A stretch of DNA of 44,646 nucleotides, taken from a virus (taxonomy: Duplodnaviria; Caudoviricetes). Positions 1-44,646 of this stretch are shown piece by piece (position 1 is the stretch's first letter; every line of letters starts with the position of its first letter). A program made the translations under genes and the position numbers. Below the pieces are notes generated by a model. It did not search any database. It worked only from the letters and a program-made list of their open reading frames with translations, and was not told the DNA's origin. Location: the IMG/VR virus record IMGVR_UViG_3300033485_000302, positions 1-44,646 of that record; one strand, written 5' to 3'.

Positions 1-1
1 A

Positions 2-754
2 GACCCGTTACTGCAAAAGACCATTGATTCCCTGTTTGAGAGTTCGCAGTTAGGGGACAAACTTGAGGTAATAGCGGTTATGGATGGGTGCTGGACACCG
101 CTACGGGATGACGACAGGCTGACCATAGTTCACTTAGGACGTAACCGGGGCATGAGGGGGGCTATTAATGCCGGAGTGCGGGTAGCCAGAGGCGAGTTTA
201 TCATGCGGACTGACGAGCATTGTATGTTCGGGCCGGGATATGACCGGATATTAACTGATACCTGTGAACCCAACTGGATAGTCACAGCTACTAGGTATTT
301 CCTTGACCCGGTTGTATGGGAGCGGATGGATATGGAGCCGGTCAATTACGAGAAGCTGGTTATTCAGGATGGAGTTAAGTTTGCCGGACAACGCTGGAGC
401 AGTCGGGATGAGGAACGGAAAAACATAATGATTGACGAGACGATGGCTATGCAGGGCTCTATGTGGGTTATGCCTCATGCGTGGTGGGATAAGGTAATCG
501 GTGAGTTGCAGACTGAGGGCTACGGGCCGAGTTACCAAGACTCCCATGAGATGATATTTAAGACTTGGCAAGCCGGTGGCAAAATGATGTTAAACAAGAA
601 CACTTGGTTTGCACATAAGCACAGGATGTTTCCCCGGACCCATCAGGAAGGCAGCCCCGAAAACCCCTCTAAGCGTGAAAGCAGTTGGGCTTATGCCTTA
701 TCAGTGTGGAAAGATTACTACGAGAAGGAAGTGAGGCCAAAATGGGGGATATGA
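2..754 (+). CDS. GT-A glycosyltransferase, ppGalNAc-T (GT27)/GT2-like; 5'-truncated by window edge
   Basis: Frame is open from base 2 (DPLLQKTIDSLFESSQLGDKLEVIAVMDG...). Motifs N.GMRGAINAG, RTDEHC (DxH), ETMAMQGS, KTWQAGG, FAHKHR. Paralog of 6945..7910. Confidence 0.85.
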   Translation, partial: DPLLQKTIDSLFESSQLGDKLEVIAVMDGCWTPLRDDDRLTIVHLGRNRGMRGAINAGVRVARGEFIMRTDEHCMFGPGYDRILTDTCEPNWIVTATRYFLDPVVWERMDMEPVNYEKLVIQDGVKFAGQRWSSRDEERKNIMIDETMAMQGSMWVMPHAWWDKVIGELQTEGYGPSYQDSHEMIFKTWQAGGKMMLNKNTWFAHKHRMFPRTHQEGSPENPSKRESSWAYALSVWKDYYEKEVRPKWGI

Positions 755-1215
755 TACTACATATAGGATGTGAGAATAAATATTACGAAGGAATGATTAA
801 TAGTGATGTTGTAATAGATGAAAGAAAGAAACCTCGTAAATTGGACATGGTAATGGATGTTTCTAAACCATGGCCTTATAAAGACAATTCGGTTGATGGC
901 ATAATTTCCATGCACGTTTTACAACAACTTGTATGGCGAGATTTAGTATTTGCCATGAAAGAAGCTTATAGAGTTTTAAAAATTGGTGGAGTGATGCGTT
1001 TAGGAGTTCCAGCTATTGAGAATGATAAACCATTGGAGTATTTATTGGGTTGGAATAATGTTAATTTATTTAGTGTTGATCTTTTATCAAATGTGCTTTC
1101 GAAGATTGGATTTCTTCATGTAAAACTTTGTCATTATCAGGAATCAAAAGTCCCTCAATTTATTAAAGTTGATAATAGGCCTGAAGAAACTATTTATTTG
1201 GAGGTAGTTAAATGA
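751..1215 (+). CDS. Class I SAM-dependent methyltransferase (Methyltransf_11-like)
   Basis: LHIGC, D..KPWPYKDNSVDGI, EAYRVLKIGG. ATG 751 overlaps the upstream TGA (ATGA). Confidence 0.8.
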   Translation: MILHIGCENKYYEGMINSDVVIDERKKPRKLDMVMDVSKPWPYKDNSVDGIISMHVLQQLVWRDLVFAMKEAYRVLKIGGVMRLGVPAIENDKPLEYLLGWNNVNLFSVDLLSNVLSKIGFLHVKLCHYQESKVPQFIKVDNRPEETIYLEVVK

Positions 1216-2003
1216 GACGTCCTACTAAAATTAACTTTGAAAGTTCTACAAGCTGTAATGCCATGTGCACGTTTTGTCCAAGATACACTATGACGAGGAA
1301 GATGGGGCAGATGACTGATGAATTGTTTTACAAGATCATCAGGGAAGGCAAGGAAATGGGTGTTTACAATTACTCCCCATTTCTTAACGGTGAGCCGTTT
1401 GTGTTTCCCCGTATCTGGAAGTGGTTGGATTATATGGAGAAAGAAGGCGTGGGTGTAGGGCTATATACTAACGGTGAATTTATAGACGTTGACCGGATTA
1501 TCAGGTATAAGAACATCCGTTACATCAACTGCAGCGTCAATGCCGCCACTAAAGAGACTTATGACAAGGTAATGCGGAAGCCTAATTACGATAGGGTCAA
1601 GAAAAATGTGGATAACTTGTTTAAAAAGGCTCCTTTCATGGTCAGAACGTCCTTTGTGGTGACTGAGGATAACATCCATGAGGTTAAACAGTTTAAAAAG
1701 CAGTACAGAAGGACAAATATAGTGGGTTTTTATGACTGGACAGGCGATAAACACGACAAATACACCAGAAAAGGCGAAAAAGAACCTTGTTATGTGCTTT
1801 TACACCAGATGTTTGTTCTGTGGGACGGGAGAGTGGTAGCCTGTTGTCCCGATTATGACGCTAAACTCGTAATTGGTGACGCCAATAAAGAAAATTTAAA
1901 AGATATTTGGAAGAATAACGAGTGGATGAGGGCAAAACACGTTGCGGGCAAGTGGGATGAGATACCGATATGTAAAAACTGTAACTACAACACTAAATTA
2001 TGA
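1212..2003 (+). CDS. Radical SAM protein with C-terminal SPASM/twitch domain
   Basis: CNAMCTFC (CxxxCxxC), GEP, YTNG; C-terminal PC...WDGRVVACCPD...IGD...W...CKNC. Confidence 0.9.
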   Translation: MRRPTKINFESSTSCNAMCTFCPRYTMTRKMGQMTDELFYKIIREGKEMGVYNYSPFLNGEPFVFPRIWKWLDYMEKEGVGVGLYTNGEFIDVDRIIRYKNIRYINCSVNAATKETYDKVMRKPNYDRVKKNVDNLFKKAPFMVRTSFVVTEDNIHEVKQFKKQYRRTNIVGFYDWTGDKHDKYTRKGEKEPCYVLLHQMFVLWDGRVVACCPDYDAKLVIGDANKENLKDIWKNNEWMRAKHVAGKWDEIPICKNCNYNTKL

Positions 2004-2263
2004 AATGCGTATATGTCAGGTGGTGTGATGCCTGTAGCGACACAAACGGGTGGAAGTCGATTGAGGATGCCCTTTGCTGGGCTAACGGGGTTGAGTGGCT
2101 GGTAGAAACTACCGGTTGGGTGTTGAAAGAAACGAAATACTACTTGTTACTTGCTCAACAGCGCGGGGACTGGAAAGGCGGAGATGACTACCAGTACGCC
2201 AATTTAATGAAAATACCTAAGACTTGGATAAAACTAAGGGTGGATATAACCAGACACATATGA
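2000..2263 (+). CDS. Hypothetical phage protein
   Basis: ATGA-coupled at both ends; V.W.DA....W...T.GW pattern. Confidence 0.65.
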   Translation: MKCVYVRWCDACSDTNGWKSIEDALCWANGVEWLVETTGWVLKETKYYLLLAQQRGDWKGGDDYQYANLMKIPKTWIKLRVDITRHI

Positions 2264-2913
2264 ACGATTTAACAGTTATATTTCTGACAGTCAACAGAGT
2301 GCCTGAAGGCTGGGCTAAGTACCAGCGTCAGGTATTAGAGGAAGCCATAGGCGATACGCCCATTATCACTATTTCAAAGAAACCTTTGGATTGGGGCTTG
2401 AACTTGCTTCAGGACGGGGAGCCAAGCGTACCTAACATCTACAGGCAGATTTTGAGGGGCTGTAATGCCTCTAAAACGCCTTATATTGCCATAGCCGAGG
2501 ATGACACGCTCTACCACAAGAGTCACTTTGAGTACAGGCCACCAATGGACAGTTTTGCGTTTAATGGACATAGATTTGGTTTATTTACTTGGGGTAAGCC
2601 TATTTTTTATTTTAAAGACAGAATATCTAATGCTTGTATGATTGCACCACGTCAATTAGTTATAGATTCTTTAGAAGAACGGTTTAAAAAATACCCTCAT
2701 AATAATTTGGGTGAGTTGGGTAAAGAAAAAGGGACAAATATTGATAGAAGAAAAACGGTAATATTTGAATCTGAAATATCAGTTGTATATTTAAGTCATA
2801 AAAATTCTCTTGATCCAACAGAACAACATAAAAGTAAAAAGATGGGAACAGTTCAGGCAATAGAAATTCCATATTGGGGTAGAGCTGATTATATAAGGAG
2901 TAAATGGATATGA
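2260..2913 (+). CDS. GT-A fold glycosyltransferase-like protein (paralog family 1 of 3)
   Basis: YIAIAEDDTLY (DxD-like), PIITISKKP, C-terminal EIPYWGRA. Start moved to ATG 2260 (ATGA overlap). Confidence 0.7.
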   Translation: MNDLTVIFLTVNRVPEGWAKYQRQVLEEAIGDTPIITISKKPLDWGLNLLQDGEPSVPNIYRQILRGCNASKTPYIAIAEDDTLYHKSHFEYRPPMDSFAFNGHRFGLFTWGKPIFYFKDRISNACMIAPRQLVIDSLEERFKKYPHNNLGELGKEKGTNIDRRKTVIFESEISVVYLSHKNSLDPTEQHKSKKMGTVQAIEIPYWGRADYIRSKWI

Positions 2914-3521
2914 AGGTATGTTTTGATTTACATGATTTTAGTGTAGTTAATAATCGTTTATTGTGGTTATTAACATTAAAAGATAAATTTCCTAGTTTTA
3001 AGGTTTCATTATTTACTGTGCCTATTGATGAAAAACAAGATTGGGGACCGTACACGATTAAATCAGATTATTTAACTGAGATAAAAAAGAATTTAGATTG
3101 GATTCAGATAATACCTCATGGTTTGTACCACCTCCGTAATGAGTTTATCAACACGACCTATGAGGAGTTTAAGGAAGTTTTGAAAAAGATAGAGAAAGTG
3201 TTTGAAAATGACGGACTGCCTTTTGAGAAAGGTTTTTGCGCTCCGCACTGGCGTTGGAACGAGGGCGTGGTCAAAGCCCTAAACGAAACAGGTTGGTGGG
3301 GGGCTATTGATCCTAGACAATCTAAAATGTTAAAGACTAAGAAATACTATAAATATTCTCATTCGATTGATGCTATTGATTATTCTCAAAATGTATTAAA
3401 ACTTCATGGTCATATTTATGGAACTGATAATGATCTAGGTAAGTGTTTTGATAATTTATTGAAATTACCTGTAAATGTAGAGTGGCATTTTATTACAGAT
3501 TTTATTGAAGATAAATTATGA
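2910..3521 (+). CDS. Polysaccharide deacetylase-like (NodB/DUF2334-type) protein
   Basis: FDLHD, SLFTVP, PHGLYH, GFCAPHW, LHGH metal-site pattern; alternative start 2904. Confidence 0.7.
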   Translation: MKVCFDLHDFSVVNNRLLWLLTLKDKFPSFKVSLFTVPIDEKQDWGPYTIKSDYLTEIKKNLDWIQIIPHGLYHLRNEFINTTYEEFKEVLKKIEKVFENDGLPFEKGFCAPHWRWNEGVVKALNETGWWGAIDPRQSKMLKTKKYYKYSHSIDAIDYSQNVLKLHGHIYGTDNDLGKCFDNLLKLPVNVEWHFITDFIEDKL

Positions 3522-3564
3522 CAATTCATATAAGTAATATTGCAGAATTATATAGGAGGTTAGT

Positions 3565-4137
3565 ATGACATTGCTTTGTAAATTAGGTTTTAAATATGGT
3601 ACTGATAAATGTCCTCAGTATGATCATTCATATACACCCGTATATTTCAAGATGTTTAAAAATAGACGAAAGTTAGTCAAGAAAGTATTTGAGTTTGGTG
3701 TAGGCATACAGGAATCTATGAGAAATGTTCCTAATTATAAACCGGGTGCAAGTTTATATATGTGGCGGGATTTTTTCCCTAATGCTCAGATATACGGTGC
3801 AGATATATCTTCCGAAGCTATATTTAAAGACGATAGAATAGAAACTTTTTTATGTGATGAGATGGATAAGAAAGCGGTAACTAAACTTATTAAAAAAATT
3901 GGTAAGGATATTGATTTATTTGTTGATGACGCTACTCATTACTTAAATAATCAATATTATTTATGTAAATTAGTAATGCCTCTTTTGAAGAAAGATGTAA
4001 TTTATTCAATAGAAGATGTGCTTAATTCACGATTATTAGTTCGTAGATTAACACGGGATGGATATAGATGCGAAATTCCACCATTTAAAAGTTTAAAATA
4101 CCGTGATCGCATGGTTATTGTACAAAATAAAATATGA
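3565..4137 (+). CDS. SAM-dependent O-methyltransferase, sugar O-MTase-like
   Basis: KYGTDK..HSY, FEFGVG, SLYMWRDFFPNAQIYGADI, DLFVDDATH, IED; AGGAGG SD upstream. Confidence 0.8.
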   Translation: MTLLCKLGFKYGTDKCPQYDHSYTPVYFKMFKNRRKLVKKVFEFGVGIQESMRNVPNYKPGASLYMWRDFFPNAQIYGADISSEAIFKDDRIETFLCDEMDKKAVTKLIKKIGKDIDLFVDDATHYLNNQYYLCKLVMPLLKKDVIYSIEDVLNSRLLVRRLTRDGYRCEIPPFKSLKYRDRMVIVQNKI

Positions 4138-5054
4138 AACCATTTAATGTTTATCAGTATTTAGAGGGTGAAGAAATGACTGAACGGGATAAGATGGAAG
4201 TTGGGAGTAAGTTTTGGAATAAAGGCAAATGGGATAATTTTGTTTTACCATTTTTACCACAGGATTGTAGTGATATGACATTTATTGATATGGGATGTAA
4301 TAAGGGGTTATTTCTTAATTTAGCTCAGGAAAAAGGATTTAGAAATGTAATCGGGGTTGATGGGGATAAGGATGCGGTTGAAAAAGGTATTTTATGGAGA
4401 GATAGACATGGAAAATCATATAAATTGCTTAATTTAAAGATGGAAGAATGTATTGATCAATTACCTTTGGCAGATTATACAGTGTTTGCTAATTCTCATT
4501 ATTATTTCACTGTAAATGACTGGACTGATTATCTTGATGTATTACAATATAAAACCCGCTATGTGATTATTGTAACGGCTGAAAAACGGCATTTAAACAG
4601 ATGTTGGGCTTCTGCTGGTTTAGATGAAATCAGAAGTAATTTCAGATTTTGGAAGGAAGTTGGATTTATTGATGAATTACCAATTAAAGATGATCCTATG
4701 CCTCGTAGGTTATGGGGACTGTGTTTTGAAAGTCCACATTTAGAAAGAATTGAGATAAATAAGCTTGATTCCAGCAATCATGTTCAGGATAGTTTTTGGG
4801 GTGAACTTGATAATGGGATTGATTATCATAAAACTCATTATTATCGGATATTAATTAAATATAGAAGGCATTGGGGAGTGGAAAAACTGGATAAGTGGAT
4901 GGAAGAAAGAATTAGGATTTATAAAGACTTAAAAGAAAACGGATTAAAGAAACCTATACTAGTTGATTCAGGAATATTAATTTTAGATGGAAACCATAGG
5001 TATTCGGGTTTAAAACACTTGGGGTATAAAAATATCATTATCAGGCGGGTATGA
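4134..5054 (+). CDS. Class I methyltransferase fused to C-terminal ParB/Srx-like domain
   Basis: FIDMGCNKG, VIGVDGD; C-terminal LKENGLKKPILV...ILDGNHRY..LKHLG. Confidence 0.75.
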   Translation: MKPFNVYQYLEGEEMTERDKMEVGSKFWNKGKWDNFVLPFLPQDCSDMTFIDMGCNKGLFLNLAQEKGFRNVIGVDGDKDAVEKGILWRDRHGKSYKLLNLKMEECIDQLPLADYTVFANSHYYFTVNDWTDYLDVLQYKTRYVIIVTAEKRHLNRCWASAGLDEIRSNFRFWKEVGFIDELPIKDDPMPRRLWGLCFESPHLERIEINKLDSSNHVQDSFWGELDNGIDYHKTHYYRILIKYRRHWGVEKLDKWMEERIRIYKDLKENGLKKPILVDSGILILDGNHRYSGLKHLGYKNIIIRRV

Positions 5055-5695
5055 CAAAAACAATTATTTACATTACAAGTAATAGGGAAAATCCAAATTT
5101 CGAAGAAAAAATACAGGATGATTTGATTTTAAAAGCTGGAGGTATTCCGATTATAAGCGTGTCACAAAAACCTATTAATTTAGGGACTAATATCTGTGTA
5201 GGAGATGTAGGTACTTCCGGATATAATATCTGCCGTCAGATTTTAATTGGTTGTGAATATGCTAAAAGTGACTTTGTGATTAGTGCTGAAGCTGATTGTT
5301 TATATTCCCCGGATTATTTTAAATATATACCTGAGAAATTAAATGTTCCTTATAGAAATACAAATATTTATGTTCGTAAGTATAAACAGGATTATTTTTG
5401 TAAAAAAGATAGTTCTTTATTTGCTCAGATTGTAGGACGAGAATTTTTTATTAATAGGCTTAAAGAATTATTTGGAGATGGATTAATGTGGAATAAAGAT
5501 CTAAAGAATTGGCCTAAAGAATGGGGCAAGGTTTTATTTGATAAATTTGAATATTTTGAAACTAAATATCCCTGTATATCTTTTAAAACTGGCAGAGGAT
5601 TACGAAAACATAGTTCAACAAATGAAATAAAAATACCTGAAATTCCTTATTGGGGTAAAGCATCAGATTTAAGAAGGAAATATGAAGATAATTGA
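5051..5695 (+). CDS. GT-A fold glycosyltransferase-like protein (paralog family 2 of 3)
   Basis: PIISVSQKPINLGTN, FVISAEADCLY, EIPYWGKA. Confidence 0.7.
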   Translation: MTKTIIYITSNRENPNFEEKIQDDLILKAGGIPIISVSQKPINLGTNICVGDVGTSGYNICRQILIGCEYAKSDFVISAEADCLYSPDYFKYIPEKLNVPYRNTNIYVRKYKQDYFCKKDSSLFAQIVGREFFINRLKELFGDGLMWNKDLKNWPKEWGKVLFDKFEYFETKYPCISFKTGRGLRKHSSTNEIKIPEIPYWGKASDLRRKYEDN

Positions 5696-6302
5696 TGGAT
5701 TAAAGTTAAAAGGTAGGCCGGCAGAGATTCCTGATTGTAGTCGAAACGATATGCCTGAATTTTTTAAAAGTCAAGGATTTAAAGCCGGAGTAGAAGTTGG
5801 AGTTTTTGAAGGGGAATATACTGAAATATTGGCTAAATCGGGATTAAAAATATTTGGGGTTGATCCTTGGTTAGATTACGAAAATTATGTATATGGTAGA
5901 AATAACCAATCAAAACTTAACAAGTTGTATGAAAAAACAATTAAAAGATTAACTCCTTATCCTAATGTATATATTATTAGGAAAATGTCCATGGATGCAG
6001 TTAAGGATTTTGATGATAATAGTTTGGATTTTGTATATATTGACGCTAATCATAGGTTTAAGTATATAGCTGAAGATTTATGTGAATGGAGTTCTAAGGT
6101 TAAGATGGGCGGAATTATTTATGGGCATGATTATGCCTATTTTAGGCATAGATTTTTAGGTGGTGGATGTCAAGTTAAAGAAATAGTAGATGCTTTTGCT
6201 TTATCTTTTGATTTAGACTTCTGGATATTAGGCAGGAAGAAAGATAAAAACCGTGATCATTACAGGTCATGGATGTTTATAAAGACATGGGAAAACAAAT
6301 AA
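5682..6302 (+). CDS. Class I methyltransferase (Methyltransf_24-like)
   Basis: GVEVGVFEG, GVDPW, SLDFVYIDANH, GGIIYGHDY. Confidence 0.85.
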   Translation: MKIIDGLKLKGRPAEIPDCSRNDMPEFFKSQGFKAGVEVGVFEGEYTEILAKSGLKIFGVDPWLDYENYVYGRNNQSKLNKLYEKTIKRLTPYPNVYIIRKMSMDAVKDFDDNSLDFVYIDANHRFKYIAEDLCEWSSKVKMGGIIYGHDYAYFRHRFLGGGCQVKEIVDAFALSFDLDFWILGRKKDKNRDHYRSWMFIKTWENK

Positions 6303-6979
6303 TTTACTACACGGACAACAGGCTGGATGAGCCGATATTCTCGGAAGTCCAGAAACGGCTTTTAAATACCGGGCTTCCTATTGTCAGCGTGTCTCTTAGC
6401 CCGATTGACTTCGGTAATAATACGGTGGTTGAGGGTTATCCCGGAGCTTATACCATGCTCCACCAGATACTTACGGCTTTAAAGAACAGTTGGGAGGATT
6501 ATGTGTTTTTCTGTGAGCATGACGTCCTTTATCCCATGAGCCACTTTGACTTTACCCCGCCCAGAGACGACATATTCTACTACAACGCCCATGTGTGGCG
6601 GTGGGATTATCCTAAAGACAGGTTTGTGACCTATGACCGGCTGATTTCCCTGTCCTCGCTCTGCTGTAACCGGAAACTGGCTTTGAAACAGTATCAGGAC
6701 CGGATAGACAAAGTAAAAGATATGGGTTGGTACAAAGATGTTGCCCGTGACCCCGACTGGGCTAGGCTTATGGGGTTTGAGCCGGGGACTAAGAAGAAAA
6801 AGCGGGGGGGATTCAGTGATGACGACTTTGATACATGGAGCTCAAAAGACCCCATTATAGACATCAGGCATAATAAAACCTATTCCAAACGTAAAGTCAG
6901 TTTAAGCGACTTCAAACATCCGCCTGAGAACTGGAAGGAGGCTCATGGACTTATCAATCCTGATTCCTTCCCGAAATGA
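6287..6979 (+). CDS. GT-A fold glycosyltransferase-like protein (paralog family 3 of 3)
   Basis: IIYYTDN, PIVSVSLSPIDFGNN, VFFCEHDVLY. Start 6287 aligns with the N-terminus of 5051. Confidence 0.7.
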   Translation: MGKQIIYYTDNRLDEPIFSEVQKRLLNTGLPIVSVSLSPIDFGNNTVVEGYPGAYTMLHQILTALKNSWEDYVFFCEHDVLYPMSHFDFTPPRDDIFYYNAHVWRWDYPKDRFVTYDRLISLSSLCCNRKLALKQYQDRIDKVKDMGWYKDVARDPDWARLMGFEPGTKKKKRGGFSDDDFDTWSSKDPIIDIRHNKTYSKRKVSLSDFKHPPENWKEAHGLINPDSFPK

Positions 6980-7910
6980 GATGTTTCTTAAAAACACGAT
7001 AGAGGACGCCCTGAAAAACATAGAGGCTGATACCGAGATTATTGCTTTACTGGACGGGGTATGGGCTGATCCGGCTATAATCCAAAACGACAGGGTGAAT
7101 ATCATCCATGTCAATAGGCCCGTAGGACAAAGGGCGGGAACTAATATAGCCTGTAGGTTAAGCCGAGCTAAGTATATAATGAAAGTTGACGCCCATTGTT
7201 CTTTTGATCAGGGATTTGATAAGAAGATGCTGGAGTTTTTTAAGACTGTCGGGGATAACGTTACCGCAGTACCCATAATGAGAAACCTGTGGGCCTTCGA
7301 CTGGAAGTGCTACCACTGCGGGTGGAAGAAATATCAGGGGCCGACACCCGAAAAGTGCGGTCAGTGCGGGAAAAATGACCGAATTAAGCGGAAAATGCTG
7401 TGGATAGGGAAACATAATCCCCAGTCAACTTCCTATACTTTTGATTCCGAACCCCATTTCCAATACTTTGAAGATTGGAAGCACCGTCCCCAGTATGAAA
7501 AGGATAAAAGGGAAAAAGGCTACACTGAAACCATGAGCTTACAGGGGTCATGCTTCATGTGTACCCGTGATAAATACTGGGAGCTTGAGTTGTGTGATGA
7601 GAACTTAGGTAACTGGGGCAATCAGGGAATTGAAGTGGCGGTTAAGACTTGGCTTTCCGGGGGACAGGTACTAGTTAATCACAATACATGGTACGCCCAT
7701 ATGTTCAGGACTCAGGGTGGTGATTTTAGTTTCCCGTGGCCCGCAGGGGGGCGTGATACCCAAAGAACTAAAGACAATGTCAAGAATTTACTGTGGGGTG
7801 GGAAGTGGCCTAAACAGATCAGGAAGCTGTCATGGCTTATTGAGAAGTTTGCACCCGTCAAAGGATGGAGTGCCGAGGATATAAAGAAGCTAAAAGAAAT
7901 GGGAAATTAG
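6945..7910 (+). CDS. Polypeptide GalNAc-transferase-like (GT27/GT2) glycosyltransferase with CxxC-CxxC insert
   Basis: LSILIPSRNE, KVDAHC, ETMSLQGSCF, WGNQGIEV..KTWLSGG, YAHMFR...FSFP. Confidence 0.85.
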   Translation: MDLSILIPSRNEMFLKNTIEDALKNIEADTEIIALLDGVWADPAIIQNDRVNIIHVNRPVGQRAGTNIACRLSRAKYIMKVDAHCSFDQGFDKKMLEFFKTVGDNVTAVPIMRNLWAFDWKCYHCGWKKYQGPTPEKCGQCGKNDRIKRKMLWIGKHNPQSTSYTFDSEPHFQYFEDWKHRPQYEKDKREKGYTETMSLQGSCFMCTRDKYWELELCDENLGNWGNQGIEVAVKTWLSGGQVLVNHNTWYAHMFRTQGGDFSFPWPAGGRDTQRTKDNVKNLLWGGKWPKQIRKLSWLIEKFAPVKGWSAEDIKKLKEMGN

Positions 7911-7986
7911 ACTTAGTGGCAGTTTAGTGGTATTAGGTAATCGTCTATCGTCAATAGACGCAGGACACGTTGTGTGTCTTTTTTTT
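7908..7986 (+). promoter_or_regulatory. Repeated leader element copy 1 (promoter/hairpin/CAG/hairpin/U8)
   Basis: TAGACT-17-TATTAG-GTAAT; CGTCTA..TAGACG; CAG; GACAC-GTTGT-GTGTC; T8; ATG 7987. Confidence 0.75.
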
Positions 7987-10368
7987 ATGGCATTTAACTA
8001 TAACGCAAATACCAAATCATACTCATATATCCCAAAGGATAACCCGAAGGACAGGGTTGAAATTGAAATCGGGGACGCATTAGACTCGTCAGCCTTCTTT
8101 CCGCAGGTGAAGATTAAACGCTGGGATAATGAGGTCAATTCGTCAATCCGCCTTAACTATGCCAACATCCCCGGAAGCGTCAGTTATTCCGATGACGGTA
8201 CGACTATCACTTGGCAGAAAGGTCAATGGATTGCCAAGTTCTACCACAGGGACGACTTGTCTGAAGGCGGTTTTGAATTTGAAATCCATATACCCAAAAA
8301 GCCTCCGATAAACTATCTTGAGTTTACAGTCAACATTAAAGACTTGGATTGGTTCTATCAACCCGCATTAACCCAACAGGAAATAGACGAGGGAGCAGTC
8401 AGACCTGATAACGTAGTCGGCTCTTATGCGGTCTACCACAAGACTAAAGGCGGGATGAACGACAGCGCAGGGATGGAATATAAAGTCGGTAAGGCTTTCC
8501 ATGTCTACAGACCTCATGTAGTTGACGCAAATGGCAGTGAAACATGGGGAGAGTGGAGCTTAAACTTACAGACAGGAATTTTAACCCTAACTGTAGACCA
8601 GACATGGCTGAATAATGCGGTCTATCCGGTAATTGTTGATCCGACATTTGGGTATACAGGTTTAGGAGCTTCAGGTGCTACTATTGAAAATTTTATTTCT
8701 TTTGATTATTATGCTGCTCCTCAAAATGGAAGCGTAACACAAATGTCAGCAGGAACATATAGTTCAGATGGTGCTTCCAAGAAATCAAAATGTGCTTTAT
8801 ATCAATATGTATCTACTTCAAATGTAGGTAGTATTTTGGATTCATCAGATGAAATTTCTATAACAAATACTACTGCATTAACATTTAATGATTATCCAAA
8901 TGTAAATGTAGAAATTACAGCTACAACAAATTATTATTTATGTGTATTTGGTGAAACATCTACAGCTAATCATTATTGCGCTTTTGATGATGATAATGTA
9001 GATGATTATGGGTTTGCTGCTGCTACTTATCCTACTTTTCCTGATCCAATTACTGGTGAAAGCAACCCTTCAGGTGAAAGGCAGTATTCCATCTACGCCA
9101 CCTATACAGCAGCAGGTTCTTTTTCTCCATCTCTTAGTCCTTCCTTCTCACCAAGTGTCAGCCCTTCGGTTAGTCTTTCACCATCTCTAAGCCCCTCATT
9201 ATCACCTAGCCTTTCACCTTCAGTTAGCCCTAGTGTATCTTTGTCACCCAGTCTTAGTCCCAGCTTCAGTCCTTCTGTTTCACCTTCGGTATCTATTAGT
9301 CCTTCTTTTAGTCCCAGTATCAGTCCTTCTGTATCGCCCAGTGTGTCAATTTCACCTAGCTTATCTCCCTCGATAAGCCCAAGTGTTTCACCTAGCGTAT
9401 CAATATCTCCATCTATCTCTCCTTCACTAAGCCCATCTCTTAGTCCTAGTTTATCACCTAGTTTTTCACCCTCTCTTAGTCCTAGTATATCGCCCAGCGT
9501 ATCACCTTCAGTATCTATCAGTCCTAGCTTTTCACCAAGCCTGAGTCCAAGTATCTCACCTTCAACTTCACCCAGCGTTTCTATCTCACCATCAATTAGT
9601 CCAAGCCTTAGTCCGTCCATAAGCCCTAGCGTGTCACCAAGTGTTTCTATTTCACCCAGTATCTCACCCTCGGTTTCACCCAGCCTTAGTCCATCTATAA
9701 GCCCCAGTATCTCACCCTCAGTTTCGCCATCAGTTTCTATCAGTCCTAGTTTAAGCCCCAGCCTTAGTCCCAGCATATCGCCTTCATTTAGTCCTAGCCT
9801 GTCACCCAGTCTTAGTCCATCAATCTCACCTAGCTTTTCACCAAGCCTGTCACCCTCAATCAGTCCCTCTTTGTCACCCAGCCTTAGTCCTTCTGTTTCA
9901 CCATCAGTCTCAATATCGCCATCGGTTAGCCCTTCGATAAGTCCCAGCGTGTCACCTAGTGTCGGATATTCCCTTTATACAAGAGGGGATTATGCAACCT
10001 TACCTACAACTGACGGTGCTTTGGAAACAGCTTATTCTGCTTCAGATGTAACTAACGTATCTACCAAAAACGATGTCAGGGTTTCCCAAACCGCAACCAG
10101 CCAGTATGCTATCCATCAGTTTAAGGATTATGTGGGGTCAAGCGCCAACTGTACTTTGGAGTGGGAAGGGCAGACAGATTACGCCCCCTCAGCTTCTACA
10201 GTTTATTTACAGATATACAACCAGACAACTGACGCATGGACGACTGTGGACAGCGATAATGCTTCGGCTGCTGATACTGATTTTACTTTAACGGCAGATA
10301 TAGCTGATTTAACCAATTATAAAGACGGGCAGGATTTAATTTCCTGTCGGGTTTATCAGGACGGATAA
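7987..10368 (+). CDS. Virion structural protein with ~280 aa Ser-Pro repeat stalk
   Basis: N-terminal domain ending YPVIVDPTFG, beta-rich middle, SPSX tract, C-terminal beta domain. Start placed at ATG 7987 after the leader element. Confidence 0.75.
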   Translation: MAFNYNANTKSYSYIPKDNPKDRVEIEIGDALDSSAFFPQVKIKRWDNEVNSSIRLNYANIPGSVSYSDDGTTITWQKGQWIAKFYHRDDLSEGGFEFEIHIPKKPPINYLEFTVNIKDLDWFYQPALTQQEIDEGAVRPDNVVGSYAVYHKTKGGMNDSAGMEYKVGKAFHVYRPHVVDANGSETWGEWSLNLQTGILTLTVDQTWLNNAVYPVIVDPTFGYTGLGASGATIENFISFDYYAAPQNGSVTQMSAGTYSSDGASKKSKCALYQYVSTSNVGSILDSSDEISITNTTALTFNDYPNVNVEITATTNYYLCVFGETSTANHYCAFDDDNVDDYGFAAATYPTFPDPITGESNPSGERQYSIYATYTAAGSFSPSLSPSFSPSVSPSVSLSPSLSPSLSPSLSPSVSPSVSLSPSLSPSFSPSVSPSVSISPSFSPSISPSVSPSVSISPSLSPSISPSVSPSVSISPSISPSLSPSLSPSLSPSFSPSLSPSISPSVSPSVSISPSFSPSLSPSISPSTSPSVSISPSISPSLSPSISPSVSPSVSISPSISPSVSPSLSPSISPSISPSVSPSVSISPSLSPSLSPSISPSFSPSLSPSLSPSISPSFSPSLSPSISPSLSPSLSPSVSPSVSISPSVSPSISPSVSPSVGYSLYTRGDYATLPTTDGALETAYSASDVTNVSTKNDVRVSQTATSQYAIHQFKDYVGSSANCTLEWEGQTDYAPSASTVYLQIYNQTTDAWTTVDSDNASAADTDFTLTADIADLTNYKDGQDLISCRVYQDG
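9118..9960 (+). repeat. (Ser-Pro-Ser-[LVIFT])n coding repeat
   Basis: 12-nt periodic degenerate repeat encoding ~281 aa. Confidence 0.95.
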
Positions 10369-10369
10369 T

Positions 10370-11956
10370 ATGGCAGTAGTTGCATCAGGTGGAACAGAAA
10401 TAACAGCTAATGGATATAAATACCATAAGTTTACTTCTGGTGCTAATTTTGTAGTTTCAACAGGTGGTGACGTTGATGTTTTAGTGGTGGCCGGTGGTGG
10501 AGCAGGTGGTGGACGAAACGGGGGTGGCGGTGGAGGAGCTGGTGGTGTTCTTTATGAAACTGGACATACTGTTACAGCTCAAACTTATGCTATTACCGTT
10601 GGTAATGGAGGAACAGGAGCCAGTGGTGATCCGGCTAATGGAGGAAATGGCGCAAATTCTGTTTTTGACGATATAACTGCAACTGGCGGTGGAGGTGGTG
10701 GAGGCGGTGGAAGTACCGGAACAGCATCAAACGGTGGGTCAGGTGGCGGATGTGGAGTATTACGGACAGGTTATTACGGAACAGGAACGTCTGGACAAGG
10801 AAATGATGGTGGAGACACGACTATGCCTTCCCCTTATCCTTCAGGCGGTGGCGGTGGTAAAGGTGCAGTTGGTGGAGCCGGAAGCGGAAGCCAATCAGGT
10901 AGCGGTGGAGCTGGGTCAAGCGCATATTCTTCCTTGTTACAAGATGCTTCAGCCGGAGAAAATGTTGGTGGAACATATTATATAGCCGGTGGTGGTGGTG
11001 GTGGTGGGACAGTGCAAGGAGCATTACCCGGAACAGGAGGTAACGGTGGTGGTGGAGATGGTCATGGAGACGATAGCACTAGTGAGGCAGGAACAGCAAA
11101 TACAGGCGGTGGCGGTGGAGGAACAGGAAGCAATATAGCAATCGCTGGTGGAAATGGTGGATCAGGAATTGTAATTATCAGATATTTAGCTGGTAGCACT
11201 TCCCCTTCAGTATCACCATCTTCCAGTGTCAGCCCATCATCAAGCGTTAGCCCTTCCTCAAGCGTTTCACCTTCGGTATCATTATCCCCATCCCTAAGTC
11301 CTAGCTTGTCACCCTCTTTTTCACCTAGTATTAGCCCATCAGTTAGTGTTAGTCCTTCGGTATCATTGTCACCTAGTTTATCTCCTAGCCTTAGCCCATC
11401 ATTAAGCCCCTCTTTTTCACCTTCGGTAAGTCCTAGTGTTAGCCTAAGTCCTAGCTTGTCACCATCATTATCTCCTAGCTTGTCACCATCATTAAGTCCT
11501 TCCCTAAGTCCCTCAATATCACTTAGTCCCTCTTTAAGCCCGTCATTATCACCTAGTCTTAGTCCCTCAGTAAGCCTCAGTCCCAGTCTTAGTCCCTCAT
11601 TATCACCATCCTTAAGTCCTTCATTGTCTCCATCCGTATCGCCATCGGTGTCACTTAGTCCGTCTAAAAGTCCTTCCCTAAGTCCTTCACTTTCTCCCAG
11701 CGTGGGAATAATTACGCTTCAAACTGACTACTGGAAAGTAACCTTGCCTTCATATACCGAAGCCACAACCCTTTACAAGATTATTGAGGAAGATGAGGGA
11801 TTGTCTATTAGACTTGGCAAGGGAATAATACCAGTCTGGAATACTCAGGGCAGACCCACAGGCAAGACAGGGTTAATAGGCGGTAATTCAACAACAAATA
11901 AGATTGAGTGGTATAACGGAAGCGCATGGAAGAACGCTGACGGAACTGCTGTCTAA
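10370..11956 (+). CDS. Glycine-rich tail/virion protein with Ser-Pro repeat
   Basis: YKYHKFTSG..VLVVAGGG...GGNGGSGIVIIRY glycine-rich domain typical of phage fibre proteins, followed by an SPSX tract. Confidence 0.8.
   Translation: MAVVASGGTEITANGYKYHKFTSGANFVVSTGGDVDVLVVAGGGAGGGRNGGGGGGAGGVLYETGHTVTAQTYAITVGNGGTGASGDPANGGNGANSVFDDITATGGGGGGGGGSTGTASNGGSGGGCGVLRTGYYGTGTSGQGNDGGDTTMPSPYPSGGGGGKGAVGGAGSGSQSGSGGAGSSAYSSLLQDASAGENVGGTYYIAGGGGGGGTVQGALPGTGGNGGGGDGHGDDSTSEAGTANTGGGGGGTGSNIAIAGGNGGSGIVIIRYLAGSTSPSVSPSSSVSPSSSVSPSSSVSPSVSLSPSLSPSLSPSFSPSISPSVSVSPSVSLSPSLSPSLSPSLSPSFSPSVSPSVSLSPSLSPSLSPSLSPSLSPSLSPSISLSPSLSPSLSPSLSPSVSLSPSLSPSLSPSLSPSLSPSVSPSVSLSPSKSPSLSPSLSPSVGIITLQTDYWKVTLPSYTEATTLYKIIEEDEGLSIRLGKGIIPVWNTQGRPTGKTGLIGGNSTTNKIEWYNGSAWKNADGTAV
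11201..11701 (+). repeat. (Ser-Pro-Ser-X)n coding repeat
   Basis: ~167 aa SPSL/SPSV/SPSS tract. Confidence 0.95.
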
Positions 11957-11958
11957 AG

Positions 11959-12038
11959 TTGACGCTGTTAAATCTTTGATATATAAGGTAATTGCTTTTC
12001 AATAAAATTATTGCAGGCACCCGTGGGTGCTTTTTTTT
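11959..12038 (+). promoter_or_regulatory. Repeated leader element copy 2
   Basis: TTGACG-17-TATAAG-GTAAT; CAATAA..TTATTG; CAG; GCACCC..GGGTGC; T8; ATG 12039. Confidence 0.75.
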
Positions 12039-12049
12039 ATGGAGAAATA

Positions 12050-12625
12050 ATGATTGCGAGAATGGCTTTTAAAATTGGTCATATACCATGGAATAAGGGA
12101 AAAAAAGTTAATATAAAACACGATAAACAGTTTAAAAAGGGCATGATTCCTTGGAATAAAGGGTTAAAAGCAAAGGATGATATAAGAATAAAAAAAATTG
12201 TTGAAGCGGCTCATAGAGCCACTAAAGGAAAACCAAGTAAGAATAGGGGAAAGAAAATAACTTTTAGACATGGGATGTTGGGAAAACATCACTCTGAAGA
12301 ATCTAAAGAAAAAATGAGGAAGCCGCATTATAAAGCAAGAGGAATAAATAACTGGAAATGGAAAGGTGGAACTGGAACAGAAAGACATCAGTTAATGGGT
12401 AAATATGAATATATTAAATGGAGAAGTATGGTTTTTGAAAGGGATAACTATACTTGTCAAGATTGCGGAGTAAAAGGAGTTTATCTTATGGCGCATCATA
12501 AAAAACCATGGACTGAATATCCAGAATTAAGATATGAATTAATAAACGGAATTACTTATTGTAAAGACTGTCATGCTAAAAATGATAAATATTATTCAAG
12601 ATTTTACCAAAGGAGTATAGTTTGA
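12050..12625 (+). CDS. HNH homing endonuclease with NUMOD3-like repeats
   Basis: FK.G.IPWNKG repeats, GKHHSEESKEKMR, VFERDNYTCQDC..AHHKKPW..NGITYCKDCH; AT-rich; GGAG SD. Confidence 0.9.
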   Translation: MIARMAFKIGHIPWNKGKKVNIKHDKQFKKGMIPWNKGLKAKDDIRIKKIVEAAHRATKGKPSKNRGKKITFRHGMLGKHHSEESKEKMRKPHYKARGINNWKWKGGTGTERHQLMGKYEYIKWRSMVFERDNYTCQDCGVKGVYLMAHHKKPWTEYPELRYELINGITYCKDCHAKNDKYYSRFYQRSIV

Positions 12626-13326
12626 GCACTAACTTACAAATAGCAGTGTCGGAAGTATTGGAGATCATGTCAGATCTTCGCGGTGAATCGTCCACCAATA
12701 CTGACGCAATCAGAATAAGAGCTGTATCACGAGCTAATCAGGACTTTGCCCGCAGGCGTTTCTGGAGGTTCTACCGCCTAGACGACCAGACACAGGTAGG
12801 GGACGGGACTAAAAACTATACTATCGGGTCAGCTACTTATCCAATGCGGATGAAAGGCCTGACTGAGGTATTTGTAGATACGACTACAGATACGGACAAA
12901 ACTACCGAAGTAGACAGGTATTCCATAGTTGACTTTAATTCCTACAAGAACTTGTTTAATCAGGATAACACAGCACAAATAGTTTATGAGTGGTTTGATA
13001 CCGCCAATGACCTGTGGAAAATGCACATTAACCCCGCTCCGGCAGCTACAGACACCATAACTTATTCATATTACTGGGAACCGCCTGAGAAAACCGCTAC
13101 AACTGACGAAATCATCTGCCCGGACATCCAGATTGTAGCCCGTTTAGCCTTAGGTGAGATATACGAGGGCGAGGATGAACAGGACTTAGCTGACAAGCAG
13201 AAAAACGTAGCCGAACAGCTAATTAACGAATATATATCCAAAGACAATGCCCCGGCAGTAAACCAGACTTACAGCATGGGCGCAATAGAAAACGTAACAA
13301 GTACAAACGGGTTTGGAACTTATTAG
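12622..13326 (+). CDS. Putative head-tail adaptor (tail tubular protein A-like)
   Basis: Size, helical N-terminus, W.FY, INPAP..T.TYSY motif, and position before the nozzle-like gene; TTG start. Confidence 0.6.
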   Translation: MSTNLQIAVSEVLEIMSDLRGESSTNTDAIRIRAVSRANQDFARRRFWRFYRLDDQTQVGDGTKNYTIGSATYPMRMKGLTEVFVDTTTDTDKTTEVDRYSIVDFNSYKNLFNQDNTAQIVYEWFDTANDLWKMHINPAPAATDTITYSYYWEPPEKTATTDEIICPDIQIVARLALGEIYEGEDEQDLADKQKNVAEQLINEYISKDNAPAVNQTYSMGAIENVTSTNGFGTY

Positions 13327-13327
13327 T

Positions 13328-15637
13328 ATGACAAGGTACTATGCACCGCCTAAAACCAAAGAAAAACTTTACATTTCAAAACAGGACAAATGGATCAGGG
13401 GCCTGAATACCCTTGTATCTAATACTCAAATCCGTCCTGACGAACTCTCCGAAGCCACAGATATCCAGTTAGTTGAGGATGGCAAAATCCAATGTCCCCG
13501 TGACGGGCAGGCGTATTACGGCAACACTTCCGGCAACCGTGTCACCGGCATATTTGCCTATTACAAGTCAGACGGGACTAAGGAACTTTTAAGGGTCGCC
13601 CAGTCATATTTGCAGAAATACAATACAACCACGGAAGATTGGGATAATGTCAGCGGGACTACTTTTTCGGTAACGTCAGCTTCTCCGTCAGTTTCACCCA
13701 GCCCATCGGTGTCTCCCAGCTCGTCAACTTCGCCCAGCGTGTCTAAAAGCCCTTCGTTTTCCCCGTCAGTTAGCCCGTCTGTCTCTATCAGTCCCTCTAT
13801 CAGCCCATCGGTCAGCCCCAGCGTTTCCATATCTCCATCCATTTCACCATCGACTAGCCCCAGTGTTTCTTTAAGCCCCAGTTTATCACCTTCTGTTTCA
13901 CCTTCGGTATCGGTTAGCCCTAGTGTTTCTTTAAGCCCGTCTGTATCTCCCTCAGTCAGCCCGTCTGTCTCTATCAGCCCTTCAAAGTCTTCCTCAGTCA
14001 GTCCCAGTTCTTCAGTCAGCCCTTCAATATCGCCCAGTTATGCCAACTCCCTTAACACTAACGGGGTAATGGCATATGACAGGCTGTATCTGCAGAACGG
14101 GACTGATCCTTTGTGTTACTATGATGGCAGTTCCATAGTTACCTTTACTTCCATACTTGCCCCGACCAGCCCGACAGCAACCAGAACCGGGGGATCTGCC
14201 GGAACATACACCTATTCGTACAAGGTAACGGCAGTAACGGCAGTCGGGGAGACCGATCCGTCCATTACCGCCTCTACAACGGCTGATTTTGCACCGGATA
14301 ACATGGACGCCACCCATTATATAACAGTAGGCTGGACAGCCTCGGCTAATGCTATCGGGTACAACATATATGGCCGGACAGACGGTTATTGGAGATTCTT
14401 ATACTATGCCGAAGGCCAAACAACAGCCTCATGGGTGGATGACGGGTCTTTTGATGAATCTGAAGTGTTTACGCCACCGACAGCCAATAATACTGCCGGA
14501 CCGACAGGGAAGTACATAGCTTTGTATAAGGACTCCCTGTTTGTATATGGCGATCCCGATAACCCGTCCAGACTTTTCTACTCAGGTGGCGGGGACCGGG
14601 TCAATGATTTCTCGGTTTCCAATGGCGGGGGTTTTATTGACGTATCTAAGAACGATGGTCAGATGGGTACGGGGCTGATTATATTTAAGAACACCCTGTT
14701 ATGTTTTAAGGAAGATTCCATTTACCAGTTTGAATTTACAACCGCAGGTTTACCCCAAGTTACCCAAGTTAATGCTGCCGTAGGCTGTATTGCCCCCCGG
14801 TCAATAGTGGCTGTGGAAAACGATGTATTCTTTGCTTCAAGGCGGGGGATATTTTCTATCGGCAACGAACCCGGATTTGCTTTTGACGTACTGAGAACCA
14901 ATGAGATATCCGCAAGGGTCAGAAGCATATTCCAGTCTATCGAATCTGAGTATGTAGGCAATATTGCAGCCGTTTACGCTACCAAAGCCAATGTCAATTT
15001 AGTAATATTCGCTTATACCCCGTCAGGGTCATCAACTAACGGGGAAGCTCTGGTTTATGACCGGGAAAGACTGGCATGGGTCAAGTGGACTAACATCAGG
15101 GCTAACTGCTGGGTCAACTATATTGACACTACCGGAACAGTCAGGGTTATTTACGGGGATGACGCCAGTGGTTACTGCAAAGAAATCCTAACCGGAGATG
15201 ATGATTTCGGGTCAGGAATCCCCGGAAGGTTTACGCTTCGGGCTGAGGAGTTTAAGGAAGGGCTGGACCGCTACAAGAAACTGAAAGACGTTTCACTGGT
15301 ACTCAGGGAGCCAACGGGGTCAGTTACCATGTCGGTTATCAAAGACGGAACGGAAACCTCGCTTACCATGAACGTATCAACTGTGGCTCCGGCTATAAAC
15401 TTCGGACACTACATTTTTGCGCTGTTTCAGTTTGCGGATTCCTACGGAACAGGGGCGGTAACTTCCTCGGATGACAACGTGCTTCGGACTAAACGCAACC
15501 TCAACCTTGAGGGTAGGAGCTTCATGTTATCCTTTACTAACGGCAGCTCCGGGGCTTCTTTCACGCTACTTCAGACAACCATGACAGCCAAGATGAGGGC
15601 ATTTAAGTACAGAAAGAGTACTGATATTATTTCGTAA
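13328..15637 (+). CDS. Putative tail nozzle / DNA stabilization protein (P22 gp10 / T7 gp12-like) with Ser-Pro insertion
   Basis: GLNT..QI..E..ATDI N-terminus, SRLFYSG, FKEDSIY, VGCIAPRSI..VFFAS..GIF beta-propeller motifs; start at ATG 13328. Confidence 0.7.
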   Translation: MTRYYAPPKTKEKLYISKQDKWIRGLNTLVSNTQIRPDELSEATDIQLVEDGKIQCPRDGQAYYGNTSGNRVTGIFAYYKSDGTKELLRVAQSYLQKYNTTTEDWDNVSGTTFSVTSASPSVSPSPSVSPSSSTSPSVSKSPSFSPSVSPSVSISPSISPSVSPSVSISPSISPSTSPSVSLSPSLSPSVSPSVSVSPSVSLSPSVSPSVSPSVSISPSKSSSVSPSSSVSPSISPSYANSLNTNGVMAYDRLYLQNGTDPLCYYDGSSIVTFTSILAPTSPTATRTGGSAGTYTYSYKVTAVTAVGETDPSITASTTADFAPDNMDATHYITVGWTASANAIGYNIYGRTDGYWRFLYYAEGQTTASWVDDGSFDESEVFTPPTANNTAGPTGKYIALYKDSLFVYGDPDNPSRLFYSGGGDRVNDFSVSNGGGFIDVSKNDGQMGTGLIIFKNTLLCFKEDSIYQFEFTTAGLPQVTQVNAAVGCIAPRSIVAVENDVFFASRRGIFSIGNEPGFAFDVLRTNEISARVRSIFQSIESEYVGNIAAVYATKANVNLVIFAYTPSGSSTNGEALVYDRERLAWVKWTNIRANCWVNYIDTTGTVRVIYGDDASGYCKEILTGDDDFGSGIPGRFTLRAEEFKEGLDRYKKLKDVSLVLREPTGSVTMSVIKDGTETSLTMNVSTVAPAINFGHYIFALFQFADSYGTGAVTSSDDNVLRTKRNLNLEGRSFMLSFTNGSSGASFTLLQTTMTAKMRAFKYRKSTDIIS
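13682..14038 (+). repeat. (Ser-Pro-Ser-X)n coding repeat inside nozzle-like protein
   Basis: ~119 aa tract. Confidence 0.95.
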
Positions 15638-15638
15638 T

Positions 15639-15720
15639 TTGACTTAGTAGTTTTTTTGTTATATAAGCTAAACTAGCTATTCGATTAATTGAATCGCAGG
15701 CACCGAAAGGTGTCTTTTTT
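15639..15720 (+). promoter_or_regulatory. Repeated leader element copy 3
   Basis: TTGACT-17-TATAAG; CGATT..AATCG; CAG; GCACC-GAAA-GGTGT; CT6. Confidence 0.75.
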
Positions 15721-15734
15721 AATGGGAGAAACAT

Positions 15735-16364
15735 ATGGCAAACGCAGTTTATCTTGAAGGTGGATCATCTAAAAATGCAACAGCAGCTAAGACGCTGTAT
15801 CTTGCTAATTCCTACGGTATTATCAACAGCGTTTCCCTAAACACCAACGGTGCGACAGTCACTCTTTACGACAACACTTCAGCTACAGGCACTTCGCTTG
15901 GAGTTATAGCGACTGACGCCCCTGAGGGAATTTATTTAGAGGGTGTTCCTTTCCGTGTAGGACTTACAGCAGTTATTGGCGGGACTTGTGATGTAACTAT
16001 TACTTGGACAGCCGGAAACTCGACACAAGTTGTGAGTTCAGTCAGCCCGTCATTGTCACCATCATTATCACCATCTATAAGTCCATCAACTAGTCCATCG
16101 GTTTCACTGAGCCCGTCATTTAGCCCATCGGTGTCACCGAGCGTTTCACTGAGCCCATCGGTATCACCTTCAGTGAGTCCTTCAGTTTCGTTGAGTCCAT
16201 CACTGAGCCCGTCACTAAGTCCCTCACTGAGCCCGTCACTGAGCCCGTCACTGAGCCCGTCTCTGAGTCCTTCAGTGAGCCCTAGTGTAAGCTTATCACC
16301 ATCGTTAAGTCCGTCAATAAGTCCGTCATATAGTCCGTCACCGTCACCATCAAGTGATATGTAA
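15735..16364 (+). CDS. Small beta-sandwich virion protein with C-terminal Ser-Pro tail (candidate decoration protein)
   Basis: TLYDNTSATGT...F..GL..V...DVTITW domain followed by a ~107 aa SPSX tail; GGAG SD. Confidence 0.7.
   Translation: MANAVYLEGGSSKNATAAKTLYLANSYGIINSVSLNTNGATVTLYDNTSATGTSLGVIATDAPEGIYLEGVPFRVGLTAVIGGTCDVTITWTAGNSTQVVSSVSPSLSPSLSPSISPSTSPSVSLSPSFSPSVSPSVSLSPSVSPSVSPSVSLSPSLSPSLSPSLSPSLSPSLSPSLSPSVSPSVSLSPSLSPSISPSYSPSPSPSSDM
16035..16355 (+). repeat. (Ser-Pro-Ser-X)n coding repeat
   Basis: Includes near-exact CTGAGCCCGTCA tandem copies at 16227-16262. Confidence 0.95.
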
Positions 16365-16372
16365 GGAAATAT

Positions 16373-16486
16373 ATGCCTTATAAAAGCGAGAAGTAGCGAA
16401 GATTTATGCACGCAAAGCATCCCAAGATTGCAAAGAAATGGGATAAAAAATACGGATCAAAAGTAGTTAAAAAAAGGAACAGATAA
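16373..16486 (+). pseudogene. Small basic phage protein (MPxKSEKQRR-type) interrupted by TAG at codon 8
   Basis: MPYKSEK*RRFMHAKHPKIAKKWDKKYGSKVVKKRNR; fills the intergenic gap exactly; TAAGGA upstream. Confidence 0.6.
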
Positions 16487-16487
16487 T

Positions 16488-17645
16488 ATGGGATTACTAC
16501 AGGAAATAGGTTATAATTTAGGATTACCAAGTTTAGGACTAAGTGGTTTACCAGCAGGAACACCTTGGTCAGCTAATACACCCCCAAATTATCAAAATTT
16601 ATCTCAAACTGGTTTAGTTTCAGGTTATCAACAGCCTTATAATGCACCACAAGTAAACCCACAAAAAAATGCTTTAAATGCTTTAGACTATAATCAGGGT
16701 TTACGAAGCGGAGCTTTATCGGGTGGAAGTCCAATACCTATACCATCTGTACAGGGAGCGCAAACTTCAAGTGGTGGTGGAAATGGTGGGCGTGATCCCC
16801 ATATAAATCCGGCAACAGGAAATTGGGATGACAATTATTTTGCTCAAAATAACCAACCCAATGATGAGCAACGCAGACTAGCAGAAGAACAAGCAAGACT
16901 TGAATTAGAAAATGCTATGCGGGAATTTGACAGACAAGCTCAGGAAGCTGAAGCTCAAAAACAGGAATTAGGAACACAACAGGAAAGTATTTTAAGCGGT
17001 TTAGGATTAGAACGACAAAAAGCTGAATCTCAAGCTACAGCCTCTAAAACACAGGCAACTCAGGCCACTAAGAAAGCCCAAAACAAAGCCCTGTCAACCG
17101 CCCAAGATGTGGAAAGGAAAAACAGGAACGTATTGAGAGCTTTGGGAATACTCTCAAGCTCGGCTGCCGGGGAAATGTTGGGTAAGCCTTATGGGGAATA
17201 CCAAACTGCTTCAGCAGATTTGCAACAGGGATTGGTAAACAGGGTAACTGAAATAGACCAATGGCTTCGGGAAAGAGGACAGGAAGTAGATAATGCTACT
17301 AACCAAGTTAAATCCCAGTTCACTAATTTAATCGGACAGATAAACAGGGATATGAGGTTTAATGGGGAACAAAGGGCTGCTGCAGTCCAACAGGCACAAC
17401 TAGCACTGCGTCAAACCATGAGTGATATTGATTCAAAAGCACAGGCATATCAACAGGCAGCCAACCAATATACATCCCAAATGTTGCAACAGATAGCCCA
17501 AATCCAACTCTACCAGAACCCGCAAGCTGACGTGTCAGGGATATTAAGCTCCTCAATCAGTGCAGTTAATCCTAACTATGGCAGACAACAGGTAGGAATA
17601 TCACAAACAGAAGAACAAAGACGTAGGCTCTCCGGTCTCGGCTAA
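16488..17645 (+). CDS. Putative internal virion/ejection protein, Gln/Ala-rich coiled coil
   Basis: Composition, heptad pattern, and position after the nozzle gene. Confidence 0.55.
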   Translation: MGLLQEIGYNLGLPSLGLSGLPAGTPWSANTPPNYQNLSQTGLVSGYQQPYNAPQVNPQKNALNALDYNQGLRSGALSGGSPIPIPSVQGAQTSSGGGNGGRDPHINPATGNWDDNYFAQNNQPNDEQRRLAEEQARLELENAMREFDRQAQEAEAQKQELGTQQESILSGLGLERQKAESQATASKTQATQATKKAQNKALSTAQDVERKNRNVLRALGILSSSAAGEMLGKPYGEYQTASADLQQGLVNRVTEIDQWLRERGQEVDNATNQVKSQFTNLIGQINRDMRFNGEQRAAAVQQAQLALRQTMSDIDSKAQAYQQAANQYTSQMLQQIAQIQLYQNPQADVSGILSSSISAVNPNYGRQQVGISQTEEQRRRLSGLG

Positions 17646-17666
17646 CAATAAGTAGGCCGGACCGAT

Positions 17667-20600
17667 ATGGCATTTAACCCACAAGACTTATTTAACAAAT
17701 ACAAAAACATCCTCTCAGGCGGAGTAAACAAGCTCTCCTCTTTTGTGCAGCAAAATCCTTTACCTGCCGGTTATGCTGTTAAGAAATTCCAAGAAACAGC
17801 TAAACCAATAGTGCAGAAAATGACTCAATTTCAAGCCCCGTTTGAACAGAAAGTACCGCAGTTAATGTCTAAATTGCCTCCTAAATTGCAGCAGCCGGTT
17901 CAAAACGCTTTTCCTGTAACTGCATTTCCAAGTTTTGTCGGTGAAAACGTCAGACAGGCAGGAAGGTTGTTAAGTTTACAGCCTAAACCACTAGATATTG
18001 CGATGGTAGCCGGACCGACTGTCGTAGGTAAAGTCGCAGCGTTAAGACAGGGTAACAAAGTTAATAAAGCTGTTGAATTGTTACGGAATAAATTAACGTC
18101 AGAAGATGTTTCAACTATAGGAAAATTCAGTGAGCTTATTGAAACAGGAAAAGGAAGACAGGAGATGGGGGAGTTGGGTCAGACAATTCACAGTCTTGCT
18201 AAAAATGTTTTTGGAAAAAAAGCAGAAACATGGAGTAACCAAAAAATAAAAAACATATTTGATGTTGTACTAGGGAAAATAGGGGAAGGGCCTAATACAG
18301 CAGGGTTAGGATTAACTGTTAAGGAACTAAGAAAGATCCCTATTTCTTCTTTAAAAAAAGCTGATAAATTATTATTACAGCAAGAAGGGAAGGGGTCACT
18401 GATTGAACCGGGGATTCGTACCAAGATGGGGGAAACCATTTCTGATAATAAGATACCACAAAAAATATCCAAATTAGGACAAGAAGAATTATCCAAACTT
18501 TCTTCATATACTAAAATAGTAGAACCGACAAAAGTGCAAACAAAAAAACTAACCCAAATGCCGACTGCTCAGGGTGGTCCCGAAATTGCACCTTTAACCA
18601 AGACACCAATATCAAGCCAAGAAACGCTAGAAAAGGCAGCCCAAGTAAAATTGCAACAAAAAGTAGCAACCGGTCAGCTACCTCCCAATAGTCCATCATT
18701 GCCTGACATTATAAAACGTTCAGAAATAGATGTAAAGGATAAAATAAATTTATGGGATAAATATGGTGCAACTCCTGATAGGGTATTAAAAAAAGTAGGA
18801 CTGGAAAACGAAGCGATCATGCTTAGGAAAAGTTATAACAAGTATTTAGATGAGCTTCCGGTTGAAATAAACAAAGTTACTAATTGGTCTAAACAAGTAC
18901 CTAAAGAAAGCAACCAAAGGATATTCCAATACTTAGATGGTAAGAAAATTGACTTAAACTCAGTAGAACTAAAAGTAGCAAATGAAATTAAATCTTATTT
19001 AAGGGAGTGGGCTAATAAATTAAAACTTCCACAGGAAAAACGGATTACCAACTATATAACCCACATATTCGATAAGGATTTTATTAAAAAGGAATTTGAT
19101 CCTGAACTGGCTAAGTTAATAGAAAACCGCGTACCCGGAAGTGTTTACGATCCTTTTACTGAACAACGATTAGGAAAAATGGGTTACCGGGAAGACACTT
19201 GGGCGGCTCTTGATGCTTATATTAAACGCGGGGTTAGAAAATATAACATGGATGATGTTCTTAATACTTTAAAGGAGAAGTCCAATAGTTTGGAAAAAAA
19301 CCAATATAAGTATATTCAGAATTACGCTTCCAGAATTAACCTTAGACCTACGGAAACAGATGAGATTATAGATAATACAATTAAACAGATATTCGGATAT
19401 AAGTACGGGGTAAGACCTACCAGCCAATTAACCAGAAACGCAAGGCAAGCAGTGTATAGAGGAACGCTGGGACTTAATGTCGGGTCGGCACTTAAAAATT
19501 TAACTCAAGGGGCAAATACCTATGCTAAGCTGGGAGAGAAATATACTATCTTGGGGTATATGAAAAACGCTTTTAAAATGTTTTCCAGTGATGATGAGTT
19601 AAAAAGAGTAGGAGTATTGAGGGATGAGTTTATTCAGGACCGGACTTTAAATGCCACTAAAAAGTTTTGGGAAAAAGTAGATAAGGGTTTATTTGCTTTC
19701 TTTGAAACGGCAGAACGTATTAATAGGGGAGCAGCTTATTACGGGGCTAAAGCTCAAGCACTAGACAAGGGTGCAACCGAACAGCAGGCTATAGATTATG
19801 CTCTTAAAATGGTCCGTGATACCCAATTTACTTTCGGAGTAATAGATACCCCACCCATATTATCAAGTGACATAGGTAAATTATTATTGCAATTTCAGTC
19901 TTTTACTTTAAAGCAGGGTGAATTTTTAGGTGAAATGGTAGCAAATAAAGAATATGCCGGATTAGTCAGGTATGCACTAGCTTCCGCTTTAATGGCTACG
20001 ACTGTAGGCAAACTAATAGGTATGGAGTGGAAAGACTTTATTCCTTCAGTCAGGATTGGTTTTCCACCCACGCTTCAAGCACCTTTTGAAATAGGAAAAG
20101 CTATTGTCGGTGCGCCTGATAAATATGGTAACATACCCGATTTAACCGAGAGGGTGGAAAATGTGGGAAATGCGCTTGTACCTTTAATTCCCGGTGGAGT
20201 ACAAATAAAAAAAACATTACAGGGATTAGGAACAGTTGATAAGGGTTATTCTGAATCTAAAACAGGCAGAATCAGAACGCCCATAGATCAGGGTATAGGC
20301 AATAAGATCAGGGGAGGACTTTTCGGGCAATACAACCTGCCTGAAATGCGGAATTATTTTGATAAGGACATGAAAGTATTGGGTGAAAAACAAAGTGCCA
20401 TATTTAAGGAACTAAACCCGGAACAAAGGCAACAGTATTTTGACAATATCCAGAAAAACAGGGAAGAAAAAAAGAAACAGTCAGGATTGATAGATCAGGC
20501 TCAGGCTGCCGAAGAAGATAATGGCTTTATGATAGATGTGGCAAAAGAGCGGGTTAAGCTAAGCGGTGATGCGGAACTGGTAGGGGCTAATTATGTTTAT

Positions 20601-21011
20601 AAAGAAGGCGATAGCGTAAAAACCCTCAACTTAGATCACACAGTAAATAAGCCTGAACTTACCGGGCAGACCGAGTTGGATAAAAAGAAAGTAAGCAACT
20701 ATAAAAGCAAGATTACATCTGAAATAGGCACTGTAGTCAAATTACAAGAACTAGGAGTCTATACTCCCGAACAGGCTGAGAAACTAATACAGGATTTAAA
20801 ATCCAAATCCACAGCCGTAACTGGTACTAAAGCCAAAAAACCCAAGAAGATTACTTTTAAGAAGGTAAGTTACAAAATACCGAAGGTATCTGTGCCTAAA
20901 GTAAAAAAAGTAAAAGTATCTAAGCCTAAGAAACTAAGTCTGAAAAAATATACGATCAAAACACCCAAGTTAAGCAAGTCTAAGCTAAAGAAATCGGCTA
21001 AATTGACTTAG
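17667..21011 (+). CDS. Large helical virion protein (putative DNA ejection protein) with Lys-rich C-terminus
   Basis: 1114 aa; LG.NVGSALKNLTQ, RDTQF.FG, LLQFQSF patterns seen in podovirus-type internal proteins. Confidence 0.6.
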   Translation: MAFNPQDLFNKYKNILSGGVNKLSSFVQQNPLPAGYAVKKFQETAKPIVQKMTQFQAPFEQKVPQLMSKLPPKLQQPVQNAFPVTAFPSFVGENVRQAGRLLSLQPKPLDIAMVAGPTVVGKVAALRQGNKVNKAVELLRNKLTSEDVSTIGKFSELIETGKGRQEMGELGQTIHSLAKNVFGKKAETWSNQKIKNIFDVVLGKIGEGPNTAGLGLTVKELRKIPISSLKKADKLLLQQEGKGSLIEPGIRTKMGETISDNKIPQKISKLGQEELSKLSSYTKIVEPTKVQTKKLTQMPTAQGGPEIAPLTKTPISSQETLEKAAQVKLQQKVATGQLPPNSPSLPDIIKRSEIDVKDKINLWDKYGATPDRVLKKVGLENEAIMLRKSYNKYLDELPVEINKVTNWSKQVPKESNQRIFQYLDGKKIDLNSVELKVANEIKSYLREWANKLKLPQEKRITNYITHIFDKDFIKKEFDPELAKLIENRVPGSVYDPFTEQRLGKMGYREDTWAALDAYIKRGVRKYNMDDVLNTLKEKSNSLEKNQYKYIQNYASRINLRPTETDEIIDNTIKQIFGYKYGVRPTSQLTRNARQAVYRGTLGLNVGSALKNLTQGANTYAKLGEKYTILGYMKNAFKMFSSDDELKRVGVLRDEFIQDRTLNATKKFWEKVDKGLFAFFETAERINRGAAYYGAKAQALDKGATEQQAIDYALKMVRDTQFTFGVIDTPPILSSDIGKLLLQFQSFTLKQGEFLGEMVANKEYAGLVRYALASALMATTVGKLIGMEWKDFIPSVRIGFPPTLQAPFEIGKAIVGAPDKYGNIPDLTERVENVGNALVPLIPGGVQIKKTLQGLGTVDKGYSESKTGRIRTPIDQGIGNKIRGGLFGQYNLPEMRNYFDKDMKVLGEKQSAIFKELNPEQRQQYFDNIQKNREEKKKQSGLIDQAQAAEEDNGFMIDVAKERVKLSGDAELVGANYVYKEGDSVKTLNLDHTVNKPELTGQTELDKKKVSNYKSKITSEIGTVVKLQELGVYTPEQAEKLIQDLKSKSTAVTGTKAKKPKKITFKKVSYKIPKVSVPKVKKVKVSKPKKLSLKKYTIKTPKLSKSKLKKSAKLT

Positions 21012-21084
21012 TGGGGTTTTTGGTATAAAAGGTAATTGTCTATTCGTTAATATGACGCAGGACTCCGAAATGGAGTCTTTTTTT
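21003..21084 (+). promoter_or_regulatory. Repeated leader element copy 4
   Basis: TTGACT-17-TAAAAG-GTAAT; CGTTA..TGACG; CAG; GACTCC-GAAAT-GGAGTC; T7. Confidence 0.75.
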
Positions 21085-21150
21085 GTACAAATTTTATTCG
21101 GAGCGTTGTTTTGCACCTTTCCTCCGAAGGGTGCAGAACAATGAAAATAC

Positions 21151-21735
21151 ATGGGATCACATAAAGCTAATCAAACTAGCTTTAAAAAGGGACAAAGAGC
21201 AACAAATTGGAACGGATTTAAGAAAGGACATAAGACTTGGAATAAAGGATTAAAAGGGGTTCAGGCAGGAGAAAAAGCTGCAAGATGGAAAGGTGGATTA
21301 CCTAATTGTGATAAATGCGGAAAACAGCTTTCACAACGGCATCCAAAATTTAAATTATGTATGAAGTGTTTTGGAGAATCTGAAATAGGTAAACAACAAT
21401 CTATTTCTCATTTACCAGAGCCAATGAAGGAAGAAAATAATCCAAACTGGAAAGGTGGAACACAAACAAAAGATAGACTTGAAAGGATAAAATTTCAAAA
21501 AACTATTCAGAAACAAGTTTTTATAAGAGATAACTTTAAATGTCAAATATGCGATTCTGAAGGAGATTTACAAGTTGATCATATAAAACCTTGGAGTAAA
21601 TATATTGAACTTAGATTTTGTATAAAAAATTGTCGCACTTTATGTGCTAAGTGTCATTACCAAATTACTTTCGGTCGGCTAATGCCCTCCAATGTAAAAG
21701 GATGGGGACACAATTTATTTAAGGAGGTTGGTTAA
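21151..21735 (+). CDS. HNH homing endonuclease
   Basis: FKKG..WNKG, NPNWKGG, VFIRDNFKCQIC..LQVDHIKPW..NCRTLCAKCH; AT-rich. Confidence 0.9.
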   Translation: MGSHKANQTSFKKGQRATNWNGFKKGHKTWNKGLKGVQAGEKAARWKGGLPNCDKCGKQLSQRHPKFKLCMKCFGESEIGKQQSISHLPEPMKEENNPNWKGGTQTKDRLERIKFQKTIQKQVFIRDNFKCQICDSEGDLQVDHIKPWSKYIELRFCIKNCRTLCAKCHYQITFGRLMPSNVKGWGHNLFKEVG

Positions 21736-22675
21736 TATTTCGGCACCAGCTTTAAAATACGCAATCGGAAATTCGGCTTCCACTACTTTAGCAGTAGCGG
21801 CAGCCAACAGCGATACGTCAATGACTATCACTTCAGATACCAACTTTGCCGCTAAATCAGGGGCAGGGATGGTAATTGTTGACGAGTCACAGGCTACAGA
21901 AGAAATTATCTATTCAGCTTCCAAGACAGGCGCAGCCTTATCTACCCCACTAGCCAACCGTGGACTTGAAGGCGGATCAGCCCAAGCCCATGCCATTAAC
22001 GCCACAGTCAAGGGCATACTGACAGCCGGTATGTGGAACGACATGATTGACTCGCTTCTGAACGTACTGGACCAGACCACAGGGGCGGTAGATACGACTA
22101 AGGTGGTTACTTTAACGGGAACACAGACCCTAACCAATAAGACTCTAACTTCACCCAAAGTGGGAACGTCAATAGCCGATACCAATGGCAACGAGATAAT
22201 CAAGACTCCGGCAACAACCAGCGCAGTCAATGAAATAACGGTTACTAATGCAGCTACACTTGGAAGCCCGACAATCTCAGCTACAGGCGGGGATGACAAT
22301 ATCAATTTAACCCTGACAGCCAAAGGTACAGGTAAGGTTTTATTAGACGGGTATTACCAAACTCCGCAGACTTATACGCCTGATGCTGCAGGAACGTCCA
22401 CGCTTGATTTATCAACAGGTAATGAACACAGGATAACCATGCCTGCCGGAAATATTACCATCGCTATTTCAAATGAGGTAAGCGGTCAGAAGTTTATCGT
22501 GTCTATCTTACAGGATAGTGGTGGATCACGGACAGTTACTTGGTTTACAACTATCAGGTGGGCGGGTGGATCAGCCCCGACACTCACTACCACAGCTTCC
22601 AAGCGTGATGTATTCGGGTTTATTTGCACCGGAACAGATACTTATGACGGCTTTATAGTAGGTCAAAATTTATGA
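21728..22675 (+). CDS. Tail fibre/spike-like virion protein
   Basis: EEIIY...RGLEG..AQAH; TQTLTNKTLT repeat; QDSGGSRTVTW..W.GGSAPTLTT...DVFGF; TTG start after AAGGAGG. Confidence 0.7.
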   Translation: MVNISAPALKYAIGNSASTTLAVAAANSDTSMTITSDTNFAAKSGAGMVIVDESQATEEIIYSASKTGAALSTPLANRGLEGGSAQAHAINATVKGILTAGMWNDMIDSLLNVLDQTTGAVDTTKVVTLTGTQTLTNKTLTSPKVGTSIADTNGNEIIKTPATTSAVNEITVTNAATLGSPTISATGGDDNINLTLTAKGTGKVLLDGYYQTPQTYTPDAAGTSTLDLSTGNEHRITMPAGNITIAISNEVSGQKFIVSILQDSGGSRTVTWFTTIRWAGGSAPTLTTTASKRDVFGFICTGTDTYDGFIVGQNL

Positions 22676-22676
22676 T

Positions 22677-23393
22677 ATGGCAAATATTAATTCATTAGAT
22701 TTAGAACTAGGAAGTAGTCAACAACTGGAAATTACAGATGCAGCTCAAACTGGTTTAGATATAACTGGTGATTTAACTATTGAGTGTTGGATAAAGCCTG
22801 AAAGTACCACAGCAGAACATACATTTGTGGGTAAATGGGAAGATGGTACGGGAGATTATAGATGTTATTTATTTCGTTATGTTCATGGTGTAACTCAATT
22901 ACAATTTGCAGTTTCAAGTGATGGAACTACGGGTAATACCACAAGTGGAGTAGTAACCTACGCTATATCGGCTGGAACTTGGTATCACGTTGCAGCAGTT
23001 TATGACGCTTCAGCCGGTGAGGTTGATTTTTATGTAAATGGCGCACATCAAGGATCAACAGCAACAGGGATGAAAACATCTATTGCAGATACCGGAGCAG
23101 TAGTTGGAATTGGTTGTAAAAATGCAACTGGAACACCTACACATTTTTATGATGGATTAATTGATGAAGTTAGAATTTGGGCTGAAGAACGGTCAGCAGC
23201 AAATATATTGGCAAACTATAAAAAAGAACTAACTGGAAGTGAAACTAATTTAAAAGCATATTGGAAACTTAATGGCAATTATTTAGATCAAACAGCAAAT
23301 AATAATGATTTAACTGCAATAAATACTCCTGTTTTTTCAACAGACGTGCCTTTTAATGACATGGGCGGTTCTTTTCTTTTAAATTTTGTATAG
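22677..23393 (+). CDS. LamG / concanavalin A-like lectin domain protein (candidate receptor binding)
   Basis: TIECWIK, WYHVAAVYD, FYVNG, GLIDEVRIW, AYWKLN. Confidence 0.85.
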   Translation: MANINSLDLELGSSQQLEITDAAQTGLDITGDLTIECWIKPESTTAEHTFVGKWEDGTGDYRCYLFRYVHGVTQLQFAVSSDGTTGNTTSGVVTYAISAGTWYHVAAVYDASAGEVDFYVNGAHQGSTATGMKTSIADTGAVVGIGCKNATGTPTHFYDGLIDEVRIWAEERSAANILANYKKELTGSETNLKAYWKLNGNYLDQTANNNDLTAINTPVFSTDVPFNDMGGSFLLNFV

Positions 23394-23399
23394 GACAAC

Positions 23400-23678
23400 A
23401 TGAAAAAAAATGACGGACTTAAAGCATGGCTCAGACAAAACTCACTACAAATCACGCTACAGTTGGTTGGCGTTGTTATTGTTCTCCTTAATCTTTGGCT
23501 TGCTACTAAACTTGCACCTATGGCTGAGGATATTCAAATTATCAAGTCCAGAGTGCAGGCCATTGAATCTACCCAGCCGTCATTTGTGCGAAAAGACGAA
23601 TTTAATCAGATCATTGTTAGGCTGGATAAAGTAAGCGACAGGTTAGACCAGTTGATTGCGATACATATAGGGAGGTAA
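23400..23678 (+). CDS. Single-TM coiled-coil membrane protein (holin/lysis accessory-like)
   Basis: One hydrophobic helix then a coiled coil; lies upstream of the endolysin. Confidence 0.55.
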   Translation: MKKNDGLKAWLRQNSLQITLQLVGVVIVLLNLWLATKLAPMAEDIQIIKSRVQAIESTQPSFVRKDEFNQIIVRLDKVSDRLDQLIAIHIGR

Positions 23679-23679
23679 C

Positions 23680-24525
23680 ATGACATTTCAACAATTTTTA
23701 ACTAAGTGGAACGGAAAGTATTGTGAGGTAGCGGGGTCAAGTAATGCACAAAACCAATGCGTTGATTTGGCTAATGCCTATATTCGTGACGTATTGGGGC
23801 TTCCCATAATAGAGTGGACTAATGCGATAGACTTCCCTTCCAAAGCCGGAGCCAACTACGACTACATATTAAATACCCCGGACGGAGTACCCAAAGAAGG
23901 TGATTTGGTTATTTGGGGCGGAACTACAGCCGGACACATAGCCGTATTTGTAGAGGGTGACGCTAACACTTTCAGGTCATTTGACCAGAATTACCCGGTA
24001 GGATCGCCCTGCCACGTTCAGGGTCATACTTACGCCAACGTCTTAGGGTGGTTGCACTGTAAAGTGGCTAACTCCCAAAACCTAGAGGAAGAACTAACTA
24101 AAGTCCGCGAGGAACGGGATCGGAACTGGAATTACTTTGTAGCGGTTTGTGACGCACTGGGGGTAGGAGCTAACAAGGACCTTGCGGTTGAGGAAGCCAA
24201 GAAGCTCGTAGCCCTAGAGGATAAGTATAATGAAAAAGACAAACAGCTTCAGGACGCTAATGTAAAAATAGAGGACTTGACTACGAAGCTGGCGACTGTC
24301 AGCTTTGACCATACCGAGTTAATTGCAGACCATCAAGTTCTGGAAAGTAAAGCCTCGGAATTAACAATAAAAGTCACGGAATATGAAAAAAGGATAGAAG
24401 ATCAAGGTCACGAGATTTCCACCCTTTCCACGTCACTACAGAACCTCAAGAACGATTTTAGCATTAACCCTAATGACGGATGGGCGTGGATAGGACACGG
24501 ATTAAAAATTCTACTTAGGAGGTGA
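23680..24525 (+). CDS. CHAP-domain endolysin with C-terminal coiled coil
   Basis: QCVDLANAY (catalytic Cys), P.EGDLVIW..AGHIAV (His), FDQNYP. Confidence 0.85.
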   Translation: MTFQQFLTKWNGKYCEVAGSSNAQNQCVDLANAYIRDVLGLPIIEWTNAIDFPSKAGANYDYILNTPDGVPKEGDLVIWGGTTAGHIAVFVEGDANTFRSFDQNYPVGSPCHVQGHTYANVLGWLHCKVANSQNLEEELTKVREERDRNWNYFVAVCDALGVGANKDLAVEEAKKLVALEDKYNEKDKQLQDANVKIEDLTTKLATVSFDHTELIADHQVLESKASELTIKVTEYEKRIEDQGHEISTLSTSLQNLKNDFSINPNDGWAWIGHGLKILLRR

Positions 24526-24531
24526 AGTTAC

Positions 24532-24765
24532 ATGGCTAAAAAAATAGATTTTAAATGGGCAGTTTTGCTGGAAAGCGTAAAAGAGCCTTTAAGGTTAGTA
24601 GCTTTGGCAATTATTGCTTGGGTTTTAACGGCAATTATCCCGCAGTTGGATGAGAAATGGATACCTATTTTGACACTGGCATTTAAGTTTGCCGACAAAT
24701 GGGTACACGAGTATAAAAACGCTAATAAAAGCGAGGGCTTATGGAAAGGTCTGATTGGTTTTTAA
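24532..24765 (+). CDS. Putative holin
   Basis: 77 aa with hydrophobic segments; AGGAGG SD; follows the endolysin. Confidence 0.55.
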   Translation: MAKKIDFKWAVLLESVKEPLRLVALAIIAWVLTAIIPQLDEKWIPILTLAFKFADKWVHEYKNANKSEGLWKGLIGF

Positions 24766-24766
24766 C

Positions 24767-24991
24767 ATGGAACAGGAACCAAGATGTGAACAGCCGTCAG
24801 GATATAAGGTGCTGTGTACTACTCACGGTGAGCTTGGTAGCACTCGTTACGCTACTGACGCTGTTTATCTTTTTTTAGGTCATATGCAGAATATCAGGGA
24901 TAACCACCCGGAACAAAGAATTTGCGAAGGGTACGACTTTATCCCGATATGGGAGCCGGAAGTGAAATTATTTGATGTAATGCCCCCATAA
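24767..24991 (+). CDS. Hypothetical protein
   Basis: ORF tightly packed between the holin and a terminator. Confidence 0.5.
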   Translation: MEQEPRCEQPSGYKVLCTTHGELGSTRYATDAVYLFLGHMQNIRDNHPEQRICEGYDFIPIWEPEVKLFDVMPP

Positions 24992-25005
24992 GAGGGGGCT
25001 TTTTT
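24982..25005 (+). terminator. Intrinsic terminator after lysis module
   Basis: GCCCCC-ATAAGA-GGGGGC-T6. Confidence 0.7.
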
Positions 25006-25020
25006 ATATGGGAGGACCAA

Positions 25021-25953
25021 ATGATAGAGCAGGGTTTGTTTTATCCAGACGGATCGTACAAGTCAAGGGAGGAACTTATGGCAGATTTAACCCCGAAAAT
25101 AGACCGGGGGACGTTGTATTTATATAACGAATCCACCGATCTACTTAAAGAGGCTCAAAAACTGGGCCGTGAACACTCAATGGATGACAAGGAAGCCACA
25201 TGGGAAGTGAAACTGGACAAGCCCGATATGCCACTTGGAATTTTAATGGCAACTGATATTCATTACGGGAGTATCAGGACCAATTATGAACTTTTAGACC
25301 GACATTTAACTTTAGTAGAAAATACACCAAACCTAACTCTTATCACTAATGGCGACCATGTAGATAATTTCAACATTACAGGCAAGTGGGCTACGGGGGT
25401 TTTTGAAGACCCGCTCCCGCCCCAAATCCAGACTAAGGCCTTCATAGAGAAGATCAAACACCTAGACAGCATGGATAAGCTAGGGGTAATGAGTTTTGGC
25501 AACCATGAGGACATGATGGGGGCAACCGGCTACGACTGGTTTGAATCCTTTGCACAGGGGATGAAGGCGGCAGTATTTAAGACCGGAGGCTTTTTACACA
25601 TTTTGGTAGGCGAACAACACTACGGACTGGCACTGACACACAGGTATTGGGGAACGAGTAAGTTGAACCCGACTAACGCAGCTAAGAGGTTTTGGGAGCA
25701 TGAGTACCCGCAGGCTGAAATAGTCTTTTTGGGTCATACCCACCAAAGCGAAGTGTTGACTTGGGAACGGGGAGGCAGGGAACGAATAGCGGTAATAGGC
25801 GGAACTTATAAGGAAGATGATGAGTTTGCTAGGAAGCACGGGATAGGCGGGAGAAGCGGTATGCCGGGAATTACCATACTTCTCTATCCGCATGAACACC
25901 GGATGGTAGCCCTTAAAGATATAGAAGTGGCTGCCGAGTTTTTGAGGAGATAG
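25021..25953 (+). CDS. Calcineurin-like metallophosphoesterase
   Basis: TDIHYG, GDHVD, GNHE, LTH, GHTH motifs; GGAGG SD. Confidence 0.9.
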   Translation: MIEQGLFYPDGSYKSREELMADLTPKIDRGTLYLYNESTDLLKEAQKLGREHSMDDKEATWEVKLDKPDMPLGILMATDIHYGSIRTNYELLDRHLTLVENTPNLTLITNGDHVDNFNITGKWATGVFEDPLPPQIQTKAFIEKIKHLDSMDKLGVMSFGNHEDMMGATGYDWFESFAQGMKAAVFKTGGFLHILVGEQHYGLALTHRYWGTSKLNPTNAAKRFWEHEYPQAEIVFLGHTHQSEVLTWERGGRERIAVIGGTYKEDDEFARKHGIGGRSGMPGITILLYPHEHRMVALKDIEVAAEFLRR

Positions 25954-25954
25954 T

Positions 25955-26224
25955 ATGAACGAGGAATATGAGCCGACTGACAGTTTCAGGCTTCTTCTTT
26001 CATACAGCAAGGATGTATGGCGGGGGTTTTTCCAGTTCGGACCGATTGTAGACAACAAACACATTACTTTAATGGGGGGATCGCTTACAGAATTGGCTGA
26101 TTCATTATTTTTAAGAGGATTAATAGACCATTTACGGGAGTGCGGATCGGTAGGTGACTTTTACATTGTAGTTCACCCGGACGATATGAAGTTTGCACAG
26201 AATCAGGAAGAAGATGAGTCCTGA
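25955..26224 (+). CDS. Hypothetical protein
   Basis: ORF in a tightly packed operon. Confidence 0.5.
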   Translation: MNEEYEPTDSFRLLLSYSKDVWRGFFQFGPIVDNKHITLMGGSLTELADSLFLRGLIDHLRECGSVGDFYIVVHPDDMKFAQNQEEDES

Positions 26225-26477
26225 AACAAGAGATAATATAGATACATTAATTTGGTGGAACGACAAGCTAGGCGCAAGGGTAGAGAAGTATTGCGACTCT
26301 TTTAAGTTCGTTGATGACGGGCAGGAGAGGCGGGTACAGGAACACCAGACTTGGCAGGAATTACACGGATGGGATGTAGGATATGATAATTATTTTGGAA
26401 AGGAGTTCAGGCTGATATTGTACGACACATACGAAACAGTATGTATAACGCACAAACAATGGCTTGAGTATATATGA
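26214..26477 (+). CDS. Hypothetical protein
   Basis: ATG 26214; ATGA-coupled to the next gene. Confidence 0.5.
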   Translation: MSPETRDNIDTLIWWNDKLGARVEKYCDSFKFVDDGQERRVQEHQTWQELHGWDVGYDNYFGKEFRLILYDTYETVCITHKQWLEYI

Positions 26478-26842
26478 GTAAAGAAGAAGAACCAAAAGAG
26501 GAAGTTTCAAAACTTACCGAAATCAGGCGGGATGAGTTTTTAGTGGGTTTATACCATTTGCACGATTATTGGTGCGGAATCCGTGAGCAGTCACAGGATT
26601 TGTTTTACCAATCCAATAAGGTGATCGTTTCATTAGCTGAATCAATCATTAAATCGCAGGAGCTTGAGAACATGGGATTGAAAGTTGATTACTTTAGAGA
26701 TCAGGAAGGGAACTTTTTTTATCAGTACAGGTCTGAAGATAGAACAATGGGGTTTGAAGGTATGATACCAAGTAAGTCAAAAATACCCGAAGAAAAACCG
26801 CCTTTTGAATTGTCAGCGTTTACAGATCCGACAGCTATTTAA
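26474..26842 (+). CDS. Hypothetical protein
   Basis: ATGA-coupled ORF, 122 aa. Confidence 0.55.
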   Translation: MSKEEEPKEEVSKLTEIRRDEFLVGLYHLHDYWCGIREQSQDLFYQSNKVIVSLAESIIKSQELENMGLKVDYFRDQEGNFFYQYRSEDRTMGFEGMIPSKSKIPEEKPPFELSAFTDPTAI

Positions 26843-26844
26843 CT

Positions 26845-26949
26845 ATGTTTCCTAAAACACAAAAAGAATACTGGAAAGAACGGATTGGATTAGCAATAAT
26901 TTCAATTATTTTGCAGGTATTAACTATTTTTTTGGTTTTACTAAGATGA
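26845..26949 (+). CDS. Small single-TM protein (34 aa)
   Basis: MFPKTQKEYWKERIGLAIISIILQVLTIFLVLLR; ATGA overlap with the next gene. Confidence 0.5.
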   Translation: MFPKTQKEYWKERIGLAIISIILQVLTIFLVLLR

Positions 26950-27161
26950 AACAGCCAAAGCCTAAAAAGAACAATTATCCTAACACATGGGATTTAGTAA
27001 TTATGGACATGAAAGCCCGTGATACTTTTGGTTTTAAAAAATATAAAACTCATTTGCAACCCTTTAATGGACGGGATACTTTGTACGACATTTATGAAGA
27101 ACTACTGGATGCGGTTGTTTACATAAAAACAATGATATATGAGCGGGATAACGGAAAATAA
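26946..27161 (+). CDS. Hypothetical protein, possible all-alpha NTP pyrophosphatase-like
   Basis: G.KKY..L, YEELLDAVVY (EExxD) motif. Confidence 0.55.
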   Translation: MKQPKPKKNNYPNTWDLVIMDMKARDTFGFKKYKTHLQPFNGRDTLYDIYEELLDAVVYIKTMIYERDNGK

Positions 27162-27259
27162 GCCGTTTAAAGGCATTACACGACCCCAAAATTAGCCTCA
27201 ATTTTTGTAATCCATATTACATCTTTATATTAAGTTACGGGAGTACCATTAAGCCCTTG

Positions 27260-27279
27260 TTGACATAGTTTGATATAAT
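27260..27279 (+). promoter_or_regulatory. Extended -10 promoter with TTGACA only 8 nt upstream
   Basis: TTGACA-TAGTTTGA-TATAAT; same layout at 38393. Confidence 0.5.
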
Positions 27280-27281
27280 GT

Positions 27282-27470
27282 ATGGGCGTAATAAAAAACT
27301 TGCCTTTGGAAGAAAGGTACATGAACTACTCACTGAGGTTGTTCAACTTCTTTTGGGCGAAGCAGAACTTTTACACGGTCCGTGAAAGTGAAATTCACGG
27401 ATACAGGAAAAAAGCATTTTGCGCCTTGTTAGTCGGGGTCTTCAAATGTCTGATGTATATAGTTGCTTAA
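27282..27470 (+). CDS. Hypothetical protein
   Basis: 62 aa ORF; the ATG is only 2 nt after a TATAAT, so the start is uncertain. Confidence 0.3.
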   Translation: MGVIKNLPLEERYMNYSLRLFNFFWAKQNFYTVRESEIHGYRKKAFCALLVGVFKCLMYIVA

Positions 27471-27480
27471 TTTTGGGGTA

Positions 27481-27509
27481 TTGACACTTGTACAAGTATT
27501 TGCTATACT
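27481..27509 (+). promoter_or_regulatory. Sigma70-type early promoter with palindromic operator
   Basis: TTGACA-17-TATACT with TG extension; perfect palindrome ACTTGTACAAGT at 27486-27497. Confidence 0.8.
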
Positions 27510-27549
27510 CGTCGTAAAAGTATTAAAAACGGACTAGGACGTGACGAAT

Positions 27550-27741
27550 ATGTTAATCAACTATACACCGAGTGAAAAGACAAAAGCAAAAATCAAATAC
27601 ATAAAGTTCCTCCGTGAACAGGGAAATACTTTTAGGTCTATCTCCAACCAAATGAATATCAGTCAACAGTACATAGTCGGTCTCCTGCAGTGGGATCGTG
27701 AAAACTCCGTTAAACCTGTCGAGGGAGGTGAAAAAGCATGA
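27550..27741 (+). CDS. Small helix-turn-helix DNA-binding protein
   Basis: LREQGNTFRSISNQMNISQQYIVGLL HTH pattern; AGGA SD; alternative GTG start 27541. Confidence 0.7.
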   Translation: MLINYTPSEKTKAKIKYIKFLREQGNTFRSISNQMNISQQYIVGLLQWDRENSVKPVEGGEKA

Positions 27742-27917
27742 CATTACAAAAAGCTAAAGAAGTTACTAAAGAAACCGGGATGTGGATAAGACATACAATC
27801 GTAATTTTAATCGTTATGGAAATGATGTTAATGCACGTTTTTGGTTATCTTTATTTGACTAATTACAAAGTTCAAGTGGTTAGAGCAGTTGAAGTAATTA
27901 GTCCCGTAGAAAAATAA
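27738..27917 (+). CDS. Small membrane protein (59 aa)
   Basis: GGAGGTG SD, ATGA overlap, one TM helix. Confidence 0.6.
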   Translation: MTLQKAKEVTKETGMWIRHTIVILIVMEMMLMHVFGYLYLTNYKVQVVRAVEVISPVEK

Positions 27918-27940
27918 AAGACGCTCGTGAAAGCGTCTTT
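27917..27940. terminator. Hairpin / possible bidirectional terminator
   Basis: AAAGACGCT-CGTGAA-AGCGTCTTT. Confidence 0.55.
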
Positions 27941-27958
27941 ATAAGAAAGGAAATTCTT

Positions 27959-28195
27959 ATGTATCAAATGTATCAGAACGACAATATTAAGTCAAACCCG
28001 AAAAAGTTATTTAAGGAATTTGTAACCTGTCAGAAAAATTGGTCAAAGTATGTTGATGAAGGCAAGGCTACAAAAGAAGAAGCGATAATAGCAATTTTTA
28101 CAAAGGCCATGCAGGTATTGGATAGTTTAAAAATGCCGGTAACAGACTATGACGATATTAACGTCAATATGTCTGATATGTCAGCAGGGAGGTAA
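27959..28195 (+). CDS. Hypothetical protein
   Basis: AAGGA SD; 78 aa. Confidence 0.55.
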   Translation: MYQMYQNDNIKSNPKKLFKEFVTCQKNWSKYVDEGKATKEEAIIAIFTKAMQVLDSLKMPVTDYDDINVNMSDMSAGR

Positions 28196-28197
28196 AT

Positions 28198-28509
28198 ATG
28201 AACGGAGATGCAGGAAAAAAGTTTCAATGGAGCAAATTCAGCCCAAACAGGACCGAACAGTTTGTCATCAGGACCGATGACTGGTCTGAAATGACTGAGT
28301 ACATCCTGAAAGCTAAGGCTTTGCTCCCGACAGAAAACGCTTTCCCGGATGACGAGGGAAACTTTGCTCATACGCCTGAACAGGTTGAGAAACCCAAAGA
28401 CGTATGCCCGATACACAGCGAATCTATGCGTAAGTTTACCAAGAACGGTCAAAGCTGGTTTAGCCACCGGCTTCCTGACGGGACTTGGTGTAACGGGCGA
28501 TCCAAATAA
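28198..28509 (+). CDS. Hypothetical protein with C-terminal Zn-binding motif
   Basis: GGAGG SD; CPIH...WFSH...WC. Confidence 0.65.
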   Translation: MNGDAGKKFQWSKFSPNRTEQFVIRTDDWSEMTEYILKAKALLPTENAFPDDEGNFAHTPEQVEKPKDVCPIHSESMRKFTKNGQSWFSHRLPDGTWCNGRSK

Positions 28510-28511
28510 AT

Positions 28512-28904
28512 ATGAAATTTATTAAAGGTTTTAATAATAAATACGAAATTTACGAAGACGGTCATATTTATAGTCGTAAAAGTCATAAATTTTTAAAATC
28601 ACACTTACAGTACAAAAAAGGTTATTTAAGAGTAACGCTTTGTAAAAACAATACACAAAAAATGTATTTTTTACATAGATTTATAGCAGAGTATTTTTTA
28701 CCAAAAGTTAAAGGTAAAGAATTTGTAAATCATAAAAATGGCAACAAGTTAGATAACAGGTTAAGTAATTTAGAGTGGTGTACAAAAAGCGAAAATGCTA
28801 TCCACTCTTACAAAATAGGTACACAAATAATGACACCATCCAAATGGAACGGTTTAAAAATGGGATGGGAATTAAATAAAAACAAACAAAGAAAGGCTAA
28901 ATAA
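28512..28904 (+). CDS. NUMOD4-HNH homing endonuclease
   Basis: IKGF..YEI..G.IYS, GYLRVTL, LHR.IAE.F, VNHKNGNKLDNR..NLEWCT..EN..H; AT-rich. Confidence 0.9.
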   Translation: MKFIKGFNNKYEIYEDGHIYSRKSHKFLKSHLQYKKGYLRVTLCKNNTQKMYFLHRFIAEYFLPKVKGKEFVNHKNGNKLDNRLSNLEWCTKSENAIHSYKIGTQIMTPSKWNGLKMGWELNKNKQRKAK

Positions 28905-28905
28905 T

Positions 28906-29073
28906 ATGTCATACGAAGATGCAATAACTTATCTGGATTTCTGCGAGAAGGAAGGGGTTATACACATGGACGAATACAAGGATTTGACTGAGAAAGAAAT
29001 TGTAGACATGGCTGAATACATGAGCCAGTTAGGTGACGCTTGCGTCAATTCAGCAGTAAAGGGGGAAGCATGA
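28906..29073 (+). CDS. Small acidic hypothetical protein (55 aa)
   Basis: MSYEDAITYLDFCEKEG...; fills the gap, ATGA overlap with the next gene. Confidence 0.55.
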   Translation: MSYEDAITYLDFCEKEGVIHMDEYKDLTEKEIVDMAEYMSQLGDACVNSAVKGEA

Positions 29074-29279
29074 AACGTAACCCTTATGTGTGCTTTGACT
29101 GCGGGGCTGTAACCCCGGCCCCCATGTGGCACGCAAACAATGGTTACTGTAGGTCATGTTTAAGAGCGATAAACAACCGTAATAGCATCATTGGGCAAAG
29201 TGTAGAGATTGAGCCACAGAAACCTTACGCTTCTGTGAGCTTGCCGAGGTATAAACCACATTTCACGGCAGGGAAATAA
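29070..29279 (+). CDS. Small zinc-finger protein
   Basis: CFDC...CRSC; ATG 29070. Confidence 0.55.
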   Translation: MKRNPYVCFDCGAVTPAPMWHANNGYCRSCLRAINNRNSIIGQSVEIEPQKPYASVSLPRYKPHFTAGK

Positions 29280-29373
29280 CATAAGTACTTCGGCAAGATC
29301 ACAGGGGTATAAGTGACCGCAATCGGAGCTTGTACCCTGACTAAAGCAGATAACTTGTAAAAGTGGGCGATCT

Positions 29374-29637
29374 ATGAAAACTGATGTCGATAAAACATTA
29401 CAGGCATTAAGAAAAGCCGGATCAAAAGGCATACACTCGTTTGAGTTGAACTACATTGTCGGAACTACAAGGTCAGCCGCTAGAATCCAAGACCTCAAGG
29501 ATAAAGGCTACAGAATATCCTCTAAACCGGAAAAACTGGGTGACTCATGGGGAGTCCGGTATTCCATAGAAGGCGATACAGAAAAGAAACCTAATCTAAT
29601 TTTCGATCCAGACAGGCAGGTGTACTACTATGGCTAG
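29374..29637 (+). CDS. Winged helix-turn-helix protein
   Basis: GIHSFEL...RSAARIQDLK.KGY.I.S pattern. Confidence 0.7.
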   Translation: MKTDVDKTLQALRKAGSKGIHSFELNYIVGTTRSAARIQDLKDKGYRISSKPEKLGDSWGVRYSIEGDTEKKPNLIFDPDRQVYYYG

Positions 29638-30307
29638 AAAAAGGATGATTGATCCATCAATTTGGGCAGATGAAGATTTTGGAAATTTATCTGAATCAGC
29701 AATGATTTTATTTATGGGAATTATTAGTAACGCTGATGATGAAGGACGATTACCCGGTAATTCCTTATACCTTACGTCAACAATACTTCCGTACAAAGGT
29801 TATAACATTAAACAGGCAACAACAATAAGGGATGAGGTTTTATCCAAAATGAAGTCTGTAATTTTATATGAAGTAGATGGTAAAGAATACATCCAATTAA
29901 AGAATTGGGCTTCATATCAAGCTATTAATAGACCAACTGAGAGTAAGTATCCACAACTCACTGAGGACTCACTGAAGACTCATGGAACACTCACTCCTAA
30001 TAGAATAGAAGAGAATAGAATAGAAAAGAATAGAAGAGAAGAGAAGAAACCATCACCAAGTGATTTAACGGAAGAAATAATTTTAAAAATCTCCCAAGAC
30101 TATAAATTACCACTAGCCTTTGTGACCTCTAAGGCAGATGACCTTGTTAATTGGTGTAAAGCTAAAGGAAAAGTTTATAAAGATTATCCAGCGGCATTAA
30201 GAAATTGGGTAAAAAAAGACGCTGAACGGATAGTACAGGAACAAAGATTACCGAGTAAAAGTTTAGATGCAACCACAGGAGGTACACATGAAATCATCAC
30301 AAATTGA
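29630..30307 (+). CDS. Phage replication initiator / replisome organizer
   Basis: MARKRMI.P.IW.DE.F..LS..A.LF.G....ADDEGR, NW..YQ.I.RP, NRIEENRIE linker, DY.AALRNW. Confidence 0.85.
   Translation: MARKRMIDPSIWADEDFGNLSESAMILFMGIISNADDEGRLPGNSLYLTSTILPYKGYNIKQATTIRDEVLSKMKSVILYEVDGKEYIQLKNWASYQAINRPTESKYPQLTEDSLKTHGTLTPNRIEENRIEKNRREEKKPSPSDLTEEIILKISQDYKLPLAFVTSKADDLVNWCKAKGKVYKDYPAALRNWVKKDAERIVQEQRLPSKSLDATTGGTHEIITN
29956..30051 (+). repeat. Putative replication origin: four 11-bp iterons plus purine-rich tract
   Basis: ACTCACTGAGG / ACTCACTGAAG / ACTCATGGAAC / ACTCACTCCTA, then AATAG/AAGAG repeats. Confidence 0.7.
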
Positions 30308-30554
30308 TTGGATAGTAAGAGTTGATAAAGCCGAGTTTGGTTTAACCGAGAGTCAATACCAGTTACTTAAAAAGGCATCATTATCCGGTAAAACTATGGT
30401 TTGGTTTGATTCCTTTGTAATTTCAATCCCGCATATTAGTTATATGGAAAAAGTTAAAAAACCTGAATATCCAAATATGCCTCAATTACCAGATGTATCA
30501 GTTGTAGATATGAGTAAAAAAATTAAAAAAATAAGGGAGAAATTAAGAATATGA
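30288..30554 (+). CDS. Hypothetical protein
   Basis: AGGAGG SD before ATG 30288. Confidence 0.6.
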   Translation: MKSSQIDWIVRVDKAEFGLTESQYQLLKKASLSGKTMVWFDSFVISIPHISYMEKVKKPEYPNMPQLPDVSVVDMSKKIKKIREKLRI

Positions 30555-30967
30555 CAATATTTATTCTCTTAATTGCAGTCAGTCTGTTTATAGGGTCTAA
30601 GGTAGCCCCTTATGCCCCACGCCTTTATGAAACCGGAACATATACTGTGGCTCCTAAGCTCACGCCTGCCCCTGTTCCGGTTAACAAGATCATCCAAGCC
30701 ATAGCGGTAGAATTTGAGCCGGAAGGAAAGAAAGTGGTACTGGATGCTATCCGCATTTCCTTTTGTGAGAGTGGATGGCGTCCTGAGGCTCTAAATACCA
30801 ACAAGTCGGGGTCAACCGATCACTCAATTTTTCAAGTGAACTCGTTTTGGAAGAAAGTATTTGGAGACGGGTTTACAAGTGACTGGAGGGAGAACATACG
30901 CATAGCCCACAAGATATGGCTTCGCAACCGATCTTTTGGACCGTGGGTATGCATGGACAAACTATGA
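30551..30967 (+). CDS. Membrane-anchored lysozyme-like / lytic transglycosylase
   Basis: N-terminal hydrophobic helix; CESGW..ALN.N..GS.D..IFQVN..W, ENI..A, F.PW.C. Confidence 0.75.
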   Translation: MTIFILLIAVSLFIGSKVAPYAPRLYETGTYTVAPKLTPAPVPVNKIIQAIAVEFEPEGKKVVLDAIRISFCESGWRPEALNTNKSGSTDHSIFQVNSFWKKVFGDGFTSDWRENIRIAHKIWLRNRSFGPWVCMDKL

Positions 30968-31209
30968 ACAAACAGGCATTTTTACTAGGTTTTGGAATAG
31001 GCATAACTTTCGGGGTAATTACGCTGATGTTAATTCCGTTTTTCTTCAGGGTGTTTTGTAACCCGGAAGTAATTGTCCAAAGGCGTGACGCAGTAAACAA
31101 GCACTACTACCAACTGTCAAACGGCAACGGCTTCTGGAGCGAAACGGAGCTTAAAGAAGGCAAATTATTTTGTACGTTTAAGAAACAAATAATCCAACCA
31201 ATACCATGA
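30964..31209 (+). CDS. Small membrane protein
   Basis: ATGA-coupled; N-terminal TM helix. Confidence 0.55.
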   Translation: MNKQAFLLGFGIGITFGVITLMLIPFFFRVFCNPEVIVQRRDAVNKHYYQLSNGNGFWSETELKEGKLFCTFKKQIIQPIP

Positions 31210-31616
31210 AATTTCCTAAACCACCAAAGAAAGTAAAATTAGGGACATTAAAGCGCAAAGCTGACACAGCGTTTAGCAGGTCACTACGCTCCATAATAAA
31301 TTATTGTCAAGCTTTTGGTAAAGTTAAATGTAAATGCGGTGGACCTTTACAATTAGCCCACATTGAGGGACGAGCAAATCACACTTTGCGTTTTGACCCG
31401 ATGGCGGTACTCGTTTTGTGTGCGGGGCATCATAGATTTTTTCATAGCAGGCCTATGGTTTTTATTGAGTTCCTTTTAGAGAATTATAAAAGCCAATTTG
31501 ATTACGTTATGAATAATAAAAACCGGATAACCAAAATGAAAGCCGAAGATTACCAAGACATTATAGATTTCTATACCCAACAGCATGAACAATATGAGAG
31601 CCAATCGACATTATGA
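31206..31616 (+). CDS. NinG/Rap-like recombination endonuclease
   Basis: KADTAFS..R, CQ..C, LQLAHI.GR...LRFD....LC.GHH. Confidence 0.7.
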   Translation: MKFPKPPKKVKLGTLKRKADTAFSRSLRSIINYCQAFGKVKCKCGGPLQLAHIEGRANHTLRFDPMAVLVLCAGHHRFFHSRPMVFIEFLLENYKSQFDYVMNNKNRITKMKAEDYQDIIDFYTQQHEQYESQSTL

Positions 31617-31776
31617 TCTGACAAAGGAAAAGCTGACAAGGATTTATGAAAACGGTTATTCAATATCCGTGATCCAGTCATTATACGGGATAGGAAACAA
31701 GAAACTTAAAAACTTGATGAGAAGTTACGGTATAAAGTCTAAAAAAGTCGGTTATAGATTTAGAAAACAACCATGA
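31594..31776 (+). CDS. Small HTH protein
   Basis: L..IY..GYSIS.I...YGIG..L.N.M..YGI; start 31585 or 31594. Confidence 0.55.
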   Translation: MRANRHYDLTKEKLTRIYENGYSISVIQSLYGIGNKKLKNLMRSYGIKSKKVGYRFRKQP

Positions 31777-31898
31777 AACAATACTACGGCTACGGCAAAG
31801 CAGAACAAAAAGATGACGCTATAACCAGCGCATTATTAGGCTTGTTTTCAATAATTATATTTTTGGTAATAGGTTTTATTTTAGGGAGGAGTTTATGA
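31773..31898 (+). CDS. Small single-TM protein (41 aa)
   Basis: ATGA overlaps at both ends; hydrophobic C-terminal half. Confidence 0.5.
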   Translation: MKQYYGYGKAEQKDDAITSALLGLFSIIIFLVIGFILGRSL

Positions 31899-32107
31899 CA
31901 GAAACAATAAGAAACTGTGATACTTGTAAATTTAAATCTTCGGAAGTTAGACCGATAGGCAATATGTGGTTTGGGATGGTGGACTTCTGCGAGAAAGATG
32001 AAATTATTTACAAGGCTGAACCATGCGAGTTTGAGGAAACCAGACTATTAGAGAAAGTTCGGGCTAAGTTAAATGAGTTAAGGGAGGGATTACATGACAA
32101 AATTTGA
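31895..32107 (+). CDS. Hypothetical Cys-rich protein
   Basis: GGAGG SD; CDTC..C..C. Confidence 0.6.
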   Translation: MTETIRNCDTCKFKSSEVRPIGNMWFGMVDFCEKDEIIYKAEPCEFEETRLLEKVRAKLNELREGLHDKI

Positions 32108-32255
32108 TGCAGAAATCATAGAAGTAAAAGCTAAGAAAGATGGACTTGATAGACTTTTTAGGGTAGTCTTGGAAACTAATCAACCGGCAGTAATGGAATT
32201 ACAAAAGTATATTGCCGAAAAGACGGTTGAAGTGGAGGTGAAAGATGGTAGATAA
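32094..32255 (+). CDS. Hypothetical protein (53 aa)
   Basis: GGAGG SD; MTKFDAEIIEVKAKKDGLD...; fills the gap before terS. Confidence 0.55.
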   Translation: MTKFDAEIIEVKAKKDGLDRLFRVVLETNQPAVMELQKYIAEKTVEVEVKDGR

Positions 32256-32562
32256 ACAAAAAGCCCAAACAGAAGTAATAGATTATTTGCGCAGATTGCC
32301 TGTGTATAAATGGGCTGCTGCATTTGCTGGAATAGACAGAACTACACTTGAAAACTGGAGAAAAGAAGATAAGGAATTTTCCGCAAGATGCGAAACTGCA
32401 AAAGCGGAAGCAATAGAAAGATTAGGTAAACGGGCAACGCCTGATTTTATTCTTAAAAACGTAGACCCTGAAACATTTAAAGACAAGAAAGAATTAGAAG
32501 TAAGCGGTGATCCGCTAGTAATAGTCAAAGATGGAGATAAAACTAAGCAAATGGCAAACTGA
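32245..32562 (+). CDS. terS: Terminase small subunit
   Basis: HTH AAAFAGIDRTTLENWRKEDKEF; overlaps the terL start; GGAGG SD. Confidence 0.75.
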   Translation: MVDKQKAQTEVIDYLRRLPVYKWAAAFAGIDRTTLENWRKEDKEFSARCETAKAEAIERLGKRATPDFILKNVDPETFKDKKELEVSGDPLVIVKDGDKTKQMAN

Positions 32563-33805
32563 GGTTTGGGATGATACACACAGATTCCGGGTAGTTTGCG
32601 CAGGCAGACGAAGCGGTAAGTCAGTATTGTCACAATTACAGGTAATATCATGGGCCAATGAAGCCCCCGGAAGATACTGGATAGTAGCACCAACGTATAA
32701 ACAAGCCAAACAAATACACTGGGAAGGAGTACAGCATTATGTACCACAAAAACTTATATCTAAGAAAAACGAAGTTGAACTTTCCCTCACGCTTACAAAC
32801 GGCTCAACGATTGAACTTAAGGGTGCTGAAAATCCTGATGCTCTTAGGGGTATTAAGTTACGGGGTCTTATTATTGACGAAATCGCCTCAATTAGAAACT
32901 GGGACTGGCTGTGGTCTGAAGTTTTACGGCCTACCCTCACAGATTACAGAGCACCAGTTTTGTTCATATCTACTCCGAAAGGATTTAATCACTTCCACCA
33001 ACTCTATCTCGCTGGACAGTCTGAGGGAAGCTACAAAAGCTGGAGGTTTACGTCTTATGACAACCCGTACATTTTAAAGGAGGAAATCAATGAAGCTAAA
33101 AAAGAACTCACCGAAGATACTTTCGCCCAAGAGTATATGGCAGATTTCAGAAAGTTTACGGGGCTTGTTTACAAAGAGTTCCAAAGGGAAATCCACGTTG
33201 TCGAACCCTTTGACATTGGAGATAACTGGACAGTCTATAGGGGAATTGATTTCGGAAGTACAAATCCTACAGCCTGCTTGTGGATTGCGGTTGACGGTGA
33301 CGACAACTGGTATATCGTTGACGAATATTACGAAACAGGAAAAACTATTGACTATCATGCCGGAGTCATCAACGCCAACAAATTATCACGCAGAATTAAT
33401 CAGACCTATGGAGACCCTTCAGGTGCTCAGTGGATCAGCGAGTTCAGGCAAAGGGGAGTCTACATCACACCGGCCAACAAAGAAACGGGGACTGCATTTA
33501 ATTCATGGGTACGCTACGGGATCGAAAAAATATCTGAAAGACTTAAAGTCTTACCGGGGCAAAACCCAAGATTCAAAATATTCTCCACTTGCACGAATCT
33601 TCTCCGGGAATTTGAAACATACAGATGGAGAGAGAAAAGCGTCACCCAAGCGCAAGACTTAAACGAACCTGATGTACCTGAGAAGGCTAACGATCACGCT
33701 ATGGACGCACTAAGATATTTTGCGGTGAGTTATAAGAAACATACACCTGTTGACTGGGATAATTTACCAAAGTTTAAACCGACTGACAAAGTGATTGGAA
33801 TATGA
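32531..33805 (+). CDS. terL: Terminase large subunit
   Basis: Walker A AGRRSGKS, Walker B LIIDE, ISTPKG, nuclease GIDFG, DHAMDALRY. Confidence 0.95.
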   Translation: MEIKLSKWQTEVWDDTHRFRVVCAGRRSGKSVLSQLQVISWANEAPGRYWIVAPTYKQAKQIHWEGVQHYVPQKLISKKNEVELSLTLTNGSTIELKGAENPDALRGIKLRGLIIDEIASIRNWDWLWSEVLRPTLTDYRAPVLFISTPKGFNHFHQLYLAGQSEGSYKSWRFTSYDNPYILKEEINEAKKELTEDTFAQEYMADFRKFTGLVYKEFQREIHVVEPFDIGDNWTVYRGIDFGSTNPTACLWIAVDGDDNWYIVDEYYETGKTIDYHAGVINANKLSRRINQTYGDPSGAQWISEFRQRGVYITPANKETGTAFNSWVRYGIEKISERLKVLPGQNPRFKIFSTCTNLLREFETYRWREKSVTQAQDLNEPDVPEKANDHAMDALRYFAVSYKKHTPVDWDNLPKFKPTDKVIGI

Positions 33806-34008
33806 TACTGCCTGAAGGAACAAGCGCTGAGGATTTTGCCAAGTACATAGCGGAAGAAAAACCATATCTCATTGAAATAGAGGATGAGATACAGACATCG
33901 CTTAGGTCAGGACTGGAAGGGACGCTGAAAGTTGACATACATATCCGGGGCGGGAATGTAGTCAACCTTGACTTTTGGAGACGGAAACACTGGAACAGAT
34001 ATAAGTGA
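33802..34008 (+). CDS. Hypothetical protein
   Basis: ATGA-coupled to terL. Confidence 0.55.
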   Translation: MILPEGTSAEDFAKYIAEEKPYLIEIEDEIQTSLRSGLEGTLKVDIHIRGGNVVNLDFWRRKHWNRYK

Positions 34009-34009
34009 A

Positions 34010-34090
34010 TTGACGTAGTGGAGATAGTGTGGTAAGAAGTGAGTTGTCACTCGTTAAAATTAACGCAGACACCTAACAGGTGTTTTTTTT
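34010..34090 (+). promoter_or_regulatory. Repeated leader element copy 5
   Basis: TTGACG-17-TAAGAA-GTGAG; CGTTAA..TTAACG; CAG; ACACCT-AAC-AGGTGT; T-tract; ATG 34091. Confidence 0.75.
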
Positions 34091-36085
34091 ATGGCCACAA
34101 AGAAAACAAAACTAGATGAACAAGAGCTAATATCAGAATTTAATGAGCAATTTGACCTTGCTAAACAGTATCTTGACCCCGTACACGATAGGATGAACGA
34201 TCAGGAGGAGCTTTACAGGTGCTACATTGATTCAGCCAGTTATCCCCACAACGCTAGGGTGTTTGATCCCCGCATATTCAGGGTGATTGAAACCATAACT
34301 CCCCGGATGGTAGCCAATGAGCCTACAGGTTCTTTCTATCCGGTTGAGTCCGGTGATGTGGCGATTAACGAAATGCTTAATGCTCTGATGAAGTATGACT
34401 GGAGACGGGCGGTTATGTTTCCCAAGCTGGTAAACTTCGTCAAGTCCATGCTCTTATTTGGTACAGCCTTCGGTAGGACTTACTGGGATTACCGGGAGTG
34501 CGAGAAATACCAGATGATACCCAAGAAAATTAACGGCAAGAACGTCTGGACACCGACTAACACCGAGAAGAAAGTATACACCGAGTATGACGGGCCTAAT
34601 TTCGAAGTCTTAAACATCTATGACTGCTATCCAGATCCCAACGCCACTAACTTAGACAACATGAGATGGTTTATCTACAGGACTTTCAAGACCCTTGATG
34701 AGCTGGAAAAGGAAAATGACGCTAGGGGGGCTGAATACTGGAAGAATTTAGACAAGTTAAGGGAAGCGATGGACAAGGCTAAGGCTGACAATAAGACAAT
34801 GGATAACGCTGCCTCAACTGATATCAGTTACAGGGAGCATAGACGGACCATGTTATCCACCCAAGAGTTCCACGGAGAGGATAAAAGCAACCCAGAGTTC
34901 GTAGTTTTAATCAGGTACACCAAAGAGAAGTGGGTATACATGGTGCCGGAGTTTGGAATCATTATCCGCGAAGTCCAAAACCCCTATTTCCACGGTCAAC
35001 TGCCTATTGTTTACGGGGTTGACTATCCTTATCCGGGTGAATTGTACGGCATGGGCGAGATTGAGCCGTTAGACCGCATCCAGAGGGCTATAAACGCTGT
35101 CCTTAACCAACGTTTAGACAACGTACAGCTAGTGCTACGCAATATGTGGAAGGTCAAGAAGAATAGCGGTGTGGATATGCACACTTTAGTATCAGCACCG
35201 GGCAATATCGTAACTACTGATGACATGGACGCGGTAGACGCCTTCGTAGTTCCCGATGTTACAGGCCCGACATTTGTCCAGACCATGAATTACCTGACGG
35301 CAGCATTGCAAAACGGCTCAGCTATTACTGATTACACTCAGGGGATAGACTCAACCGAAAATACCGGTAACAAGACAGCTACAGGAGTCAGGCTTATCCA
35401 ACAGGAAGCTAATGCTCAATTCAAACTAAAGATCCAACTGTTCAACACTATGGTAATTGAAAGAGTGGCTAACCAGTGGAAAGACCTGCGGATTCAATAT
35501 ACGACAGAGACACAGAAGGTGCGAATATTAGGCAGAAACGATGTCAAGTACATGAGGGAGAAAACAGAGCTGGGTACTACCGATCTGGAAGGCAACCCCA
35601 TCATGCCCGGAGACCTAGAGACTGAAGCCAAGCTGGTATACGGCAAGGATGATAACTTCGCTTTCTTAACCTTAATGCCTGAGGACATACAGCCTTCTAT
35701 AGTGGGTGATTATGACTTCATAGCCGCTACTTCAAGCGAACAGTTAAGCGATCCGATAGCTTTGCAGGAAAACTTTTTCATGGCACTGGATAAGGTTAAA
35801 GATCCGGCTTGGGTACAGGGGCTGGCAACAAGCGGCAAGAAACTTAACTATGCGGAGCTGACCGAGAAAGTGTTTGAAAAGCTGAATTTGGGAATTGAGT
35901 TAAACGACATACTTGAGGACTATCAGCCGCCTGTTCCACAGATGGCCGGTGGGCCGATGGAAGGGGGGTTAAATAATGGACCAAACGGACTTGCAGGAGG
36001 ACCAGAAGCAGGAATTGGAGGAGGCATTGGCGCGGGGATCGGCATACCAGCAGCTAATCCGAACCAAGGGATGGGAATATATTAA
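34091..36085 (+). CDS. Portal protein (P22-like)
   Basis: 664 aa after terL; YPDPNA, YGMGEIE.L..IQ..IN...NQR.DN, TATGV..Q motifs. Confidence 0.9.
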   Translation: MATKKTKLDEQELISEFNEQFDLAKQYLDPVHDRMNDQEELYRCYIDSASYPHNARVFDPRIFRVIETITPRMVANEPTGSFYPVESGDVAINEMLNALMKYDWRRAVMFPKLVNFVKSMLLFGTAFGRTYWDYRECEKYQMIPKKINGKNVWTPTNTEKKVYTEYDGPNFEVLNIYDCYPDPNATNLDNMRWFIYRTFKTLDELEKENDARGAEYWKNLDKLREAMDKAKADNKTMDNAASTDISYREHRRTMLSTQEFHGEDKSNPEFVVLIRYTKEKWVYMVPEFGIIIREVQNPYFHGQLPIVYGVDYPYPGELYGMGEIEPLDRIQRAINAVLNQRLDNVQLVLRNMWKVKKNSGVDMHTLVSAPGNIVTTDDMDAVDAFVVPDVTGPTFVQTMNYLTAALQNGSAITDYTQGIDSTENTGNKTATGVRLIQQEANAQFKLKIQLFNTMVIERVANQWKDLRIQYTTETQKVRILGRNDVKYMREKTELGTTDLEGNPIMPGDLETEAKLVYGKDDNFAFLTLMPEDIQPSIVGDYDFIAATSSEQLSDPIALQENFFMALDKVKDPAWVQGLATSGKKLNYAELTEKVFEKLNLGIELNDILEDYQPPVPQMAGGPMEGGLNNGPNGLAGGPEAGIGGGIGAGIGIPAANPNQGMGIY

Positions 36086-36275
36086 GCTCTGGTATCAGAA
36101 GAAAGTACAGAAGCTGGCAACCGATCTTCTTTTAAATGACAAGAAGCCGACAGTTGAGTTTGAAGCGGAAAGATATGAGCTGGTAGGGTTACGCAAAATG
36201 TTAGGCATGATTGAAAACGACATGGAGATATTGAGGCAACATGAAGAAGATATTAAACGATCTGCCAAAAAGTGA
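35976..36275 (+). CDS. Hypothetical helical protein downstream of portal
   Basis: L..T.GW..I pattern; ORF overlaps the portal tail. Confidence 0.6.
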   Translation: MDQTDLQEDQKQELEEALARGSAYQQLIRTKGWEYIKLWYQKKVQKLATDLLLNDKKPTVEFEAERYELVGLRKMLGMIENDMEILRQHEEDIKRSAKK

Positions 36276-36486
36276 CAGCGAGTTTTGGGATGGTGACAAG
36301 TATCAGGGTGAAAAGGTACTTATTTCCATTTGCAATACTCACGGCAAGAAAAACTGGATGAGCCATGTCGGGTACAAGGATAACCATGACGGCACGGCTT
36401 CATGTAAGTATTGCGGATGGGGATTTATCATCCCCGGATATTTAAGAATACATGATGAAAGGGTTTTTGATTTGAGACGGGGGTAG
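36241..36486 (+). CDS. Hypothetical protein with CxxC
   Basis: GAGG SD; C..H, CKYCGWG. Confidence 0.6.
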   Translation: MKKILNDLPKSDSEFWDGDKYQGEKVLISICNTHGKKNWMSHVGYKDNHDGTASCKYCGWGFIIPGYLRIHDERVFDLRRG

Positions 36487-36598
36487 CTAGTTATACCCCT
36501 GTCTCAGGCCAAAAGCCTGCTAATCACCGTAAGGTGCTTAAAAATTGAAAAGGGAAGCTCTCAGTCACTTACTTGACTGTGCCAAGAAAGGAGGTGGC
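36473..36598 (+). promoter_or_regulatory. Multi-hairpin leader upstream of scaffold gene
   Basis: 13-bp stem 36473-36506, CACC-GTAA-GGTG, CAGTCA..TGACTG, SD AAGGAGGT. Confidence 0.45.
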
Positions 36599-36603
36599 TA
36601 TTT

Positions 36604-37320
36604 ATGCCAACTCTCGATGATTTAGCTGCTGCCCTTGACAACCATCAGGTAACTGATGACCAAGGAGAAATTGCAGAGGAGACAACCTCTGGTGAGCCGA
36701 CAGCAACTCAGGAACAAACAACTGTGGAAGATACTGCAATCCCAGAGAAGGGAGCGGAAACTGAAGCCTCTACCCCCGTAGAGGACAAGGGGACTGAAAA
36801 CGAACCAGAAATGGTCGAACTCGCAGCAGACGAAACAGGTAAACGGTATGTGCCTGAAAACCGTTTCAAGGAAGTGTACGGCAAGATGAAAGACTATGAG
36901 CGGAAGCTGAAACACGCTCCTGCTTCTAAGCCGCCATCAGTCATACCGGCTCCGCTTGAAAAAACGGATGCACTTGAAATCGAGTTATTACGCAGCACAT
37001 TGCCTCAGTTTAACCCTGAGAGTCCCGACTACAACAGGGACATAGACGAGTTAGGGTTTTCGATTTATGAAGGTTCTAAAACCAACAAAGGTCAATATAC
37101 CATGACCCGTTTAGAAGCAGGGCGAAAAGCGTTATCAATGGCGAAAAAAATTACGTCAAAGGTAGCGGAAGTAAAGTCTGAGGCCCGGACTGTGAAAGCC
37201 CAACAGTCTGACCAAGGGATTACCAACCGCGTTCTGACTAGGGAAGGGACAAAACCCGACCCGATGAAGATGACGCTTGAAGAAAAGGAAGCGTGGCTTA
37301 AAGCTAATGGCGAGTGGTAA
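36604..37320 (+). CDS. Capsid scaffolding protein
   Basis: Acidic disordered N-terminus, VP..RFKEV coiled coil, C-terminal KMTLEEKEAWL helix; lies directly before the MCP. Confidence 0.8.
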   Translation: MPTLDDLAAALDNHQVTDDQGEIAEETTSGEPTATQEQTTVEDTAIPEKGAETEASTPVEDKGTENEPEMVELAADETGKRYVPENRFKEVYGKMKDYERKLKHAPASKPPSVIPAPLEKTDALEIELLRSTLPQFNPESPDYNRDIDELGFSIYEGSKTNKGQYTMTRLEAGRKALSMAKKITSKVAEVKSEARTVKAQQSDQGITNRVLTREGTKPDPMKMTLEEKEAWLKANGEW

Positions 37321-37349
37321 TACGCTCCGGTTAGGAGGTGAATTATCAC

Positions 37350-38342
37350 ATGGCTTTATCAAACGCAGCGACATTAACGACTGACACAACTTATTCAAGC
37401 CCAGCTATTAAGAGCCGTTATTATGACGAACTCTTTTTAAGACAGGCTGATAAAAAACTTGTTCACAAGCAGTTGGGTCAGTTAAACCGCAAAGTTGCCT
37501 CAGGAGAAGGTGGATATGGTTCCACGACTCTTTACTGGACGAAGTGGATTAACTTTGACACAGTAACATCAGGTGATGGCGAGGGTGTTCCAACGACTAC
37601 CCATGCCTTCTCAGCATTGAACGTAACAGGCTCTACCGCGCAATATGACAACGCTGTTTCAGTATCCGATATCATGGCATACGTGTCATTTGGGGATATC
37701 ATGAAAGCAGCCGTTGAAAGACTTGCATATAACGCAGGTTTGTCTATTGATACAGTAGTCCGCAATGTTATTGGAAGTGCTATGACACAGCAATCCGCTT
37801 CTGCACAGGCTTACTGGTCAGCAGTCCCGGCCGGAGCTAACTTAATTGTTAGCGAGGTCAGGAAAGCAGCCCGTACCCTTACCAGAAACGATGCTTTTCA
37901 ACAGGATGATGGCAACTGGGTGGCAGTAGCTCATCCAGACGCAATCTATGATTTGCAGGGTGACACTACGACTGGCGGCTGGATTGAGGCTAATAAATAT
38001 ACTGAGGGACGTGAAGGACTATTAACAGGTGAGGTTGGGAAATTGTACGGAGTCCGCTTCTTACAGACTTCCAATGGTTATACCCGTGGTAGTTCTTATA
38101 CTACAGGTTCAGCAGTTGTAGCTTCTACGACAATTTATGTCACTTCAGTATTCGGTAAAGACGCCTTTGGCGTTTCCGAATTACAGGCATTAAAGACTTA
38201 CGTCAAACCCTTTGGGTCTGGCGGAGTTGGAGATCCGACTGACAAAATTGCGACAGCAGGCTGGAAGTGTTTGTTTGGTGCTAATGTACTAAACAGCGCA
38301 TTTGCAGTTAATATCAATCACACAGTTTCATCTACCGCGTAA
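37350..38342 (+). CDS. Major capsid protein (N4-gp56-like, HK97 fold)
   Basis: GEGVP, QY...V..SD, HPD..YDL..D..W, GEVGKLYGVRF, DP..K..TAGWK; AGGAGG SD. Confidence 0.92.
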   Translation: MALSNAATLTTDTTYSSPAIKSRYYDELFLRQADKKLVHKQLGQLNRKVASGEGGYGSTTLYWTKWINFDTVTSGDGEGVPTTTHAFSALNVTGSTAQYDNAVSVSDIMAYVSFGDIMKAAVERLAYNAGLSIDTVVRNVIGSAMTQQSASAQAYWSAVPAGANLIVSEVRKAARTLTRNDAFQQDDGNWVAVAHPDAIYDLQGDTTTGGWIEANKYTEGREGLLTGEVGKLYGVRFLQTSNGYTRGSSYTTGSAVVASTTIYVTSVFGKDAFGVSELQALKTYVKPFGSGGVGDPTDKIATAGWKCLFGANVLNSAFAVNINHTVSSTA

Positions 38343-38362
38343 GTAGTTTAGACTGTTCCATC

Positions 38363-38387
38363 AAGCCCTCTTAACTGAGGGCTTTTT
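38363..38387 (+). terminator. Intrinsic terminator after major capsid gene
   Basis: AAGCCCTC-TTAACT-GAGGGCTTTTT. Confidence 0.8.
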
Positions 38388-38392
38388 GGTGT

Positions 38393-38462
38393 TTGACATG
38401 ATCTGATATAATTAAGCCGTCAATCCTAAATTTAGGCAGACGCCAAGAAGGCGTCTTTTTTT
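38393..38462 (+). promoter_or_regulatory. Repeated leader element copy 6
   Basis: TTGACA-8-TATAAT; CCTAA..TTAGG; CAG; ACGCC-AAGAA-GGCGT; CT7; ATG 38463. Confidence 0.7.
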
Positions 38463-38786
38463 ATGGCTTACAAATGGGTGCAAACCAGAAACGGCAATTA
38501 TAAATACGTTGTTGATACTGACCTCAGGCCGGAAGTCAAGCTCCCCGACAAGAAAATGGGTCCGGTTTATGTGCCATATCTGCCCCCGTGGCGTCAATAT
38601 GAAAAGGATATGTGGAACGATGACACCAAAAAGTCCATCCATGCTACTGACAGGTTCATAGATGAGCGTGAACATGAGTTAAAAGTCGATGTTAAAGCAG
38701 CCCGTTGGGAGAAAAGCCGTAAAGCCCGTTGGGATAAAGATAAGCCTGCATGGAGAAAGTGGGCTAAGAAAAGGGGGATCGTATGA
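38463..38786 (+). CDS. Hypothetical basic protein
   Basis: First gene after leader element 6; ATGA-coupled to a GT. Confidence 0.6.
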   Translation: MAYKWVQTRNGNYKYVVDTDLRPEVKLPDKKMGPVYVPYLPPWRQYEKDMWNDDTKKSIHATDRFIDEREHELKVDVKAARWEKSRKARWDKDKPAWRKWAKKRGIV

Positions 38787-40207
38787 TTTCAGTAGTTATG
38801 AGTACATATAGGCGTCCGGTAATGTTAAAAAGGGCTATCCAAAGCGTTTTAGCCCAAACTTATCCTGATTTTGAGCTGATTGTGGTAGACGACAGGTCAA
38901 AAGACAACACAAAAGAGGTTGTAGAGGCATTTAAAGACCCCAGAATACACTATATCGGGCGTACCCGTAACTTCGGATGTGATACAAGGCCCAAAAATGA
39001 CGGGATTAAGGTTGCTAAGGGTGAATATATAGCTTTCTTAGATGACGATAACGTATACAGGCCCGACCATTTGGCTGTACTTCTCAAGGAATTTGAAATT
39101 GATCCGACTTTGACATTGGTTTACGGGGACAGGTGGATAATTGACGACAATAAGAAAATACCGGACCAGCTCGGCATGACTTCTGACTTTGACCCGCCTA
39201 CGTTGATGCAACGGAACTTCATAGACACATCAGACGTACTGGTGAAAAGGCAAGCCTTGTTTGACGTAGGCGGGTTTGATGAGAGGTATAACAAGTATGT
39301 TGACTGGAACGTCTATGTCAGGCTGTTTAAGGACGGCAGGAAGTTTAAAAGAGTGCCCGTAATCATAACTGATTACCACCTGCATAGTGACATGAAGTCA
39401 AGCCGGATTCATACCAAAGGTGACGCTCCCGGTGTATTTGTGCCTGAGTGGGACCCATATGACTGTGAGATAGTGCTTCCGTATTTAGGTAACGAGGTCA
39501 AAGAGCCACGGGTAGCTGTATTCTCCATAACTTATGACCGCTTGGCTTATACCAAAAAGTCATTTGCTTCTTTAAAGAAAACAGCCGGATATCCCTATGA
39601 CCATTTTATTGTTGATAACGGGTCGGTTGACGGAACGAGGGGTTTTCTGGTTGATTATGCTCCGCCTGAAAGACTGATGATTCACGGGGATAATCACGGC
39701 ATATCAAGGGCTTCAAACCATGCTGTCGGGATGATAAAGGACGCTGGGGGATACGACATTATCGTTAAATGGGATAACGACTGCATAGGATTAACTGGTG
39801 GATGGATGGCTAAGATGGTGGATATCTGGAAATCAAACCACCGCATGGCTTTGTCATGTTACGTTCAGGGATTGGTTGACCATCCGGGGGGAGCGCAACG
39901 GGTGGGTTATGGGAAACTCAGGGGGGAGCTGGTAGGGATAGCCAAACACTTAGGCGGTATCTGCGTTTTTGTAGACGCCCATGCTTACGATAAGTTCAAG
40001 TGGGATGAGGACAGTTTCCTTCACGGGGTACAGGATATGGAGTTTTCCCAGTATTTGATGTTCCACGGCTACAGCATGGGTTATCTGGAAAATTACTTCG
40101 TCAGCCACGGTCCTGTCAATACTACTCAACAAAAGATTGATTACCCTGAGTATTTTGAGAGAAGGGTTAAGGAGAAACAAACCAGATATGAAACCGACAG
40201 GAAATAG
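38783..40207 (+). CDS. Two-domain GT2 glycosyltransferase
   Basis: ISVVMSTY, IVVDD.S.D, YIAFLDDDN, GGFDE; second domain IVDNGSVDGT, VKWDND, QDMEFS. Confidence 0.92.
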   Translation: MISVVMSTYRRPVMLKRAIQSVLAQTYPDFELIVVDDRSKDNTKEVVEAFKDPRIHYIGRTRNFGCDTRPKNDGIKVAKGEYIAFLDDDNVYRPDHLAVLLKEFEIDPTLTLVYGDRWIIDDNKKIPDQLGMTSDFDPPTLMQRNFIDTSDVLVKRQALFDVGGFDERYNKYVDWNVYVRLFKDGRKFKRVPVIITDYHLHSDMKSSRIHTKGDAPGVFVPEWDPYDCEIVLPYLGNEVKEPRVAVFSITYDRLAYTKKSFASLKKTAGYPYDHFIVDNGSVDGTRGFLVDYAPPERLMIHGDNHGISRASNHAVGMIKDAGGYDIIVKWDNDCIGLTGGWMAKMVDIWKSNHRMALSCYVQGLVDHPGGAQRVGYGKLRGELVGIAKHLGGICVFVDAHAYDKFKWDEDSFLHGVQDMEFSQYLMFHGYSMGYLENYFVSHGPVNTTQQKIDYPEYFERRVKEKQTRYETDRK

Positions 40208-40781
40208 TCAAATCAACACCAGAGTTTACTGGAATTACATCTATACCACTCCGGCAAAAGAAAAGGATTACTGGGCGCATACCGGCAGATATACTTCAAT
40301 GCTGGAAGAAGTCAAGGATGGGGATAAGTTCTTGGATATTGGTTGCGGTGTGGGAATCCCCGGACGGATGGTAAAGGAACAAAGGAAAGGCTGCGAGATA
40401 TGGGGGACAGACATATCAGACGAGATTATCAATAAAAACAATGCCGAGAACTTGGGGATTAAATACTTTCAGGGATATGCCGGGTATAACGATTTCCTGC
40501 CCAGTGATTACTTTGACACGGTATTTTCCGGTGAGTTGATGGAACATCTGGACGACCCCAATGTTTTATTTGCTGAGGCTTACCGGGTGCTTAAAGAAGG
40601 CGGTAAGTTTGTTGTTTCAACTCCCCAAGATGACGCAGTAACTTCACCTGAACACGTTTGGGAATTTACTAAAGATGATGTCAGGGATTATTACGTTAAA
40701 AACAAATTCAAGGATGTCAGGTTTAAAGACCTGCATAACCTTGAGCATTTGGTAATTATTTTAGGAGTGGGGATAAAATGA
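40188..40781 (+). CDS. Class I SAM-dependent methyltransferase
   Basis: FLDIGCGVG, GTDIS, FDTVFSGELMEH, EAYRVLKEGG, STP. Confidence 0.9.
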   Translation: MKPTGNSQINTRVYWNYIYTTPAKEKDYWAHTGRYTSMLEEVKDGDKFLDIGCGVGIPGRMVKEQRKGCEIWGTDISDEIINKNNAENLGIKYFQGYAGYNDFLPSDYFDTVFSGELMEHLDDPNVLFAEAYRVLKEGGKFVVSTPQDDAVTSPEHVWEFTKDDVRDYYVKNKFKDVRFKDLHNLEHLVIILGVGIK

Positions 40782-41158
40782 AAACGAAAATTCAAATTCA
40801 AAAACATAATTATTACGTAAAACATAGAAAAAGTTTAATTGCTAAATCAACTTTATGGAATAAAGAACATAAAGATAAACGAAAGATTATTAGTAAACGT
40901 GATAATGAAAAAAGAAAATTTTTAAAACGTTTATGGCATGAAAGAAAATGGTTTAGTGGAGATCATTTATTAGATGAAGATTCTAAATGTTTTCTTTGTA
41001 AAACAAAAGATAATTTAATAATTCATCATATAGACGGACAAAACGGAAGAAATGGAAATTCATTTAACAATGATAAAGAAAATCTTATGACTTTATGTCG
41101 TAAGTGCCATCCAACAATTCATAACCGATGGTGGACAAAGGAGGTTGGTGTCCAATGA
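40778..41158 (+). CDS. HNH endonuclease
   Basis: CFLC..LIIHHIDG..NN..ENL.TLCRKCH..IH; AT-rich. Confidence 0.85.
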   Translation: MKTKIQIQKHNYYVKHRKSLIAKSTLWNKEHKDKRKIISKRDNEKRKFLKRLWHERKWFSGDHLLDEDSKCFLCKTKDNLIIHHIDGQNGRNGNSFNNDKENLMTLCRKCHPTIHNRWWTKEVGVQ

Positions 41159-41779
41159 CATATGCATTGGATTTTTGATGATTTCAGCGTACTAAATAAC
41201 CGGATTGACCTCTTGTTAAGGCTTAAAGAGTCTTATCCCAAGCTGAAAGTGTCGCTTTTTACTATCCCATATGACCTGAATTATGAAAAGGACGTATCGG
41301 GAAGCCTGCTCAGGGATAAGACATTGGCTGAGTTGAAGAAACATCTTGATTGGCTGGAGCTGATACCCCACGGGCTGATCCATATGCCTAAGGAATTTGA
41401 GAAATGCACCTACGACACAATGAAAAACTATATATTTGACGCTATAGCTGAGGCGTTTAGTAAAGACGGTCTGCCGTATGTCAAAGGCTTCAAGGCTCCG
41501 TACTGGCTTTGGAATAAGGATGTAGTCAAGGCGTTGGATGAGGAAGGCTGGTGGGGGGCTATAGACCGCAACCAAGACATGATAACCCCCAAAAGGTTTT
41601 ATAAATACTCCCACTCCATATCCGAGCCGTTTTCCAAAGCCATCGGGGAAGATTTGATAAAACTCCACGGGCATATAACCCCTGAGGATAACGGCATTGA
41701 AAGGTGTTTTTCTAACTTATTCAAGATGAATCCCGAAGCGGAGTTTAAATTTGCTTCGGAGTTAGTGGAGGAAGCATGA
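41155..41779 (+). CDS. Polysaccharide deacetylase-like protein; probable +1 frameshift near the 5' end (main ORF 41162..41779)
   Basis: Paralog of 2910..3521 (DFSV.NNR, VSLFT.P, IPHGL.H, GF.AP.W.WN, LHGHI). SD and ATGA overlap favour ATG 41155. Confidence 0.7.
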
Positions 41780-42771
41780 AGATCGTATGTTGGGGAAATG
41801 ATAGCGGGGCTAAATATTGGCGGCTGATTGACCCCATGAAGTATATGGAGAAAAAAGGACATCAGGTAATCATAGCCGAACATGGAATCCGTGAGGAAGA
41901 AATCTTGTGGGCTGATGTGTGTGTCCTGCAAAGTAGCACCGATAAGGACGGGATAGCCCTAATCAGACAGCATCAGGTTGAAAACGGCAAGAAACTGGTT
42001 GTCGAGTGTGATGACGCACTGGATTTGAACGCTGATTCCCCGTTTGTCGAGGACCATCGGAGATTTGAGGCTAAATTTGTCATTTCAAGGACTATGGAAG
42101 TGGCTGACATGGTAACGACAACCACTCCCTATTTGGCTGACCAGTTGCGGGTTTATAACGATAACATCAAAGTATTACCTAACAGCTTGGATTTGGACAG
42201 GTGGGATTTGCCTTATCTTAAAAACGATACCGGCAAGATAAGAATAGGCTGGGCGGGATCAATAACTCACCTTGACGACATGAGACTGATAGTTAAACCC
42301 GTCAAGAAGATATGCAAAGAGTTTAAAAACGTGCAGTTAGTCATTATAGGTGATCCGAGAGTTGCGGAACTGTTTGAAGGCTGTCCGGTTGAATTTATGA
42401 ACGGAGTGCCGTTTGAAGTATGGCCTTCAAAATTATTATCCATGAGGCTTGACATAGGCTTAGCCCCGTTAAGGAAAACCTATTTCAACAAGTGTAAATC
42501 AAACATCAAGTGGATGGAGTATTCCATAGCCAATATTCCCGGTGTTTACTCACCGACCATCTACCAGATGGATAATAAGACTTTTGACGGGAATTTCGGG
42601 CAGATAGCTGAGAACGAAGACCAATGGTACAGGTGTCTCAAGAACTACATTATCTGTCCTGAACTAAGGGAGGACATTGTTAAGAAATCAAGAAGCTGTG
42701 TCACTACGTCACACACATTAAAAACAACACACAATTTATGGGATGAAGCCTACAGGGGGCTTTATAACTAA
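41776..42771 (+). CDS. GT-B fold (GT4-like) glycosyltransferase
   Basis: YWRL..P, ECDD, RIGWAGS.TH..D, DIGLAPL..FN.CKSNIK..EY. Confidence 0.85.
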   Translation: MKIVCWGNDSGAKYWRLIDPMKYMEKKGHQVIIAEHGIREEEILWADVCVLQSSTDKDGIALIRQHQVENGKKLVVECDDALDLNADSPFVEDHRRFEAKFVISRTMEVADMVTTTTPYLADQLRVYNDNIKVLPNSLDLDRWDLPYLKNDTGKIRIGWAGSITHLDDMRLIVKPVKKICKEFKNVQLVIIGDPRVAELFEGCPVEFMNGVPFEVWPSKLLSMRLDIGLAPLRKTYFNKCKSNIKWMEYSIANIPGVYSPTIYQMDNKTFDGNFGQIAENEDQWYRCLKNYIICPELREDIVKKSRSCVTTSHTLKTTHNLWDEAYRGLYN

Positions 42772-42772
42772 C

Positions 42773-43285
42773 ATGACAGACCAAGTATTCAGATCAGCTC
42801 CGGCAGTTGAACAGCCCAAGCCTAACCTGCCCGAACCTGAACCCAATAAAGTTCAGGTGGTAACAGGGGAGACTGACATTGAGCCGATTGAGATACGGGA
42901 GGAAGGCGGGGGCAGTGTGGTACTGGATGCGTTGAATATCAGCGACAAGTTAAACGTACTGCCTGAAGCAGACAAGACCAAAGTAGGCGAAGTTAAGGAA
43001 TACGTTTTGAAGATCATGGAATCCAAAGGGCTGTCGCCTACAGTTTCCCATTTTAAGAAAACGCTGGACGGGCTTAAAGACGAGATGGGGCTGGATCAGG
43101 AAGCCGAGCCTTCCATAGTCCTTGACCGGATAGCCGGGGTAGTCAGGGCATGGCAGAATTTGTCTTTTATAAACGATCCGGCAGAGAAGAAAGCTATATT
43201 TATGAAGTTAGCCAATTTAAAGTCGTCAGCCGAGATGAACAAAGAAGTATATAGGTTAATGGGAGAGTATAAAGTCTGGAGATAG
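42773..43285 (+). CDS. Hypothetical protein
   Basis: ATG 42773 directly after the GT stop. Confidence 0.6.
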   Translation: MTDQVFRSAPAVEQPKPNLPEPEPNKVQVVTGETDIEPIEIREEGGGSVVLDALNISDKLNVLPEADKTKVGEVKEYVLKIMESKGLSPTVSHFKKTLDGLKDEMGLDQEAEPSIVLDRIAGVVRAWQNLSFINDPAEKKAIFMKLANLKSSAEMNKEVYRLMGEYKVWR

Positions 43286-43288
43286 TTT

Positions 43289-43642
43289 ATGACACACTCT
43301 GAAGTTCAAAAGAAATATAAGTTGTCAAAAAAAGGCAAAAAGACTCAAGAAAAATATTATCACTCTGAAGCGAAACGACAATCAGAAAGAAGATATTACT
43401 ATAAAAATAGATTTAAGAGGAAAGTACAAAGGTTTACTAATAAAGTAATTAAATTAGGGTTATTAAATAGAAAACCGTGTGAAGTTTGTAATGATAAAAA
43501 ATCACAAGCTCATCACATAGATTATATGAAGCCTTTAGAAGTAATGTGGTTGTGTAATAACCATCATACTAAATGGCATAGAGAAAATGGATCAGGTAAA
43601 AACGCATATAAAGAAGAAAATTTAATAAAGAAGCGGAGGTGA
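43289..43642 (+). CDS. HNH-like endonuclease
   Basis: PCEVC..SQAHH.DY.KPL.V.WLC..HH..WH; AT-rich. Confidence 0.8.
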   Translation: MTHSEVQKKYKLSKKGKKTQEKYYHSEAKRQSERRYYYKNRFKRKVQRFTNKVIKLGLLNRKPCEVCNDKKSQAHHIDYMKPLEVMWLCNNHHTKWHRENGSGKNAYKEENLIKKRR

Positions 43643-43646
43643 GTTT

Positions 43647-43943
43647 ATGGCAGTACAAAACCCGACACATAGAGACATTAAAAAGACACAAGTTTACATG
43701 GAACAGATGAGTTGGGATGACAGCTTTGAAGTTTTGACCCGCTTAATGCTTAGTTATAACCCTATAACTGGTAACTTAGAGCGTGATACCAAGATACAGG
43801 GCAATTCGTCTTTAGTTTTAGCATGGAACGCGGATGATACGTTAGCCAGTATAACTAAAACCATCGGGGCTAACAGTTACAGAAAGACCTTTACATGGAC
43901 TGATGGTAATTTAACAGCTATTTCAGCTTGGAGTGCAGTATGA
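43647..43943 (+). CDS. Hypothetical (possibly virion) protein
   Basis: GGAGG SD; YD/RHS-like C-terminus (KTFTWTDGNLTAIS). Confidence 0.55.
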   Translation: MAVQNPTHRDIKKTQVYMEQMSWDDSFEVLTRLMLSYNPITGNLERDTKIQGNSSLVLAWNADDTLASITKTIGANSYRKTFTWTDGNLTAISAWSAV

Positions 43944-44646
43944 AAATAACAATCATAGGTTTAGGTTGGGTAGGCAAGTCAATGCAGCAGCTTTTCCCTG
44001 ACGCTTATGTTTACAGCCACGGCATAGGCAATAAAGAGGAAGCCAATGAGGGGGATGTGGCGTTTATATGTGTGCCTACACCTTGTATTAAGAAGGGCAA
44101 ACTTGACACTTCCATTGTCGAGGAAGTGGTGGAGTGGTGTTCCTGTCCGCTTTTGGTTATCAGGTCAACGGTCAATCCGGGAACTTGCAAGATGTTGCAA
44201 GATAAATACCATAAGCGGATAGTTATGCAACCTGAGTATCTGGGCGAGACACCCGCCCATCCGCTTCTTGACCCCAAGACCAGACCGTTTCTGATTTTAG
44301 GTGGTAGCAAAGAGGACACGCGCAAGGTAATTGAAGTGTATCAGGGTGTATATAACGCCAATGTCACTATCCGTCAGGTTAGCAGTCTTGAGGCGGAAGT
44401 GATAAAGCTGACTGAGAACAGGGCGATATCTTTTAAGGTATCACAGTGCCAAGAGTTATATGACGTTTGTCAGGCGGCAGGGATTGATTACTACACTATC
44501 CGTGACGCTGTATACGGAGACGATCCCCGGTTTAACCTGTGGTGGACTTTCATTTATCCCGACAGGCGGGGTTTTAAGTCCAAGTGTATTCCCAAAGACG
44601 TATACGCGTGGGCGGCATGGGCTGAGAGCTTAGGATATAAACCTGA
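43940..44646 (+). CDS. UDP-glucose/GDP-mannose 6-dehydrogenase family protein; 3'-truncated by window edge
   Basis: Own translation: MKITIIGLGWVGKS, FICVPTP, IRSTVNPGT, QPEYLGE, AEVIKLTEN, GFKSKCIPKD; no stop before the end. Confidence 0.88.
   Translation, partial: MKITIIGLGWVGKSMQQLFPDAYVYSHGIGNKEEANEGDVAFICVPTPCIKKGKLDTSIVEEVVEWCSCPLLVIRSTVNPGTCKMLQDKYHKRIVMQPEYLGETPAHPLLDPKTRPFLILGGSKEDTRKVIEVYQGVYNANVTIRQVSSLEAEVIKLTENRAISFKVSQCQELYDVCQAAGIDYYTIRDAVYGDDPRFNLWWTFIYPDRRGFKSKCIPKDVYAWAAWAESLGYKP

Follow-up and report, generated by a model that had tools for sequence, protein, structure and literature searches.

The locus raises the question of whether an uncultured, short-tailed phage carries its own apparatus for attaching sugars to serine-rich proteins of its particle, and how far that apparatus resembles animal mucin-type O-glycosylation. 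To our knowledge, virion glycosylation is documented in few phages only, and priming of mucin-like tracts by GALNT-type enzymes is regarded as a eukaryotic trait. The window (the whole 44,646-nucleotide stretch analysed) encodes two candidate priming enzymes near four genes with long Ser tracts. We consider it quite probable that these belong to a mobile Ser-tract O-glycosylation kit of the phage, likely acting on its own particle-region proteins.

GT27/GT60-like enzymes and their paralogs

Five related genes are of the glycosyltransferase (GT) type.

6945..7910, + strand: GT27/GT60-like enzyme with a 4-Cys Zn-ribbon insert, predicted to prime Ser (fold, profiles, residues)
2..754, + strand: GT27/GT60-like paralog without the Zn insert (PF00535); its 5' end lacks about 10 codons
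2260..2913, + strand: U1, GT-A-fold paralog with an ExD motif, predicted chain-extending GT (family alignment A2; U3 fold)
5051..5695, + strand: U2, GT-A-fold paralog (family alignment A2; U3 fold)
6269..6979, + strand: U3, GT-A-fold paralog (model pLDDT 94; GT-A matches at Z about 12)

The motifs quoted in the earlier note were present as stated: KVDAHC, ETMSLQGSCF, WGNQGIEVAVKTWLSGGQV and YAHMFRT..FSFP in ORF 6945..7910, and TDEHC, KTWQAGG and FAHKHR in ORF 2..754. Pfam assigns both enzymes to GT2. The best structural matches of 6945..7910 were GALNTs by a clear margin, and not the polysaccharide or LPS GT2s that the note had named as a refuting outcome. Among the Foldseek matches listed (to rank 49), all were GALNTs, with a best E of 2e-17; in structure comparison (VIA), mouse GalNAc-T1 gave Z 26.5 (rmsd 3.0 over 275 residues) and Toxoplasma T3 gave Z 25.2, the best non-GALNT GT reaching Z 18.4. 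In a profile search, 14 GALNT sequences ranked above chondroitin synthase. Model residues 1-318 of the 321-aa protein align to the GALNT catalytic domain alone, and neither a hydrophobic segment nor a lectin Pfam match was found in it.

The metal-site residues D82, H84 and H252 (DxH and C-His), together with R255, are kept in all 53 relatives, and W224, G225, F172, Y174 and F254 each in 52 of 53. W224 falls at the position of the gate Trp331, and F172/Y174/F254 at those of F280/W282/F361 in the proline pocket, as mapped by sequence alignment to GalNAc-T1 with the numbering offsets in PMC6994419 rather than by superposition. Two positions differ: that of E334 is Q227 in 47/53 relatives (E in 2), and that of G309 is S202 in 47/53 (A in 6). 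Glu334 and Gly309 are GalNAc-contacting residues in GALNTs (PMC6994419). According to PMC7185993, DxH is found in GT27 and GT60 alone, both families of polypeptide Ser/Thr glycosylation. The GT60 model PF11397 matched 23 of the 53 family members weakly (E 0.016-1) and did not match 6945..7910 itself. GT27 and GT60 are not separable by fold here, since no GT60 chain was among the structure-search matches. Because the lectin and membrane parts are absent and two donor-sugar contacts are changed, the enzyme fits the GT27/GT60 clade, with GalNAc transfer not proven.

The designation mucin-type, as first proposed, is not supported in its strict sense (alpha-GalNAc, GT27), given the missing lectin, the altered donor contacts, the weak PF11397 matches and a window scan that found no 4-epimerase in the phage. 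The first sugar is probably not the animal one: GalNAc and GlcNAc are each doubtful candidates, and another hexose or a uronate has a chance somewhat short of even.

The paralogs 2..754 and 6945..7910 share 24% identity (E 4e-18). A single-sequence search with 2..754 gave no GALNT match; the profile of its family (A4) matches GalNAc-T4/T1 over the entire length (E 1e-12), and GT2s, which score only slightly lower, match its N-terminal part alone. DxH and C-His occur in 48/48 members of this family, and the gate position is not Trp. In 8/64 viral and 38/80 genome loci, a U3-family member and the GT27-like enzyme form one fused protein. The enzyme family, for which a tree was built with FastTree, comprises at least 5,203 protein clusters, and none of the cultured phage records matches the 6945..7910 enzyme.

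Serine tracts in the particle region

The candidate acceptors lie downstream of 6945..7910, interrupted by two other genes.

7927..10368, + strand: protein A, N domain / tract / C domain; particle location predicted from position
9124-9960, + strand: tract of protein A, 279 aa
10370..11956, + strand: protein B, glycine-rich fibre-type domain / tract / small C domain (PF21722, Gly_rich_2)
11201-11701, + strand: tract of protein B, 167 aa
12011..12625, + strand: HNH endonuclease insertion (PF01844), outside the system
12622..13326, + strand: SU10-type adaptor (PF24175), no tract
13313..15637, + strand: protein C, virion structural protein with an optional tract (phrog_3287 matched before and after the insert)
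13682-14038, + strand: tract of protein C, 119 aa
15735..16364, + strand: protein D, 103-aa domain and C-terminal tract; particle location predicted from position
16044-16352, + strand: tract of protein D, 103 aa

The four tracts together span 668 aa, slightly below the roughly 675 aa first counted, and contain 342 Ser and 4 Thr; alternate positions are Ser in 336/336 cases. A DNA slippage repeat was ruled out as their origin, since all Ser codon families are used and no 24-mer is common to the four tracts. An assembly artefact was ruled out by contigs of a second study that carry the same tract DNA (9470-10144 with 1 difference, 13703-14142 with 0). The antisense ORFs 9102..9776 and 15932..16420 over the tracts were rejected as genes and are repeat shadows. 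Pro follows tract Ser at +1 in 144/334 cases and at +3 in 148/334, and the S/T-P-X-P sequon is half matched, as most Ser have one of these Pro and not both. The almost pure Ser content (GALNTs prefer Thr, PMC6994419), the half-matched sequon and the changed donor contacts speak against the preferred reading.

The earlier note had placed four structural genes directly downstream of the enzyme. The tracts are there, but the HNH and adaptor genes separate the second tract gene from the third (one contig joins across the HNH gene), and family matches to particle proteins cover two of the four only: protein C through phrog_3287, and protein B through Gly_rich_2 and a weak tail PHROG (phrog_863, beside phrog_2295 and phrog_1325). 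By position and PHROG, protein C is probably the tail nozzle; its homologs exist with and without the insert, close orthologs lacking it. Look-alikes of protein A in an atlas search were nearly all viral, in unnamed clusters, and orthologs without a tract occur in phages without the GT. Protein D had no family match in PHROG, Pfam/NCBIfam or PDB sequence searches, the last of which also returned nothing for protein C or the U family; 11 of its 13 matches, its own contig counted, carry a tract. Enzymes and tract proteins alike lack membrane segments.

Linkage, proposed mechanism and alternatives

Enzymes and Ser tracts are present or absent together across relatives. In locus counts that include near-duplicates and are not corrected for descent, a tract accompanied the GT in 53/64 viral loci, in 34/35 of those with at least 5 kb downstream, and in 34/40 genome loci. 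Among 37 control loci anchored on a tail protein, 32 had neither, 3 had both, 2 had a tract only (one of these records has the GT further away) and none had the GT only. These controls were found by an alignment-based search, a single-sequence search having given no loci; capsid-anchored loci were too short for use as a control. One viral locus (L056) and three genome loci (L242, L258 and L280) are exceptions, having the GT but no visible Ser tract, and of 16 flanked contigs that carry a long tract, 6 showed no GT match in view. Absence by DNA pattern is weak evidence, because most matches of the first pattern lay in frames other than those of tracts and the second failed to pick up the G011 tract, which has a six-residue period. 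Another phage, G046, has tracts and no match to the main GT family; it was dropped as a counter-example since a different GT27-like subfamily pairs with tracts there. Three further DxH enzymes are encoded there, one of which has WGGEE and matches GALNTs; the tracts lie about 55 kb away. Occurrence of the GT independently of Ser tracts, which the note had listed as refuting, was not seen in phages, a few exceptions aside. Given this dependence and the GALNT-best structure, priming of tract serines by 6945..7910 and/or 2..754 is a well-supported inference.

The module is larger than first noted, taking in U1-U3 and, at 38.8–44.6 kb, genes of the GT, methyltransferase and sugar dehydrogenase types.

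742..1215, + strand: small SAM methyltransferase, accessory (PF08241); type found in 7/64 viral and 9/80 genome GT loci
1212..2003, + strand: radical SAM/SPASM enzyme, accessory (PF04055 and PF13186); type found in 6/64 viral GT loci
2904..3521, + strand: DUF2334-like putative deacetylase (weak PF10096, E 0.007), homolog of 41162..41779
3565..4137, + strand: methyltransferase-like protein (phrog_21658, E 9e-7)
4134..5054, + strand: methyltransferase with a C-terminal extension (PF13489)
5682..6302, + strand: core methyltransferase (Methyltransf_24, PF13578), predicted glycan O-methyltransferase; type found in 54/64 viral and 63/80 genome GT loci
38783..40207, + strand: two-domain GT2 directly after the capsid region (PF00535, two stretches); type found in 8/9 capsid-anchored loci
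40137..40781, + strand: methyltransferase (PF08241)
41162..41779, + strand: second putative deacetylase, homolog of 2904..3521
41776..42771, + strand: GT4-like (GT-B) glycosyltransferase (phrog_7162, E 4e-37; weak PF13692)
43928..44646, + strand: UDP-sugar 6-dehydrogenase, 3' end cut off (PF03721 and PF00984); homologs in 11/64 viral GT loci

The dehydrogenase gene probably adjoins 2..754 across the genome join; the window ends do not overlap.

In the proposed mechanism, a soluble kit would O-glycosylate the alternating-Ser tracts of the four particle-region proteins in the host cytoplasm. With Mn2+ and a nucleotide sugar bound at DxH/C-His, 6945..7910 and/or 2..754 would attach the first sugar to Ser next to Pro; the U1-U3 paralogs, GT2 and GT4 may lengthen the glycan, the methyltransferases may cap it, and the dehydrogenase and the deacetylase-like proteins may adjust the sugars. 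The glycosylated tracts could then stand as stiff bottle-brush stalks, keeping the terminal domains apart and covering the tail region.

Serine-rich repeat proteins (SRRPs) are primed by a GT4 pair, and the tracts might likewise be glycosylated with GT4, GT2 or a GT-A paralog priming and the GT27-like enzymes extending or capping. The strict (S-X)n alternation, the GT4-like gene at 41776..42771 and the un-GALNT-like donor residues of 6945..7910 speak for this order. We nevertheless hold it improbable, as GT4 and GT2 track the capsid gene and not the tracts (1/64 and 2/64 GT loci, and frequent in capsid-anchored loci, with distance accounting for part of this), the U paralogs are generic GT-A proteins at Z about 12, and the peptide-pocket aromatics are kept in the GT27-like enzyme.

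Little probability also attaches to the tracts being unmodified flexible spacers beside a cassette that modifies a host surface polymer or glycolipid, their linkage reflecting island co-transfer. Co-transfer is expected of adjacent GT and tract genes, a few loci hold a GT without a tract, and the Pfam GT2 labels of both enzymes and weak GtrB-like PHROG matches of the GT2 at 38783 would suit such a role. Yet several unrelated proteins have each gained a tract by insertion, among them a core tail protein that is tract-free in its GT-less orthologs; the distant pairing in G046 involves another GT27-like subfamily; and neither a membrane segment nor a flippase or polymerase was found. Hypermodification of phage DNA with methylated sugars is very unlikely. 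Phage GTs do hypermodify DNA (bioRxiv 2023.12.21.572611), and 'DNA methyltransferase' is the label of the PHROG that the core methyltransferase hits; however, no cytosine methylase, TET-type dioxygenase or hydroxymethylase was found in the 64 window ORFs or ORF parts scanned, the cassette sits in the particle module, and DNA modification leaves the tracts and the chromosomal copies unexplained.

Known systems and chromosomal copies

In the preferred reading, Ser-tract O-glycosylation primed by the GT27/GT60-like enzymes, 6945..7910 has its closest counterpart, by sequence and by fold over the whole catalytic domain, in the GT27 GALNTs (mouse GalNAc-T1, 8v9q/1xhb; human T2, 2ffu). GALNTs and 6945..7910 share DxH, C-His, the gate Trp, the HxFR loop, the aromatic Pro pocket and Ser/Pro-rich candidate acceptors. 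At about 17% identity, the phage enzyme differs in lacking the membrane anchor, stem and ricin lectin, in its 4-Cys Zn-ribbon insert, in E334→Q and G309→S, and in being coded by phages and Patescibacteria. The GT60 polypeptide alpha-GlcNAc-transferases, including the cytosolic Skp1 enzyme, have DxH and are likewise lectin-less; they differ in that PF11397 matches the family weakly (23/53, best E 0.016). Soluble cytosolic GT60 members exist (PMC8724618), and members are reported in prokaryotes (PMC7185993).

SRRPs of Gram-positive bacteria, such as Fap1, GspB and PsrP, also combine long (S-X)n tracts, cytoplasmic glycosylation by a neighbouring GT cluster and dedicated export next door. Here the priming candidate is GT-A/GT27-like, the repeats are Pro-rich and no export is required for the phage copies; the window Pfam/NCBIfam matches included neither accessory Sec export genes nor a wall anchor. 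Chlorovirus capsids are glycosylated. In the mycobacteriophages Che8, Corndog and Myrna, phage GTs glycosylate particle proteins of the phage itself (Freeman 2023, as cited in PMC12619734, PMC11256854 and PMC12363180); in those phages the C-terminal ends of capsid and tail tube proteins bear the glycans, whereas here dedicated tracts with hundreds of Ser lie in fibre- or tail-type proteins. A literature search found no description of such a phage Ser-tract glycosylation cassette.

The system is not confined to phages, as the module also occurs in Patescibacteria chromosomes without phage genes. Patescibacteria are the likely hosts of the phage, and the kit would have been exchanged with them, a giant surface fibre being glycosylated there. 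Chromosomal copies sometimes adjoin tatA-tatA-tatC, unlike the accessory Sec setting of SRRPs, and no signal peptide was seen in their tract proteins. An upstream membrane protein has a twin-arginine-like motif in its interior and might carry the chromosomal fibre through Tat. Tentatively, Patescibacteria and their phages may share a lectin-less cytoplasmic GT27/GT60 branch that makes genuine bottle-brush glycoproteins of the mucin kind, placed freely in virion proteins by phages and exported in cells as a giant signal-less fibre via a dedicated Tat. Eukaryotic mucin-type initiation would then have a prokaryotic sister or source in this branch, which would also provide a soluble enzyme tool for densely O-glycosylating Ser. 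A large family of small soluble enzymes with a candidate substrate next door makes the origin of GT27/GT60 chemistry testable in E. coli, and likewise opens surface building in ultra-small bacteria and a possible glycan coat of their phages to test there. Glyco-engineering, which at present has to rely on human GalNAc-T2 expressed in E. coli (PMC13345888), could also profit from a Ser-priming enzyme that is soluble and free of a lectin. The small C domain of protein B is common to the chromosomal Ser-Pro proteins.

The GT27/GT60-like enzyme and its companions

The earlier note had proposed phage-encoded mucin-type O-glycosylation, with enzymes resembling polypeptide GalNAc-transferases (GALNTs) beside Ser-Pro virion proteins; the motifs it quoted were all found in the window. 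In a single-sequence PDB search with ORF 6945..7910, the first 15 matches were all GALNT sequences, and with a 53-member profile 14 GALNTs ranked above chondroitin synthase, which aligned at the N-terminus only. The predicted model (pLDDT 95) retrieved GALNTs only, among the matches listed by Foldseek. Wide structure comparison placed it closest to GalNAc-T1 (Z 26.5, rmsd 3.0, 275 residues) and Toxoplasma T3 (Z 25.2), with the best other glycosyltransferase (GT) at Z 18.4.

Residues were mapped by alignment to GalNAc-T1, with the numbering in excerpts of PMC6994419 and bioRxiv 2020.06.25.171371. The metal site (D82/H84/H252), gate W224, F254/R255 and pocket F172/Y174 are kept in 52–53 of 53 relatives, which are mostly 46–81% identical; part of this conservation is thus to be expected. 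According to the PMC6994419 excerpts, Glu334 of GALNTs contacts the sugar O4/O6 and Gly309 the N-acetyl group; these positions are Gln and Ser, respectively, each in 47/53 relatives. Compared to GALNTs, the phage enzyme has an extra four-Cys insert, and no lectin or membrane segment was found in it. Excerpts of PMC7185993 place DxH in GT27 and GT60 only and report GT60 from prokaryotes and protists; an excerpt of PMC8724618 describes GT60 as lectin-less GlcNAc transferases, one of them cytosolic. PF11397 weakly matched 23/53 family members. From its fold and conserved residues, 6945..7910 is predicted to act like a GT27/GT60 polypeptide transferase, but it departs from GT27 membership in two features, in view of the changed residues and the missing lectin and membrane parts. 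The sugar and the order of enzyme action are inferred.

The paralog at 2..754 is more diverged: its family profile aligned to GALNTs over the full length (E 1e-12), a single-sequence search gave no GALNT match and the gate Trp is absent. Three ORFs that the earlier note did not name (2260..2913, 5051..5695 and 6269..6979) form one family, U, with a generic GT-A fold (Z about 12). This family was found in 54/64 viral GT loci and 73 of the best 80 of 130 genome GT loci; in 8 of these viral loci and 38 of these genome loci it is fused to the GT27-like domain, which argues for a probable shared pathway. A Methyltransf_24 enzyme occurs in 54 of the same viral and 63 of the same genome loci.

Serine tracts and their linkage to the enzyme

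Genes carrying alternating-Ser (SPSX)n tracts
7927..10368, protein A
10370..11956, protein B
13313..15637, protein C
15735..16364, protein D

Together the four tracts span 668 aa, of which 342 are Ser and 4 are Thr. Ser occupies 336/336 alternate positions and no 24-base word is shared among the tracts, suggesting selection on the protein pattern. Two tracts were reproduced in contigs of a second study. In a relative (L059:11535-12059), a (TPSS)n tract replaces (SPSX)n.

Counted forward from the enzyme, an SP[ST] run is present in 53/64 viral GT loci. Under a stricter alternating-Ser rule, viral tracts were found in 34/35 loci with at least 5 kb downstream and 17/29 with less; for the best 80 of 130 genome loci, the counts were 34/40 and 17/40. 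The six genome misses were L205, L206, L247, L258, L242 and L280: tracts lie just past the fetched flank in L205/L206 and L247, L258 has Thr-Pro matches only, and L242 gave no tract match on checking. In reverse, 78 flanked pattern loci yielded 16 contigs with a tract of at least 100 aa, 10 of them with the GT in view; among 15 further records from unflanked loci, searched whole, 8 had the GT.

The insertion in protein C is optional. One virion PHROG matches both sides of its tract, and most of 120 homologs are ~640 aa without the insert, one of these 82% identical; 10/120 carry at least five SPS, with about 18 not scorable because they begin just past the insertion site. In two phages without the GT, the orthologs of protein A (51–52% identity) lack the tract. 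As a control, 110 tail-anchored loci were collected, excluding the window's own contig, of which 37 were non-redundant with at least 6 kb upstream. Neither element was present in 32, both in 3, the tract only in 2 and the GT only in 0 (Fisher p 0.0013, ignoring descent). In one of the two tract-only records the GT lies at a greater distance; the other record ends at 6.3 kb. Among records at least 90% complete, 7/8 had neither and 1/8 both, by a DNA pattern that is insensitive. The tract serines would be the acceptor, and proteins A and D are presumably located on the particle.

A phage of a different type (G046) appears to hold another enzyme–tract pairing of this sort. It encodes a 1,810-aa Ser-Pro tract protein (L395:13960-19389) and, about 55 kb away, three DxH, GT27-like enzymes of another subfamily (G046:C1:1-17700; L400, L402, L403), with no match to the 6945..7910 family. 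One has WGGEE and one a C-terminal methyltransferase-like domain; the WGGEE enzyme, the single one searched, matched GALNTs at E 3e-6, just behind GT2 at 5e-7.

A phage with a divergent GT+U fusion (L061) has no long tract in view. Two of its particle-region proteins end in short alternating-Ser tails (L061:1768-2145 and 3125-3577), which recall the C-terminal glycosylation of mycobacteriophages.

Genome layout, host and cellular copies

The window is the entire 44,646-base virus record, a near-full genome of a short-tailed phage, with no overlap found between its ends.

Other features of the window
12622, SU10 adaptor (family matches)
32531, terminase (family matches)
34091, SU10/P22-type portal (family matches)
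37338, major head protein (family matches)
two large probable ejection proteins (family matches)
25021-25953, metallophosphoesterase gene
21151, 28512 and 40778, further HNH genes

Because the window begins within the GT paralog and stops within a UDP-sugar dehydrogenase, the glycosylation genes from 38.8 kb through the genome join to 7.9 kb probably form a single block, flanked by the capsid gene and the tail module. A radical SAM/SPASM enzyme (1212-2003) within this block was found in 6/64 viral loci. The HNH gene at 12011-12625 is optional, as one contig joins 12042 to 12628. Short tandem repeats (29950-30045) inside the replication-initiator gene mark a possible origin.

Labels of the best 80 of 130 genome loci are largely Microgenomates, Parcubacteria, WWE3, Saccharibacteria or Patescibacteria; many of the rest bear a Gammaproteobacteria label and cluster with Patescibacteria-type loci in the tree. 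Matches to the window's particle genes were almost absent from these 80, and five such genomes, all incomplete, gave no terminase match. In a 400-genome sample of the phylum of genome G054, 6 matched, so the island is sporadic in cells. Cellular and viral copies interleave in the tree (at least 11 label changes versus 43 for shuffles). Since Patescibacteria-type chromosomes carry the same cassette, interleaved with viral copies, a Patescibacterium is the likely host.

The observation is real, and the cassette probably represents protein O-glycosylation and virion glycosylation, both already known kinds. Searches of mostly non-subscription literature found no account of GALNT-like enzymes paired with Ser-Pro tracts, either in phages or in Patescibacteria, and no cultured phage matching the enzyme was found. 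The putatively glycosylated tracts might serve as spacer and coat, displaying terminal domains and resisting proteases and non-specific sticking. We favour this putative role over imitation of an animal glycocalyx, since the sequencing runs with this DNA are from wetland and freshwater samples and the kit is also present in the probable hosts.

Among cellular loci, tatC adjoins 16 of the best 80 of 130, compared to 0/64 viral loci; tatA-like genes occur in 10 of the tatC-bearing loci (6/6 tested confirmed). The giant chromosomal tract proteins showed no signal peptide on inspection, and several share a small C-terminal domain with protein B. In the Patescibacteria chromosome loci L221:11122-19722, L223:12433-17635, L232 and L246, the giant Ser-Pro protein is followed by a small gene, tatA-like genes and tatC; the small gene product (64–68 aa) resembles the C-terminal domain of the giant protein and of protein B. 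A membrane protein encoded upstream of the cassette, with an internal [KR]RxFL[KI] twin-arginine-like motif (L253:4258-4881 and 13 other genome loci), with no Pfam match in three tested, is a possible candidate Tat carrier. Directly behind the GT in some chromosomes (L205/L206:11117-14522 and L260:11742-15121) lie three tandem ~373-aa Ser/Thr-rich paralogs.
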